Source of the DNA: Spirochaetia bacterium
GTDB taxonomy: Bacteria; Spirochaetota; Spirochaetia; SP-2023
DNA length: 64,000 nt
Direction of reading: 5' to 3'
Assembly: GCA_965225855.1 (NCBI GenBank)
Contig: CBDDCK010000005.1
Span: 1,920,001-1,984,000, forward strand
Below, one piece after another: positions 1 to 64,000 of the stretch. Position numbers and translations under genes: made by a program. Positions within the stretch are counted from its first letter, which is position 1. Each line of letters begins with the position of its first letter. The notes under the pieces are model-generated. The model searched no databases, was not told the origin of the DNA, and was given only the letters and a program-made list of their open reading frames with translations.

Positions 1-2
1 TC

Positions 3-2387
3 TATGCGGAAAGTTCTGTACAACAAGGAAGAGATAAACAAGCTTTGGGGAAACATGCTGATCACAGCTTATATTTGCTAGCTGAAATTCGCGATCAAGT
101 TAAGTGTGAAGGTTTTTATATCTGTGAGCTAGACAATTATGCTGATTTTTTCGATTTAGGTTCACAGCAACATTTTTCAGCTTTTATCTTCAATTTGCCT
201 AGGGATTTATTGCGCAGTAATCCCCTTCAAGGGGCTCAAGGGGCTGTTGAATACCAGTTGCTTGATGATATTATCGCCCATATTCGTCACTATAATGAAG
301 ATGTGCCGATTTTTTTGTATGGCAAGCAAAGTGAATACAATTTGCTTAGTGAAGATGTTATTCGCGATACCACAGGATTTATTTACTACGGGGAAGATAC
401 AGTAGAATTTACTGCGCGCTACGTCAGCCGAGAAGCGCGATATTACTTAAAAACTTGCTTGCCGGCATTTTTTCGCAATTTGATGGAATATGTCTATAAT
501 AGCTCCTATTCTTGGCATTGCCCTGGCCATTCTGGAGGTACGGCTTTTTTAAAAAGCCCTGTAGGCAAAATTTTCCACCAATTTTTTGGCGAGAATTTGC
601 TGCGCGCTGATATTTGCAACGCCGTGGAAAGTTTGGGCCAATTATTAGAGCATACAGGGCATATCGGCTCTAGCGAGCGCAATGCAGCCCATGTGTTTTG
701 CGCTGACCGTTTGTATTTTGTAACCAATGGCACCTCAACTTCCAACAAAATTGTGGCGCACGCAAATGTTACCCAAGGAGATTTAGTACTGGTTGATCGC
801 AATTGCCATCAAAGTATTTTGCATGCAATCATTCAAACAGGGGCTATTCCGATTTTTTTGCAACCGAGTCGCAATGCTTATGGCATTGTCGGCCCAATAC
901 CAGAAGAACAATTTCATGTCAAATGGATAGAGAAGGCTATTGAACAAAACCCTTTGGTAGCCAACGCTCGTAAAGCTAAATCAAAATTAGATGTAACAGA
1001 CCAAGAGAAGAAACTTCAGCCATCTAGGCTGGCGCCTAAAGCCATGTTTCTTACCCAAAGTACCTATGATGGTATTTTGTACAATACGGAAACCATTAAA
1101 ATGCAATTAGATAATTATATCCATGTATTGCATTTTGATGAGGCGTGGATTCCCCATGCTGTGTTTCACGATTTTTATTTTGCGATGCACGCAATGGGCT
1201 ACCATCGGCCAGCAACTCAATATAGTACCATTTATGCTACGCAAAGTACCCACAAATTATTAGCTGGCCTTTCTCAAGCTAGCCAAATTTTAGTGCAAAA
1301 TGCAACGGCTACGCCGTTAGACCCTGCTCCAATGGAAGCTTCCTTTTTGATGCATACTTCGACTAGTCCGCAGTATTCGATATTGGCCAGCCTTGATGTA
1401 ACTTCTGCAATGATGTCTGGAGCTAACGGTTATGCGATTGTCGAAGAAGCTTTAGTAGAAGCTCTATGTTTTCGCAAGGCTTTGCGAAAATATGGTGAAG
1501 GTTTAGGGCCAGGGACTTGGTGGTTTCATGATTGGGGGCCACAGTATTTTAGCGAGGTAAATCCTTGCCCTGAATGGTTTGGTGAAATAGCAAATTTAAG
1601 TATGTCTGCACTGGAGTATAACAATAACGCAAACCAATGGCAGAAAGAATGGCGGCTAGATTCTAGCTCTAAATGGCATGGATTTGGGCACGGTAGCTCC
1701 GATTTTAATATGTTGGACCCGATAAAATGTACTTTGCTAACCCCAGGTTTAGACGAAGAGGGCAATTTACAAGAGTTTGGTATTCCAGCCGTAGTTGTTA
1801 GTCGGTACTTACAGGAAAATGGTATGATTGTAGAAAAGACTGGGCTGTATTCTATTTTTATTATGTTTACTATTGGAATAACCAAAGGCCGCTGGAAAAG
1901 TCTGCTCAGCGCATTGCAGCGTTTTAAAGTGGACTACGATATTCAGCAGTCGCTGTGGCAGAGTATGCCTCAACTGTGCCAGCAATATCCACAATATGCA
2001 GACTTAAACATTCAACAACTTTGCCAATTATTGCATCAAGGTTATCGTCAAAGCTGTATTTGCGAGCAGACGAATCGAGCCTATTCCAGCCAATTATTGC
2101 CTAGGTTAACCCCTAGTGAAGCTTACCGTTTATTTGTTTGTGGCCAGTATGAAAGCGTCAATGTTTTACAAATTGAAGGCAGGGTTTCCGCTTCGATGAT
2201 TTCTGTTTACCCGCCTGGCATTCCTTTAGTCTTTCCCGGTGAAATTATTTCCGAGGAAATACAACAGTACTTATTATGTGTAGAACAACAGCAACAGCAG
2301 TTTCCCGGTTTTGAAATTCATATCCACGGCGTGAAAGTTCCCATGAATGCAGAGCATTTTTTGATCAACGTGTTGAAAGAAGATTGA
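3..2387 (+). CDS. Orn/Lys/Arg decarboxylase (PLP fold-type I, AdiA/LdcC-like), probably 5'-partial
   Basis: Motifs WHCPGHSGG, FVTNGTSTSNK, VDRNCH, HFDEAW, STHK (PLP lysine), HTSTSPQY, YPPGIP. The frame is open from base 3, so the true start may lie upstream of the window. Confidence 0.92.
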   Translation, partial: YAESSVQQGRDKQALGKHADHSLYLLAEIRDQVKCEGFYICELDNYADFFDLGSQQHFSAFIFNLPRDLLRSNPLQGAQGAVEYQLLDDIIAHIRHYNEDVPIFLYGKQSEYNLLSEDVIRDTTGFIYYGEDTVEFTARYVSREARYYLKTCLPAFFRNLMEYVYNSSYSWHCPGHSGGTAFLKSPVGKIFHQFFGENLLRADICNAVESLGQLLEHTGHIGSSERNAAHVFCADRLYFVTNGTSTSNKIVAHANVTQGDLVLVDRNCHQSILHAIIQTGAIPIFLQPSRNAYGIVGPIPEEQFHVKWIEKAIEQNPLVANARKAKSKLDVTDQEKKLQPSRLAPKAMFLTQSTYDGILYNTETIKMQLDNYIHVLHFDEAWIPHAVFHDFYFAMHAMGYHRPATQYSTIYATQSTHKLLAGLSQASQILVQNATATPLDPAPMEASFLMHTSTSPQYSILASLDVTSAMMSGANGYAIVEEALVEALCFRKALRKYGEGLGPGTWWFHDWGPQYFSEVNPCPEWFGEIANLSMSALEYNNNANQWQKEWRLDSSSKWHGFGHGSSDFNMLDPIKCTLLTPGLDEEGNLQEFGIPAVVVSRYLQENGMIVEKTGLYSIFIMFTIGITKGRWKSLLSALQRFKVDYDIQQSLWQSMPQLCQQYPQYADLNIQQLCQLLHQGYRQSCICEQTNRAYSSQLLPRLTPSEAYRLFVCGQYESVNVLQIEGRVSASMISVYPPGIPLVFPGEIISEEIQQYLLCVEQQQQQFPGFEIHIHGVKVPMNAEHFLINVLKED

Positions 2388-2511
2388 ACCAACATTGAAA
2401 GCTTGTTTGGTTATAATATACAGCAATGGCCATTTATATCGTTATATTTTAGTGGCTTCCAACAAAGCTAAGCTTTTGCTAGAATTGTTCGAAATTGTGT
2501 ATTTCTAAGGA

Positions 2512-3594
2512 TTGCCTATGTTATTTCTCAATATATTTTTTGATAACTCTATATTTAATGGTGTTTTTGCCTACCTTGAATATCCCAATTGGCTACAGCC
2601 AGAAGTGATTCCCGGCTTTAAAATACCACGCTGGTACAGCCTGATGTATGTACTAGCATTTAGCATAACTTATTTACTAATGCGTTATCAGTATCGCAGT
2701 CAGAAAAATTTAGACATTCCAGAAGATAAGAAACTATTGCCATATCCAGAAGACTATATCCAAAATTATTGCCTTTGGTGTATCTTTTCAATGCTATTTT
2801 TTATTCGGTTTACCTATGTGCTTTTTTATGAATTAGATAGGGCTTATTATTTGAGCCACCCTTGGTTGATCTGGTGGCCTTTTCGTAATGGTGAATTTGT
2901 TGGTTTGCAAGGGCTTAGCTACCACGGCGGCGTCATTGGGATTCTCGTAGGTATGTGGTTATTTTGTCGACACTACCGCCAACCTTTTTTGGTTTGGGCA
3001 GACGCCTTAACGGTGGGCTTGCCGTTAGGCTATACTTTGGGCCGTCTAGGAAACTTTTTTAATGGTGAACTTTATGGCCGTGTAACAACCGTGCCATGGG
3101 GGATGATTTTCCCACAGGCTGAAGCTGTTGGTGATGCGATGCCCACGCGGCTAGAATGGGTTCAAGATATGGCAGCCAAAGTTGGTTTGGAAATTCAAGG
3201 TGCAATGATTAACTTACCGCGCCACCCTTCGCAATTTTACGAAGCTTTTGGTGAAGGAATTTTGTTGTGGTTGGTTTTATGGTTTATTGTGCGGCCGCGC
3301 CGTCCCTATCCTGGTTTTACCTCTGGTTGCTACCTCATCGGCTATGGCCTAGTGCGTTTTATTTTAGAATATTTGCGCCAGCCAGATAGTTATCCCGGCT
3401 ATGTTATCCAATTAGGCAGCAGCTCGGACGTGCGTTATTTTAGCTCGTTTGGGAATATTTCAATAGGGCAATTACTTTCTTTAAGTATGATATTGGGAGG
3501 CTTATTTGTGATAGCGTTAGCTCGAAGTCTCTACCGTTATCGCAATAAGCTGAAAACCGATGCTTGTGAAAATGAAAGAAATACACAAACTTAG
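2512..3594 (+). CDS. lgt: Prolipoprotein diacylglyceryl transferase
   Basis: RWYSLMY, GLSYHGG, GRLGNFFNGELYGR, RHPSQFYE motifs; multiple TM segments. Confidence 0.95.
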   Translation: MPMLFLNIFFDNSIFNGVFAYLEYPNWLQPEVIPGFKIPRWYSLMYVLAFSITYLLMRYQYRSQKNLDIPEDKKLLPYPEDYIQNYCLWCIFSMLFFIRFTYVLFYELDRAYYLSHPWLIWWPFRNGEFVGLQGLSYHGGVIGILVGMWLFCRHYRQPFLVWADALTVGLPLGYTLGRLGNFFNGELYGRVTTVPWGMIFPQAEAVGDAMPTRLEWVQDMAAKVGLEIQGAMINLPRHPSQFYEAFGEGILLWLVLWFIVRPRRPYPGFTSGCYLIGYGLVRFILEYLRQPDSYPGYVIQLGSSSDVRYFSSFGNISIGQLLSLSMILGGLFVIALARSLYRYRNKLKTDACENERNTQT

Positions 3595-3644
3595 GCTCAA
3601 ATTTTGTATTACCCTTAATTTTTTTACAAAAATAGGAAACTGTT

Positions 3645-4130
3645 ATGAACCACAGTATATTATTTATTTGTATGGGAAATATTTGCCGTTCTCCGGCAGC
3701 CCATGCCGTGATGGAGCAGCTCAATCAAAAACACCAATTAGGTTGGCGTATAGATTCTTGCGGTACCCATGCTTATCATAAAAGGGCTTCGCCAGATACT
3801 CGCATGCAAAAAGCTTTACGAGATCACGGCTACCCCAAATTTCAGCACTTTTCCCAGCCATTTGAGCTAGGTATGGCCTACGAATTTGATTTACTGTTGG
3901 CAATGGACTTCCAAAACTATACATATGTTCGAGAAAAATTGTGCCACGATGAAACTTTGCTACAAAAGTTATATTTGTTTCGCTATTTTGATCCTCAAGT
4001 AGCTTCCGAATTTAACAATGATGAAGTTCTTGACCCTTATTACAACGGCGATAAAAGCTTCCAGGAAGTCTACCAGATGATTGTGCGCACTTGTGAAGCC
4101 TTAACAAAGCAGTTTGGCTCTTGTCAATGA
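3645..4130 (+). CDS. Low-molecular-weight protein-tyrosine phosphatase
   Basis: LFICMGNICRSP P-loop and DPYY motif. Confidence 0.93.
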   Translation: MNHSILFICMGNICRSPAAHAVMEQLNQKHQLGWRIDSCGTHAYHKRASPDTRMQKALRDHGYPKFQHFSQPFELGMAYEFDLLLAMDFQNYTYVREKLCHDETLLQKLYLFRYFDPQVASEFNNDEVLDPYYNGDKSFQEVYQMIVRTCEALTKQFGSCQ

Positions 4131-4181
4131 AAATTAATTGAGTTTGGTGAAAATTGAACAAAGTTGAGAATTTTAATAGCC

Positions 4182-4210
4182 TTGACAAAATGAAATAATT
4201 TTTTTATGGT
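4182..4210 (+). promoter_or_regulatory. sigma70-type promoter of rpsP operon
   Basis: TTGACA (4182-4187), 17 bp spacer, TATGGT (4205-4210). Confidence 0.6.
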
Positions 4211-4281
4211 TTGCGTACATTTGGTATCTAGCTAGTAAAAATAGCTATTGCTAAAAATACAATCGATATTGGAGAACAACT

Positions 4282-4527
4282 ATGGTTAAAATCCGCTTGA
4301 AAAGACTAGGTGCTGTTCACCGTCCCTACTACCGAATTATTGTGATTGATTCTCGTAAAGCGCGCAGTGGTCGTGCTATTGAAGAGCTTGGCTACTATCA
4401 TCCTATTGAAAAAGAAAACCAAGTGAAAATTTCTAAAGAGCGTGCTGAACACTGGCTAAAGCAAGGTGCTCAACCCACAGATACGGTTAGAGGGCTTTTC
4501 ACTAAAAACGGCGTTTCGCTTAAATAG
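4282..4527 (+). CDS. rpsP: 30S ribosomal protein S16
   Basis: [37 protein letters not shown]; operon context. Confidence 0.98.
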
Positions 4528-4537
4528 TAGGTGATTC

Positions 4538-4783
4538 ATGAGCCCTAATGAATATGCAGATTTTGTTGCATACATCACCAAATCTTTAGTTCAGTATCCT
4601 GAAGAAGTAAAAGTTGAGTCTGTTGAAGGTGAGCGTTCTGTTATCTTGGAAGTGCATGTATCTTCAGCTGATATAGGTAAAGTGATTGGAAGGCAAGGTC
4701 GTATTGCCCGAGCATTGCGCACGTTGCTACAAGCTGCAACAGCATGCCAAGAAAAGCGTTATGCTTTGGAAATTCTGGACTGA
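4538..4783 (+). CDS. khpA: KH-domain RNA-binding protein (UPF0109)
   Basis: DIGKVIGRQGRIARALR KH motif; located between rpsP and rimM. Confidence 0.92.
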   Translation: MSPNEYADFVAYITKSLVQYPEEVKVESVEGERSVILEVHVSSADIGKVIGRQGRIARALRTLLQAATACQEKRYALEILD

Positions 4784-4837
4784 TTTGAATTGTAAAATAA
4801 CCAGAATACACCAATTTTTGTTATAAACCATTCCCTC

Positions 4838-4866
4838 TTGACGTGTGCTTTAAAGGCCTCCATAAT
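4838..4866 (+). promoter_or_regulatory. sigma70-type promoter upstream of rimM
   Basis: TTGACG (4838-4843), 17 bp spacer, CATAAT (4861-4866). Confidence 0.55.
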
Positions 4867-4931
4867 ATTCTAGCATTTCGTTTTATGGGGTTTGGTTTCT
4901 TATTTTCTATATACAGTTTATTTTCCAAGCT

Positions 4932-5531
4932 ATGGTATGTATTGGTACTATCGTAAAGTCTCATAAAACTGATGGTCATTTTTTGTGCCAGTTGTTCAAT
5001 TCTTTGGAGTTAGATGAACAGGGCCAGCATCGCCTAAGTGAATTGAAACAAGTAGAATTGCGTTCTCCAAGGAAAAAGCATATTTCATCTAAAAGTATAT
5101 TTTTACCATTGGAAGAATTTGAAATTACCGGTCGCAGTGGTTTTCGTAGCGTTTTGCTCAAAAGTCCTTTGTGGGCAAAAGCAGAACAAGTAAAGTTTTT
5201 TCACGGTTGGGAGCTTTGGGCAGAAGACCAGTATGCAAGCTCTTGTGGAGATGATGAATTTTTATATTGTGAATTAATGGATACCAAAGTGTATATCTGT
5301 ACTGATGATATGGTAAAAAATCAATCAAAAGAAAATTATTGTTTACTCGGTTATGTCATTAATCTTTTTGAAGGTGGGGCTCAATTGCTTTTAGAAATTC
5401 AGCTTTGTGTCCAACGATACCCACAACATAAAACTATGTATTTACCATTCCACAGTAGTATTATTGGTAGGGTGGAGCGTAGAGTGAGTATTGAAATTCT
5501 CGATTTGGCATATTTTGAATCGTTGTTATAA
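4932..5531 (+). CDS. rimM: 16S rRNA processing protein RimM (divergent)
   Basis: IGTIVKSH..G N-terminus, DEFLYCEL, LGYV, LPF; canonical position before trmD. Confidence 0.8.
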   Translation: MVCIGTIVKSHKTDGHFLCQLFNSLELDEQGQHRLSELKQVELRSPRKKHISSKSIFLPLEEFEITGRSGFRSVLLKSPLWAKAEQVKFFHGWELWAEDQYASSCGDDEFLYCELMDTKVYICTDDMVKNQSKENYCLLGYVINLFEGGAQLLLEIQLCVQRYPQHKTMYLPFHSSIIGRVERRVSIEILDLAYFESLL

Positions 5532-5534
5532 TTT

Positions 5535-6431
5535 ATGAAATTTACCTATTTGACGTTGTTTCCAGAGCTTATTGAAGCGTACTTTCAAAATTCTATTATG
5601 AAGCGGGCGGTAGAAAAAAATTTAATTGAATACAAGGTGTTGCAGCTCCGCGATTTTGCCAATGATAGTCCGTACCACGCTTGTGATGATGCGCCTTACG
5701 GTGGTGGTGCAGGTATGTTGCTGAAAAGTGCACCTGTGGCCCTTGCACTAGAAAGTATTTCTGCTCGGGAAAAACTTTGTATTTATCCGTCGCCTAGTGG
5801 CTATCCATTTCAACAAAAAATTGCAAGAGCTTTAAGTTGCTTGGAGTTTTTGAGTCCTCAAAAAGAATTTGAACAGTTGAAAAATAGCGATTTCCTTGCA
5901 AATTTAAAAAATTCTATACAAAATATGCATGAATTTCATTTACGAAAAACCATTGAAAAATTTAATGATAACAATCAAATAAGTCGAGAAATTGTTTTTA
6001 TCTGTGGTAGGTATGAAGGTATTGACCAGAGAATCATTGATGATTATGTTGACTTAGAGCTCTCAACTGGCGATTATGTTTTATCTTCTGGTGAGCTGGG
6101 TAGCCTTTGCTTAACCGATGCGATTTATCGGCTCTGTGATGGGGTAATTAGCAAAGAATCCCTAGCTTCTGAAAGCTTTTCCAAAAATTTGTTAGAATAC
6201 CCTCAATATACTCGGCCTGAATATTTTTGTGGTCAATGCGTTCCAGAAGTATTACTTTCAGGCCATCATGAAAAAATTCGGCTGTGGCAGCTAGAACAAA
6301 GTGTGCGTATAACTTTCAGTCGTAGGCCGGAGTTATTACAACAAGCGCAAGATAACAATCAGTTAAGCTCTGAAGTTTTAGCTATTCTTCAAAAACTGCA
6401 AAATAATGATGCAATGGAAATTACCCAATAA
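5535..6431 (+). CDS. trmD: tRNA (guanine37-N1)-methyltransferase with internal insertion
   Basis: TLFPE, DDAPYGGGAGM, ICGRYEGIDQR, GDYVLSSGE, LLEYPQYTRP, VPEVLLSGHH. Confidence 0.97.
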   Translation: MKFTYLTLFPELIEAYFQNSIMKRAVEKNLIEYKVLQLRDFANDSPYHACDDAPYGGGAGMLLKSAPVALALESISAREKLCIYPSPSGYPFQQKIARALSCLEFLSPQKEFEQLKNSDFLANLKNSIQNMHEFHLRKTIEKFNDNNQISREIVFICGRYEGIDQRIIDDYVDLELSTGDYVLSSGELGSLCLTDAIYRLCDGVISKESLASESFSKNLLEYPQYTRPEYFCGQCVPEVLLSGHHEKIRLWQLEQSVRITFSRRPELLQQAQDNNQLSSEVLAILQKLQNNDAMEITQ

Positions 6432-6440
6432 GGAGAAAAT

Positions 6441-6800
6441 ATGAGCATTATGATTTCTGCTTTAGAAGCAGAGCAAATTATTCCCGATCGCAAGAGTTTT
6501 CGTGTGGGCGATACAATTAAGGTCCATTACCGTATTATTGAGGGGAAAACAGAGCGTATACAAGTGTACGAGGGCATTACCATTGGTTTTCGCAATGGTG
6601 GTTTGCGTGAGACTTTTACGGTACGCAAAATTTCTTTCGGCGTGGGTGTGGAGCGTATTTTTCCATTACACTCGCCACGTATTGAGCGCATAGAGGTTGT
6701 TCGGCGTGGTCGGGTGCGGTGCGCTAAATTATATTATTTGCGCAATCGGTCCGGTAAAGCAGCTCGTATACGGGAATTAGTTGGCAAGAAAAAAGCGTAG
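6441..6800 (+). CDS. rplS: 50S ribosomal protein L19
   Basis: [34 protein letters not shown]. Confidence 0.98.
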
Positions 6801-6938
6801 AAAGTAATTATAGCAAGCTGATTTTTTATATTTGGTTTGCTTTCATAAAAATATTAATTTTTTTAGAAATACTATTGTATTAATTATACTATTGTACTAT
6901 TATACTATTAAGCTAAAATCTATGTAGAAGAGGTTTTC

Positions 6939-8462
6939 ATGTTTATTATATATCAATACATAGTAGTATATTTATTTTATCTAATACTTGTATTGCCGGT
7001 TTCTTTATTTTCTCAAGATGTCAATCCAGAAAAGACAGATATTACCATAAGGAAAGCTTTAGCAGCACCGTGGTTAGAACCTGATTTTGAATCTGATCGT
7101 GAAGTTATCCAATGGTCAGATTTCCGCAGTAAAATAAAAGCTGCTCTGCCTAATTATACTCAGGAAGAATTGACGTTAGAGTTAAGTAGATTAGATTTAA
7201 AAGATCAGTATGTTGGCGGTGATATAAATATTGGTGCTTCAGCATCGTATGATTTTAGTACAAAAGAAGCGATGCAAAGTAAAGACTCGGTGACGACTCA
7301 TAATTTAAAAATCAATCCTTCCATTTCTAAGAAATTTTTGCGTACGGGAACAACTCTTTCTGTCAATTTAAATAATACGTTAAGCCAAACAGTTGTGGCA
7401 GGAAAAGACCCAACCGGCTCGACTATGATTAATTCTAATTTTACTCTAAAACAAGATTTATTGAAAAATTTCTTTGGTTTACTGGCTCGCCAAAATATTG
7501 CAAATTCGGAGCGGAATCTAGCTATTGACAAATTAAAACGCCAAAACAATGAACGCAAGCTTCAGAAAGATTATGATCTTATGTATCTCGATTGGATTTT
7601 GTTGTGGCGTAAACAGGAAGTTTTGCAGAAACAATTGGATCGAAGTACGAAAAGCTTGGCGAATGCTAGAGAGCAACGAAGGCTAAATTATATTGATAAC
7701 GGTACTTATCAACAATACTACAATACCCATTTAGTTTACCGTCAGTCGCTACAAGATAATGAACAAAATTTGTTTGCTATGGAGCAAGCTTTTGCTCGTT
7801 TTTTAGGCAACAAACTTTATATACCGGATAAGGACATATTGGAGCCTTTGCTTGAAAAATCAATGCAAAAATTTGAACCATTGTATTTTGAAGATTCTTG
7901 GACCTGGTATATCAACGAGCAAAGTTTAAAACAATCTCAAATTCTCTTTAAATTTAGCAAGTTACAGCGCCTTCCAGAATTGACGTTGAGCACAAGCTTA
8001 GGAGTTAAAGCGCAAGTAAATCATGGTAACAACAGCCAAGGTGATTATAGTTTGAAGCCAGAATTGACTTATTCCGTTGATATAAAGCTTTCTTGGCCGG
8101 CATTGATGATCAAAGCTCGGAATACAATCGCCCGATCGCGTATCAATTTACAAAAATTGGAAACCAGTATTGAACAACAACGGCAGAATTTTGAAATTAA
8201 AGTTGCCAAGCAATATGCTAGCCATAGCTATTTGTTGCAAACCTATGAAATTCGCAAAGAAAAATACAAAGCTCAAGCAGCTATAAATACTTCTAATCAA
8301 ATTAAATATCGTCAAGCACGTTCTAGTATCCGCGATTTAATGGATGGAGAAATTTCAAAATTAAATGCAGAATTAAGTTTATTAAATACTGAAAATCAAT
8401 TGATAGAACAATTGCTAAACTATCAGTATGAAACACGCAATGGTGATATTCTGAATCTCTAA
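6939..8462 (+). CDS. TolC-family outer membrane efflux protein
   Basis: Signal peptide; two-fold repeat of beta strands plus long helices (TLKQDLLKN, RLPELTLS); directly upstream of an RND permease. Confidence 0.7.
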   Translation: MFIIYQYIVVYLFYLILVLPVSLFSQDVNPEKTDITIRKALAAPWLEPDFESDREVIQWSDFRSKIKAALPNYTQEELTLELSRLDLKDQYVGGDINIGASASYDFSTKEAMQSKDSVTTHNLKINPSISKKFLRTGTTLSVNLNNTLSQTVVAGKDPTGSTMINSNFTLKQDLLKNFFGLLARQNIANSERNLAIDKLKRQNNERKLQKDYDLMYLDWILLWRKQEVLQKQLDRSTKSLANAREQRRLNYIDNGTYQQYYNTHLVYRQSLQDNEQNLFAMEQAFARFLGNKLYIPDKDILEPLLEKSMQKFEPLYFEDSWTWYINEQSLKQSQILFKFSKLQRLPELTLSTSLGVKAQVNHGNNSQGDYSLKPELTYSVDIKLSWPALMIKARNTIARSRINLQKLETSIEQQRQNFEIKVAKQYASHSYLLQTYEIRKEKYKAQAAINTSNQIKYRQARSSIRDLMDGEISKLNAELSLLNTENQLIEQLLNYQYETRNGDILNL

Positions 8463-8493
8463 AAAATAGATTACGAAATAGCAAGGGAATAGT

Positions 8494-11400
8494 ATGTCTA
8501 AAACAATACATAAGCAGGCTGAGTTTCATTCTAAAGATGGCTTCATCGGTTACATTATTACTTTATTTTACAACAAGAGGTTACTTAGTACGATTATCAC
8601 TATCTCGATCGTGATGATTGGGGTTTTGTTTGCTAGGGGTATTCAGCGGGAGGCAATGCCTAACGTTCAGTCTAATACTTTTCGAGTTACTATTTCTTAC
8701 CCTGGTGCTTCGCCTATTCAAGTGGAGCAAGATGCTGTAATTCCTGTAGAAGATGTAATTAAAGAAATTGCAGATATAAAAAGCTATACTTCGAGTTCTT
8801 CACAAGGTTATGGTACGATTTATATTAATATGAGTGAAGATGCTTCTGATCCTGATGCGGTGGGCGATGAAATTTACCGTAAAATTAATTTAAATAGTAT
8901 TAGCGGTATTTCCTCTGATATTGATTCGATAACAGTCAAGCGTTTTGGTACTTCAGATCAAGAAATCTATGGTATCGTGTTATTTGCTGAAGAAGGAATT
9001 GATGAACTTTTATTTCAGCAGACTGCCAATTCATTGGCAATCCAAATTGAAAATCTCCCAGGAGTGGGTGAAGTAAGAAAAGATGGCTATCATGAGCAGC
9101 AGATTGAAATTAACGTTAGCCCGCGTTTATTGGCGCGCAATCATGTAGATATTAATTCTGTGGTCAATGCTATTAAAAAACGCAATGTGCGCTCTAGTGC
9201 AGGTATCTTAGAAGACCCAGACAATTATAAGGCTATCGTTACCATCAGCGAGTATGAAAACTTGGAAGAATTGCGCAATACCGTGATACGAGCGGGTTTT
9301 GATAGGAATCAAATTTTATTGCGCGATGTGGCGAGGGTCAACAAAGTTTTTCCCGAACCAACTAGCTATCAACGTGCAAATGCAAAACCTGCTATTGTGC
9401 TTTATATAAACAAGACATCTGCATCGGATATTGTCAAAACAACCCAAACGGTAAAGGCATTCTTGGAAAAGAACGCTGAAAACTTTTTGCCTCAAGGTAT
9501 CACTTGGTTTGAATTTTTTGATGAGGGGGACGAGGTCAACAAAGTGAGTCGTGTTTTGATTACCAACGGTGTTATTGGTTTTTTGTTGATTTTATTGGTT
9601 TTGTTTCTCTTTTTAGATTTTACTACCGCATTTTGGACTGCTTGCGGGTTGCCTATCACGATGATTTTGACCTTAGCTTATATGGGGAGAACGGGGCTGT
9701 CTATCAATTATCTTACTTTGACAGCAATGATTACCATGATAGGTATGTTAGTTGACCACGGTATCGTTATTTCTGAAACTATTTTTGCCCGCCGAGCCAA
9801 AGGATTTTCTCCGCTTCGTGCCTGTATCGAAGGTCTGCGTTCGGTGTTTTGGCCTGTGTTGGTTACAGTTTCAACTACGATTATGGCTTTTTTACCAATG
9901 CTAATGGTTGGCGGTATGATGGGGAAATTTACTCGTTTTTTCCCCATCATGGTAACTATTATGCTGTCATTTTCTTTCTTTGAAGCTTGTTTTCTACTGG
10001 TTAGCCATTTATTGCACGCTAAGTCGAATGATGAATCTCCACGCCGATTGCGTAAAGAAGAGCGCAATTTGGTCAAAGGCCGTCTCCCGCAAGACACTTG
10101 GTTTTCACCTACTATTCATGTTTATCAGTGCATGTTGCGTTTTGTTATTCGTTTTCGCTGGTTGAGTTTAATATTTTTCGCAAGTTTTTTAGTTGGAGGT
10201 GTTTTTTATAGCTTACCTGCGATTAAGAATTTTGTGCTATTTGATAACGCTGACTCACCTATTATCGCTATCAATTACTTTCCTCATCAAGATACAACCC
10301 TCGAACAGGGAAGAGACGATTCTTTGGAGTTAGAGCAGCGTATAAAAGATATTACTCCAGAAGGGCAAATTAAAGGTATGACCAATAAGGTTTATAGAGA
10401 TTCACGTGGTACGGTAAAAGGCCAAATGTATTTACGAATGGTAAGCAAAGAAGATAGGGTACTCGATTACGCTACTTATGGCAAATTGCTCAGCGCCAAT
10501 TTACTGCCATACGGCGAACGCAGCCGCAAACAATTGATAGAAATGGCAAAAAAAGAAGAGGTGCAAAGTAACCCATACCAATTGAGCAATACAGAATTAG
10601 AGAGGATTCCTGTCTTATTTGAAAACGTGCGCCTCGGTTGGGAAGGTGGCGGTGGCCCAGGAGGGAAGGCGATTAGTTTCCGTATATATGGTAAGAATAA
10701 TGAGGAACTTCGCCTAGCTGGTGAGGAATCCGTTACTTTATTGGAGAATATGGCTGGTACTATGAATATTGAAAGTAGTTATGATACGCCAACAGAGCAA
10801 ATTCGCGTTAGCATCAACTATCAGCAGATGGCTCGTTTTGGCATACAATTATCCGATGTGAATCAAACTTTGCGTACAGCTTTTCAAGGTACTACGGCTT
10901 CTCAAAATCGCTCTGGGGATAAAACGTCTTATATTGTACGGCTGGAAAAATCGTATCGTAAATCTATCAGAACGATTTTATCGCTTACGGTACAAGCCTC
11001 TACTGGGCAATTTATTCCACTTTCGCGTTTTGCCCGCCTTACAACAGAATTTACGACACCGTCTATCCAGCATTTCAACGGCAATCGTACCATTACTTTG
11101 ACAGGGGATTTAGACCCCAATACAGAAGGGATTACATCTTTATTGATCAGCAATCAGTTTAAGAAACAATTTGCTGCAATTCGTGAAAAATACCCCAGTG
11201 TAACTTTGGAGACCTCGGGTGGAGAGGCAGAACAAACTAATAATTTTGTCGGCGACATCGTACCTGCTTTTGCTGTAGCACTTTTGTTAATTTCATTGAT
11301 TTTGATTTTGCTTTTTGATTCTTTTATACAACCTATGATTGTGATGGGCTCTATTCCTTTTGGCTTGGTTGGTGGTTTAATTGCTCTACAGCTTCACGGT

Positions 11401-11877
11401 CTACCCGCAGGTTTTATGGCGGTGCTAGGTTTTATGGGACTAATTGGTGTTGTCGTCAATGATAGCGTAGTAATGGTGGAGTTTATCAATAATATTGTTC
11501 GCCGCTATCCGCGTACAAAATCTAAATTGCTGGAACCAATGGTTCTTAAAGGAGCTGGTCGGCGTTTGCGTGCGGTTGTTTTAACTACATTGACTACGGT
11601 TTTAGGTTTGTTTCCAACTATTTATGGTCTGGGTGGAGACCCTGGTTTTGTGAGGCCGGTCGTTTTGGTATTGGGTTATGGGCTTTTAGCTGCGACTCTA
11701 ATTACTCTGTTTTTTATCCCTGCTGTGTATATGATGCAGTTAGATTTAGCTTATTTGGCCGACAGATTGAGGAATAAATTGGTGTCTCTCTTCAAATCGA
11801 AAAAGAAAGCCGAAAATTTGTTATCTTATCCACAAGATATTGACAATTATGATCTGCCTCCCGACCCTTGGGTTTAG
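8494..11877 (+). CDS. RND efflux transporter permease (AcrB family)
   Basis: 1127 aa; YPGASP..VE, GMLVDHGIV, TTIMAFLP, GVVVNDSVV, RRLRAVVLTTLTT. Confidence 0.95.
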   Translation: MSKTIHKQAEFHSKDGFIGYIITLFYNKRLLSTIITISIVMIGVLFARGIQREAMPNVQSNTFRVTISYPGASPIQVEQDAVIPVEDVIKEIADIKSYTSSSSQGYGTIYINMSEDASDPDAVGDEIYRKINLNSISGISSDIDSITVKRFGTSDQEIYGIVLFAEEGIDELLFQQTANSLAIQIENLPGVGEVRKDGYHEQQIEINVSPRLLARNHVDINSVVNAIKKRNVRSSAGILEDPDNYKAIVTISEYENLEELRNTVIRAGFDRNQILLRDVARVNKVFPEPTSYQRANAKPAIVLYINKTSASDIVKTTQTVKAFLEKNAENFLPQGITWFEFFDEGDEVNKVSRVLITNGVIGFLLILLVLFLFLDFTTAFWTACGLPITMILTLAYMGRTGLSINYLTLTAMITMIGMLVDHGIVISETIFARRAKGFSPLRACIEGLRSVFWPVLVTVSTTIMAFLPMLMVGGMMGKFTRFFPIMVTIMLSFSFFEACFLLVSHLLHAKSNDESPRRLRKEERNLVKGRLPQDTWFSPTIHVYQCMLRFVIRFRWLSLIFFASFLVGGVFYSLPAIKNFVLFDNADSPIIAINYFPHQDTTLEQGRDDSLELEQRIKDITPEGQIKGMTNKVYRDSRGTVKGQMYLRMVSKEDRVLDYATYGKLLSANLLPYGERSRKQLIEMAKKEEVQSNPYQLSNTELERIPVLFENVRLGWEGGGGPGGKAISFRIYGKNNEELRLAGEESVTLLENMAGTMNIESSYDTPTEQIRVSINYQQMARFGIQLSDVNQTLRTAFQGTTASQNRSGDKTSYIVRLEKSYRKSIRTILSLTVQASTGQFIPLSRFARLTTEFTTPSIQHFNGNRTITLTGDLDPNTEGITSLLISNQFKKQFAAIREKYPSVTLETSGGEAEQTNNFVGDIVPAFAVALLLISLILILLFDSFIQPMIVMGSIPFGLVGGLIALQLHGLPAGFMAVLGFMGLIGVVVNDSVVMVEFINNIVRRYPRTKSKLLEPMVLKGAGRRLRAVVLTTLTTVLGLFPTIYGLGGDPGFVRPVVLVLGYGLLAATLITLFFIPAVYMMQLDLAYLADRLRNKLVSLFKSKKKAENLLSYPQDIDNYDLPPDPWV

Positions 11878-11943
11878 ACTTTTGGGCTTAGTTTACAGTT
11901 TAGTTTGGCTTTGCTGCTGCATGCCTTTACTACTGTTGCATAT

Positions 11944-12200
11944 TTGTTTGGCATCTGTACCATCAATTATTGTATCGCCTAGAAAATAAGCCTTGCCTTA
12001 GCCTTGTTTCTGGTTTTAATATTTGCAGCATTTGGGCTCATGCATGGCATTTATTTTGTCCTCTGTAAGCTAACGATGAGTTACTTTAGTAAATACTTCT
12101 AGGCGTTTCGTTTCTCTTTAGTTTTCTTGGGATAACTCTAATTTAGTCTGCTCACTTATATCGTCTCCATAGCAGATCAATAATGAAAAGCCACAATAGC
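11944..12200. repeat. Module A, dispersed ~250-bp repeat (second copy ~53248-53500)
   Basis: Near-identical sequence tttgtttggcatctgtacc...ctccatagcagat at both loci. Confidence 0.9.
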
Positions 12201-12326
12201 CCCCACCCCCAAGCACCACCCCACCGTCCCCACCCAATAACTGCCCCAGCCCCAACCAACAATCCAAAGCAACAAACCGAAATAGCCATACAAACGCAAT
12301 TGGGCAATTGGTTTGCCGATGCCAAT

Positions 12327-12487
12327 CTACAAGTCATCGCCTGTCTTGCTGCAATATAGCTTTCCGCCTTGGTATAAAGTATTGTTCCCACTTGGATCAA
12401 GGTCTTGTTCCACATTGGTGCAATATAACTTTCCAACTTGGTGCAATACATCTTTCCGCATTGGAGTAAGGTATTGATCGAAGGCGG
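12327..12487 (+). repeat. Module D, array of seven degenerate 23-bp units
   Basis: Units such as tgcaatatagctttccgccttgg, tataaagtattgttcccacttgg and atcaaggtcttgttccacattgg in exact 23-bp register. Confidence 0.9.
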
Positions 12488-12520
12488 AGAGATGTATCAT
12501 AGCAAGGCACTAAAAACCAT

Positions 12521-12691
12521 AAAAATAAGCAGGCCATAGACTTGCTAAAACCCAACAACATCGTAGAAAGCCAAAACTGGGACGACCTCAAATAGGGGCA
12601 GTATGCCGATGCTTTGACCTTAGCCCACAGCGTCAATGCTGGCATTTTAGACGACTTGCACAATATCTGGCTATATATTGCGGGCCTATGA
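12521..12691 (+). pseudogene. Module E, phage Mu gpF-like (head morphogenesis) N-terminal remnant
   Basis: Reads KNKQAIDLLKPNNIVESQNWDDLK*GQYADALTLAHSVNAGILDDLHNI; resembles the MuF N-terminal AIDF..W.D....AFTVA pattern (from memory); internal TAG at 12593. Confidence 0.55.
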
Positions 12692-12785
12692 CCCCAACTG
12701 GGATATATTGATACCACCCAATGGTTGGCATGGTTGGGTTGGCACGGTTGGCATGGTTGGCGTTGCGCCTGCTATCGCATACCCT

Positions 12786-12975
12786 CAAGCCTTTTGATTG
12801 GCATGGATTTTGAACCACCTTACAACACTAACACACAAAAAAAGTGCCCAAACATAAAAAAACTTACAAAAAGCTTGTATAGGCCTTGACGCAACACCCC
12901 CCCTAGCAAAATGGGGATTTACAGACTAGCCCGTATGGGTTGGTTAATCTTTATCCATTGTTGGAGGTATTGCTT
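12786..12975 (+). promoter_or_regulatory. Shared lipoprotein promoter/leader (module F) with C7 tract
   Basis: Phased A-tracts, TTGACG 12886-12891, C7 12897-12903, CAAAAT, RBS GGAGG; core conserved upstream of all five LP genes. Confidence 0.7.
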
Positions 12976-15444
12976 ATGTATAAGCTCAAACTACTTTTAT
13001 TGCCAGTAGCCTGGCTACTGGCCTTTATGGCCTTGGCCTGCGCCCCACCCGATGACGATGATCGATCTTCTGGGCCATCTTCTGGGCCGTCTATCAATAA
13101 TGCCATCTACGACTTTGCTACGGCTCTGTTAACCGTACAAGGTACTGACTTAAGTCCTACAGAAGCCCAAATCCAAACCATCGTAGTAGATGGCATAGCT
13201 TTAGATTCCTATACTGCAGATGACCCAGCCACTGGGCCAGATAGTAACGGTCTTGCAAAAGGTAAGTACCGTATTAAAAGCGATGGCACAGCGATTTGGC
13301 TTAGACTTACCGATCGACATAAAGCTGTTCTTGAGGCCAAGGTGGGTAGCAATGGTAGAAAAGATGGGTTGCTTAGCGTTGGCTCTGGTGCTTGGGCGGG
13401 TTTAAATACACCTAAAGACTTGGACGTTAGTAATATACCCGAAAATAAGCAGTCTAAAGTATCCGATGACAATCAGCCATCTAAGCAAGCTGAAGAAGAC
13501 GAACAAGACGAACAAGCTGAAGAAGAGTCGCCTAAGCAAACTGAAGTCGAACAAGCTGAAGAAGTCGAACAAGCTGAAGATAAGCAGTCGCATGAACTAC
13601 CCGAAGCTGCAATTACCCGTGCAACCTACCATGTTGGCACGGCGCTGTTAACCTTGCAAGGTACTCACTTAAGTGCTACAACTGCGACCCAAGCCCAAAT
13701 CCAAACCATTACGGTAGATGGCTTAGCCTTAAGTTCCTATACTGCAGATGGCACAGCCACTGGGCCAGATAGTCGTGGTCTTGCAAAAGGTAAATACCGC
13801 ATTGCAAACGCTGGCACAGCGCTTTGGCTTTACCTTACCGATCAACATAAAACTACTCTGAATGGCAAGACAGGTATGGATAGCAATGGTCTAAGAGAAG
13901 GGTTGCTTAGCGTTGGCACTGGTACTTGGGCGGGTTTAGATACAGCCAAAGACTTGGCCGTTAGTGGAAACCCCGAAGCTACAATTACCGGTGCAAGCTA
14001 CAATGTTGGCACGGCTCTGCTAACTGTACAAGGTACTCACTTAGGTAGTGCGACCCAAGCCCAAATCCAAACCATCACGGTAGATGGCTTAGCCTTAAGT
14101 TCCTATACTGCAGATGGCACAGCCACTGGGCCAGATAGTCGCAGTCTTGCAAAAGGTAAGTACCGCCTGCATAGCGCTGGCACAGCGCTTTGGCTGAAAC
14201 TTACCGATCGACATAAAACTACTCTGAATGGCAAGACAGGTATGGATAGCAATGGTCTAAAAGATGGGTTGCTTAGCGTTGGCACTGGTGCTTGGGCGGG
14301 TTTAAATACAGCCAAAGCCTTGGCCGTTAGTGGAAACCCTGCAATTACCAGTGCAAGCTACCATGTTGGCACGGCGCTGCTAACTGTACAAGGTACTCAC
14401 TTAGGTAGTGCGACCCAAGCCCAAATCCAAACTATCACGGTAGATGGCTTAGCCTTAAGTTCCTATACTGCAGATGGCACAGCTACTGGGCCAGATAGTC
14501 GTGGTCTTGCAAAAGGTAAGTACCGTATGAAAAGCGATGGCACAGCGCTTTGGCTTTACCTTACCGATACCGATAAAGATGCTCTGAATGGCAAAACAGG
14601 TATGGATAGCAATGGTCTAAAAGATGGGTTACTTAGCGTTGGCACTGGTGCTTGGGCGGGTTTAAATACAGCCAAAGACTTAACCGTTAGTGGAAACCCC
14701 GCACCCGCAATTACCAGTGCAACCTACAATGCTGCTACAGGTAAATTAGTGATTACAGGCACTAATTTACCAAAAGCAGTTACAGGCTGGGACTTCACCA
14801 AATTGAGGCTTGTCGCAGGTAATGGTCGTAATAGTCAACCATTATTATGGCACAGACCAACCGGTATAAACAGAGCCACAGGTTCTGCAGCAAGTGCAAC
14901 AAGCTTAACGATTACTTTAAAGGGTAGTGAACACAGTAAAGCCAATAGTATATTGGTTAAGAATGGTGAAAGTGATGATGCTGGTGCATACAACCTGGAA
15001 GCAGCAGCAGGATTTGCAGGTGGTAGCGCAGAAGACACAAGCAATAACCCGATTACTGTCAGTGGCTACAAAAGCTATCTCCACAGCTTAAACTACTTTG
15101 CTAATAATGGCAAGTTATTGATTCAGGGTAAAAATTTACCGACAACAATTGCAGACTGGGACTTTAGCAAATTGACGCTTGTATCCGGTGATGGTAGTAA
15201 GGAATACACATTACCCCAGCACGCAACCGCAGATGCAAATACAGCCACAGGTTCTGATGCAAATATAGGCGGCGTAATAATTACTTTAAGCGGTACTGTA
15301 AAAGCCAAAGCCGAGAAGATACTGGTTAAGAATGGTGAAAGTGATGATGCTGGTGCATACAACCTTAAAGCAGCAGCAGGATTTGTAATTGGTAGTCCAG
15401 AAGACCCAACCACTTCAATTAGAGTTTTTGGTGTTAGTGAGTAG
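12976..15444 (+). CDS. Repeat-domain surface lipoprotein LP1 (X-stalk-X-X-X-Y-Y)
   Basis: RBS GGAGG then MYKLKLLLLPVAWLLAFMALA-C lipobox; four X and two Y beta-rich ~120-aa repeats. Confidence 0.88.
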   Translation: MYKLKLLLLPVAWLLAFMALACAPPDDDDRSSGPSSGPSINNAIYDFATALLTVQGTDLSPTEAQIQTIVVDGIALDSYTADDPATGPDSNGLAKGKYRIKSDGTAIWLRLTDRHKAVLEAKVGSNGRKDGLLSVGSGAWAGLNTPKDLDVSNIPENKQSKVSDDNQPSKQAEEDEQDEQAEEESPKQTEVEQAEEVEQAEDKQSHELPEAAITRATYHVGTALLTLQGTHLSATTATQAQIQTITVDGLALSSYTADGTATGPDSRGLAKGKYRIANAGTALWLYLTDQHKTTLNGKTGMDSNGLREGLLSVGTGTWAGLDTAKDLAVSGNPEATITGASYNVGTALLTVQGTHLGSATQAQIQTITVDGLALSSYTADGTATGPDSRSLAKGKYRLHSAGTALWLKLTDRHKTTLNGKTGMDSNGLKDGLLSVGTGAWAGLNTAKALAVSGNPAITSASYHVGTALLTVQGTHLGSATQAQIQTITVDGLALSSYTADGTATGPDSRGLAKGKYRMKSDGTALWLYLTDTDKDALNGKTGMDSNGLKDGLLSVGTGAWAGLNTAKDLTVSGNPAPAITSATYNAATGKLVITGTNLPKAVTGWDFTKLRLVAGNGRNSQPLLWHRPTGINRATGSAASATSLTITLKGSEHSKANSILVKNGESDDAGAYNLEAAAGFAGGSAEDTSNNPITVSGYKSYLHSLNYFANNGKLLIQGKNLPTTIADWDFSKLTLVSGDGSKEYTLPQHATADANTATGSDANIGGVIITLSGTVKAKAEKILVKNGESDDAGAYNLKAAAGFVIGSPEDPTTSIRVFGVSE

Positions 15445-15513
15445 GGTTTGGTTATTGCGGTAAGCAATGCTCTTGGTTGGCTTATTGTTCGCTCTTAGAG
15501 AATAGGCTTAGTC

Positions 15514-15558
15514 GGCAAGCAAGGTTTGGGCTTTAGACCAAGCTTTGCTTGCCTTTTT
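15514..15558 (+). terminator. Intrinsic terminator after LP1 (module G)
   Basis: Stem ggcaagcaaggtttgg...ccaagctttgcttgcc followed by TTTTT. Confidence 0.7.
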
Positions 15559-15634
15559 GGTGGCACTATGGCTAGTATTCCACTAGCAAGCGGGTTGGTG
15601 GATTTTTGGGTTTGGTAAATATTAGCACTTATGG

Positions 15635-16645
15635 TTACTGAAATTTGCCAAACCATTGTGCATCTATAGGAAGTAATTTTTGTCCTATTAAAGACATGTC
15701 TCCTTCCATAGGGCCTAAAGCAATTACATTGAGTGCACCTGCTTTGGCTGCCATATAGGCTGCCTGTTCCAACGGTAGACCATCGGCTACTGCCCCGACA
15801 AAAGCCGCATCAAAGCTATCTCCAGCCCCTGTGGGGTCAAGCACTGGAAATCTTTCGCCAATTGGATACGGCGGTATATGCAAAGGTTCTTTTTCTCTGC
15901 TATAAATAGTAGAACCATAAGCACCTTTTTTTAGATGTATAATCCGCAACCTTGGGTAGTTTTCAAACAGTGCTTGCACAGCAGCTTCAATTTGCGTCAC
16001 CGCCCTGACTTCTGGTATAGGGTGATCTGCTGCCAAAAGCAATTCAATCTCACTAGGAAGTAGAATAGTACAGTGCTGCATTACTACCCCTGCCAATTCT
16101 TCAAAACTGCGCCCTTGGAGCAGTTCTGGCCTAAGATTGGGGTCAAAACTAATTGCACAAGGATTTTGCTCGGAGCAACCAAAATGCTGTACGGCTTGCT
16201 TGATTGCCGAGCACATAATATCACTAACCATTAGAGAACAACCCATGACGTGAAAGATATCTGGTTGTCGAAGCACTGCCCATTGGCCCGATCGCAATGG
16301 CAAATCATCTGCTGCCGTGCCGGCTATATGGTAAATAAACTCACGATTGCCATCTTCATCGTAAGCTACAAAAGCTACGGCACTGGGCTTAGTGCTTTGC
16401 CAAATTTGGCTGCAGTCCACTCCGTCTTGCTTTAGCCTCTGTAATATGTTCTGCCCAAACTTGTCAAAACTAACCCCAGCTATAATTAGGCTTTGGTGGC
16501 CTAGCCTAGCGGCCGTACTGATAAATATACCGGGTGCTCCGCTAGCAAATGGGCCGATAAACTCATTTTTTTGCCCCAAAGGCATACCAGCCTTAGGACG
16601 CATAATCTCGACTAAAAGCTCTCCCAATGTATAAATTACTGCCAT
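15635..16645 (-). CDS. PfkB-family sugar kinase (tagatose-kinase-like)
   Basis: GELLVEIM, GPFASGAPGIF, SFDPNLR, DPTGAGDSF. Confidence 0.88.
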   Translation of the reverse strand: MAVIYTLGELLVEIMRPKAGMPLGQKNEFIGPFASGAPGIFISTAARLGHQSLIIAGVSFDKFGQNILQRLKQDGVDCSQIWQSTKPSAVAFVAYDEDGNREFIYHIAGTAADDLPLRSGQWAVLRQPDIFHVMGCSLMVSDIMCSAIKQAVQHFGCSEQNPCAISFDPNLRPELLQGRSFEELAGVVMQHCTILLPSEIELLLAADHPIPEVRAVTQIEAAVQALFENYPRLRIIHLKKGAYGSTIYSREKEPLHIPPYPIGERFPVLDPTGAGDSFDAAFVGAVADGLPLEQAAYMAAKAGALNVIALGPMEGDMSLIGQKLLPIDAQWFGKFQ

Positions 16646-16672
16646 AAGACGTTCCTAATGATTTTCTATATT

Positions 16673-17638
16673 TTACGTTCGGCTCAATATTCCGATTTTA
16701 CGTTTGTTTTGTGCATCAATATACACCGCAATAATGATAATAACCCCCTTAACAATCAATTGGTAAAAGTAAGGTATCTTTAGCAAGTTCATACCATTAT
16801 TAATAATGCCAATGATAAAGGCTCCTATAAAAGTTCCAATAATTGAACCATAGCCCCCAGATAGGCTTGTACCACCCAATACAGCTGAGGCGATGGCATC
16901 TAGTTCAGAACCTTGGGCGACATTGGGCTGTGCAGAATAAAGACGAGAGGCCAATAGAATACCACTCAGGCTACACATCAAGCCAGAGATACCATAGACA
17001 ATTACCTCAACCCTGGGGATATGGATTCCGACATACCGTGCGGCCTCACGGTTGCCGCCAATAATCTTTGCTTGCCGGCCAAACTTGCTCTTTTCTAAAA
17101 TAATATGAGTAGCCACGAGCGATATTACAACAATATAAATGGAAACGGGCACCAAGAATATCCGATTATTGCCCAAAAATAGGGCAAGCTCATTTTCTAT
17201 AGATACGGGTTTGGAGTCGGTAATAGCATACGTTATACCTCGGAAAATCCCCATAGTAGCCAAAGAGACAATAAAAGCGGGTATCTTGAGCCTAGAAATC
17301 AACAGGCCATTCAGCAGCCCCATCAAAATACCACCGACAAAGGCAGCAGCAAGTGCTAATGTAAATTGATGAGTATAATGCAGCATAACGGCAAAAATAA
17401 TGCTGACAAACGCAATGATAGAACCGATAGATAAGTCAATACCAGCTATCATCAATACAAAGGTCATACCAAAGCCCGTCAAGGCGATAATCGCTGTCTG
17501 GTTTAGAATATTCAAAATATTATTCGGGGTAAAGAAGTACCTGCTCGCCAATGAAAAAGCTATGATTAGGAGTAGCAGAGATAAGAATATTCCCTGTAAT
17601 GAATGGCTTTTGTGAGCGAAAAAACGCATAGATTGCAT
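16673..17638 (-). CDS. Sugar ABC transporter permease (RbsC-like)
   Basis: GIDLSIGS, IPAFIVSL, ELDAIASAVLGGTSLSGG. Confidence 0.95.
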   Translation of the reverse strand: MQSMRFFAHKSHSLQGIFLSLLLLIIAFSLASRYFFTPNNILNILNQTAIIALTGFGMTFVLMIAGIDLSIGSIIAFVSIIFAVMLHYTHQFTLALAAAFVGGILMGLLNGLLISRLKIPAFIVSLATMGIFRGITYAITDSKPVSIENELALFLGNNRIFLVPVSIYIVVISLVATHIILEKSKFGRQAKIIGGNREAARYVGIHIPRVEVIVYGISGLMCSLSGILLASRLYSAQPNVAQGSELDAIASAVLGGTSLSGGYGSIIGTFIGAFIIGIINNGMNLLKIPYFYQLIVKGVIIIIAVYIDAQNKRKIGILSRT

Positions 17639-17644
17639 AGATTA

Positions 17645-19151
17645 TTATTTCCCCCAAAACAACTTTTGCATAATATCCTTTTCTTCAATCTGTGAAGCAT
17701 CTTCGTAGCAATGCATGATACGCCGATCTTTAATTAGCAGAATGCGATGGGATAACTGGAGAATTTCTGGTAACTCCGATGAAATTAAGAGCACGGCAAC
17801 ACCATTTTGTGCAAGCTCATAAATAATTTTATAAATTTCCCTCTTGGCATTGATGTCAATACCGCGAGTTGGTTCGTCCAGAATTACAATCTGCGGCGCA
17901 TTCGCAAACCATTTTGCCAACACAAGCTTCTGCTGGTTGCCTCCACTTATAATTGTTAGTAATTTGCTCTAAACTACTGATCTTAATGCGCAATTGTTGG
18001 ACCTTTTCTGTGTTCAAGCACCTCTCTGAAGCTTCTGAAATAAAACCTCCCATAAACCGCAGACCTCTGCAAATGATCTTGTCTAAAGCCGCCATCGAGA
18101 TATTGCTCTTGATACTGTGGCTAATCACCAAGCCTTCTTTTTGGCGATTCTCACTGACAAAGGCCATGTTGCGTTTCATCGCATCGGCTGGCTGGCGGAT
18201 TTGCACAGGTTGCCCATCTATCTCCAATTGCCCCTCTTGTGCTGGCAGCAAGCCAAAAATTCCTTTGGCGATCTCTGTACGGCCAGCCCCAATCAAACCA
18301 TATAGCCCTAAAACCTCCCCTTTATATAGGTCAAATGAAATATTCTTATAATATTGGCTAGAAATATTTCGGCAGGATAAAGCGATTTCCCTCTCCTTTG
18401 GGCTCTGCTTGGGAGGAAATATATCTTTGATAGTGCGGCCAATCATCATAGTTATTAGCTCTCCCTCCGAGCTATCTTCTGTGGATACCGTACCAACAAA
18501 ACAACCGTCTTTTAACACCGTAACTTCATCGCAAATTTGAAATATTTCCTCCATCTTATGGGAGATATAGATAAAAGTAGTTCCCTCTCTTTTTAAGTTC
18601 CTAATAATTTCAAACAGAATATTACTTTCCTTCTTATCTAAAGAGGAAGTCGGCTCATCAAAAATAACGATCTTCGGCTTGCGCCAAATAACTTTGATGA
18701 TTTCTATCATTTGTTTTTCGGCAAGTGAAAGATTGGCTACCAAAGCCCCCACATCTATTCCTATGCCTAAGCTTTGTAGGTAATCCCGAGATTCTCGCTC
18801 CATTCTCTTGTCATCAATCAACCGAAGCGAGCTTTTAAGCTCTTGCATAATGAATAGGTTTTGGGCGACACTGAGGTTGTTCAGTAGGCTCAACTCTTGA
18901 TATACGATAGAAATACCTAGTCTTTCGGCATCGCAAACTCTCTGAATATCTGCTAATTGTCCCCCGATATATATTGCCCCCGAATCCGCTTGTAAAGACC
19001 CAGAGATAATCTTCATCAATGTAGACTTGCCAGCACCATTCTCTCCTAAGAGCCCGTGTACTGTGCCCTTCTGGATACGAAAACTGACATCTTGTAATGC
19101 CTTTACACCGGGAAATTCTTTATTGAGCCGTTGAATTTCTATATAGGACAT
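17645..19151 (-). pseudogene. Sugar ABC ATP-binding protein (RbsA-like), frameshifted
   Basis: GENGAGKST Walker A; +1 frameshift at ~17948-17951 in the second signature (AAT TAT A AGT GGA GGC AAC CAG CAG); continues as [21 protein letters not shown] in ORF 17645-17923. Confidence 0.85.
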
Positions 19152-19239
19152 AATATGGCAAACCCAGCAGAATATTTGATCAATAATTATACATCACTTA
19201 TCCACAATAATCTATCGCATATAGCTCCAAGACAATCGA

Positions 19240-20250
19240 TTATCGCAATTGGATTCCAAAATCTTTCTCTTGTAAATTCAAAGGAATATCTCCTATTTGA
19301 TAAGCGTACAAGGTAGGTACAATTTTGCTCTCCTTGGGAATGCGGCCGCCATTTTTTAACTCGATAGCCAGCTCAATCGCTTGGCTGCCCATTTGCATAG
19401 GCTCTTGCTTGACTACCGCCATAAAGGCATTGTCTTGGTCGACAAAGCCAATCGCTTCAGCCAAACCGTCAAAGCCAATCACAACCATATCTCTTCCTTG
19501 TTCTCGCACCACATTGGTCGCGGCTATAGCCATATCATCACCAAAGCCAAAAATCCCAGCTAGGTCTTTATTGGCCGTAAACATATCTTCGGCTGTGGCC
19601 TTTGCAGCCTCTCTAGTTCTGGCGGGCAACTCCGATACAATCTGCAAATCGGGGTAATTCTTGGCTTGTTCCTTAAAGCCATCAATCCGGTCTCGCACCG
19701 ACTGTACCTCGGGATAGGTCATTAAGGCAACTTTGCCCCGGCCCTGTAAGTATTGGGCCATCGCCTCTGCGGCAATCTTGCCGCCGGTGTAATTATCGGT
19801 GGCAATATGGGCATCAACTTCTACCCCTTCCGCTTTTATATCTACCGTAATTACGGGAATAGACGCCGCCTTGGCCTTTAGCACTGCTCCCTTCACTCCC
19901 TTAGAATCTACAGGCGTTAAGATGATAATATCGACTTGTTGTGTGATAAAATCCTCTACATGTGATATTTGCTTGCTTAGGTCTTGATCGGCAATATTTA
20001 TAATCAAGTCGACTCCTTTCTCTTCCGCCTTCGCTTTCATAGAGCTCTGTATTGCTTGGTAAAATGGATGGGCCTCCGTGAGCAAAGAAGCCCCAATTTT
20101 TAGTTTTGCATCCTTTACAGCTCCCCTAGCCGATAAATTGAAGGGGCACATAATTAATGCTGCCATTATCGATAGTATTACCGCAATGAGAGCTTGATGC
20201 CCCCTCAGATATAAAAATAATTTGTGCTTATTCATAAGCAACACCTCCAT
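19240..20250 (-). CDS. Sugar ABC transporter substrate-binding protein (RbsB-like)
   Basis: Signal region; IGASLLTEAHPFY, IATDNY.GG, VIGFDG. Confidence 0.92.
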   Translation of the reverse strand: MEVLLMNKHKLFLYLRGHQALIAVILSIMAALIMCPFNLSARGAVKDAKLKIGASLLTEAHPFYQAIQSSMKAKAEEKGVDLIINIADQDLSKQISHVEDFITQQVDIIILTPVDSKGVKGAVLKAKAASIPVITVDIKAEGVEVDAHIATDNYTGGKIAAEAMAQYLQGRGKVALMTYPEVQSVRDRIDGFKEQAKNYPDLQIVSELPARTREAAKATAEDMFTANKDLAGIFGFGDDMAIAATNVVREQGRDMVVIGFDGLAEAIGFVDQDNAFMAVVKQEPMQMGSQAIELAIELKNGGRIPKESKIVPTLYAYQIGDIPLNLQEKDFGIQLR

Positions 20251-20527
20251 AAAATAGATAATAAAAGTTCACAAACCCATACAGTCTGTAGCATTACGCT
20301 CTACTATACGAGAGGAAGAAAAAGTGACAAGAGGCATACAATATTTTTTGCACTTTTTTTAGGGCAGTTGCTAGAGTTTTATAAAATAACTATTAACAAA
20401 CACACAAAAAGTAGAAATACAATAGTCTTGTCCGATTTATTGCAATCGAATGGTGAATTTATACAGATTTTGTCTAGTTTCTGCTTTGCTTAGGCTTGGC
20501 CAAAGTTGTTTGGGAGAAGAGCCCCGA

Positions 20528-20935
20528 CTAAATAGTGATAAGAAACCCGACTAAATACCCAGAAGAGCCGCAACTAAATAGGGATAAGAAACCCGGCTAA
20601 ATACCCAGAAGAGCCGCAGCTAAATAGTGATAAGAAACCCGACTAAATACCCATAAGAGCCGCAACTAAATAGTGATAAGAAACCCGACTAAATACCCAG
20701 AAGAGCCGCAACTAAACAGGGATAAGAAACCCGACTAAATACCCAGAAGAGCCGCAACTAAACAGGGATAAGAAACCCGACTAAATACCCAGAAGAGCCC
20801 CGACTAAACAGGGATAAGAAACCCGACTAAATACCCAGAAGAGCCGCAACTAAATAGTGATAAGAAACCCGACTAAATACCCAGAAGAGCCGCAACTAAA
20901 TAGTGATAAGAAACCCGACTAAATACCCAGAAGCC
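20528..20935 (+). repeat. Module B tandem array, 9 x 46 bp (alternating 23-bp A/B units)
   Basis: ctaaatagtgataagaaacccga alternating with ctaaatacccagaagagccgcaa; CTAAA recurs every 23 bp from 20528 to 20919 (18 units). Confidence 0.97.
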
Positions 20936-21017
20936 CATATAGCCCAAGCTAAAGTACCCTAACACAAAAAAAGTGCCAAAAACATAAAAAAAGTTTGTAA
21001 AAAGCCCTATATGGGTC

Positions 21018-21108
21018 TTGACGCAACACCCCCCCTAGCAAAATGGGACGCTATACACTAACCCGTATGGGTTTTGTCAATCTCAATCCATTTTTGGAGG
21101 TATTGCTT
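21018..21108 (+). promoter_or_regulatory. LP2 promoter/leader with C7 tract
   Basis: TTGACG 21018-21023, C7 21029-21035, GGAGG RBS. Confidence 0.65.
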
Positions 21109-22449
21109 ATGTATAAGCTGAAACTATTTTTATTGCCTGTAGCCTTGCTACTGGGCTTTATGGCCTTTGCCTGCACCCCACCCGATGACGATGCGCCGTC
21201 TTCTGGTCCGTCTAAGTCGCCTAAGGAGGTACTCGAAACCGAACAAGTCGAAGATAAGCAGTCTGAAGTATCCGATGACAATAAGCCATCTAAGCAACCT
21301 AAAGACAAACAAGTCGAAGATGAGTCGCGTAAGCTACCTAAAGCCTCAATTACCAGTGCAACCTACGATGTTGGCACGGCTCTGTTAACCGTACAAGGTA
21401 CTCACTTAGGTAGTGCGCAACAAGCGCAAATCCAAACCATCAAAGTATATGACCTAGTTTTAAGTTCCTATACTGCAGATGAGGATGCCACTGGGGCAGA
21501 TAGTCGCAGTCTTGCAAAAGGTAAGTACCGCATCAAAAGAGATGGCACAGCCATTTGGCTGAAACTTACCGATCGACATAAAGCTACTCTAAATGGTAAG
21601 ACAGGTATGGATAGCAATGGTAGAAAAGACGCTAAGCTTAGCGTTGCCTCTGGTACTGGTACTTGGGCGGGTTTAGATACAGCCAAAGACTTGGCCGTTA
21701 GTGGAAACCCACCCGCAATTACCCGTGCAACCTACAATGCTATTACAGGCGTGTTATTGATTACAGGTACTAATTTACCAAAAGTAGTGGATAGCTGGGA
21801 CTTTAGCAAATTGAAGTTTGTCGCAGGTAATGGTGATAAGAGTCCCGCATTAAAAGCGCACGAAAACGCAGGTGAAAACACAGCCACAGGTTCTGCAGCC
21901 AGTGCAACAAGCTTAACGATTACTTTAACGGGTACTGAACAACTCAAAGCCTATAATATATTGGTTGTGAATGGTCGTAGTGATGATGATGGTGCATACA
22001 ACCTTGAAGCAACAGCAGGATTTGCCGGTGGTAGGGCAGCAGACACAAGCAATAACCCTATTAACGTTAGTGGGTACGACGTAAACCGGCTCTCCTACGC
22101 AAAATACTATTCTAATAGTAGCCTTTTAATTATTAATGGTAGCGGTTTACCGACAACAGTTGCAGACTGGGACTTTAGCAAATTGACGCTTGTATCCGGT
22201 GATGGTAGTAAGAAATTCAAATTACCCAAGCACTCAACTTCAGGTGAAGACACAGCCACAGCTAATCTTTTCTTTAGTAACGCCATATATATTCGTTTAA
22301 GCGGTAGTGTAAAAGCCAAAGCCAATGCTATACTGGTTCAGAATGGTGTTAGTGATGATGGTGGTGCATACAATTTGGAAGCAGCAGCAGGATTTGTAAC
22401 GGGTAGCGCAGCAGACCGAACAACTAGTATTAAAGTTAGTGGTTGGTAA
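21109..22449 (+). CDS. Repeat-domain surface lipoprotein LP2 (stalk-X-Y-Y)
   Basis: MYKLKLFLLPVALLLGFMAFA-C; paralogue of LP1. Confidence 0.88.
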   Translation: MYKLKLFLLPVALLLGFMAFACTPPDDDAPSSGPSKSPKEVLETEQVEDKQSEVSDDNKPSKQPKDKQVEDESRKLPKASITSATYDVGTALLTVQGTHLGSAQQAQIQTIKVYDLVLSSYTADEDATGADSRSLAKGKYRIKRDGTAIWLKLTDRHKATLNGKTGMDSNGRKDAKLSVASGTGTWAGLDTAKDLAVSGNPPAITRATYNAITGVLLITGTNLPKVVDSWDFSKLKFVAGNGDKSPALKAHENAGENTATGSAASATSLTITLTGTEQLKAYNILVVNGRSDDDGAYNLEATAGFAGGRAADTSNNPINVSGYDVNRLSYAKYYSNSSLLIINGSGLPTTVADWDFSKLTLVSGDGSKKFKLPKHSTSGEDTATANLFFSNAIYIRLSGSVKAKANAILVQNGVSDDGGAYNLEAAAGFVTGSAADRTTSIKVSGW

Positions 22450-22564
22450 GTAGGGTTTGGTTGTTGCAAACGCTTGCATTGGCCAATTATAGCCTTGGTA
22501 TAAGGCTACAAACTTTTTTAGTAATAGCTTTGAATAATTATTACCAGAACGTTGCCATAACAAT

Positions 22565-22722
22565 TAAGAGAGTCTCTTAATGCCCAACAAGAGATTCTCT
22601 TAATAAGAGACCTTCTTAATAACTAACAAGAATTTTTTGTAACAAGATAAACTTTGGCCAAGCCTTGCTTGCCTTTTTGGTGGGCAGTATGGCTAGCAAT
22701 AGTCGTTTCATTTTGCGTGCAA
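22565..22722. repeat. Module G downstream repeat with palindromic 23-bp-type units
   Basis: taagagagtctcttaatgcccaa and related units; also at 30384-30452 and 56219-56290. Confidence 0.8.
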
Positions 22723-22853
22723 ATTTACAAATGTACAGGCATAGAGCGCAGCCTAGAAAACTTTGCCTATGGCTTTTTGCGTTTAATGGAGATTTTAGGA
22801 TTAGGACACAGTTCAAAAACACAGAATTGCATAAATTACTAATTACAAAAATA

Positions 22854-23630
22854 TCACATTGCGGATATAGGTATCACAATTAAATTATCTTTGTGGCAAA
22901 TCACATCGACAGCATATTCGTAAACATCTTGTACCATTTGTACCGTCATAACATCGTTTACCGGACCATCGTCATATATTTGCCCATCTTTCATAATCAC
23001 CACGCGCTGGGCATATTGAGATGCTAATGTTAGGTCATGCAGCACAACTACCACGCACAAATCTTTTTGGGCTAATTCGCGTCCGGTTTTAAGAATATGG
23101 TGCTGATGCGCCATATCCATCGATGCCGTGGGTTCATCTAAAAACACCACTGGAAAAAAGCCCTTGCCGATACTATCGTAAATTTGTACTAATACGCGCG
23201 CCATTTGGCAACGCTGCTTTTGCCCCCCAGATAAAGTAAGATAACTGCGCTCTGCCATGTCGGCTAGGCCACAATTATTTAGGCACTCTTCTACAATATC
23301 TTGGCTGTCTTCTTCCAGATCACCCAAAGAAACTACTTCGCGCACGCTAAAGGCAAAGGACAAAAAACTCTCTTGGGGTAGAACGCAGCGGCGGCGCGCT
23401 AACTCTTTGATAGTCAAGTCTTTCATACGTTCATTGCCGTATAAAACCTCGCCACTTTTGCAAGCAATATCGCCACTTAGCAATTTTAGCAGTGTCGACT
23501 TGCCCGCTCCATTGGGGCCGAGCAATGCGGTTAATTCACCCTTTCTAAAGGATATATCTATATTGGAGATAATTTCTACTCCGCCGGGCGCAAAGCGCAT
23601 AGAGCGGGCAACCAGTCCATCTGCGAGCAT
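22854..23630 (-). CDS. hmuV: Haem ABC transporter ATP-binding protein
   Basis: GPNGAGKST, VLPQ..LSFAFSVREVV, YLTLSGGQKQR, LDEPT, VVLHDL. Confidence 0.85.
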   Translation of the reverse strand: MLADGLVARSMRFAPGGVEIISNIDISFRKGELTALLGPNGAGKSTLLKLLSGDIACKSGEVLYGNERMKDLTIKELARRRCVLPQESFLSFAFSVREVVSLGDLEEDSQDIVEECLNNCGLADMAERSYLTLSGGQKQRCQMARVLVQIYDSIGKGFFPVVFLDEPTASMDMAHQHHILKTGRELAQKDLCVVVVLHDLTLASQYAQRVVIMKDGQIYDDGPVNDVMTVQMVQDVYEYAVDVICHKDNLIVIPISAM

Positions 23631-23668
23631 AATCTTTGTTCCTAAATTGGGTTATAGCTGATTGATAG

Positions 23669-24862
23669 CTATTGTATGTGCTTTTTATTTCGCAATAAGA
23701 CATACAAAAAGAATGGTGCGCCAATTGCCGCCGTAATAATGCCAATTGGTATTTCTGCGGGTGGAAACATAGTGCGTGCCAGAATATCCGAAAATAAGAC
23801 TAGGCAGCCGCCCAAGACCATGCTATTGGGCAATAAAAAACGATGGTCGGGCCCGGCAAGTAAGCGAATCACATGGGGTACTACTATGCCCACAAAAGCA
23901 ATCGGCCCGGCAATCGAGACACAAATCGCAACAGCTAATGCAGTTAGGACTACGCACCAACGGTTGAATTGGGTGGTATCAATTCCCATGTGGCGCGCTT
24001 CGGCTTCACCCAGTAGTAAAGCGTTTAGCCCGCGCGCCAAACGAGTGATAGCCAAACATACAAAAAGCAAAACTAAAGCGATAGGTATGTATTTCCAGCT
24101 GATACCGCCCAAACTGCCTAAAGACCAAAACGCAATATCGCGCAATTGTGCATCCGTTGCAATGTAGGTCATTGTGCCAGAAATGGAGCTCACAATTGCA
24201 TTGATAGCTATGCCTGCAAGCAACATGGTTACTACAGAGACGCCGCGTTCGGTGATAGATATGGTATAAATAAATACGGTGACTGTTACTCCTCCCACAA
24301 ACGCAAATACGGGAATGAGCCAGAAGCCCAAGATTTTTTGCGCAGCCGTAAACCAAACGCCAGCCAAAACGATGGCTATCGCCGCCATGACTGAAGCCCC
24401 AGCCGATACGCCGATTAAACCGGGGTCTGCCAGCGGATTGCGAAACATTCCCTGCATTACCGCCCCAGAAGAAGCTAAACCAGCCCCGATTAAAAAGGCG
24501 GCTATCATTCTGGGGAAACGGATTGTCCAAACGATTAAGTTTTCGGTTGTGTCGGCGCGGCTGGGTGTACCTAGCAAGTTGTGCGCGATAATTTCCCAAA
24601 CGCGAAAAAAATCCACTTGATATGCACCAATGACCATATCAAAAATAGCTAGCAAACAAGCTAAAGCAATAAAAATAGGTGGCAAGATTCGCCGGAAAAA
24701 GCGGTGGTGCAATTTCATTCCCAAAGGATTATATGTTTTGGGATTTTGCACTTTGGAATCTTGAGCCTCGTAATTTTTTGTTGGATAATTTAGGGATTCA
24801 CTATCCATTTGGTTGTCTATAGTGGGGTTTTCTATAGCGGGGATCAGTGGTTTACTACTCAT
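23669..24862 (-). CDS. hmuU: Haem ABC transporter permease (FecCD family)
   Basis: IRFPR, QGMFRNPLADPGLIGVS, FWSLGSLG, LLGEAEARHMG, EIPIGIITA. Confidence 0.88.
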   Translation of the reverse strand: MSSKPLIPAIENPTIDNQMDSESLNYPTKNYEAQDSKVQNPKTYNPLGMKLHHRFFRRILPPIFIALACLLAIFDMVIGAYQVDFFRVWEIIAHNLLGTPSRADTTENLIVWTIRFPRMIAAFLIGAGLASSGAVMQGMFRNPLADPGLIGVSAGASVMAAIAIVLAGVWFTAAQKILGFWLIPVFAFVGGVTVTVFIYTISITERGVSVVTMLLAGIAINAIVSSISGTMTYIATDAQLRDIAFWSLGSLGGISWKYIPIALVLLFVCLAITRLARGLNALLLGEAEARHMGIDTTQFNRWCVVLTALAVAICVSIAGPIAFVGIVVPHVIRLLAGPDHRFLLPNSMVLGGCLVLFSDILARTMFPPAEIPIGIITAAIGAPFFLYVLLRNKKHIQ

Positions 24863-24975
24863 ATTGCAAAGCCTCTTTCATATCAAAAGCCAAAAAGAAT
24901 ATAAAAAATATTAAAGAACAAGCACAAATATCAAGCAAGATACAAAGTAACCTGCTTGATAATCGCACAAATCTT

Positions 24976-25914
24976 TTATTTGTCTGTACCTAAAGATGAT
25001 TCGGGAGCGTAGGCGCGCGCTGGCAATTGGGCTTTTTTATCCTCGCCATGCAATTTGCCAATCATGTAGTTTACCGCCTGTGGGGTACGCGGCCCCATCG
25101 CATAAACCATGCCCGAAACAAACATGACTTTATCATTTTTATAGGCGCGGGTTTCTCTTAGCCCTGGCAAATCGGCTATGGTTTTGCCTGCTTCATCAAG
25201 CCGTTTTTGTGAAAAGGTATAAAACAAAATAACATCAGGGTCTTTGGCCAGCAGAGCTTCTTTTTGCGCCTCAGTACTGCGGGGTACTCCTAAAAATACA
25301 TTTTCTCCCTTAGCCCAGCCCAAGGTTAAAATAGAATCACCCGTGCCGCTGGCAAATAGTTTGTCTTTATAATAATAGACTAAGGCATATTTTACCGGTG
25401 TGAGCTGGCTGGCTGCGGCAGTAACCGCGGCAAAATCCGCCTCTACATCTTTGGCGATTTTATCCGCTTTGTCTGCTTCACCCAAAAACTCACCGATCAA
25501 GCGAATGTTGTGCGCTACATCGCTTTGGTTTTCGTTAATTTTGGTGCGCAATAACTTTATGTCAGGTGCTTGTTGTAAAACTTCTACAGTTTGCTCCGGA
25601 CCCATTTTACCATTACCAATAACATGCGTTGGCTTTAAAGTTAAAATTCCTTCTGCTGGTGCGCGGTGCACATAGCCCGCGATAGGATAGTCCTTTTGCA
25701 AGCGCGCTGGGTAGGTACTGGTGCGACCAACACCCACTATTTCCTTATCTTTGCCCAGCAACGCTACCACTTCGGCAGTGCCCGAACCTAAGACGACTAT
25801 GCGCGTTTCGTCAATCATAGCTTGGGGTTGTTTAGAATTACCCCTAGCGATCAGCAATGCTGAGACTATGGATAGTAAAAAGAGTGCAAAGGCACTTATA
25901 GCAAATTTTCTCAT
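24976..25914 (-). CDS. hmuT: Haem-binding periplasmic protein (HmuT/ChuT-like)
   Basis: RIVVLG...AEVV.LLG, STYP, GY.H...EGIL.LKP, GPRT; operon with hmuUV. Confidence 0.75.
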   Translation of the reverse strand: MRKFAISAFALFLLSIVSALLIARGNSKQPQAMIDETRIVVLGSGTAEVVALLGKDKEIVGVGRTSTYPARLQKDYPIAGYVHRAPAEGILTLKPTHVIGNGKMGPEQTVEVLQQAPDIKLLRTKINENQSDVAHNIRLIGEFLGEADKADKIAKDVEADFAAVTAAASQLTPVKYALVYYYKDKLFASGTGDSILTLGWAKGENVFLGVPRSTEAQKEALLAKDPDVILFYTFSQKRLDEAGKTIADLPGLRETRAYKNDKVMFVSGMVYAMGPRTPQAVNYMIGKLHGEDKKAQLPARAYAPESSLGTDK

Positions 25915-25977
25915 AACGAAAATGCTCCTTATTTTTTAGATTTTATTGATTAAAAACATAACCAATAATTTTGGAAA

Positions 25978-26010
25978 ACTATAATTAATATTATTATGAT
26001 AGTCAATATC
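25978..26010 (-). promoter_or_regulatory. hmu promoter overlapped by a Fur-like box
   Basis: Minus strand TTGACT-17 bp-TATAGT; 25992-26010 tattatgatagtcaatatc matches the Fur consensus GATAATGATAATCATTATC at 15/19. Confidence 0.7.
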
Positions 26011-26085
26011 ATATTTTAATATTTTAACAATTTTTTTTGATATTTTTTACAATTAAAAATTTATTTAAATTTATTCTCTGGAGAG

Positions 26086-26115
26086 TTGACAAAAATGATA
26101 GTTATTACCAATAAT
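26086..26115 (+). promoter_or_regulatory. Ankyrin-gene promoter overlapped by a Fur-like box
   Basis: TTGACA 26086-26091, 18 bp spacer, AATAAT; 26091-26109 aaaaatgatagttattacc is a 14/19 Fur match. Confidence 0.65.
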
Positions 26116-26174
26116 ATGAATCAAGCTTTATTAAGCTCGATTCACACTTAGATATATAAAAAGGAGTTTTATCT

Positions 26175-26792
26175 ATGAAATTTATAAAGTATGCTCTGCC
26201 GATTAGTCTTTCGGTAGTGTTAATTGCGGCTATAGGCTTTGGGGTGGGTTTTGCGGCCAACATTCAAAATACGTTTAGCATAGCGGGTTCTAAGCAAAAT
26301 TATCTGTGGCGCAAAGCATTCTGGCGCAGCGCAACGGTAGCCGATGTGCAAAAGCTTATTGCCAATGGAGCAGATGTTACCAAGGCTGACGAGCAAGGAA
26401 TGAGCCCATTGGCTCTGGCTGCCATGATCAGTCAAGATGAAGAGATAATCGAACTATTGGTAGATGCTGGTGCCGATGTCAATGCCCCTACTGCGGATTG
26501 GGGCTGGACGCCGTTATTTTGGGCAGCAATGAATAATACCAATCCGCAAATTATTAAAACTCTGGTGGAAAAAGGAGCTAATGTTGAAGAACGCTGTGTT
26601 GGTATCCACTCCACCCCGTTGATCGATGCGGTGGTACACAACCCCAGTTCGGCAGTAGTTCAGGCTTTACTAGATGCTGGTGCTAACCCCAACGCCAAAG
26701 ATGACAAAGGTTTATCTGCTATCGATTATGTGCGAATGGATGGTAATCATCACAAAGACAACGATGTTTACCAAATGTTGGTTAGCAGATAA
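26175..26792 (+). CDS. Exported or membrane-anchored ankyrin-repeat protein
   Basis: N-terminal hydrophobic segment; GMSPLALAA, GWTPLFWAA, STPLIDAV, LLDAGANPN repeats. Confidence 0.88.
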   Translation: MKFIKYALPISLSVVLIAAIGFGVGFAANIQNTFSIAGSKQNYLWRKAFWRSATVADVQKLIANGADVTKADEQGMSPLALAAMISQDEEIIELLVDAGADVNAPTADWGWTPLFWAAMNNTNPQIIKTLVEKGANVEERCVGIHSTPLIDAVVHNPSSAVVQALLDAGANPNAKDDKGLSAIDYVRMDGNHHKDNDVYQMLVSR

Positions 26793-26888
26793 TTCACTTT
26801 TGAAATAAAGCCTCTGCCCCATAATCTAAGGCTACCCCCATAATCTAAGGCTGCCCCCCCGAAAAATCTAAGAAAGTCTAAATGGCCC

Positions 26889-26929
26889 CAAGAAACGCAA
26901 GACATAAATTTTATGTCTTGCGTTTCTTG
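26889..26929. repeat. Perfect 41-bp palindrome (possible terminator of the ankyrin gene)
   Basis: caagaaacgcaagacataaa-t-tttatgtcttgcgtttcttg, 20-bp arms. Confidence 0.85.
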
Positions 26930-27497
26930 TTACTTGGTATTTGGCTGAACGTGATTAATAAAGTACTAGCCCAGTAGTCAATGCTAAGGGAACCAACCCG
27001 GGCGTGGGTTTAAGCCCCGATAGCAGCCAAAAGTTAGACTAGATAGCCCAAAGGCTGGACAAATTATTACAAAAGCGCAATTCCCAAATTTAGAGAGCGA
27101 AGGCAAAGGCATTTTGGAAGTGATGGCACGAATGCACGCCAGCGCAATGCACTTGGCTTACGGCATGATAGACTACCATGCGCAGCAACAAATCCAAAAC
27201 ACTATATGGCCAAAGTTGTTTGCGCAAAGTGCTTTCGGTATATACCCAGAAGAGCCCGACTAAATACGGAGAGAGCTTCGGCTAAATACGGGAAGCCAAT
27301 ATAGCCAAAACTATTGATCATTGCATGGAAACAACCAAAGGCCAACCAAACACCACCCCAACCCCACCCAATAACTGCCCCAGCCCCAACCAACAAGCCA
27401 AAGCAACAAGCCGAAATAGCCATACAAACGCACATACAAACGCAATTGGGCAATTGGGCAATTGGGCAATTGCCCAATTGCGTTTGCCGATGCGAAT

Positions 27498-27681
27498 CTA
27501 CAAGTCATCGCCTGTCTTACCACAATACACCTTTCCGCCTTGGTATAAAGTCATCGCCTGTCTTGCTGCAATATAGCTTTCCGCCTTGGTATAAAGTATT
27601 GTTCCGCATTGGTATAAAGTCATCGCCCGTCTTGCTACAATATAGCTTTCCGCATTGGAGTAAGGTATTGATCGAAGGCGG
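27498..27681 (+). repeat. Module D array, eight 23-bp units
   Basis: Same unit family as 12327-12487, in a different order. Confidence 0.9.
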
Positions 27682-27714
27682 AGAGATGTATCATAGCAAG
27701 GCACTAAAAACCAT

Positions 27715-27885
27715 AAAAATAAGCAGGCCATAGACTTCCTAAAACGCAACAACATCGTAAAAAGCCAAAACTGGGACGACCTCAAATAGGGCCAGTATGC
27801 CGATGCTTTGACCTTAGCCCACAGCGTCAATGCTGGCATTTTAGACGACTTGCACAATATCTGGCTATATATTGCGGGCCGATGA
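27715..27885 (+). pseudogene. Module E, MuF-like remnant (copy 2)
   Basis: KQAIDFLKRNNIVKSQNWDDLK*GQYADALTLAHS; TAG at 27787. Confidence 0.55.
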
Positions 27886-28159
27886 CCCCAACTGCGATAT
27901 ATTGATACCGCCCAATGGTTGGCATGGTTGGGTTGGCACGGTTGGCATAGTTGGCGTTGCGCCTGCTATCGCATACCCCCAAGCCTTTTGATTGGCATGG
28001 ATTTTGAACCACCTTACAACACTAAGACACAAAAAAAGCACAAAAAACTTACAAAAAGCTTATATAGGCCTTGACGCAACACCCCCCTAGCAAAATGGGG
28101 ATTTACAGACTAGCCCGTATGGGTTGGTTAATCTTTATCCATTGTTGGAGGTATTGCTT

Positions 28160-30133
28160 ATGTATAAGCTCAAACTATTTTTATTGCCTGTAGCCTGGCT
28201 ACTGGCCTTTATGGCCTTGGCCTGCGCCCCACCCGATGACGATGCACCATCTTCTGGGCCGTCTGGGCCGACTATCAATAACGCTATCTACGACTTTGCT
28301 ACGGCTCTGTTAACCGTACAAGGTACTGACTTAAGTCCTACCAGTGTGAAACAAGCGCAAATCCAAACTATCAGGGTAGGAAGCCGAACAAATGGTGTAG
28401 CCTTCAGTGCCTATACTGCAGATGCCAAACCCACTGGGGTAAATAGTAACGGTCTTGAACAAGGTAAGTACCGTATTAAAAGCGATGGCACAAAGCTTTG
28501 GCTGAAACTTAAAGATGAACATAAAGCTGCTCTTGAGGCCAAGGTGGGTAGCAATGGTCTAAAAAAAGGGTTGCTTAGCGTTGGCACTGGTGCTTGGGCG
28601 GGTTTAAATATAGCCAAAGACTTAACCGTTAGGAATATACCCGATAAGCCATCTGAACAAGCCGAACAAGCTGAACAAGCTGAAGAAGAGTCGCCTAAGC
28701 AATCTAAAGACGAACAAGCCGAACAAGCTGAACAAGCTGAAGAGCAGTCGCCTAAGCAATCTAAAGACGAACAAGTCGAACAAGCTGAACAAGCTGAAGA
28801 AGAGTCGCCTAAGCAATCTAAAGACGAACAAGCCGAACAAGCTGAACAAGCTGAAGAGCAGTCGCCTAAGCAATCTAAAGACGAACAAGCCGAACAAGTC
28901 GAACAAGCCGAAGAGCAGTCGCCTAAGCAAGCTAAAGACGAACAAGACGAACAAGCCGAACAAGTCGAACAAGCTGAAGAAGAGTCGCCTGAACTACCCG
29001 ACCCCGCAATTACCCGTGTAACCTACAATGTTATTTCAGGCGTGTTAGAGATTACAGGTACTAATTTACCAGCAGCAGTTGCAGACTGGGACTTTAGCAA
29101 ATTGACGCTTGTATCCGGTGATGGTACTAGATACACATTACCCCGGCACTCAACTTTAAGTATAAACGTAGTCACAGGTTCTACATCAAGGATTTTAAGT
29201 AGAAACACAGCCACAGGTTCTAGGGCAAGTGCAACAGAATTATTTATTCAGTTAAGGGGTAGTGTAAAAGCGGAAGCCGAGAAGATACTGGTTAACGATG
29301 GTGATAGTGATGCTAATGGTGCATACAACCTGGAAGCAGCAGCAGGCTTTGCAGGTGGTAGCGCAGCAGACACAACCAACCCTATTACCGTTAGTGGGCA
29401 TACAGCCAGAATCATCAGTGCAACCTACGATGCTAATACAGGCGTGTTATTGATTGCAGGTATCAGGTTACCGAAAACAGTTGCAGGATGGGACTTTAGC
29501 AAATTGACACTTGTATCCGGTGATGGTACTAGATACACATTACCCGAGCACGCAACTGCAGGTGAAAACACAGCCACAGGTTCTAGGGCATTTATAGACA
29601 GCATAACTATTACTTTAAGCGGTAGTGTAAAAGCGGAAGCCGAGAAGATACTGGTTAAGACTGGTGATAGTGATGATAATGGTGCATACAACCTGGAAGC
29701 AGCAGCAGAATTTGTAACTGGTAGTCCAGAAGACACAAGCAACCCGATTACCGTTAGTGGCTACGTAAGCCTGCTCGACTCCGTATTATACAGAGCTACT
29801 AGAGGCTTGTTATATATTAGTGGTAGCAGGTTACCGACAACAGTTGCAGACTGGAACTTTAGCAAATTGACGATTGTATCCGGTGATGGTAGTAAGAGAT
29901 ACACATTACCCGAGCACGCAACTGCAGGCACAAACAAAGCCACAGGTTCTAGTGCAAGTGCAACAAGCTTAATTATTACTTTAAGCGGTAATGTAAAAGC
30001 CAAAGTCAATGCTATACTGGTTAAGGCTGGTTTTGGTGATGCTAATGGTGCATACAACCTGGAAGCAGCAGCAGAATTTGTACCTGGTAGTCCAGAAGAC
30101 CCAACCACTGGTATTCAAGTTGTAAATTATTAA
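28160..30133 (+). CDS. Repeat-domain surface lipoprotein LP3 (X-stalk-Y-Y-Y)
   Basis: Lipobox MALA-C; 57-bp tandem acidic repeats; promoter with C6 tract at 28082-28087. Confidence 0.88.
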   Translation: MYKLKLFLLPVAWLLAFMALACAPPDDDAPSSGPSGPTINNAIYDFATALLTVQGTDLSPTSVKQAQIQTIRVGSRTNGVAFSAYTADAKPTGVNSNGLEQGKYRIKSDGTKLWLKLKDEHKAALEAKVGSNGLKKGLLSVGTGAWAGLNIAKDLTVRNIPDKPSEQAEQAEQAEEESPKQSKDEQAEQAEQAEEQSPKQSKDEQVEQAEQAEEESPKQSKDEQAEQAEQAEEQSPKQSKDEQAEQVEQAEEQSPKQAKDEQDEQAEQVEQAEEESPELPDPAITRVTYNVISGVLEITGTNLPAAVADWDFSKLTLVSGDGTRYTLPRHSTLSINVVTGSTSRILSRNTATGSRASATELFIQLRGSVKAEAEKILVNDGDSDANGAYNLEAAAGFAGGSAADTTNPITVSGHTARIISATYDANTGVLLIAGIRLPKTVAGWDFSKLTLVSGDGTRYTLPEHATAGENTATGSRAFIDSITITLSGSVKAEAEKILVKTGDSDDNGAYNLEAAAEFVTGSPEDTSNPITVSGYVSLLDSVLYRATRGLLYISGSRLPTTVADWNFSKLTIVSGDGSKRYTLPEHATAGTNKATGSSASATSLIITLSGNVKAKVNAILVKAGFGDANGAYNLEAAAEFVPGSPEDPTTGIQVVNY

Positions 30134-30228
30134 GTAGGGTTTGGTTGTTGCAACCCTTGCATTGGTTGGCCAAAAGCAGCCTTGGTAAGTTTTTTTATCA
30201 TGGCTGCTTTTACCAATTATAGCCTTGG

Positions 30229-30346
30229 TATAAAGTATTGTTCCGCATTGGTGCAATACATCTTTCCGCCTTAGATCAAGGCCTTGATCCAAGGCGGAAA
30301 GCTATATCATAGCAAGGCACTAAAAACCATAAAAATAAGCAAGCCA
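30229..30346 (+). repeat. Module D partial copy downstream of LP3, ending in a 40-bp near-palindrome
   Basis: Three 23-bp units; ctttccgccttagatcaagg|ccttgatccaaggcggaaag. Confidence 0.85.
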
Positions 30347-30414
30347 ATGTCAATAAGAATTTACCAAAGGTTGCCATAACAATTAAGAGAGTCTCTTAAT
30401 GCCCAATAATAGAG

Positions 30415-30459
30415 TGTCTTAATACCCAACAAGAAAGTTTCTTGTTGGGTATTAAGACA
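30415..30459. repeat. Perfect 45-bp palindrome overlapping the SDR stop codon
   Basis: tgtcttaatacccaacaagaaa-g-tttcttgttgggtattaagaca. Confidence 0.9.
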
Positions 30460-31228
30460 TAATCAGACCACCATCCACATTGATTGTTTGTCCTGTAATA
30501 TACGCAGCGTCTTCAGAAGCAAGGAAAGAAACCAGTCCCGCTATATCTTCTGCTGTTCCTGCTCGGCCCATTGGGATATTCTTAACCCATTCTGCCATTA
30601 GTTCGCCTTGTTTATATCCCCCCAACAACTCTCCCCATTTTTGATCGTTGTAGACCCACATATCGCTTTCGATAATGCCTGGACAAAAAGCATTGACTCT
30701 CACTCCCTGTGGAGCTAATTCTTTTGCCAAACTCTGGGTAATACCGACCACACCCATCTTGCTTGCTGCATAGTGGGGCGTATATATAAAACCATTTCTA
30801 GCTTGCCCAGAAGCCGTGTTTAAGATTACCCCACTTTTTTGTTTCACCATAATTTGGGCTGCAACCTGACAACATAGGAATATGCCCTTGGTATTGATAT
30901 CCATTACCTTGTCCCACTCGGCTTCGGTTAGCTCTTCAAGCTTAGCAATAGTAATTACTCCCGCATTATGGACAGAAACATCTAGGCGCTTAAAGCGATC
31001 AATAATCTCGCGGTAGAATTGCTCAATGTGAGACTTCGATCTTATATCAAAGACCTTACTAAGAGTCTTTTCTGGGTGAGGCAACTGAGTTGCTACATCC
31101 TCTACCAGTTTTTCATCAGAAGCAATACAAATATTAGCACCCTCATAGGCGAAGCGCTCGGCAATCCCCTTGCCAATACCACGACTAGCTCCGATGATAG
31201 CCACAGTTTTTCCTTCAAACATTCTCAT
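30452..31228 (-). CDS. SDR-family oxidoreductase (polyol dehydrogenase-like)
   Basis: GASRGIG, NAGV, HYAASK, VNAFCPG, GQTINVDGG. Confidence 0.93.
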   Translation of the reverse strand: MRMFEGKTVAIIGASRGIGKGIAERFAYEGANICIASDEKLVEDVATQLPHPEKTLSKVFDIRSKSHIEQFYREIIDRFKRLDVSVHNAGVITIAKLEELTEAEWDKVMDINTKGIFLCCQVAAQIMVKQKSGVILNTASGQARNGFIYTPHYAASKMGVVGITQSLAKELAPQGVRVNAFCPGIIESDMWVYNDQKWGELLGGYKQGELMAEWVKNIPMGRAGTAEDIAGLVSFLASEDAAYITGQTINVDGGLIMS

Positions 31229-31254
31229 TGTTTAATCTCCTTTAAGGTTATTTT

Positions 31255-32037
31255 TTACCAGCAAGTAAAGCCACCATCTACTAGTAAATCAATACCAGTA
31301 CAAAATGATGATGCCTGGCTTGCGAGAAAAATTGCAGGACCAACCATTTCATTTACGCTAGCCATCCGCTCCATCGGGGTTTGTTCCTCAAAGAGTCTTG
31401 TCTGATGCACCATTTCAGGTCTTGTATTCATTGGAGTAGCTGTGTAACCTGGGCTGATTGCATTAACCCGAATTCCTTTGTTACACCACTCCATTGCCAA
31501 GCTTTTGCTCAAATGGAGTACACCTGCCTTCGATGTATTATAATGGCATTGGGTTAACCCCCGATTGACAATACTCCCAGACATTGAAGCAATGTTAATA
31601 ATAGTACCCGATAAACCGTGAGCAATCATATGTCGAGCTTCGGCTTGACAGGAGAGAAAAAGGCCTCTTAAGTTAATATTCATTAATTGGTCCCACTGCT
31701 CCTCTTCCATATCCTGTGCCGGGCAAGCATTAGCTATTCCTGCAGCGTTCAAGGCAATGGTAACAGCCCCCAAATTGTCTTTTGCCAAGAGAAGGCTTTC
31801 TGATAAGTCTTTTATCTCTGTTACAGAGCCTCTAAATGCTAGAGCCTTCCTGCCATTTGCCTGAATCTGTTTCGCTGTTTCATCTAGACCTGTCGAAGTC
31901 GGCAGATCAAAACATAAAACATCAGCCCCCGCCTTTGCAAAGCCAACGGCAACACTTTGTCCTATGCCACTACCAGCACCTGTAACGATGGCCACCTGAT
32001 CTTGCAAGCTAAATAGTTCCACACTAATCTCCTCCAA
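31255..32037 (-). CDS. SDR-family oxidoreductase (polyol dehydrogenase-like)
   Basis: TGAGSGIG, NIASMSG, HYNTSKAG, VNAISPG, LLVDGG. Confidence 0.93.
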   Translation of the reverse strand: MEEISVELFSLQDQVAIVTGAGSGIGQSVAVGFAKAGADVLCFDLPTSTGLDETAKQIQANGRKALAFRGSVTEIKDLSESLLLAKDNLGAVTIALNAAGIANACPAQDMEEEQWDQLMNINLRGLFLSCQAEARHMIAHGLSGTIINIASMSGSIVNRGLTQCHYNTSKAGVLHLSKSLAMEWCNKGIRVNAISPGYTATPMNTRPEMVHQTRLFEEQTPMERMASVNEMVGPAIFLASQASSFCTGIDLLVDGGFTCW

Positions 32038-33553
32038 TTACAATTTCTTCAAAAGTGGTTGCTAAGGCCATAACCTGCTCCTGATCAAGTTGACCATCAT
32101 TAATAAGAATACCTCTTTGGCTTCCACGTAGGAGAACAAGTATTTTATGAGACAAGCCCATTATTTCTTCTAATTTTGAACTGATGACAATCACTGCAGA
32201 ACCAGCCTTGGCCAGAGCTTGAATAATATTATAAATCTCATGCTTTGCTCCAACATCAATCCCACGAGTAGGTTCATCTAAAATAATGATCTTGGGATTC
32301 CTACTAACCCATTTCCCGATCATTACTTTCTGTTGATTCCCTCCCGATAATTTACTCACTAATTGATTGAGACGACACTTGATATGGAATTTCTTAATGA
32401 TTTTTTCCCCTAAATTTTCAATTTTAGAGGACCAGCACCACCCTTTTCGGGCTAGCCGATCATAATTACCTAACAATATATTACTTGCTACCTTATGGTC
32501 TAATATTAATCCTTGTTGTTTTCTATCTTCAGAAATATAGACCAGACCATGCTTGATTGCATCTTTGGGAGTTTGGAGTTGTACTTGATGACCATTAATT
32601 TTTATAGAGCCACTGTTTATCTTGTCAATTCCACTAATGCATCTTGCTAGTTCAGTACGCCCTGCACCGACAATCCCAGCGACACCAAGAATTTCACCAG
32701 AATTGACAGTAAATTTTATATTATCAAATTGATAATATGGTGTTTTTATATTTGATACTTCAAGTATAGCATCTTTTGTAGGTTTATTTCTAAGAGGGAA
32801 AATAGTTTCTAAATTTCTGCCTACCATGTCCCTTATTAGATCTTTTGTCGCAATATCTGCGCTATCATAGGTCCTTACTACTTCTCCGTCTCTAATAACG
32901 ACAATCCGATCTGCTATTCGGGGAATTTCGTCTAAGCGGTGGCTGATGTAGATAAAGGAATAACCTTCTTTACGAAGTATATGTAAGCTATCAAAAAGAA
33001 GCTGAGTTTCTTCTTCCCCAAGAGCAGTCGTTGGCTCATCCAGAATGAGTAACTTGGGCTCAAGGTCCAACGCCTTTGCTATTTCAACCTTCTGCATAGA
33101 GGCTACTTGCAATTCGGACACCCTCACTTCAGAGGGAATGTCAAGACCTAACTTTTTTAGTTTTTGATCGGCAAGGACTTTCATTTCTTTTCGATCTATA
33201 ATCCCTCGTTTCGTATGTAGCCTTCCCAAAAATATATTCTCATAAATCGATAATTCAGGCAAAAGGCTTAACTCTTGATGGACAACACCAATACCAAATT
33301 CCAAGCCTTCCTTGGGTGATTCTGGTTTATAGTCACGGCCTTCCCATTTCATTAAGCCAGAGTCGTATTGATGGATGCCCGCTATAATTGAAGATATAGT
33401 AGATTTCCCTGCTCCATTTTCACCAAGTAAAGCAAGAATTTCTCCCGATCTTACAGAAAGATTAATATTTTTTAGGACAGGTACGCCATTAAAGCTTTTA
33501 TATAACTTTTTAATAATTAGTCTTGAATTGTTTTCTAAACTATTGTATTCCAT
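32024..33553 (-). CDS. Sugar ABC transporter ATP-binding protein
   Basis: GENGAGKST, LDEPT twice, LSGGNQQK. Confidence 0.95.
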   Translation of the reverse strand: MEYNSLENNSRLIIKKLYKSFNGVPVLKNINLSVRSGEILALLGENGAGKSTISSIIAGIHQYDSGLMKWEGRDYKPESPKEGLEFGIGVVHQELSLLPELSIYENIFLGRLHTKRGIIDRKEMKVLADQKLKKLGLDIPSEVRVSELQVASMQKVEIAKALDLEPKLLILDEPTTALGEEETQLLFDSLHILRKEGYSFIYISHRLDEIPRIADRIVVIRDGEVVRTYDSADIATKDLIRDMVGRNLETIFPLRNKPTKDAILEVSNIKTPYYQFDNIKFTVNSGEILGVAGIVGAGRTELARCISGIDKINSGSIKINGHQVQLQTPKDAIKHGLVYISEDRKQQGLILDHKVASNILLGNYDRLARKGWCWSSKIENLGEKIIKKFHIKCRLNQLVSKLSGGNQQKVMIGKWVSRNPKIIILDEPTRGIDVGAKHEIYNIIQALAKAGSAVIVISSKLEEIMGLSHKILVLLRGSQRGILINDGQLDQEQVMALATTFEEIVIGGD

Positions 33554-33817
33554 CTCTTCTACACCTAGGGAGAACAGGATTTAAATACAAATCAAATCCT
33601 TTGTTTTTTGTAAGGCTCCCTTAAAAAGAAAGTATATATTTAAACCTAAAGGAATAGGAGCAATTATTTTTTGATGTTAGACAAAGATCTTTTGCAACGA
33701 CAGCAAGGAAGGAAAGTCTCAATTGACAAAATATGAACCAAGGCTTTCCTTACAAAGCTATTTCGAGCAAAAAGACCATGCCTATATAACGAAATGGCCA
33801 TTTCTCAAGATGTTCCC

Positions 33818-34762
33818 CTAAGGATGTTTTTTCAAAAAGGGACCGACATTGTCTGCAGTTGTTAGAGTTGCTTCTTGTAACTGGAGCTTGGGAAGAGAAT
33901 ATCCCTTTATCAGCTTCAAGGCAGAATCCAGGGCTAAACGACCCATCAGCTGGGTCTGTTGGGTCATAGTCGCATCCAAGGTGCCACTTGCAACTGCCTT
34001 TAAGCCCGCAATATCACCATCAAAACCAACAATCAATACCTTATAAGGCAAGTTCGCAACCTTTACAGCCTGAGCAGCCCCGAGTGCCAAAGCATCTGCT
34101 CTGCCAAAAAAAACAGTAATTTCAGGGTTGCGCTGTAGCATATCTTGAGCTATCTTAAAGCCTTCGTCCTGTGCCCACATAGTACTTGCTTGCTTCGCCA
34201 CGACTTGAAGGTTTGGGGCGCCCGACAAAGCTTCATTAAATCCTTTATCGCGATCTAACTCAGGAGTGGTGCCAATCTGCCCCTGAATAATTCCGATTTT
34301 TCCCTTGCCCCCTGTTTGTTTGATGACGTATTCCCCGAGCTCCCTGGCTGCAGAAACACTGTCTGTAGCAATAAACGTATCACCTGGATATTCTTCAGGG
34401 TTTCGGTCTACGGTAACTACTGGAATATTTGCTTCTCGTGCTAATTTTATTGGCACAGAAGCGGCCGTAGCTCCTGCGGGAATATAGATTAAGGCACTGA
34501 TTTGCCTAGTTATCAGGTCCTGAATTTGGTTTACCTGCACAGCAGAATCACCCTTAGCATCTACAGTAATGACTTTGACTGTTCCTTTCTGCTCCGCATA
34601 AGATTCAACTGATTGTTTTATTTGATTAAAAAAATCTGCCTGTAAATTTGCTACAGCCAGGCCAATTGTGATTTCTCCATTTTCTTTTGATGTTCCACGA
34701 GCCTGGAGGGCCATACCTAAATTGGCCAACAAAAAAATAGAAAGAATAATTCTAAGCTTCAT
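33818..34762 (-). CDS. Sugar/polyol ABC substrate-binding protein
   Basis: Signal peptide; ANLQADFF, IATDS, VGFDG. Confidence 0.92.
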   Translation of the reverse strand: MKLRIILSIFLLANLGMALQARGTSKENGEITIGLAVANLQADFFNQIKQSVESYAEQKGTVKVITVDAKGDSAVQVNQIQDLITRQISALIYIPAGATAASVPIKLAREANIPVVTVDRNPEEYPGDTFIATDSVSAARELGEYVIKQTGGKGKIGIIQGQIGTTPELDRDKGFNEALSGAPNLQVVAKQASTMWAQDEGFKIAQDMLQRNPEITVFFGRADALALGAAQAVKVANLPYKVLIVGFDGDIAGLKAVASGTLDATMTQQTQLMGRLALDSALKLIKGYSLPKLQLQEATLTTADNVGPFLKKHP

Positions 34763-35037
34763 AGATTCCTCCGTAATTGCTTTTAAAAAATGTATATAAA
34801 GAGACTATGAGAGTCTCTAAAAGTCTGCTTCCGATGAACAACAAGTAAAGGCATTTTTTCCAATAGCAAGACAATAATCCAGTTCAAATTTCCTATTTTG
34901 AAATGATTTGGCAGCAAAGCTACTTCAGGAAAAGGCCAATCCTGTAACGCGCCATCAATATTGACGAGCATTTTTATTGTGCCCTATGTGTCAAAATCAA
35001 CAACTTATAACGACTATATCATAATATACCCTCCCAG

Positions 35038-36012
35038 TTATCTTGAAGGATTTCTTCTAGATATATCGATGAGCACTGCTACCGCTATCACAATCCCTAT
35101 AATGATCTGCTGGAAAAACGGGGAAACGGCAAGTAAGTTAAGAGCATTTCGCAATACTCCAATAATCAAAACACCAATAACAGTCCCAGCGATATTACCT
35201 CTTCCACCACTTAAGCTTGTGCCACCAATCACAACTGCTGCAATTGCATCGAGTTCATAACCCAAGCCAGCACTAGGCTGAGAAGAATCAAGCCTAGCTG
35301 CGAGAACAATTGCTGCGACCCCTGCCATCAGGCCAGAAAAGATGTAGACCAGCAGCAATGTATAACGAACGTTAATTCCCGCAAGACGTGCGACCTCAGA
35401 ATTCCCTCCAATCGCATATAAATAGTGCCCTTCTTGCCTGTATTTCAAAAAGAACCATGCAGCTAAACACAGTACTATGAAAATAGACATTGTTATAGAA
35501 AAGAATCCAGCATGTCTTATAGTTGTAATATTAGTAAATTGATCTGAGTATCCGACAATCTGCTGACCATCGGTCAATATATTAGCCAAACCGCGAGCAC
35601 TGGACATGAGAGCGAGAGTCGCAATAAAAGGAGGGACCTTAGCAAAAGCGATAAGCCAGCCAGAAATCAATCCACAAAGAGCGCCTGTAACCAATCCACA
35701 AAAAAGCGCCAGGCCAAATGGAATACCGATATTTCTGGACAACCAACCCATCATCATCATGGAAAATGCCAATGTGGAACCCACAGATAAATCGATACCT
35801 CCTGTAATAATAACAAATGTCATACCTAAAGAAATAATTCCAAGGACTGTAATCTGATCAAGCACATTAAATAGGTTTCTGGAAGTCATAAAATATGGAG
35901 ATGCAAGGGAAAAGATAATACAAAGGCCAATAAGTCCAAAAAGAGGCCCCCCTGTATCATTGCTCTGTAATCTCTTGATAAATAATAAAGCTTTGTTCAT
36001 AGAGTCATGCAT
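35038..36012 (-). CDS. Sugar ABC transporter permease
   Basis: GGIDLSVGS, VPPFIATL, YELDAIAAVVIGGTSLSGG. Confidence 0.95.
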   Translation of the reverse strand: MHDSMNKALLFIKRLQSNDTGGPLFGLIGLCIIFSLASPYFMTSRNLFNVLDQITVLGIISLGMTFVIITGGIDLSVGSTLAFSMMMMGWLSRNIGIPFGLALFCGLVTGALCGLISGWLIAFAKVPPFIATLALMSSARGLANILTDGQQIVGYSDQFTNITTIRHAGFFSITMSIFIVLCLAAWFFLKYRQEGHYLYAIGGNSEVARLAGINVRYTLLLVYIFSGLMAGVAAIVLAARLDSSQPSAGLGYELDAIAAVVIGGTSLSGGRGNIAGTVIGVLIIGVLRNALNLLAVSPFFQQIIIGIVIAVAVLIDISRRNPSR

Positions 36013-36232
36013 CCCTGCTCGCCCTCCAGATAAAAAACACGCTGCTTATCCGATGTGCTTTTGGGAAGAGCTAGATTGTTAAATACTAACATAGTATTTT
36101 TGATTTGTCAAATAATATTTACTAAAATTTTCTATTATTTTCTAATTTTTTTGCAGTGTTGAAAAATATCTCTTTAGTGGATAAAATGACTCCCTCTGTC
36201 GAGAATTCCAGATAGGAGATATAAAGAGCAAC

Positions 36233-37012
36233 ATGAAAAATATTAAACTGGCCGAAGATCGTAGGCATAAGATCATGGAACTACTTAACGAAGATGGTAG
36301 CGCCAGAGTAAAAGAATTGAGCCTGCTCTTCGAGGTTTCAGAGCCAACTATTCGTACCGACTTGGCCACTCTCGAAGAGCAGGGACTTATTATGCGCAGG
36401 CACGGAGGAGCCTTTTTGAAAACAATACCCAAACAAGTATCACACCTATTGGTTCAAAACAGCACCAATATTGAAAAAAAGCAAAAGATAGCAAAAAAGG
36501 CCTTAGAATTTATCTCTAACGAAGATTCTATCATCCTGGATTCTGGCTCGACCATAACAGAATTGGCCAAGATTTTGCCGAGTACCTTTGAGTTCGTCCA
36601 AATTGTGACCAATGCCTTAAACATTGCGCTATTACTAGGTCAGCATCCCGAATTTGATATCTACCTGATCGGTGGGGCATTCAAGGCTCCAACCTTATCA
36701 ACTACTGGGGACAAGGCCCTTGAGTTCTTTGACTCTATAACAACGCGTACAGTTTTTCTTGCTACAGGCGGAGTTTCGAAAAACGGTGAACTGACCTACC
36801 CCAGTATTGCGGACATTCCACTGAAGAAAGTGATGATCGAATCTGCCGAGAGAGTAGTTTTGCTCGCAGACTCAAGCAAATTTTATAAAAGCTCTTTCGC
36901 CGTGTTAGAACAAATCGACCAAGTTGTAGACTACCTAATTACGGATGAAGAACTGGCACCTGAAACAAAAGAAGAGCTAGAGACACACAAAACTAGAGTA
37001 ATCATCGCCTAA
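36233..37012 (+). CDS. DeoR/GlpR-family transcriptional regulator
   Basis: FEVSEPTIRTDL HTH, RRHGGA, LDSGST, LLADSSK. Confidence 0.95.
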   Translation: MKNIKLAEDRRHKIMELLNEDGSARVKELSLLFEVSEPTIRTDLATLEEQGLIMRRHGGAFLKTIPKQVSHLLVQNSTNIEKKQKIAKKALEFISNEDSIILDSGSTITELAKILPSTFEFVQIVTNALNIALLLGQHPEFDIYLIGGAFKAPTLSTTGDKALEFFDSITTRTVFLATGGVSKNGELTYPSIADIPLKKVMIESAERVVLLADSSKFYKSSFAVLEQIDQVVDYLITDEELAPETKEELETHKTRVIIA

Positions 37013-37155
37013 AAAGAATCGTTCTCTTTTTATCGTTATCGCTCTGGATGGAGAAATCTTCAAGTAATCATCTTGTTAAAACAAAAAAATGATAAACAGT
37101 TGAAACTAATAGAAAAATATCGTAAAATTGCAAGTAAGATTATAGAGAGGTATTT

Positions 37156-37968
37156 ATGCTTGCTATCGAAAGAATTCCCGATATAACCCGCGAGGCTCGC
37201 AGGCTAGTTTTACAAATGAACTACAGAGTAAAGTCCGGTCATACTGGAGCTGATCTATCTGAAATGGATATACTTTGTACGCTATGGGGTAGTATCCTTA
37301 TGCGCGATCGAGAAAATGAGCTGGATAATGATCGCTTTATTCTGAGTAAGGCTCATGGAGCTGGAGGCTTTTATGCCATGCTTGCAGCTCTTGGGCACAT
37401 TGACAGCTCATCTTTAGCTACCTATCAGCAGGCACAAAGCAAGCTCCCAGGCCACCCCGTACGCCAGAAATTGCCTGGTCTTGTCGAGATTAACGCCGGA
37501 GGCTTGGGACATGGTCTACCAGTGGCTGTGGGGCTAGCTCTGGCCAAAAAGCTACAAGGAGCCCTAGGACGAGTCTTTGTCCTCCTGGGAGATGGTGAGC
37601 TAGCCGAAGGATCTAATTGGGAGGGGTTGTTCTGCGCTGCCAAGTACGAATTGGACAACCTATTCGTCATTATAGACCGTAACCGCTTGCAATTGGCCTC
37701 TTGGACAGAAGAAATCATGCCACTGGACCCCTTGGACGAAAAATTCCGGGCCTTTCACGCCTCTGTAAGCCAATGCGATGGAAATAATCCTAACGCCATT
37801 TTCAGTGCCATTGAAGAATTAGAAATGGGAGGAATAAAACAGCCTCGTCTCCTAATCGCCAACACAGTCAAGGGGAAGGGAGTATCCTTTATCGAAAATG
37901 TTCCAGCCTGGCACCACAAGGTGCCAACAAATGAACAGCTAGCACAAGCCCTAAAGGAATTAAGCTAA
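37156..37968 (+). CDS. Transketolase N-terminal subunit
   Basis: SGHTG, DRFILSKAH, LPGHP, GLGHGL, LGDGELAEGSNWE ThDP motif. Confidence 0.95.
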   Translation: MLAIERIPDITREARRLVLQMNYRVKSGHTGADLSEMDILCTLWGSILMRDRENELDNDRFILSKAHGAGGFYAMLAALGHIDSSSLATYQQAQSKLPGHPVRQKLPGLVEINAGGLGHGLPVAVGLALAKKLQGALGRVFVLLGDGELAEGSNWEGLFCAAKYELDNLFVIIDRNRLQLASWTEEIMPLDPLDEKFRAFHASVSQCDGNNPNAIFSAIEELEMGGIKQPRLLIANTVKGKGVSFIENVPAWHHKVPTNEQLAQALKELS

Positions 37969-38885
37969 TGGAAGATATGAGAGACCGGGTGGTTCAGGTA
38001 CTATTAGAACATTTAGAAGAGGGGCTACCTATAGTTGGAGTTGTCTCAGACTCGACATCGACCTCAAGAATCGCTCCTCTACAGGAGCAGTTTCCCGACA
38101 AAGTCATCAATGTCGGTATTGCCGAACAAAGCCTAGTTGGCACTGCCGCAGGACTTTCCTTGGGAGGCTTTGTTCCCTATACAGCTAACGCTGCGCCATT
38201 TTTACTGACTCGTTCTGCCGAACAGGTACGCAATGACCTTTGCTACTCAGATTTGAATGTCAAAATGCTGGGCCTTAACGCAGGAGTGGCTTATGGGCCA
38301 TTGGGCTCTACCCACCACAGCATTGAAGACCTTGGCTTGCTCCGCTCCTGGGGAAACGTACAAATTTTTACTCCCGCTGATGCAACAGAGGCTGCTGCAG
38401 TCACGGATTATACCAGTCGCAATCCTGGCCCCATGTATATCCGTATGGATAGTGGCAACTTACCTTTGTTACACAAGGATAATTTCTCCTTTCAGCCGGG
38501 CGAACCAGTTTGCTATTGCGAGGGCAAAGATCTAGTAATCTTTGCCCTCGGTTCTCTTGTTCACGAGGCACTGAGTGCAGTCGCTCTAGGGCTTGAGGCT
38601 ACAGTTGTAAACCTTCTGTCCATCCGCCCTCTCAACGAAGCAGCAGTAATAGAGATTGTTCGTCAGCATAAAAACATTATTTGCCTTGAAGAACATAGTG
38701 TGCAAACTGGCCTGGCCAGTCTTCTTAGCAAGCTTATGATTGAGGGCGGAATTCTCCGCAATTTAACGGCCCTAGGGTTTGATAGCTTTGCCACAGCAGA
38801 GCCTAGGAGCGCAATCCGTCGAGGCTTTAGGCTAGATGCTCAAGGGATCTTATCTGTGGCAAAAGGCTTAGCTACCAATGCATAA
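37968..38885 (+). CDS. Transketolase C-terminal subunit
   Basis: NVGIAEQ, GSTHHSIED, GPMYIR, EEHS. Confidence 0.95.
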   Translation: MEDMRDRVVQVLLEHLEEGLPIVGVVSDSTSTSRIAPLQEQFPDKVINVGIAEQSLVGTAAGLSLGGFVPYTANAAPFLLTRSAEQVRNDLCYSDLNVKMLGLNAGVAYGPLGSTHHSIEDLGLLRSWGNVQIFTPADATEAAAVTDYTSRNPGPMYIRMDSGNLPLLHKDNFSFQPGEPVCYCEGKDLVIFALGSLVHEALSAVALGLEATVVNLLSIRPLNEAAVIEIVRQHKNIICLEEHSVQTGLASLLSKLMIEGGILRNLTALGFDSFATAEPRSAIRRGFRLDAQGILSVAKGLATNA

Positions 38886-40347
38886 ACATATTTTGGCAAT
38901 CGACCAGGGAACTAGTGGCAGTCGAGCTTTTATCTATCGGCTAGAAGGCCAAGTACTGGAGCTTATCGCCTCAGGCAGTGCCATATTACAATCTTACTAC
39001 CCGCAAAGCTCTTATGTCGAACAGAATGCTGGTGAAATTCTTGACTCTGTCAATCAGGCAGTTCACCGTTGCCTGAACTCTGCCATGATTATGCCTGCAG
39101 AGATTGATATCGCGGCAATCAGTAACCAACGAGAAACCTTCGTACTCTGGGATCAGGAAGGCAAGCCTCTAGCCCCTGCTATCGTCTGGCAGTGTAGAAG
39201 GTCTACAGATATATGTAAAGAGTGGGGAGATTGGGAAGCAGAAATACGCAAGCGAACTGGGCTTAGAGTCGATCCGTACTTCTCGGCAAGTAAACTGGTA
39301 AAGCTTTTGAGGGAAAACAGCCAAGTAGCAGAGGCGCTGAAAGAGCAGCACTGCTACTTTGGCACGATAGACAGCTGGTTGCTCTACCAACTAACGGGAA
39401 ACTATTGCTGCGATAGCACCAATGCCTCTCGGACAATGTTCTTTAATATCCACAACCTATCTTGGGACTGGGAGCTGCTACATCGTTACCATCTGGAAAA
39501 TTTGCATCTTCCCGAGGTTCATCCTTCGGCTTCTTTTTACGGGCAAAGCGACTTCTGGGGGCTTCTGCCTAAACAAGTTCCCATCGACAGCGCAATCGGG
39601 GACTCACATGGGGCTGCTGTAGGACATGGCTGCCTGGAGCCAGGATTTCTGAAAGCTACTTTGGGTACAGGGTCTTCAGTACTGCTGCATGTAGGGCAAA
39701 GTTGTCCCTCAAATTCCTTGCAAAATCCAAAGGGGATTCAAACTCTGTGCTTTAGTACTGAAACACAGACCCATTACGCCAGCGAGGGGATAATCATCAG
39801 CTTCGGTGCCTCAATTTCTTGGCTACGCGACAGCCTGAAGCTATTTAGGGATTTTACTGAAGCAGAGGCTATTGGTCTCCAGAATGAAAGCAATGGAGTA
39901 GTCTTACTCCCAGCTTTCTCTGGTCTGGGCGCTCCGTTTTGGAAGAGCGAAGCCAAAGGTGCGATCCAGGGCCTAACGCTTGCCAGCAGACCTGAACAAA
40001 TTATCCGGGCGGCCTACGAGTCTCTTGCCTTTCAGCTCTATGCAATGATCACAGACATGCAAAAGTATTTGGATTGTCCTCTAAAACAGCTTTCATTTGA
40101 CGGGGGGCTAGTTACGAACCACTTCCTAATGCAGTATATCGCCGAACTGTTTGGTCTAGAGGTTTCAGTGCCAAGCACTAGCACTAGCATGGCAGCACGA
40201 GGGGCCACCTTGCTGGCCTGCCATCATGCCTTTGCTACCCCACTCAATTTGCCAGATAAGCGCAAAATTTTCGTACCTAAAGAAAAGCACAGAGATAGAT
40301 ACTTGCAGCAATACCGAAACTGGTGCTCTTATATAGATAGACTGTAG
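38878..40347 (+). CDS. FGGY-family (glycerol-kinase-like) carbohydrate kinase
   Basis: LAIDQGTSG, SNQRET, AIVWQCRR, DPYFS, TNASRTM, PAFSGLGAPFW. Confidence 0.93.
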   Translation: MHKHILAIDQGTSGSRAFIYRLEGQVLELIASGSAILQSYYPQSSYVEQNAGEILDSVNQAVHRCLNSAMIMPAEIDIAAISNQRETFVLWDQEGKPLAPAIVWQCRRSTDICKEWGDWEAEIRKRTGLRVDPYFSASKLVKLLRENSQVAEALKEQHCYFGTIDSWLLYQLTGNYCCDSTNASRTMFFNIHNLSWDWELLHRYHLENLHLPEVHPSASFYGQSDFWGLLPKQVPIDSAIGDSHGAAVGHGCLEPGFLKATLGTGSSVLLHVGQSCPSNSLQNPKGIQTLCFSTETQTHYASEGIIISFGASISWLRDSLKLFRDFTEAEAIGLQNESNGVVLLPAFSGLGAPFWKSEAKGAIQGLTLASRPEQIIRAAYESLAFQLYAMITDMQKYLDCPLKQLSFDGGLVTNHFLMQYIAELFGLEVSVPSTSTSMAARGATLLACHHAFATPLNLPDKRKIFVPKEKHRDRYLQQYRNWCSYIDRL

Positions 40348-40497
40348 AGGGCCTCTCTAAAGATCGGTTTCAATGCCAAACATACAAAATTTTTTCGGTA
40401 GCAATTAAAGCAAGCCTACTTTGACTACAGTTTACGTAACGTAAGCGTTAGCCGTATTTATCTATCTTAGCTATTTTTATGATTATTCGTGACTTAC

Positions 40498-40658
40498 CAC
40501 AATACACCTTTCCGCCTTGGTATAAAGTATTGTTCCGTATTACTGAAATATAGCTTTCCGCCTTGGTATAAAGTCTTGTTCCGCATTGGTGCAATATAAC
40601 TTTCCAACTTGGAGCAAGGTATTGATCCGCCTTGGATCAAGGCCTTGATCGAAGGCGG
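40498..40658 (+). repeat. Module D array, seven 23-bp units
   Basis: Exact 23-bp register; ends in the near-palindrome ccgccttggatcaagg|ccttgatcgaaggcgg. Confidence 0.9.
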
Positions 40659-40691
40659 AAAGTTATATCATAGCAAGGCACTAAAAACCAT

Positions 40692-40862
40692 AAAAATAAG
40701 CAAGCCATAGACTTCCTAAAACCCAACAACATCGTAGAAAGCCAAAACTGGGACGACCTCAAATAGGGCCAGTATGCCGATGCTTTGACCGTAGCCCACA
40801 GCGTCAATGCTGGCATTTTAGACGACTTGCACAATATCTGGCTATATATTGCGGGCCGATGA
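40692..40862 (+). pseudogene. Module E, MuF-like remnant (copy 3)
   Basis: KQAIDFLKPNNIVESQNWDDLK*GQYADALTVAHS; TAG at 40764. Confidence 0.55.
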
Positions 40863-41123
40863 CCCCAACTGCGATATATTGATACCGCCCAATGGTTGGC
40901 ATGGTTGGCGTTGCGCCTGCTATCGCATAGCCTTAAGCCTTTTGATTGGCATGGATTTTGAACCACCTTACAACACTAACACACAAAAAAAGTGCCCAAA
41001 CATAAAAAAACTTACAAAAAGCTTGTATAGGCCTTGACGCAACACCCCCCCTAGCAAAATGGGGATTTACAGACTAGCCCGTATGGGTTGGTTAATCTTT
41101 ATCCATTGTTGGAGGTATTGCTT

Positions 41124-43043
41124 ATGTATAAGCTCAAACTACTTTTATTGCCTGTAGCATTGCTACTGGCCTTTATGGCCTTGGCCTGCGCCCCACCCGA
41201 TGACGATGATCGATCTTCTGGGCCATCTTCTGGGCCGTCTATCAATAATGCCATCTACGACTTTGCTACGGCGCTGTTAACCGTACAAGGTACTGACTTA
41301 AGTCCTACAGAAGCCCAAATCCAAACCATCGTAGTAGATGGCGTAGCCTTAAGTTCCTATACTGCAGATGCCAAACCCACTGGGCCAGATAATAGCAATC
41401 TGGCAAAAGGTAAGTACCGTATGAAAAGCGATGGCACAGCGCTTTGGCTGAAACTTAAAGATGAACATAAAGCTGCTCTTGAGGCCAAGGTGGGTAGCAA
41501 TGGTCTAAAAAAAGGCTTGCTTAGCGTTAGCTCTGGTGCTTGGGCGGGTTTAGATACAGCCAAAGACTTAACCGTTAGCAATATACCCGATAAGCCATCT
41601 AAGCAAGCCAAACAGCAGTCGCCTAAGCAAGCTGAACAAGCTGAACAAGCCAAACAAGCTGAACAAGCCAAACAAGCTGAACAAGCCAAACAAGCTGAAC
41701 AAGCCAAACAAGCTGAACAAGCCGAACAAGCTGAACAAACCGAACAAGCTGAACAAGCCGAACAAGCCAAACAAGCTGAACAAGCCGAACAAGCTGAACA
41801 AGACGAACAAGTCGAACAAGTCGAACAAGTCGAACAAGCTGAAGATAAGCAGTCGCATGAACTACCCGAAGCCGAACAAACCGAAGAAGTCGAACAAGCT
41901 GAACAAGACGAACAAGCTGAAGAAACTGAAGAAGAGTCGCCTAAAGCTGCAATTACCGGTGCAACCTATGATGCTAATACAGGCTACTTAGAGATTACAG
42001 GTACTAATTTACCAGCAGCAGTTAGAGGCTGGGACTTTAGCAAATTGACGCTTGTATCCGGTGATGGTAACAAGAGATACCCATTACCCCGGCACTCAAC
42101 TATAGGTAGAAACACAGCCGCAGGTACTAGTCCAAGTGCAACAAGCTTAATGATTATTTTAAGAGGTACTGTAAAAGCCAAAGCCAATGCTATACTGGTT
42201 AACGATGGTGATAGTGATGATAATGGTGCATACAACCTGGAAGCAGCAGCAGGCTTTGCAGGTGGTAGCGCAGAAGACACAACCAATCCTATTACCGTTA
42301 GCGGGTATACAGCCAGCATCACCAGTGCAACCTACAATGCTAATACAGGCGAGTTATATATTAGTGGTATCAAGTTACCGAGAGCAGTTGCAGACTGGGA
42401 CTTTAGCAAATTGACGCTTGTATCCGGTGATGGTACTAGATACACACTACCCCGGCACGCAACTGAAGGTGTAAACAAAGCCACAGGTACTGTAGCAGGT
42501 GCAGCCTACTTAAGTATTACTTTAAGCGGTACTGTAAAAGCCAAAGCCAATGCTATACTGGTTAACGATGGTGATAGTGATGAGTTTGGCGCATACAACC
42601 TGGAAGCAGCAGCAGGATTTGTAGCTGGTAGCGAAGCAGACCCAACCACTGGTATTACAGTTAGTGGCTACACAAGCCAGATCAACTACGTAGTATACAG
42701 AATTCCTAGAAGCGTGTTAACTATTAGAGGTGTCAGGTTACCGAGAGCAGTTGCAGACTGGGACTTTAGCAAATTGACGCTTGTATCCGGTGATGGTAAG
42801 AAGAGATACACATTACCCCGGCACGCAACTGAAGGTGTAAACAAAGCCACAGGTTCTAGTGCAAGTGCAACAGGCATATCTATTACTTTAAGCGGTAGTG
42901 TAAAAGCCAAAGTCGAGGCTATACTGGTTAAGGTTGGTGATAGTGATAATAATGGTGCATACAACCTGGAAGCAGCAGCAGAATTTGTATCTGGTAGTAC
43001 AGAAGACCTAACCAATGCTATTACAGTTTTGAATTTTAAGTAG
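41124..43043 (+). CDS. Repeat-domain surface lipoprotein LP4 (X-stalk-Y-Y-Y)
   Basis: Lipobox MALA-C; 9-bp EQA/KQA repeats; promoter with C7 tract at 41045-41051. Confidence 0.88.
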   Translation: MYKLKLLLLPVALLLAFMALACAPPDDDDRSSGPSSGPSINNAIYDFATALLTVQGTDLSPTEAQIQTIVVDGVALSSYTADAKPTGPDNSNLAKGKYRMKSDGTALWLKLKDEHKAALEAKVGSNGLKKGLLSVSSGAWAGLDTAKDLTVSNIPDKPSKQAKQQSPKQAEQAEQAKQAEQAKQAEQAKQAEQAKQAEQAEQAEQTEQAEQAEQAKQAEQAEQAEQDEQVEQVEQVEQAEDKQSHELPEAEQTEEVEQAEQDEQAEETEEESPKAAITGATYDANTGYLEITGTNLPAAVRGWDFSKLTLVSGDGNKRYPLPRHSTIGRNTAAGTSPSATSLMIILRGTVKAKANAILVNDGDSDDNGAYNLEAAAGFAGGSAEDTTNPITVSGYTASITSATYNANTGELYISGIKLPRAVADWDFSKLTLVSGDGTRYTLPRHATEGVNKATGTVAGAAYLSITLSGTVKAKANAILVNDGDSDEFGAYNLEAAAGFVAGSEADPTTGITVSGYTSQINYVVYRIPRSVLTIRGVRLPRAVADWDFSKLTLVSGDGKKRYTLPRHATEGVNKATGSSASATGISITLSGSVKAKVEAILVKVGDSDNNGAYNLEAAAEFVSGSTEDLTNAITVLNFK

Positions 43044-43110
43044 GGTTTGGTTGTTGCGGTAAGCAAGGCTTGGTTGGCCTATTGTTAGCCATTAGACAAT
43101 ATTCTTAGTC

Positions 43111-43155
43111 GGCAAGCAAGGTTTGGTCTTTAGGCCAAACTTTGCTTGCCTTTTT
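43111..43155 (+). terminator. Intrinsic terminator after LP4
   Basis: ggcaagcaaggtttggtct-tt-aggccaaactttgcttgcc then TTTTT. Confidence 0.72.
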
Positions 43156-43242
43156 GGTGGTACTATGGCTAGCAAGTCGTTTCATTTTGCTTGCAACGTT
43201 TGCGCCGTTACAGTTATCTCCTTGGGATTTTTGCATAATAGA

Positions 43243-44616
43243 CTATGTGGTTGGATATGCCCTACTTTCTTTATGGATAATTTCAGCAACTTTTGAAAGT
43301 GGAATGCGTGATTGTTGCATCGTATCGCGAAAGCGCAGAGTAACGCATTGGTCGGTTTTGGTCTCTGGGTCAACGGTTAAGCAAAACGGTGTGCCAATTT
43401 CGTCCATGCGGCGATAGCGTTTGCCAATAGAACCTTGCTGGTCATAAAACACGTTATAGTCTTCTAGCTCTTTTTTTAGTTTACTTGCGATTTCAGGAAG
43501 GCCGTCTTTGTTCATCAATGGCAGTATGGCTAGGCGGTAGGGTGCTAGATTGGGATGGAAGCGCAGCACGGTGCGAGAATCTCCATTCTCTAAAGTTTGT
43601 TCACGATAAGCATCCAACAGGGTTACCAACACAGCACGAGTTAAGCCAGTAGACGTTTCAATCACATAGGGTATGTAGCGTTCTTGAGTTTGAGGGTCAA
43701 GGTATTGGATTTCCTTTCCACAAAATTCACCGTGGCGAGTTAGGTCATAGTCAGTGCGAGAATGGATACCTTCCATCTCTTCCCAGCCATGGGGATAGTG
43801 GTATTGTATGTCGCAAGCACCTTTGGCATAGTGGGCTAACTCATCGGGGCCGTGGGCTTCAAAGCGGAGGTTTTCAGCGCGTATGCCCATTTTTTCAGTG
43901 TACCAGCGCAAGCGTTTCTCTTTCCAAACAGCAAATTGTTGATCTTCTGTGCCCGGCTTCACGAAGTATTGCATCTCCATTTGCTCAAACTCACAGGTGC
44001 GGAATATAAAGTTGCGTGTGGTAATTTCATTGCGAAAGGCTTTGCCTACTTGGGCAATACCAAAGGGGATTGCTAGACGATTGGTGTCTACCACGTTTTT
44101 AAAGTTGACGAAAATCCCTTGGGCGGTTTCTGGACGCAAGTACAATTGCATTCCCGAACTTTCTACAGGCCCTAAGGTTGTGCTAAACATTAGGTTAAAG
44201 TTTCGTGGTTCTGTGAGCTCTCCACTGCAAGATGGACATTTGCGCCTCGCAATGATTTCTGGCTTTAAGTGGTCAGCTCGGTAGCGCGTCTTGCAGAGTT
44301 TGCAGTCGACTAACGGGTCACTAAAGTTGTCAACATGGCCAGAAGCTTCCCAAGTACGCGGGTGCATCAATATGGCTGCATCCAGCCCAATGATGTTTTC
44401 ATGGTGGCGTGTCATCTGATTCCACCAAAGGTTGTGGATATTTCTCTTTAGCTCTACCCCTAAAGGTCCATAGTCCCAAGTGGCACTCAAACCGCCATAG
44501 ATTTCACTAGATGGGTAGACAAAACCCCTACGTTTACATAGTGCCACTATTTTATCCATGCTGGCACCGTCTTGATTCGCTACTTTGTGGGTGTTGTCTG
44601 CTTTGTTTTTTGCCAT
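43243..44616 (-). CDS. glyQS: Glycine--tRNA ligase (alpha2 type)
   Basis: KRRGFVYPSSEIYGG, DYGPLG, YLRPETAQGIF, FRNEI, EFEQME, SIGKRYRRMDEIGTP; start uncertain (44634, 44616 or 44559). Confidence 0.97.
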   Translation of the reverse strand: MAKNKADNTHKVANQDGASMDKIVALCKRRGFVYPSSEIYGGLSATWDYGPLGVELKRNIHNLWWNQMTRHHENIIGLDAAILMHPRTWEASGHVDNFSDPLVDCKLCKTRYRADHLKPEIIARRKCPSCSGELTEPRNFNLMFSTTLGPVESSGMQLYLRPETAQGIFVNFKNVVDTNRLAIPFGIAQVGKAFRNEITTRNFIFRTCEFEQMEMQYFVKPGTEDQQFAVWKEKRLRWYTEKMGIRAENLRFEAHGPDELAHYAKGACDIQYHYPHGWEEMEGIHSRTDYDLTRHGEFCGKEIQYLDPQTQERYIPYVIETSTGLTRAVLVTLLDAYREQTLENGDSRTVLRFHPNLAPYRLAILPLMNKDGLPEIASKLKKELEDYNVFYDQQGSIGKRYRRMDEIGTPFCLTVDPETKTDQCVTLRFRDTMQQSRIPLSKVAEIIHKESRAYPTT

Positions 44617-44728
44617 AATTTCGCTGTTCTCCAATTATTTTTTCATTGCTTTGTGGGGCGAGAACCCCAGTTTTTTGCTTTGTTTGTCGTGGTGCTTTGG
44701 TTTTCCTATCGGTGGCTTACTGTGCCAT

Positions 44729-45169
44729 TCACTTGGAAAACAAGGCCCAGAGTTTATACGATAAGGGCTTGTTCGCCAAGACATACAGGCTTTGATTCGT
44801 TGCTTTATGGGGGTTGTCTGCTGTTGTTTTAGCCATAATTTTGTGGTCTTCAGAGATGGCAAAGCTGCGCCAATAGTATTGGCTTTCGTGCTTTGAGCCT
44901 TCCGATATGCGCTCTCTATTGAATATATCGTAGCGGCCTTGGAAGTTTTGGGCGGCAGCTTCCTCTTTGACTATGGCTTTCTTAGGGGGTGGTTCTGTTG
45001 CTATCGCAGCTTGCTTTGCTACGGTTGGGGCAGCTGAAACCAACGTTTCCGTTTCTATTATGGGTGCTACTTGAATGTTTTTGGTTTGGACGCAGCCTAG
45101 CATTGTCGCCAAGCTAAGGCAGCTGAAAAGGGCAAAGGCAGCAAAGGCCTTGATGGTTTGTACAGGCAT
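44729..45169 (-). CDS. Hypothetical lipoprotein
   Basis: Hydrophobic leader ending MLG-C; no recognised domain. Confidence 0.5.
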   Translation of the reverse strand: MPVQTIKAFAAFALFSCLSLATMLGCVQTKNIQVAPIIETETLVSAAPTVAKQAAIATEPPPKKAIVKEEAAAQNFQGRYDIFNRERISEGSKHESQYYWRSFAISEDHKIMAKTTADNPHKATNQSLYVLANKPLSYKLWALFSK

Positions 45170-45728
45170 ATTCTATGTTATCGGCAAATTATTGCGCTTG
45201 ATTACCATGATAATGATGTTGTTTGCAGCTCCTAGTTGCTGCCAAGGTAGCCTCCGACAAAATGGGCTTTTAATGGGAGAATCACGGGCCTTGCTAGCAA
45301 ATAAAACCCAAGCAATGCTTGTTTTCCCGCAATAATCCACCTGTGTCTCTATGATTTTAAATGCCTTTATTTTCGTAAACTTATTGAATTGTCATCGCTA
45401 TCGAATCAATTTATCATCGGTGTTTGGTCTATGTATCGTTGATTGGTACTTAGATTATCTGTGATAGTCGAAGGTGTTGATTGCGGTTATTGCCTTGGTT
45501 ACCACTATATTTCATGTTGTCAAAGGTCGGGGTTCGCTGGGTATATCGCAGTATTTTGAGTGCTGGAAAATCTATTTTTACGGCAAATTAGGCCGTATAT
45601 GCTAGCCATAAAAGGGAAAGTTCACTAGAATCCGCTGCGACAGCCTGCCTTTACCAAGCTCGTATGCAATGTGCATGTAGTGGATTGGGGGCTGATTATC
45701 TTATTTTACAGGAGGCATAATTCTCAAT

Positions 45729-46433
45729 ATGCAAACTCTTAAACACATATCAAGCTACCTTGCTGTAGCAAGCCTAGGCTTTCTTTCTGCCTGTGCTTCG
45801 GTGCAAATAACCAAAGTAAAGCCGCCGCAAAACCTCGCTGATAAGCCCGTACTACAGCTAGAAACATCGGGCGGCTTGTTGGGTGGCTTGGGCAGTAAGG
45901 GCGACTTTACCCTCGGCTCTAACTATAGTGGCTCTTTTAAACGCTTGGCTTCCAAAAATGCTTTAGGCCGATTAAGCGGCTCTAGAAGCGAACTAACAGC
46001 CACTATCATCAACAAAGGCACGGGCCAAGAATACCAATTAAACTGCGCTAGTGGCAGTGTTGAAATCGATGGTCCTGTTGGCCTTAAAGTCCAAGAAAAC
46101 TTTACCTGTTCGATTGATTTGAATGGACAACAGGTTGGCAACTATGAGATTGCCGAAGCCGATGGCGGTATTATGGGCCCCCAAGGTGCGGTGAAAGGCG
46201 GCATTCAAATCGGCGATGTCCAGTATAGCTTGTTTTCGGTTCATCAAGCAGAAGGTATGCTGATACCTAGCGAGAAACCACTGGGTTATATCATCAAAAA
46301 GCATGATACTGCGGTGGCAGTTATCCAAGTGCAAGGAGCTAAGTTTTCGCTACAGCCCGACACTCTTGCCGATAAAGAAACCGATGCTCTGGTAATTGCC
46401 ACGATTGCCAGTACACTGCGCATTGCCAATTAA
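45729..46433 (+). CDS. Hypothetical lipoprotein
   Basis: RBS AGGAGG; FLSA-C lipobox; beta-rich body. Confidence 0.75.
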   Translation: MQTLKHISSYLAVASLGFLSACASVQITKVKPPQNLADKPVLQLETSGGLLGGLGSKGDFTLGSNYSGSFKRLASKNALGRLSGSRSELTATIINKGTGQEYQLNCASGSVEIDGPVGLKVQENFTCSIDLNGQQVGNYEIAEADGGIMGPQGAVKGGIQIGDVQYSLFSVHQAEGMLIPSEKPLGYIIKKHDTAVAVIQVQGAKFSLQPDTLADKETDALVIATIASTLRIAN

Positions 46434-46552
46434 GTCGAAAGTTTAGCGCAGACTCTCTGTGTTGTTTGTTCGCGCTCTTTGGTTGGCAAAGGGATTATTT
46501 GCGATTATCGATCAGGCAGTCTGTGATTCAAAACTAGATTATCCATGATTCT

Positions 46553-46580
46553 AGGCCAGCTTGTCGCTGGCCTTTTGTTT
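46553..46580 (+). terminator. Intrinsic terminator
   Basis: aggccagc-ttgtc-gctggcct followed by tttgttt. Confidence 0.6.
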
Positions 46581-46637
46581 GACCATCGCCGATAGCAACG
46601 CCGGCAACCGGCTACTGTGGCCGGTGATTGTTTGGGC

Positions 46638-48905
46638 TTAGGCGTCTAAACTGCCTTGGCCTAGTAGGGCTTTACGCAGAGTTTGGTGTTGGGCTTGTAG
46701 CAAAGCATAGTCGTTATTCAATAACTCTATAGCATCTAAGCGGGCACGTTCGAGTATTTCCAAGTCGTCTGGAATCTTGGCAATGCGCAATTCCATACTG
46801 CCAGACTGTTGATTTCCAAGCAGATCGCCGGGGCCTCGTAGCTTTAAATCTTTCTCGGCAATCGCAAAACCATCACTACAATCCTTTAGGGTCAGCAGGC
46901 GTTCTTTGGCCAAAGTGCTAAGCCCTGCTTCTTGATATACTAGAAAGCTGTAGCCTTGATCGTGGCCTCGGCCCACGCGACCGCGCAATTGGTGGAGCTG
47001 GGCTAAGCCAAAGCGTTCGGCATGTTCGATGACAATCACGCTGGCATTCGGCACATCAACCCCCACTTCTACCACAGTCGTTGCCAATAGGATTTGCACT
47101 TCATTCGCGCGAAACGCTTCCATAGCGGCATCTTTTTGACTTTGTGTCATCTGGCCATGCACGATAGCTAGCTTATAAGTACTAAAGATTTGCTGTAATT
47201 GTTGCTGCATTTGTTCAATACTGCGCAAGGGCTGGGCCTGGTTATTGGCCGATTCTGCTTGCCACTCTGCAGGAGATTCGCCTTCGGTATTAGCGCTAAT
47301 CAACGGGTAAATAAAGTATACTTGGCGGCCAGCACCCAGCTCTTGCTGGATAAAAGCATACATTTTTGAGTCGTTCCCTTGACGTACTAGGTGGGTCTTT
47401 ATGCTTTTGCGATCGTTAGGCATGGTGGTTATGGAAGAGATTTCCAAGTCCCCATACAGGGTAAGTGCTAGAGTCCGAGGGATAGGAGTTGCGCTCATCA
47501 ACAGCAGATGCGGCGGTTGCGGGGCTTTATGTTTGAGGGCTAGGCGTTGTGCTACACCGAAACGGTGCTGTTCATCAACAATGATGTAGCGCAAATTGGC
47601 AAACTCAACAGCTTGCGAAAACAGGGCATGGGTGCCGACTAGCAGGCGGATTTCCCCCGTACTCAATTGGCGTAGGACTTGTTTGCGCTTGGCTCCAGTA
47701 ACTGAACCCGATAAAAAGCCGGTTTGCCCTAAGCTTTGCCTTACTTGGGCCGTTGCTTGTAAAAAGTGCTCTTTGCTCGATTCTTCTAAGCTTTGGCGCA
47801 GTGCTTCAAAGTTATGCAGCAGCTGTCGTGCCAAGATTTCCGTAGGAGCCATTAACACAACTTGTGCACCTTGCTCTAGCCAAGGCAGGGTACTGAGCAA
47901 GGCTACTATGGTTTTGCCCGAGCCAACATCACCTTGCAGCAGGCGATTCATCGGCACATCGAGGGTGAAACTGTGCAATATTTGCTCTAAGGCACTGTGC
48001 TGTCCTGGGCTCAATTCAAATGGCAAGCTGTTTTGAGCTTGGCGTAATAGAGTGCCTGTGTCTTGCAGACAAAAGCCCAAAGTCGCTTGCTTTTGCAAGC
48101 CACGATGCTGCTCTAAGCGCCGTCTCTGGATTAGTAACATGATGATCAGCAGTTCTTCATAGACTAAACTACGGTGGGCTTGGGCTAGATTGTCTGTGCT
48201 TTCGGGGAAATGTATCTGGCACAGTGCGTCCTTCTTTGGCAGTAAATTGTGTTTGTGTTGCAAGTATGTGGGCAGCTCATCTTCAATGGCAAAACTAAAA
48301 TGTTGCAGAGCTTGGGCCATGGCACTGCGCAATTGCTTTTGACTTAGCCCTTGGCCTAGGGGGTAAACTGGTAGTAGGCAGGCAAATTCACTGCCGTTAT
48401 AGCCACCAATTGCTAGTGCTTGTGCTGCCTTTTTTCTATTAGAGTTAGGGGATTTATCTGCGACATTGGGTTTTGCCATCGGCTCTACTTCAAAGGTAAA
48501 GCTACTACTTTGTAGTTGGTTATAGCGGATTTGGAACTTGCCTGCCACATGGATTTGTCTGCCGACTGCCAGTTGTTGGGCCAAGAAGTTGCGGCCAAAG
48601 CACAGCAAGCTCGCCGATAATTGCTCATCAGATACAATAACTTTTAAGGCATTGTTTGCGCCTCGCCAATGGATATATTGGTGCTCTACTATCTTAACGC
48701 GGGTATAAAAGTAGCCTTCCTTGTGGCTTACGCTTTGGTAAATCTGCATTAGGCTACAAGGTTCTAGGTGATCGAGATAGCGGAAAGGGTAGTGTTGCAG
48801 CAGATCACCAATCTGTTGTATCTGCAAACGGCCCAGATTCTCACAGGCTTTTGTACCAAGACCTTTCAGTTGAGCTACATTTTGATGCAAATCTTTTAGT
48901 AGCAA
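46638..48905 (-). CDS. recG: ATP-dependent DNA helicase RecG
   Basis: RLLQGDVGSGKT, MAPTEILA, DEQHRFGV, MSATPIPRTL, QLHQLRGRVGRG, DLKLRGPG. Confidence 0.97.
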   Translation of the reverse strand: MLLKDLHQNVAQLKGLGTKACENLGRLQIQQIGDLLQHYPFRYLDHLEPCSLMQIYQSVSHKEGYFYTRVKIVEHQYIHWRGANNALKVIVSDEQLSASLLCFGRNFLAQQLAVGRQIHVAGKFQIRYNQLQSSSFTFEVEPMAKPNVADKSPNSNRKKAAQALAIGGYNGSEFACLLPVYPLGQGLSQKQLRSAMAQALQHFSFAIEDELPTYLQHKHNLLPKKDALCQIHFPESTDNLAQAHRSLVYEELLIIMLLIQRRRLEQHRGLQKQATLGFCLQDTGTLLRQAQNSLPFELSPGQHSALEQILHSFTLDVPMNRLLQGDVGSGKTIVALLSTLPWLEQGAQVVLMAPTEILARQLLHNFEALRQSLEESSKEHFLQATAQVRQSLGQTGFLSGSVTGAKRKQVLRQLSTGEIRLLVGTHALFSQAVEFANLRYIIVDEQHRFGVAQRLALKHKAPQPPHLLLMSATPIPRTLALTLYGDLEISSITTMPNDRKSIKTHLVRQGNDSKMYAFIQQELGAGRQVYFIYPLISANTEGESPAEWQAESANNQAQPLRSIEQMQQQLQQIFSTYKLAIVHGQMTQSQKDAAMEAFRANEVQILLATTVVEVGVDVPNASVIVIEHAERFGLAQLHQLRGRVGRGHDQGYSFLVYQEAGLSTLAKERLLTLKDCSDGFAIAEKDLKLRGPGDLLGNQQSGSMELRIAKIPDDLEILERARLDAIELLNNDYALLQAQHQTLRKALLGQGSLDA

Positions 48906-48924
48906 AAGGGGCCTTCCTTCTTCG

Positions 48925-49575
48925 TTAAATTCTGGTCAAGACAGAAAGAAGCAAACCGTTTAGCCACAATGTTGCTAGGCTTAGTAGATAAATCGCCAGT
49001 GATGTAATGGCGAGTAATGCGGTGATTTGCATGGTGATCTTGCTGCGCTGCATGTTGAGGAAGCGAAGCGGGCCGTTGATTAATTTGCCGATCCAGACAT
49101 CAATATGGCTTATAGCTAGATTGTATTTGTTGCTAAACAAAGCGCTACAGAGACGGAAAAACAGCAGTAAAGCACAAACAATCAATAGAGTTTGTACCAT
49201 CGAAACGATGAATGTCAAAAACTGAAAAACCATGCTTAGGAATACGACTCCAAAGGGTGCGCTTTGGGTTGCACGCAAAGAGCCGATGAACCTCTGCAAC
49301 AAACTAATGCTAAATAGTGCAAAGATGGGGGATAAGTCGATGATTCCACCGATGACTGTAAATGGCAAACGGCGGAAGAATCGCAAGAAAGGGTCGGTGA
49401 CCAAGCAGAGCCAGTAACCAAGGGTGTGTGTTTCTAAGGTATAACTATTGACAATCCAAGAGAGTATAATGCGGGCAATCAATAGGTAATAATAGGCACT
49501 TAGCAATAAGTTTAGTAAAGCAAATATTTGGGAAGCGAGCATAGAGGCAATGAGCATAGTATAAACACCAATCAA
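48925..49575 (-). CDS. yggT: YggT-family membrane protein
   Basis: RIILSW, VTDPFLRFFRR, IDLSPI. Confidence 0.8.
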   Translation of the reverse strand: MIGVYTMLIASMLASQIFALLNLLLSAYYYLLIARIILSWIVNSYTLETHTLGYWLCLVTDPFLRFFRRLPFTVIGGIIDLSPIFALFSISLLQRFIGSLRATQSAPFGVVFLSMVFQFLTFIVSMVQTLLIVCALLLFFRLCSALFSNKYNLAISHIDVWIGKLINGPLRFLNMQRSKITMQITALLAITSLAIYLLSLATLWLNGLLLSVLTRI

Positions 49576-49615
49576 ACTTTATCGAAATGTAAGGGGGATC
49601 ACTGCAATAAGAATA

Positions 49616-51052
49616 TTACAATTTCTCTATCAACATAGAGCATTTACCAGAAGGAATGGGTAAAGTCTTTCTTTTATAGTTCAAAATATCAACGGTAAAA
49701 TAGTAAAGTTTCTCCGATTCCAAGCGGATTTCCCAGCCACGAAAGGTTTTGCGTGTCTGAATGGAAATAACGTTGCGCCTCAATGATAGGTTGCGTATAC
49801 CCATTTCTTCTATATTGGGAATCACCCAGTCCACCGTTTTACGTGGTAGACTAATATTCAAGCCTAAAATGGTTTCAATGAACAGATTCACCGTAATTAG
49901 AGACGTCATATGTGCATAGCCACCCTGTGCACACATAAAGTTGCCGCTGTTATCTGGGCTTGGCATCAGTGCCGGTTTGTTTTCATAGGGCATGTAGGCC
50001 TGCCAAAAATCATGCTGATATTCACTTTCGAGAAAGTATGTATCCAAGATATGGTACATATGCATAATGGCAAATTCACGGGCCTGACGATGGTATTGGT
50101 AGGCTTCTAGCCCTTTTATAATAACAAAATTCAATGCAGGCATAACCGAACCATAGCAGCCACGGCCTTCCGCACTGAAGTCCGGATGATGTTGGGCCAA
50201 AGAGGGGAAGGGGTTTTCTGAACCAAACCACTCTGGGGTTCTCAATTTGCTCATCATTCGTTCTAAACGTTCTTCGTTTAACACATCACAAAGTAGCAGC
50301 CAATAACTACATAAGGTTGCACTGCCAATCATTTTTCCTTTTCTATCCAAATCGTAGAAAAAATTAGTATTAGGGTTCCACATTTGGTTCATGATCCGTG
50401 TTTTTAACGAAAAGTAATATTTGCGATAGCGGAAGGCAATTTCTTTATCATTGAGCAAATCGCCAATGATGGCCATATAATAGGCATTGAGTAGTTGTTG
50501 GGCATTAAAATCAATTAGGTAAACAGCGTTATCTTGTTGACGAGCCGAGTTTTGCCAACCGACTGCAGCTAGGGGGGCTTTTAACAAACCTAATTTTTTA
50601 TCGTAAAATTGGGCATCAATCCACTCAAAATATTTTTCCAAAACTGGAAAAATATTTTGAATACGTTTTTTCATACCAACTTTGTGATAAAAATGGTACT
50701 CAATCCAGGAAAATAACGGAGGATTGACATTTTCTGGATTCCCTTCTTGTGGAATAACTTCACCGCTTTGAAAGTCATAATTAGCCCGAATGGCCCCATC
50801 TTCTTCTTGAAACTGGTAAAAATAATCAATTTGCTGAATGGCCAGTAGAGGTTTTTCCTGATATACCAGAGAGAAAGCAAACATAGTTGTTTCAAATTGA
50901 TTTAACACACTAGAATTGGATTTATGAAATAAAAAAGATTTTGGTTCATCTGGGTCTGTGTACCAAAATTTTTCCAGTTTTAGCCAAGTTTTTTGATAAC
51001 CTTGAATAAAGTCCTGATCGTAATAGATCAATTTGGGGAAATCTATATCCAC
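49616..51052 (-). CDS. MGH1/GH63-like (alpha/alpha)6 glycoside hydrolase
   Basis: NPPLFSW, MWNP..FFYD, NPFPSL, G.V.P.LN..IIKGL pattern. Confidence 0.7.
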   Translation of the reverse strand: MDIDFPKLIYYDQDFIQGYQKTWLKLEKFWYTDPDEPKSFLFHKSNSSVLNQFETTMFAFSLVYQEKPLLAIQQIDYFYQFQEEDGAIRANYDFQSGEVIPQEGNPENVNPPLFSWIEYHFYHKVGMKKRIQNIFPVLEKYFEWIDAQFYDKKLGLLKAPLAAVGWQNSARQQDNAVYLIDFNAQQLLNAYYMAIIGDLLNDKEIAFRYRKYYFSLKTRIMNQMWNPNTNFFYDLDRKGKMIGSATLCSYWLLLCDVLNEERLERMMSKLRTPEWFGSENPFPSLAQHHPDFSAEGRGCYGSVMPALNFVIIKGLEAYQYHRQAREFAIMHMYHILDTYFLESEYQHDFWQAYMPYENKPALMPSPDNSGNFMCAQGGYAHMTSLITVNLFIETILGLNISLPRKTVDWVIPNIEEMGIRNLSLRRNVISIQTRKTFRGWEIRLESEKLYYFTVDILNYKRKTLPIPSGKCSMLIEKL

Positions 51053-51271
51053 AAAATATCTCCTAAATTAAGGGAAGCTATCTCTAATCTATTGGAACAC
51101 GAGTTAAAGTAAATAGCCCAACGCAATAATCAAGAATCGGCCAAATGGCTAGAAAGCCCAACCGCAAATTTTACGAAAATGCCTGATTGATAAAAAATTG
51201 GAGTAGTTAAATATGCGTATGCCTACTATATTCATTCAACGGTCTTGTATCTTTTATTATTTTGGTGAACA

Positions 51272-52111
51272 ATGCTTGCGATGTTTCCACAACTAAATGG
51301 TACTGCCAGTTTTTTGCGCTATACAGACGATGCAGAAAGTGCTTATTTGCAAAAAATTGCCAAAACCGATGCTTGGAATAATGTGAACCAATGGTTAGTT
51401 CCTTCTTTAGCTTTGGCAACTTTTGTTATTGTTTATTGGCTTAACCGAAAAAAATTAGAAATTCTACTATACGGTAACCCAGCAAATTCTAATGAGCTTT
51501 TCACTTTTATTCATATAGCCATACAGTTTTTTATTGCATTGCTGCACATTGTGCTGCTAGCATATCTAGTTAAGCTCGTGCGTATTTTAGGCTATTTTCG
51601 TAAATCTAGTGAAAATGTACAAACAGCAGGAGAGCCAGAAATACATCAGCTCAATGACTATGTTATTTATAGGATAGCCGCTTGTCCCGATATGGCTTTG
51701 TCTTTGGTCTTGACCAGTCGCTCTGGCGTGCGGCGTTATCGTTGGCACTATTATTTAGATGAGGCGCCGATAACCCCTTTGCCACAACAGCGCAAGCTGC
51801 TACCGCTTTATGTCCAAAAGAAATCCTGGGAAAAATTAAGTGAATATAACCTAGAACAGCTTGCCCAAGTTTTTCCCGACAAAGTTTGGTTGAAACTTTG
51901 CCAAGAATCTGAACAGTATTGCAATTTGCGTTTTCATATTGCAGATGTACCATACTATGGTTTTCATTTTTACTATTTGTGTGCCATGGGCTTGGCTCCT
52001 AAAGATAATGATTTTTCAGATGCCAATCATAACAATGCTGAATTATCTGGCTTGGCTACACTACTTCAGGCTATACCTTCAGTTGATAACAAATATAAGA
52101 TATTGCCCTAG
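51272..52111 (+). CDS. Hypothetical membrane protein
   Basis: 279-aa ORF with two TM segments; start uncertain. Confidence 0.6.
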   Translation: MLAMFPQLNGTASFLRYTDDAESAYLQKIAKTDAWNNVNQWLVPSLALATFVIVYWLNRKKLEILLYGNPANSNELFTFIHIAIQFFIALLHIVLLAYLVKLVRILGYFRKSSENVQTAGEPEIHQLNDYVIYRIAACPDMALSLVLTSRSGVRRYRWHYYLDEAPITPLPQQRKLLPLYVQKKSWEKLSEYNLEQLAQVFPDKVWLKLCQESEQYCNLRFHIADVPYYGFHFYYLCAMGLAPKDNDFSDANHNNAELSGLATLLQAIPSVDNKYKILP

Positions 52112-52168
52112 ATGATTTTATGGTTTTAATAAGAAAGAGACGAAACATAAGTGAATTAGGGGGAGCCA

Positions 52169-53209
52169 TTGGAGAAAAAACTGCCAGAGTTAACAGAGAT
52201 TATTTACAGACTGGAAGATTTCCATTCCAAAAATAATGTATGGTTGGATATTACCGAGGGGAAAATTATAGAATTGGCACCAGAAATTTTGGAAGCCAAG
52301 CCAGAATTACTAGGCGATAGTATTTTCCCTTTGCCTGATTGGTCATCGGGCCAAGGTTATGAATTGATGCAGAAATTTGCCAGTAGATACCAATACGATA
52401 ATGAATTACATAAAATATTGCGCAGTCGGCACCAAGTATTTAAACGTTATCGCAACTACTTAAAACTATATCCAGAATTAAAGCAGGCTTGGCATGATTT
52501 TAAAGAACAATATTTTTTTCAGTATCTACAATCATGGTATGCTTGCGAATTTCCTAAAGCGCGGGGCTTGCAAAAAGCATTGCAGGGTTTAAATTGCTCT
52601 TTACATTCAGCTATTGAGGGTAGAGATGGGAATCTAAAAAATTATTTGGGGTTGTTGGAAGAAGAAACAGAAGCGAGTCTAGTTGAATCCCTTTTGCCGG
52701 AAGATTTTGAATTTTGCGAGACGATAGGGGAAACGGCTGCTATGTTTTCTCAGCTTAGTATAACAGAAATTGAATTGCGTACTTTTGCCTTATTCCATTT
52801 CAGTGATGAGTACCATATTCTAAGTGGTTCACATTTCAAGCGTTTGCACAGCCTTTGTAACAATGTATTTTGGTTGAATCGTATCGATCTGGTAAGCCCT
52901 GCGGGGGATTGTATTGCTAGTTTGTATTGGGCTTGGCACAAAGCGATGCAACCCAAATGCCAACCAGAGGGCCACAACCAAGCGCGATTGATTATGTGTA
53001 TCAGCAATAAAGAATATACCCAACTCAAATTAGAAAACCATCTGTTGAGCTATTTTTTATCACAACGACAAAAATATGGTATACAAATAGTCGAGCTCCA
53101 TCTTAGTTGTGCTGCTGAAAAGTTTTATACAGAAACACTATTGGAATATCAATTAGAACAAAAAGGCAGAATCTGCCATATATCTTTTAGCTCTGAAAAA
53201 ATTAGATAG
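52169..53209 (+). CDS. Hypothetical protein with UPF0158-like N-terminal region
   Basis: LPDWSSGQGYELMQKF..VFKRYRNYL..YPE..W pattern. Confidence 0.6.
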   Translation: MEKKLPELTEIIYRLEDFHSKNNVWLDITEGKIIELAPEILEAKPELLGDSIFPLPDWSSGQGYELMQKFASRYQYDNELHKILRSRHQVFKRYRNYLKLYPELKQAWHDFKEQYFFQYLQSWYACEFPKARGLQKALQGLNCSLHSAIEGRDGNLKNYLGLLEEETEASLVESLLPEDFEFCETIGETAAMFSQLSITEIELRTFALFHFSDEYHILSGSHFKRLHSLCNNVFWLNRIDLVSPAGDCIASLYWAWHKAMQPKCQPEGHNQARLIMCISNKEYTQLKLENHLLSYFLSQRQKYGIQIVELHLSCAAEKFYTETLLEYQLEQKGRICHISFSSEKIR

Positions 53210-53247
53210 CAGAGAATTTTTCTATATATATCTGGATAATAAAAACA

Positions 53248-53680
53248 ATTTGTTTGGCATCTGTACCATCATTGTATCGCCTAGAAAATAAGCCTTGTCT
53301 TAGCTTTGTCTTCTGGTTTGAATATTTGCAGCATTTGGGCTCATGTATGGCATTTATTTTGTCCTCTGTAAGCTAACGATGAGTTACTTTAGTAAATACT
53401 TCTAGGCGTTTCGTTTCTTCTTTAGCTTTCTTGGGATAGCTCTAATTTAGTCTGCTCACTTATATCGTCTCCATAGCAGATAAATAATTAAAAAGCAACA
53501 ATAGCCCCCCACCCAATAACTGCCCCAGCCCCACCCAACACCCCAAAGCAACAAACCCGATCAACACTGTATGGCCAAAGTTGTTTGCGCAAAGCGCTTT
53601 CGGTATATATCCAGAAGAGCCGCAAGGTAAAGGCGAAAGGGCTTCAGATAAAAAACCCTAAAACATAGCCAAACGATTAT
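53248..53680. repeat. Modules A, C and B (dispersed repeats) upstream of LP5
   Basis: Matches 11944-12280 and 27200-27310. Confidence 0.85.
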
Positions 53681-53763
53681 TAATGATAGGCTGGTAAAAG
53701 AAATTTTAGCTAAGGCTAAAGCAGAACAATACCGATAAATAAATACCCCAGCCCCCTCTAACC

Positions 53764-53880
53764 ATAGAATTACCTCGCACCTATATAATAGAATCGACCT
53801 AATTCTATCAATAGATTTACCTCGCACCTATTGATAGAATTGACCTAAATCTATCAATAGAATTACCTCCCACCTATTAA
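53764..53880. repeat. Module H, five alternating ~23-bp units
   Basis: ATAGA at 53764, 53788, 53811, 53834 and 53857; units atagaattacctcgcacctat.. and atagaatcgacctaattctatca. Confidence 0.85.
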
Positions 53881-54331
53881 TACCCTAGTCTTTAATGAAA
53901 TTTTCTACATCGGCACATAATCCACGACCTATACAACAATCATCGGAAATCGTTGCCCAAATTCTGAACGCCCCTGAAAGAATAATATCCTGTTTTCATT
54001 TTCATTAAATGTTTCACCTTTTGGAGATTGCCCCATAGTGTAATCGAAGTGTAATCGAAGTGTAATCAAGTATTTTATTCAATTCTACACTTTCCCACCC
54101 CAAAGGCCAAACAAAGGCCCTTAAGCCTTTTGATTTCAACACCCACAAGCCTTTTGATTGGCATGGATTTTTAACTACCTTACAACACTAAGGACCTAAC
54201 AAAAAAAGCACAAAAAAACTTACAAAAAGCCTTATATAGGCCTTGACGCAACACCCCCCTAGCAAAATGGGGCACTATGCACTAGCCCGTATGGGTTGGT
54301 TAATCTTTATCCATTTTTGGAGGTATTGCTT

Positions 54332-56092
54332 ATGTATAAGCACAAACTACTTTTATTGCCTGTAGCCTGGCTACTGGCCTTTATGGCCTTGGCCTGCGCC
54401 CCACCCGATGACGATGATCGATCTTCTGCGCCGTCTAAGCCGACTATCAATAACGCCATCTACGACTTTGCTACGGCTCTGTTAACCGTACAAGGTACTC
54501 ACTTAAGTCCTACAGAAGCCCAAATCCAAACCATCGTAGTAGATGGCGTAGCCTTCAGTTCCTATACTGCAGATGACGATGCCACTGGGGTAAATAGTAA
54601 AGGTCTTGAACAAGGTAAGTACCGTATTAAAAGCGATGGCACAGCGCTTTGGCTTAGACTTACCGATGACGATAAAGCTGCTCTGAATGGCAAGACAGGT
54701 ATGGATAGCAATGGTCTAAAAAAAGGGTTGCTTAGCGTTGCCTCTGGTGCTTGGGCGGGTTTAAATACAGCCAAAGACTTGGAAGTTAGGAATGTACCCG
54801 AAAATAAGCAGTCTAAAGTATCCGATGACAATCAGCCATCTAAGCAAACTGAAGACGAACAAGCTGAACAAGCTGAAGAGGAGTCGCCTAAGCAACCTAA
54901 AGACGAAGAAGACGAACAAGATGAAGAAGTCGAACAAGCTGAACAAACCGAAGAAGTCGAAGATAAGCAGTCTAAGACCGAAGCCGAAGAGGATTCGCCT
55001 AAAGCTGCAATTACCGGTGCAACCTACAATGTTGGCACGGCGCTGTTAACCTTGCAAGGTACTCACTTAAGTCCTACAGAAGCCCAAATCCAAACCATCG
55101 TAGTAGATGGGGTAGCCTTAAGTTCCTATATTGCAGATGCCACAGCCACTGGGCCAGATAGTCGCAGTCTTGCAAAAGGTAAGTACCGCATGAAAAGCGA
55201 TGGCACAGCGCTTTGGCTTTACCTTACCGATCAACATAAAGCTACTCTGAATGGCAAGACAGGTATGGATAGCAATGGTCTAAAAGAAGGGTTGCTTAGC
55301 GTTGGCACTGGTGCTTGGGGAGGTTTAGATACAGCCAAAGACTTGGCCGTTAGTGGAAACCCCGCACCCACAATTACCAGTGCAACCTACAATGCTATTA
55401 CAGGCGTGTTAGTGATTACAGGTACTAATTTACCAGCAGCATTTACAGGCTGGGACTTTAGCAAATTGAGGTTTGTCGCAGGTGATGGTCGTACTAAGAG
55501 TCTCTCATTATCCCCGCATACAACCGCAGGTGAAGATAGAGCCACAGGTTCTGCAGCAAGTGTAACAAGCTTAACGATTACTTTAACGGGTAATGAAAAA
55601 GCCAAAGCCAATGCTATATTGGTTAAGGATGGTGATAGTGATAATGCTGGTGCATACAACCTGGAAGCAGCAGCAGGATTTGCAGGTGGTAGCGCTGAAG
55701 ACACAAGCAGCCCTATTACCGTTAGTGGCTACGCAAGCCAGCTCACCGAAGTACAATACTATTCTAGTTCAGGCAAGTTAATTATTTTAGGTAGCAGGTT
55801 ACCGACAACAATTGCAGAGTGGGACTTTAGCAAATTGACGCTTGTATCCGGTGATGGTAAGAAGAGATACCCATTACCCCAGCACGCAGTAGGTGAAGAC
55901 ACAGCCACAGGTTCTGCAGCAAATACAAGAGGCGTAATTATTATTTTAAGCGGTAGTGTAAAAGCGGAAGTCGAGAAGATACTGGTTCAGATTGGTGGTA
56001 ATGATGATGCTGGTAACTACAACCTGGAAGCAGCAGCAGGATTTGTAACGGGTAAGCCAGAAGACCCAACCACTGGTATAACAAGGTTTTAA
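54332..56092 (+). CDS. Repeat-domain surface lipoprotein LP5 (X-stalk-X-Y-Y)
   Basis: Lipobox MALA-C; promoter with C6 tract at 54254-54259. Confidence 0.88.
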   Translation: MYKHKLLLLPVAWLLAFMALACAPPDDDDRSSAPSKPTINNAIYDFATALLTVQGTHLSPTEAQIQTIVVDGVAFSSYTADDDATGVNSKGLEQGKYRIKSDGTALWLRLTDDDKAALNGKTGMDSNGLKKGLLSVASGAWAGLNTAKDLEVRNVPENKQSKVSDDNQPSKQTEDEQAEQAEEESPKQPKDEEDEQDEEVEQAEQTEEVEDKQSKTEAEEDSPKAAITGATYNVGTALLTLQGTHLSPTEAQIQTIVVDGVALSSYIADATATGPDSRSLAKGKYRMKSDGTALWLYLTDQHKATLNGKTGMDSNGLKEGLLSVGTGAWGGLDTAKDLAVSGNPAPTITSATYNAITGVLVITGTNLPAAFTGWDFSKLRFVAGDGRTKSLSLSPHTTAGEDRATGSAASVTSLTITLTGNEKAKANAILVKDGDSDNAGAYNLEAAAGFAGGSAEDTSSPITVSGYASQLTEVQYYSSSGKLIILGSRLPTTIAEWDFSKLTLVSGDGKKRYPLPQHAVGEDTATGSAANTRGVIIILSGSVKAEVEKILVQIGGNDDAGNYNLEAAAGFVTGKPEDPTTGITRF

Positions 56093-56349
56093 ATTGGTAA
56101 GTAGGGTTTCTTTTAACCTCGCTTGCCCAATAGCTCTTAGAGCAGCTAAGTGAAAGCTAGCGGGAGGCCAACCAAGTAAATGCGGTAAGCAATGCTTGGT
56201 TGGCCTGTTGTTGGGCATTAAGAGAGTTTCTTAATGCCCAACAACAGAATTTCTTAATAACTAACAAGAGAAACTTTGGCCAAGCCTTGCTTGCCTTTTG
56301 GGTGGGCACTATGGCTAGCAACTCACTACCAAGCGGGTAGTGGCTTACG

Positions 56350-56700
56350 ATAACGGTGATGGAATTAGCCCAGTTAAATGAGTATTTGGACTTGGCTTTG
56401 AATATTGGTATTAATCAAGTAGATAATATTCAGTTGCAAGTTCAAGATCAAGCAAAATACCAGATGCAGGCTCGCTTAGCGGCAATAGAGGATGCCCAGA
56501 AAAAAGCTGAATTGCTAGCAGAGGGCTTTGGCAAAAAGCTAGGGGCAATTTGGCAGGTACGCTATAACAACCATTCAGTCAGCCAGCCTCTACAACGGGG
56601 TAAAGCGATGATGTTGAATTGACCAGCGCAGATCAATAGCTATCAAGATACAACTTTAACCATTTGCGACCAAGTTGATGTGATATATAGGCTTGACTAA
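56350..56700 (+). pseudogene. SIMPL/YggE (DUF541) C-terminal remnant
   Basis: LNEYLDLAL..GINQVDNIQL..ARLAAIEDA.KKAE.LA; in-frame TGA at 56620 then NSYQDTTLTI.DQVDVIYRLD*; N-terminal half absent. Confidence 0.75.
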
Positions 56701-56812
56701 ACTAGAATCAATCATTGTTTTTGTGTTATAATTTGTCAAACTTTTGCTAGCCTCTTGGGCTTGATGTGTTTATCTTTAGTCAAAATCAAAATCAATTTAG
56801 AAAGGATTTTTT

Positions 56813-58732
56813 ATGGGAAAATGTAAGTTTAAAACCGAAGTGAAACAGATTTTAGACTTGGTGGTCCATTCACTCTATTCAAATCGCGAAATCTTTTTGC
56901 GTGAATTAATCTCCAATTCATCAGATGCGATTGACAAATTAAAATATCTTACATTGACAGATGAGGCATATAAAAATTTAAACTTCAGTCCAAAGATTGA
57001 AATCAAGCTCAATGAAGATGGTAGACAGCTGCAAATCATGGACAATGGTATTGGCATGAATGCAAAAGACCTAGAAGAAAATCTAGGTACTATTGCCAGT
57101 AGTGGTACCAAAAAATTCCTTAATTCTTTGGGTGATGACCAAAAGAAAGGCTCTAATTTAATTGGTCAGTTTGGTGTTGGTTTTTATTCGGCTTTTATGG
57201 TGGCCGAGAAAGTGGAAGTTCTAAGCCTTAAAGTTCTAAGCGAACAAGCTTTTCTATGGTCCAGTGATGGTAGTGAAGAATATATTCTTAAAGAGGCTGT
57301 GCGTGAAGAAGGGCAAGGGACTACGGTTACCCTCTATTTTAATGAAGATGCCCAAGGTAGCGAGGGCTTTAATACTCGCTGGAGCTTGGAGCGCGTGATC
57401 CAAAAGTATTCAAATCATGTTGCTTTTCCCATCTATCTAACTTCTTTTCAAGATCAATATGATGAAGAGGGCAACAAAAAGCAAGAAAAAGAATGCCGGC
57501 AAGAGCAATGCAATACCGCTTCAGCTTTGTGGAAACGCTCTAAGTCTGAAATCAAAGAAGAAGAATATAAAGAATTTTTCAACAGTTTGGCCCACGATAC
57601 AGGCGAGCCTTTGCACACCATTCATACAAAAGCTGAAGGCACTCTAGAATATACATCTTTGTTCTTTGTTCCAGAGAAAGCTCCTTTTGATATGTATCAA
57701 GCGGACTACCGTTCTGGGCTAAAATTGTATGTACGGCGTGTTTTTATCAGTGATGATAATCGAGAATTTTTGCCTGTTTACTTGCGTTTTGTACGGGGGA
57801 TTATTGATTCTGAAGACTTGCCGCTCAATGTTAGCCGTGAGATATTGCAGCAAAATAAGATATTGCAGCAGATCAGAAAAGCATCGGTCAAGAAAATACT
57901 TTCTGAGTTTGATCTGCTTAGTCGCAATGACACAGAAAAATACATTCAGTTTATTGAGCAATATAATCGCCCTCTAAAAGAAGGTTTGTACAGTGATTAC
58001 GAGAATCGCGAAGAATTGCAACAACTATTGCGCTTCCGCTCCACCGAAACTATTGGCAAAGAAGGTATGGAAAAATGGACATCGCTGAAGGAATATTGTA
58101 GCCGTATGAAAGACGGCCAGCAAAGTATTTATTATATTACTGGACACAAAGCCGAACAGCTTAGCAACTCTCCTCTGTTGGAGGCCTATAAGAAAAAAGG
58201 TTTTGAGGTTTTAATCTTGGATGATGAAATCGATGAAATTATCTCTCAACAGCTAGGTCCTTATAAGGTGGAAGAAAAACATATTCCAGTTAAAGGGGTC
58301 AATCGCAGTGATAGTACGGACGAACTGAAAGACGAAGAAAGCGAAAAAGAGCAAGAGTCGAAAAGTAAAGAATATAGTGCTTTGCTCGAAAAGTTTAAGG
58401 ACATTCTCAAAGAAGAAGTCAAAGATGTAAAACTTTCGTTGCGTTTGACTGAATCTCCAGCTTGTGTGGTCGATGATCAAAATGATCCAAGTGCCCAATT
58501 GCAGCAAATGATGCGCTCGATGGGGCAAGAAGCTCCTCAGGCTAAACCAATTTTAGAGCTCAATCCCAACCATGCCATTATTCAAAAGCTCCAAGGCAAA
58601 GTAGAAAATGAAGATATTCATGATCCAGCTTACTTATTGTTGGAACAAGCTCTACTTGCTGCTGGGCTAGTTATTGCTGATCCATTAGCGATGTCGAAGC
58701 GCATTGGTCGGCTTATGCAACAAAGCTTATAG
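56813..58732 (+). CDS. htpG: Molecular chaperone HtpG (Hsp90)
   Basis: HSLYSNREIFLRELISN, DNGIGM, IGQFGVGFYS, DSEDLPLNVSRE. Confidence 0.98.
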   Translation: MGKCKFKTEVKQILDLVVHSLYSNREIFLRELISNSSDAIDKLKYLTLTDEAYKNLNFSPKIEIKLNEDGRQLQIMDNGIGMNAKDLEENLGTIASSGTKKFLNSLGDDQKKGSNLIGQFGVGFYSAFMVAEKVEVLSLKVLSEQAFLWSSDGSEEYILKEAVREEGQGTTVTLYFNEDAQGSEGFNTRWSLERVIQKYSNHVAFPIYLTSFQDQYDEEGNKKQEKECRQEQCNTASALWKRSKSEIKEEEYKEFFNSLAHDTGEPLHTIHTKAEGTLEYTSLFFVPEKAPFDMYQADYRSGLKLYVRRVFISDDNREFLPVYLRFVRGIIDSEDLPLNVSREILQQNKILQQIRKASVKKILSEFDLLSRNDTEKYIQFIEQYNRPLKEGLYSDYENREELQQLLRFRSTETIGKEGMEKWTSLKEYCSRMKDGQQSIYYITGHKAEQLSNSPLLEAYKKKGFEVLILDDEIDEIISQQLGPYKVEEKHIPVKGVNRSDSTDELKDEESEKEQESKSKEYSALLEKFKDILKEEVKDVKLSLRLTESPACVVDDQNDPSAQLQQMMRSMGQEAPQAKPILELNPNHAIIQKLQGKVENEDIHDPAYLLLEQALLAAGLVIADPLAMSKRIGRLMQQSL

Positions 58733-58850
58733 TCGTTTTAAATATTCAAACCGGTTTTGGTTAATTTTTGATTTTTTCAATTTCAGTACCGATTTGTCAT
58801 TTTATATTGGTATTTTCTGTTGGTTTTGTACCCCATATTTTGAGTAATAT

Positions 58851-59411
58851 ATGAGTTCGATTTCGCAATTATCTTTTGTTTCTCCTACAAAATTAGCGGA
58901 AGTAACCAGTAAATTGTCAGGAAAAGCAGAAGTCTGCCTTTCTGTTCCTGTGTCCGTAGATATTTCTTATTTGGAGACTGGCACTATTGTTTTGCTTTCT
59001 GGCACTATATATACCGCTCGAGATGCGGCGCATAAACTTATGATAGAAGGGTTAAAACAAAATTTGCCTTTGCCTTTTAATCCTGTGGGTCAAATTATTT
59101 ATTATACTGGCCCCACACCTGAGCGTGCAGGCGAAGTTATTGGTTCGGCAGGCCCAACTAGTAGTTACCGTATGGACCCTTACACCCCTGTTTTGTTGGA
59201 GCGAGGGCTAAAAGGGTGCATTGGCAAAGGCGAGCGTGGCTGTATGGAGGCTTTTGCCCTGTACGGCGCAAAGTATTTTTTAGCGGTAGGGGGTACTGGA
59301 GCCTTGATTTCTAAATGCATTAAGGCTTCGCGTGTTATCGCTTATGAAGAGTTGGGCACAGAAGCAATTCGTGAATTGCAAGTAGAGAACATGCGTGTGA
59401 TTGTTGCATGA
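58851..59411 (+). CDS. Fe-S hydro-lyase beta subunit (fumarate hydratase/tartrate dehydratase C-terminal domain)
   Basis: SGTIYTARDAAHK, GSAGPTSSYRMD, IGKG, ELGTEAI. Confidence 0.9.
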   Translation: MSSISQLSFVSPTKLAEVTSKLSGKAEVCLSVPVSVDISYLETGTIVLLSGTIYTARDAAHKLMIEGLKQNLPLPFNPVGQIIYYTGPTPERAGEVIGSAGPTSSYRMDPYTPVLLERGLKGCIGKGERGCMEAFALYGAKYFLAVGGTGALISKCIKASRVIAYEELGTEAIRELQVENMRVIVA

Positions 59412-59428
59412 TTTGTTTATGTAATTTT

Positions 59429-61078
59429 TTATAACCAAAAATTCTCAATATCTATATCTGTGAATATCCGGTGCTTTTCTTGGAGCTGTTTGAGCCAATG
59501 GTTATCCAATTTTCGGCGGGCAAGTCCTTGCAATATTGTTAGAGTGTTTTTAATGTGCTCGCTTGTTCTGGTAGTTGCATAATCTTTGTTCGTATCAGAC
59601 TTTATCATAAAAGCCCAATCGGAAGCACAAGCTAAACAGAATTCCCGAATCAGCTGCTTGATAGCTTGTTGTAGACAAAATCCATATTCTTCGTTTTGAT
59701 TATTTCTGTTTTCCTGTTGATTCAATTTTGATTTATAGTCTAAAATAACTTCTATACTTTCGTATAGTTCAAATAATTGAGAGTATATCCAATCATTTTT
59801 TTGGTCAAGCCAAACTTGAGCATAACCATCTCGCCCCCAGCTACTAAAGCAAGGATTCAAAGTCTGAAAACAGTATTCTTTTTGTAAGTATTCACTAGGC
59901 GTTATAAACTTGAGACTAATTTTATCCGTTTTTTGCTGTTCATGGTTGGAGCGAAATAACTGCTCTAAAAAATGTGGGCCTTCATGCCACCAGTGGCCAA
60001 AAAGTTCGGCATCGTAAACTGTACTAATCAAAGTTTGTTTGTTCATCAACAGACTTGCTTTTTGGCTGTGATCCCAAAGATGCTGTAAAAAATTCAACGA
60101 GTGCTGTTTGGTCAAAGTCAAAGCCTTATCTTTTTCATAAGGAGAATTGCAAACATTGCTTTTGCTATCGTGCTGTTGTTCAATGCGCCACAGTTTTATG
60201 CCTGTATAATAGCGCAAATTACCAAATGGCAGATATGGGCTCAATACTTCTAAATCCGCTTTATAACCGACATCTTGGTAAAAATCTCTGTAAGCTTTTG
60301 CCCCTGGATAACCGATATGTTGATCCCAAATAATGGCAGAACTAGCTTGTTCCCGCGGGAATAGAATTAAACCTTCCGGGCTTTGGATAGGTGCAAAGCT
60401 ACCATATTTTGGCAATTGGGAATTGCCCAGCATACCGTGTAAAGTGATGTAACAATAACGGATTCCTTCTTTTAGTAAAAGTTTATCAAGACCATCGTAG
60501 TAACCACATTCGGGCAACCAAATACCCAGAGATTCTTGATTGCCAAAGTGCTTTTCAAAGGTGGCAATGGCTAATCGCAATTGTTGGCGTATTAACTTGG
60601 GGTACTCTTGGAAATTCGGTAGAAATGCATGGGTTGCACTTGTACACAATAAATCTAACATACCCTTATCGCGGTACTGGCGAAAGGCGGGAATTAAATT
60701 GCATTGATATTGTTTCTCAAATAGTAAAGCACTTTTTTGATAGAATTTTAAATAATCATCTAAAACTTGTCGTTCTGCTTCGAGACATTGCCAATTCTGC
60801 ATTAAAGTTTTACACAAAGCCGATTGGCGTTCGAGGTATTCAAGATAGCGAACTTGTAATTCTGGGTAGTCTAGCATGGCCAATAATGTCGATGAGATAG
60901 ATATTGCTAGACGACAGGGAATATTATCATTTTCCAAACGTTGGAACAGCTGTAATAAAGGTATATAAGTTTCGCTAATGGCTTCAAAAAACCAATTTTC
61001 TTCTAAAAATGAAGGATGCTCTGGGTGGTAAACATAGGGAAGGTGTGCATTTAAAAGAATACTAAAATAGTTATCCAT
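59429..61078 (-). CDS. GH57-family glycoside hydrolase/branching enzyme
   Basis: LNAHLPYV, ETYIPLL, THAFLP, GIWLPECG, YRDFY, YDAELFGHWWHEG, SSWG, ASDWAF. Confidence 0.92.
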   Translation of the reverse strand: MDNYFSILLNAHLPYVYHPEHPSFLEENWFFEAISETYIPLLQLFQRLENDNIPCRLAISISSTLLAMLDYPELQVRYLEYLERQSALCKTLMQNWQCLEAERQVLDDYLKFYQKSALLFEKQYQCNLIPAFRQYRDKGMLDLLCTSATHAFLPNFQEYPKLIRQQLRLAIATFEKHFGNQESLGIWLPECGYYDGLDKLLLKEGIRYCYITLHGMLGNSQLPKYGSFAPIQSPEGLILFPREQASSAIIWDQHIGYPGAKAYRDFYQDVGYKADLEVLSPYLPFGNLRYYTGIKLWRIEQQHDSKSNVCNSPYEKDKALTLTKQHSLNFLQHLWDHSQKASLLMNKQTLISTVYDAELFGHWWHEGPHFLEQLFRSNHEQQKTDKISLKFITPSEYLQKEYCFQTLNPCFSSWGRDGYAQVWLDQKNDWIYSQLFELYESIEVILDYKSKLNQQENRNNQNEEYGFCLQQAIKQLIREFCLACASDWAFMIKSDTNKDYATTRTSEHIKNTLTILQGLARRKLDNHWLKQLQEKHRIFTDIDIENFWL

Positions 61079-61103
61079 ACATCAAATCCGAGCTTAGATA
61101 ATT

Positions 61104-62093
61104 TTAAGCCACATCAACTGAAGATAATGTTATTGAAGATGCTTTTATGGAAGGTCTAAAGTTGGATAACTCATAAAGCTGGTAAGTCATTTGGGTTTCT
61201 GTATCAGAAGGAGGAGACATCTGCTGTACTTGGAGCAATTGAGGTTTGAAAACTATGGAAGAACGAGAGAGCAAAACATAACGATCAGTATCGCGATTGT
61301 AATAATAAATTTCTGCCCAATAGTATCTACGACCATTCGATAAGTAGATATATCGTTTATATTCTTCACTGCTAACAACAAATGAATAAAAGCCTGTCTC
61401 TTTCTGATTGAGAGCATTGAATTTATTATGTAAATGTTCGGATAGGGAAAAATTAGTGTTATTAAACCAGTTTATCGTACTTAAAGAGTTATTGCCTAGG
61501 TCCGAATCAAAATTGGCAAAGTTTGCGAATTTTGCCAATTTTGATTGGTGGGTTAATTTAGGTATAGTAGAGCTTTCGTGAATAACGATAGATAAATTGG
61601 ATTCTTCCTCTTGATTGTATGCTTGCCGGTTTTGTTCTTGCTTTTTTTGGTGAATGATTTTTTTCATATCTGTAGAAAGCTGCCAGAAAATTATAGCCCA
61701 TTCCATATCCCGCAATATAAAGTGAATTTTATTTTTTGTTAGTCCTAATCCATCATTTAGATAGTTATGAGGTAAAGGCTCTATCATTACACCCGTATAA
61801 TCTTGCTCCAATTCAAACTTATGTAGAGACTGCAATAGTGGTGAATTTAAATCATTTATTGATTCTGCACGTTGCTCAGCAATCACTTCAAATATTTCAT
61901 CAATTAAATCTTCGTGCTCTTCTTGGTCAAGGAATTGGTTTTGTTCGTCCAGTAACTTTGAAGAACTTTTTGTATGAGTGGAAATACCTTGAATATGATG
62001 AATATCCATAAAATTGACTGGGAGTATTCTCAGTTTGATTGCAATCTTTATCAATTTTAGCTGGCTTAAATCCTGCAGATGTGTTTTCGTCAT
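61104..62093 (-). CDS. DUF4912-like hypothetical protein
   Basis: LP..Y....IHFILRD.EWAIIFW and LSRSS motifs; upstream of GH57. Confidence 0.6.
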   Translation of the reverse strand: MTKTHLQDLSQLKLIKIAIKLRILPVNFMDIHHIQGISTHTKSSSKLLDEQNQFLDQEEHEDLIDEIFEVIAEQRAESINDLNSPLLQSLHKFELEQDYTGVMIEPLPHNYLNDGLGLTKNKIHFILRDMEWAIIFWQLSTDMKKIIHQKKQEQNRQAYNQEEESNLSIVIHESSTIPKLTHQSKLAKFANFANFDSDLGNNSLSTINWFNNTNFSLSEHLHNKFNALNQKETGFYSFVVSSEEYKRYIYLSNGRRYYWAEIYYYNRDTDRYVLLSRSSIVFKPQLLQVQQMSPPSDTETQMTYQLYELSNFRPSIKASSITLSSVDVA

Positions 62094-62426
62094 TCAAAAT
62101 TTCTCCAAGGTAACTAGAAATTTATTAAAGCTATAATTGCATTCTTTTTAGATGTAATAGGTTAATTATATGTTAGAATTAAAGAATTTTAGACATAGCT
62201 CGCTATTTATAATGGCAAACATTATATACTTAAGGCTTTATCCATAATCGGTTAAGTAACGCTATTGTAAAGAAATAAAACCTTTATACTATTTTTGTGA
62301 AAGTGGACATAATTGTAATGATCATTCTATTTTTATTCAAGTTTTTTAAAAATATTTCTTCATTTTTTATTAGAGCTGTATTTATTGGTAAAATGTAGAA
62401 CATTTAGCTTTACATATTTAGGTTTT

Positions 62427-63266
62427 TTATTTTCGTATCGTAAATATTGGGCTATGTTCCCAAGTATATTTTTGGGTATTGGTACTATTTTGTTCTGTGA
62501 GCGGAGCAGGTAAATAATTTTGTTCTGAATCAATAGTAGTGGGGTAGGGCAGGATAACTAGAGCCGAACCTTGTTCTATGCTAATTTGGGCTGTGTGAGT
62601 GGTAGCCCAGTTGCTAAGACTATAAGGTAAGTTTGTCTTGGGTAAACTATGTAGGGGCCATTTTAGTTGTTCTGAATACAGCCGGCTTTCTATGGATAGG
62701 GGAAAGACAGAGAGTAATAGAGGTTGGGAGTTGCATTTTCCCAAGTGATCGTTTGATTGATTTATAGGGGAAGCTGCGTTAGTTTGCCGTGGCCAATTTA
62801 ATTCAATTTGTTCGCCAGCTTCTAAGTAAAAAATTGCTTCATAGTGGGTTAGCCAAAGTTTTGGCAATACAGGATAACGCTGGAATTGATAGTCATAGAT
62901 CATGGCTAAGAAATGATCACTGCGCTTGCCCCCTCCACCGACTTGGATAATATTATGGTGGCCTTGTTGTGTTAAGTATTCCAGTGCTAGGTTGCGGTCG
63001 CTTTCGTCTTTGTTAGTAGGGAAGTACAAGCACTGGGTATTGATATTTGGACTTTGGAATAGGCTATGATCTACTGGAGTTGAATCAAAGTCTCCAATAA
63101 TGGCTTCGAGATTTACTTGGTAGTCTTTTGCTAGTTGGCAGCCTCCATCAGCAGCAACCCAGTATAGTTTTTGCTTTGCAGCAGACGGCAAAAATAATTC
63201 TAGCTGTTTACTACAAGGTGCTTCGCCAGCAAGGAGTAGGCCTGCACTAAACTCGAAACTATCCAT
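62427..63266 (-). CDS. thiN: Thiamine diphosphokinase
   Basis: VAADGG, IIGDFDS, KDESD, GGGKRSDH, LKWPL, SLSN. Confidence 0.88.
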   Translation of the reverse strand: MDSFEFSAGLLLAGEAPCSKQLELFLPSAAKQKLYWVAADGGCQLAKDYQVNLEAIIGDFDSTPVDHSLFQSPNINTQCLYFPTNKDESDRNLALEYLTQQGHHNIIQVGGGGKRSDHFLAMIYDYQFQRYPVLPKLWLTHYEAIFYLEAGEQIELNWPRQTNAASPINQSNDHLGKCNSQPLLLSVFPLSIESRLYSEQLKWPLHSLPKTNLPYSLSNWATTHTAQISIEQGSALVILPYPTTIDSEQNYLPAPLTEQNSTNTQKYTWEHSPIFTIRK

Positions 63267-64000
63267 CAGTATAAGTACCCAATAATTTATTCACTGTTTG
63301 TATTGTTTGTGCGGCATGTTCTCTAGCGATATTACAACCCCTGGCCAATATTTGATCGACATAGTCCATATTGGATTCCAGCTCTTTGCGTTTTTTGCGA
63401 ATGGGTTCCAGTTTGCTATTTAATTGTTCGGTTACTACTTGTTTTAAGGTTCGGGCACCGCCATCGCCAATGCTTTGGGCTATATTTTCAGGCTTTTCAC
63501 CATTACATAAGCTGATAATTTGTAACAAATTGGCTACTTCTGGGCGGCGTTCTATTTCGTAGGTAATTAGGCGTTCGCTATCTGTTTTAGCCTTTTTAAT
63601 GGCTTGGGTTACTTGATCTGCGGTGGCCGAAAGTTCAATACTATTCCCTCGACTTTTGCTCATTTTCGATGAACCATCTAAACCTATGATGGCCGGAGCT
63701 TGGCTAAGTAGGCCTATGGGTTTCTTAAAATAAGGTTGTTTGGGGCTATATCGTTGGTTGAAACGCCGAGCAATGTTGCGTGTCAATTCGATATGGGGGA
63801 GTTGGTCTTTCCCTACTGGGACAATGTTGCCATGACAAAATAGAATGTCGGCTGCTTGATGCACAGGGTAGGTCAATAATAATGCTGTAAGCTGTTCTAG
63901 TTTGGAATGCTGTAGTTCTTCCTTGGTTGTGGGGTTGCGCTCTAATTCTTTTTGGGTCACTAAAGTTAAAAACGGCAGTAGAAGTTGGTTTAATTCAGGT
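63259..64000 (-). CDS. trpS: Tryptophan--tRNA ligase, 5'-partial
   Basis: YPVHQAADIL, VPVGKDQLPHIE, KMSKS; the N-terminal part lies beyond the window edge. Confidence 0.95.
   Translation of the reverse strand, partial: PELNQLLLPFLTLVTQKELERNPTTKEELQHSKLEQLTALLLTYPVHQAADILFCHGNIVPVGKDQLPHIELTRNIARRFNQRYSPKQPYFKKPIGLLSQAPAIIGLDGSSKMSKSRGNSIELSATADQVTQAIKKAKTDSERLITYEIERRPEVANLLQIISLCNGEKPENIAQSIGDGGARTLKQVVTEQLNSKLEPIRKKRKELESNMDYVDQILARGCNIAREHAAQTIQTVNKLLGTYTDG

Follow-up and report, generated by a model that had tools for sequence, protein, structure and literature searches.

A family of 108 genes encoding predicted surface lipoproteins (LP genes), which makes up 8.1% of the 2.7-Mb genome of the spirochaete, has probably expanded as cargo carried by natural mini-Mu elements, i.e., transposable-phage ends without phage genes, and its copies recombine with one another, likely varying the cell surface. 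The five LP genes of the window, the 64-kb stretch of DNA under analysis, had been described in the original prediction as a five-gene system but are a sample of this genome-wide family; in fact, X and Y domains occur in 114 open reading frames (ORFs), 108 of which have a signal peptide and Cys. The genes are dispersed on all five contigs and both strands (57 plus, 51 minus), with a median gap of 16 kb (103 gaps) and no same-strand neighbour at less than 3 kb, and no member of the family was found among 400 genomes of the class. Judging from sequence, the encoded proteins likely form a constantly reshuffled surface coat.

In the window, the five paralogues lie on the same strand with confirmed starts, a common promoter motif and ribosome-binding site (RBS) and exactly the expected domain architectures (Table 1). 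Self-comparison and a module search also recovered the proposed upstream module orders, which are A-C-D-E-F for LP1, B-F for LP2, B-C-D-E-F for LP3, D-E-F for LP4, and A-C-B-H-F for LP5. Self-comparison likewise confirmed that the downstream flanks pair LP1/LP4 and LP2/LP3 in their proximal part, and LP1/LP5 (15538-15595 vs 56280-56338) and LP2/LP4 (22653-22722 vs 43130-43196) at the distal end. The E-values of the window repeat matches, from 1e-11 to 0, are well past chance.

Table 1. Features of the LP genes and their flanks in the 64-kb window.
Feature	Position	Strand	Evidence and remarks
Module A, LP1 upstream flank	11944-12208	+	Matches 53248-53557; precedes 8 LP genes, no solo copy
Module C core, baseplate-gene fragment of resident Mu-like prophage	12271-12330	+	60-bp match (93%) to C5:1291790-1291849
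Module D, 23/46-bp-period palindromic repeat array	12331-12535	+	Also inside prophage
Module E, decayed Mu-like gpF (head morphogenesis), internal deletion, in-frame stop	12521-12784	+	tblastn
LP1 predicted promoter: TTGACG, 15-nt spacer with C7 tract, CAAAAT	12886-12912	+	Motif search
LP1 predicted lipoprotein, X-s-XXX-YY, 822 aa	12976-15444	+	ORF and domain profiles; promoter motif/RBS 12886/12963
Module B, 46-bp (2 x 23) tandem array, 9.1 copies	20515-20933	+	Precedes 15 LP genes
LP2 predicted lipoprotein, s-X-YY, 446 aa	21109-22449	+	ORF and domain profiles; promoter motif/RBS 21018/21096
Type-2 right terminus ending CA, 280 bp past LP2 stop	22690-22729	+	Terminus search
Two adjoining prophage tail/baseplate fragments upstream of LP3	26988-27189	+	Prophage matches
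Module E (gpF remnant) upstream of LP3	27715-27978	+	
LP3 predicted lipoprotein, X-s-YYY, 657 aa	28160-30133	+	Domain profiles; promoter tract C6; promoter motif/RBS 28071/28147
23-bp array with palindromic core, downstream of LP3	30384-30443	+	
LP4 upstream flank D-E-F, gpF remnant at 40692-40938	40490-41123	+	
LP4 predicted lipoprotein, X-s-YYY, 639 aa	41124-43043	+	ORF and domain profiles; promoter motif/RBS 41034/41111
Type-2 right terminus ending CA, 169 bp past LP4 stop, adjoins glycine-tRNA ligase gene	43170-43212	+	
LP5 upstream flank A-C-B-H-F; H = 23/46-bp array, 53757-53882	53248-54331	+	
LP5 predicted lipoprotein, X-s-X-YY, 586 aa	54332-56092	+	Domain profiles; promoter tract C6; promoter motif/RBS 54243/54319
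LP5 downstream flank	56093-56354	+	No intact terminus found

Much of the flank DNA, presented originally as unrecognised sequence, consists of termini of Mu-like transposable phages and remnants of their genes, and this composition suggests that transposition, besides recombination, built the system. At least one phage-derived piece was found in 71 of the 108 cassettes, and none by the tests used in 37. In particular, module C lies upstream of 25 LP genes and the intact C4 copy matches a baseplate wedge family, module D precedes 24 LP genes and follows 19 (8 solo), the 23-bp downstream array follows 26 (10 solo), and H and H2 each precede 26 and stand after the phage left end in the complete element n33. 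Module E shares 46-63% identity with a gpF-like protein of a congener (tblastn, E down to 3e-16), and a protein search placed this gpF remnant in 15 LP flanks. The fragments upstream of LP3 match the prophage at 87% over 95 bp (C5:1290575-1290668) and 92% over 119 bp (C5:1292058-1292176), and the DNA just outside the LP2 right terminus (22730-22788) is phage tail-gene DNA, 84% to the prophage. The modules are linked to LP genes: flank-like DNA amounts to 130 kb in their vicinity, compared with 11 kb at 69 loci away from them.

The resident B3/Mu-type prophage (C5:1257688-1293766, about 36.1 kb, compared with 36-39 kb for prophages of this type) encodes an intact transposase, an AAA ATPase, GemA, Mor, and portal, head, and tail proteins, with Pfam rve, AAA_22, Mor, and GemA above the cut-off and matches to PHROG 310 and 296. 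The rve family has one match in the genome, located inside this prophage, and the cassettes are without a transposase of their own. The prophage right end is intact at three different junctions in the assembly, the C5 copy has a left end without the terminal bases, and one sugar kinase gene lies in two parts, one at the C5 left prophage junction and the other at the C4 right one. Module E resembles the gpF of the congener, to which the resident gpF is only about 23% similar, and no X/Y gene was found in the resident prophage.

A TG- or CA-terminus in the right orientation is kept in 53 of the 108 cassettes and both ends in 20; the 55 in which no intact terminus was found include LP1, LP3, and LP5, so that in the window only LP2 and LP4 have an end, of type 2 in each. 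Intact type-1 left ends are upstream of a same-orientation LP gene in 29 of 30 cases, and right ends are downstream of one in 27 of 33. The two ends are inverted repeats of each other, and a motif putatively bound by the transposase recurs at offsets 8 and 31 in both. Perfect 6-bp target duplications border 5 of the 20 two-ended cassettes (per-pair null 0.0014), a matching duplication being absent in 15; none of the 20 shows a duplication of 4, 5, or 7 bp, and there are 3 cross-matches between cassettes, close to the chance number of about 1.9. Of 67 distinct junctions, 24 have a 6-mer with TA at its centre, compared with a background of 7.9%. Type-1 ends, the main type, match the resident prophage; no autonomous element with type-2 ends was found. 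One position within the last 12 bases is a G in all prophage right ends but an A in 26 of 27 cassette right ends, so that the cassette ends form a lineage of their own.

The A/G difference also bears on a model in which each locus is the scar of a full-length prophage whose inside was swapped for an LP cassette via the shared ends, the short unit never having transposed. This model would fit the fresh phage ends adjoining copies n68, n74, n90, and n114, the many different internal phage fragments in the flanks, and the failure of the end class to predict the nearest relative of the cargo (non-significant in four of four tests); it is nevertheless quite unlikely, as right ends that differ from the prophage occupy distinct targets, with perfect duplications in five. 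The duplications in 5 of 20 cassettes also contradict, as a sole mechanism, the analogy with the Neisseria intergenic mosaic elements (NIMEs) made in the original prediction. That the non-coding arrays merely promote homologous exchange at a few surface genes, with no transposition, is highly improbable: the genes are indeed flanked by mosaic arrays and recombination is pervasive, but there are phage termini, target duplications, and a target preference, the genes are 108 and not five, the dRS3 20-bp inverted repeat has no copy in the genome, and a search for IS110 and Y1/RAYT recombinases found none. With regard to gene order, none of 94 LP junctions is syntenic with the congener G003, where 12.7-15.6 were expected from matched junctions. 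In a reciprocal breakpoint test, the G003 neighbour of an LP-flanking gene flanked another LP gene 36 times out of 188, compared with 149 out of 764 at other breaks, and therefore the simple model of an element kept at both breakpoints is not supported.

Recombination among the copies is extensive: 40.5% of the coding bases lie in exact tracts of at least 100 bp common to another copy, with a median of 12 donors per gene (107 genes), and tracts switch every 60-300 bp inside open frames. LP1, for instance, is a patchwork of exact tracts common to many paralogues, and the first 333 bp of LP3 are identical in paralogue n21. Distance correlations between gene parts range from -0.05 to 0.20 vs 0.61-0.70 for interleaved sites, and linkage decays with distance in all four domain classes; at third positions of the last Y the decay was not significant (45 of 300 permutations). 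RecA, RuvB, and MutS are encoded in the genome. The recombination-driven surface variation first proposed is thus borne out as regards pervasive recombination and an excess of amino-acid over silent change in Y, while transposition has to be added and the surface role is a predicted one. An origin of the mosaics in chimeric assembly of a repeat family is hardly credible: several contigs end within or close to LP genes or prophage and the LP genes are unbridged by short-read contigs, but the tract switches keep the frames open, the same patchwork occurs in six proteins of other ENA contigs, unique flanks are matched exactly by run X1, and the assembly has a 2-Mb contig and CRISPR arrays of 13-20 kb intact. 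Congruent trees, modules unlinked to LP genes, and mis-assembly, any of which would have counted against the original prediction, were not found.

The promoter motif is present in 106 of the 108 genes, with a spacer tract of C6 in 20, C7 in 84, C8 in 1, and C9 in 1, and the leader is present in all; the leader Cys is the sole Cys of every LP protein, and a complete domain closes the C-terminal end in 106. The lipobox region reads FMALA-C in 75 and FMAFA-C in 29; Ala at -3 deviates from the usual pattern and the region is also readable as a signal peptidase I site, while the relatives P0135, P0148, and P0159 have LFFA-C or LFT-C before the Cys. X and Y are predicted to be Ig-like repeats, kin to those of giant adhesins. 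The structure model of the X-Y-Y part of LP5 has a pLDDT of 92, and the best match of the Y model is the S-layer SbsC domain with a middling Z of 8.1 (rmsd 2.5, 92 aligned), X being barely compared alone. The unnamed Ig-like repeat family counts 445 representatives, and the repeat relatives are giant proteins with cadherin, Big_9, Calx-beta, RTX, or T9SS domains, typical of adhesins. The pN/pS, a pairwise average over recombining copies and not a codon-model test, climbs toward the C-terminus, from 0.86-0.87 in X to 1.45 (1.03-2.04) in the middle Y and 1.69 (1.35-2.16) in the last Y.

Values above 1 that increase in this way, together with cargo intact in 106 of 108 cassettes when ends are lost in about half and a gene-free cassette remnant at only one of the right ends listed, render very unlikely a selfish expansion in which the mini-Mu spread for itself, the lipoprotein was a passenger, and conversion homogenised the copies without a surface function, even if the 15-nt promoter spacer appears suboptimal, as such an expansion would allow. 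The variation could instead be driven by phages and not by an animal host, if the LP genes were phage-related cargo that shields the cell by receptor masking, decoy, or exclusion. The cassettes are made of phage DNA, the gene follows the gpF remnant in 15 flanks, and the 577 spacers in the three CRISPR arrays of the genome suggest heavy phage pressure; this explanation is unlikely all the same, as the repeat relatives are giant proteins of adhesin-type domains and the resident prophage is without an LP gene.

The amplification as mini-Mu cargo probably proceeded as follows. The lineage would have acquired, behind a lipoprotein leader, an Ig-like repeat that elsewhere occurs in giant surface proteins, the homology being evident and the direction of transfer presumed; one such gene may then have landed within a B3/Mu-type prophage, possibly right after gpF, and deletions would have produced end-gene-end units of 2.7-3.5 kb. 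In trans, the phage transposase probably copied these units to new sites, where TG...CA ends, target preference, and 6-bp duplications are the scars, and the mosaic flanks would derive from repeated or nested insertions, capture of new phage ends, and erosion. Tracts tens to hundreds of bases long are shuffled among the copies by gene conversion and by the gain or loss of repeats, independently of the end type. Selection appears to maintain open frames and to favour amino-acid change in the membrane-distal Y, as would be expected if Y were recognised by a host receptor, a host defence protein, or a phage. More speculatively, the C tract between -35 and -10 could conceivably slip, tuning which copies are expressed, although this step is rather doubtful.

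The erp loci of the Borrelia cp32 prophages are prophage-borne surface lipoprotein genes, and the MuMenB prophage reportedly bears surface antigen genes. Such genes reside in whole prophages, from few to about ten per cell, in contrast to the about one hundred minimal elements of the LP genes.

The LP units have in common with B3/Mu-type phages and laboratory mini-Mu/mini-D3112 the TG...CA ends and genome rearrangement, with B3 and Leptospira prophages the 6-bp target duplication, described for B3, and with B3/Mu-type phages the 36-kb helper with TnpA, TnpB, Mor, and GemA (PMC8705779). Mini-Mu is mentioned in the available text only as engineered tools (PMC8705779), whereas the LP units are natural, occur in dozens, and have as cargo a single intact surface gene of the host, complete with promoter. 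In Mycoplasma gallisepticum, the variable lipoprotein genes of the vlhA family number up to 70, all full-length with an ORF and a promoter of their own, and they resemble the LP family in this and in the simple repeat near the promoter, but they are tandem with a trinucleotide repeat (PMC4534519). LP genes are dispersed, bordered by phage ends, and have a C6-C9 spacer tract, and a GAA run was found upstream of none of the 108. Segmental gene conversion generates mosaic surface proteins in Borrelia vlsE and vsp/vlp, which are spirochaete lipoproteins, in Treponema tprK, and in Anaplasma msp2, as in the LP family, but these systems have one expression site and silent donors (PMC4534519), unlike LP genes with promoter motif in 106 of 108 and leader in all; the predicted Ig-like fold also sets the LP proteins apart from them.

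Orientia RAGE (up to 92 copies; PMC10197636) and the phytoplasma PMUs or sequence-variable mosaics, which alter gene order (PMC3750655), are, like the LP cassettes, amplified, cargo-bearing, and mostly degraded mobile elements. RAGE is a conjugative element (PMC10197636) and PMUs are multi-gene units with IS transposases (PMC3750655); in contrast, the LP vehicle is a transposable phage with a one-gene cargo that stays intact while the vehicle decays. NIMEs, for which a phage enzyme was proposed as recombinase, are mosaic non-coding arrays beside variable surface genes, as the LP flanks are, but they are dRS3-bounded repeats at syntenic sites next to unrelated genes (PMC1797815), whereas the LP cassettes contain one gene family and have no syntenic site.

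The scars of the vehicle, i.e., phage ends, target duplications, and a helper prophage in the same genome, are visible here, while the origin and dispersal of large variable surface-gene families are usually invisible in sequence, and three subjects that are as a rule treated separately, transposable phages, multigene surface variation, and gene-order loss, are brought together. The system offers an unnamed family of Ig-like repeats in which the variable part is mapped, and a natural mini-Mu with selected cargo, whose end-plus-transposase pair, from a poorly known spirochaete lineage, is a candidate genetic tool. A broader and more tentative possibility is that a domesticated transposable phage serves as an engine of surface variation, in which the transposase would seed fully wired LP genes, gene conversion would rewrite their tips, a slippery promoter tract would select among them, and packaging by the helper phage would move alleles between strains. 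If so, the organism would possess a repertoire without silent cassettes or a fixed expression site, at the cost of a scrambled genome.

The five open reading frames of the window (LP1-LP5), their architectures, leaders and module order were confirmed as originally described by self-comparison, domain profiles and a module search. In the whole genome, domain profiles detect 114 ORFs carrying the repeat domains X or Y, 108 of which begin with a signal peptide and a Cys. These 108 LP genes are divided between the strands (57 on one, 51 on the other), scattered (median gap 16 kb), and occupy 219,711 of 2,712,625 bases, their repeated flanks covering a further ~119 kb. They display 24 architectures with the prevailing order leader-X-spacer-X(n)-Y(2-4) and are largely intact, since 106/108 end in a complete domain; the promoter motif is likewise present in 106/108. 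No member was detected in 40 relatives queried with a single protein, among 400 genomes of the class searched with a profile, or across the 2.40 of 2.41 Mb scanned in the congener G003. The glycine-tRNA ligase of the source genome shares 59-70% identity with its best 80 relatives, nearly all titled spirochaetes, which places the organism within Spirochaetia. Three divergent members could represent the founder type: n47 and n55 have a promoter unlike that of the cassette family, with a 17-nt spacer, and alternate X and Y, n41 carries a 33-bp repeat (x74) ahead of a single Y, and a quick tree of few columns places the Y domains of all three as sister group to the cassette family.

No real family was found in Pfam or NCBIfam for the five proteins; a weak CrtC match was set aside together with low-complexity matches, and an Atlas search returned unnamed clusters only (at 0.94). 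Profile comparison relates X to Y (83%). The model of X-Y-Y built on a 66-row alignment, used instead of the poor model (pLDDT 60) given by 10 rows, predicts three beta-sandwiches with one helix apiece (pLDDT 92). The closest solved structure is an S-layer SbsC domain, with a middling score (Z 8.1, rmsd 2.5, 92 aligned), and Ig tandems reach Foldseek TM-scores of at most 0.31; the SbsC match to the predicted model indicates an Ig-like arrangement and says nothing on function. The repeat-domain profile found 445 representatives, and because the 13 outside relatives scanned include several giant proteins in which DUF4347, Big_9, cadherin, Calx-beta, RTX or T9SS-tail domains occur, the LP proteins may act as surface stalks or adhesins. 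Their nearest relatives outside the family, P0135, P0148 and P0159 from ENA contigs of other organisms, are lipoproteins that combine a standard lipobox with Y or Y + X domains; these lipoboxes and the single invariant Cys make lipidation of the LP proteins probable, with some doubt left by Ala at -3.

The LP genes are recombination patchworks. In 107 genes, exact tracts of at least 100 bp common to another copy hold 40.5% of the bases and a median of 12 donors tile one gene, although the domains have a mean amino-acid identity of 63-80%. In the 83 genes that have every part, the distances obtained from different parts correlate at -0.05 to 0.20, in comparison to 0.61-0.70 for interleaved sites. 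Each of the four domain classes tested shows linkage that declines with distance (0/300 permutations), though the decay is not significant when the last Y is examined by its third positions (45/300); conversion among the copies is almost certain. By a pairwise measure, distinct from a codon-model test, pN/pS is 0.86-0.87 in X and rises from 1.24 (0.98-1.62) in the first Y to 1.45 (1.03-2.04) in the middle and 1.69 (1.35-2.16) in the last; thus, amino-acid change is favoured at the end most distant from the predicted anchor. Control of expression by the promoter C tract would be speculative: the tract is C6 in 20, C7 in 84, C8 in one and C9 in one of 106 genes, the C9 gene n61 having a 17-nt spacer, a C7 tract is short for a switch, and part of the C6/C7 differences could be sequencing error.

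Many cassette flanks carry end sequences of a resident transposable prophage, whose left end matches 32 upstream flanks and right end 27 downstream flanks, all in the same orientation. The prophage carries all four marker proteins that, in the accessible part of PMC8705779, serve to detect transposable prophages in Leptospira; the same part attributes to B3-type phages 6-bp duplications and genome rearrangement during transposition. Helper genes are present in the prophage, which contains the only rve-family transposase, without sequence match in PDB, and the only Mu_F gene of the genome; IS110 and Y1/RAYT recombinases were not detected in this 94% complete genome. The prophage interrupts a sugar kinase gene, one half of which lies at the C5 left junction and the other at the C4 right junction, and the differing right junctions on C3 and C5 suggest recent movement within the population. 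In the C5 copy a 23-bp array of module D type replaces part of the baseplate gene, which is whole in the C4 copy.

A motif search located type-1 termini (those of the resident prophage) at 30 left and 33 right ends and type-2 termini at 6 left and 15 right ends; 53/108 cassettes have a terminus and 20/108 have both. Left and right ends repeat each other in inverted orientation and share one motif, which recurs at offsets 8 and 31. Perfect 6-bp duplications, and none of 4, 5 or 7 bp, bound five of the 20 two-ended cassettes; these five measure 2.7-3.5 kb and belong to four different architectures. Cross-matching duplications between cassettes are at about chance level. Complete elements include n33 (C5:45577-48292) and n99 (C5:1725605-1722378). 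A central TA occurs in 24/67 junction 6-mers against 7.9%, so that ends without a matching duplication, too, resemble genuine transposition junctions. A single position close to the tip separates 26/27 cassette right ends from the prophage right end. A search for the type-2 motif was negative in the congeners G001 and G002, and G003 has a left-end-like motif only.

A phage-derived piece, be it a terminus, end DNA or a gene fragment, is found in 71/108 cassettes and none in 37, with the flanks of n73 excluded from the library. Of the five window genes, LP2 and LP4 retain a right end of type 2, LP1 and LP3 retain fragments of phage genes, and LP5 has neither. Module E, with a match in G001, is a decayed gpF head gene; the 23-bp period of the end motifs recurs in the arrays that make up modules B, D, H and one downstream module, and no source was found for A, B and H. 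Termini nested in the flanks of other cassettes and copied along, as seen from shared outer sequence (n8/n39/n51/n84; n20/n95/n103; n5/n28), are a direct source of the flank mosaic.

Gene order is lost at the cassettes. Among 1,052 orthologues, 0/94 cassette-separated gene pairs are adjacent in G003 in comparison to 572/953 other pairs, where junctions matched for orientation and gap predict 12.7-15.6 syntenic; the order in GC skew is also weaker than that of G003 (lag-1 correlation 0.19 vs 0.58). Crossovers between cassettes as the cause are unsupported by the reciprocal test, in which the G003 neighbour of a gene next to an LP gene flanks another LP gene in 36/188 cases vs 149/764 for other breaks; deletion-type events, loss of one partner copy and preference for already unstable junctions therefore remain as candidates. 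In none of eight tested empty sites are both neighbours together in G003. Solo flank modules are weakly associated with breaks (29/32 broken vs 241/337), since the contrast shrinks under limited gap size (7/8 vs 164/252).

Runs X4 and X5 of another study contain the ligase region at ~98% and many LP-like contigs. Overlapping X4 contigs link an LP 3' end through a type-2 terminus to the ligase gene, so this junction appears common to strains, with repeats making the link uncertain. Between LP3 and LP4, the sugar locus has zero cover in both runs; a deletion is not claimed, because the sole joint across the locus falls within a shared repeat and has 30 letters on one of its sides. An X7 contig (depth 3) has the sugar genes at ~98% without LP sequence at ≥88%. 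Six ENA proteins, possibly from the same population, were left out of strain-difference counts.

The CRISPR spacers match the own chromosome in 12/577 cases and the prophage in none. Two self-matching spacers hit the LP X domain, exactly in 48 and 8 genes and without a TTTV PAM; 2/12 is no enrichment for a family forming 8% of the genome. Other expanded families are a series in which TPR proteins alternate with a repeated enzyme gene, and a tandem run of six lipoprotein-like paralogues. G003 holds a dispersed family of eight large lipoprotein-like proteins, unrelated to X/Y and adjoining a high-copy non-coding repeat, possibly a parallel system.

Features of the source genome, the window and congener G003
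Feature	Location	Content	Remark
Prophage	C5:1257688-1293766	36 kb; terminase, portal, repressor, transposase, ATPase, GemA, Mor, head and tail genes	
Sugar kinase half at C5 left junction	C5:1256566-1257687		
Sugar kinase half at C4 right junction	C4:334200-334778		
Array in baseplate gene	C5:1292520-1292880		
n47	C5:353763-357602		
n55	C5:571748-574801		
n41	C5:206266-209289		
CRISPR array 1	C5:1074300-1094800	321 spacers	Adjoins Cas12a-like gene (named by eye)
CRISPR array 2	C5:662600-676000	201 spacers	
CRISPR array 3	C5:898800-902600	55 spacers	Adjoins Cas9-like gene (named by eye)
Other expanded families	C5:110000-132500, 769000-787000, 928000-942000, 1649000-1659000		
G003 lipoprotein-like family (examples)	G003 C1:807115-810342, 863206-867267, 989031-991049		
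Outer-membrane efflux and AcrB-type pump	window 6939-11877		Stops just ahead of LP1
Ankyrin-repeat gene	window 26175-26792		Ahead of LP3

Spread of the LP genes by transposition of short units is very likely. A phage would have captured an LP gene, and its transposase would mobilise the LP units in trans; the products would be lipidated and displayed on the surface, exposed to a selecting agent. The whole account, from phage capture through short-unit spread and conversion to surface variation, is moderately probable. On the features tested, the family does not belong with the NIMEs of Neisseria, to which the original prediction had likened it, as these are described in the accessible part of PMC1797815. 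It works like vlhA and vls-type variation but differs on tested features from vlhA and silent-cassette systems, as far as part of PMC4534519 describes them, and its amplification resembles that of RAGE (PMC10197636) and PMU (PMC3750655) in the portions of these sources available. The testable features of a mini-Mu are present in 20 LP copies, whose mobility itself is predicted from sequence. A literature search of title listings, few subscription journals and main texts without supplements returned no natural mini-Mu family with a surface gene; amplification by a mini-Mu of a family of surface genes that is variable and under selection appears to be new.
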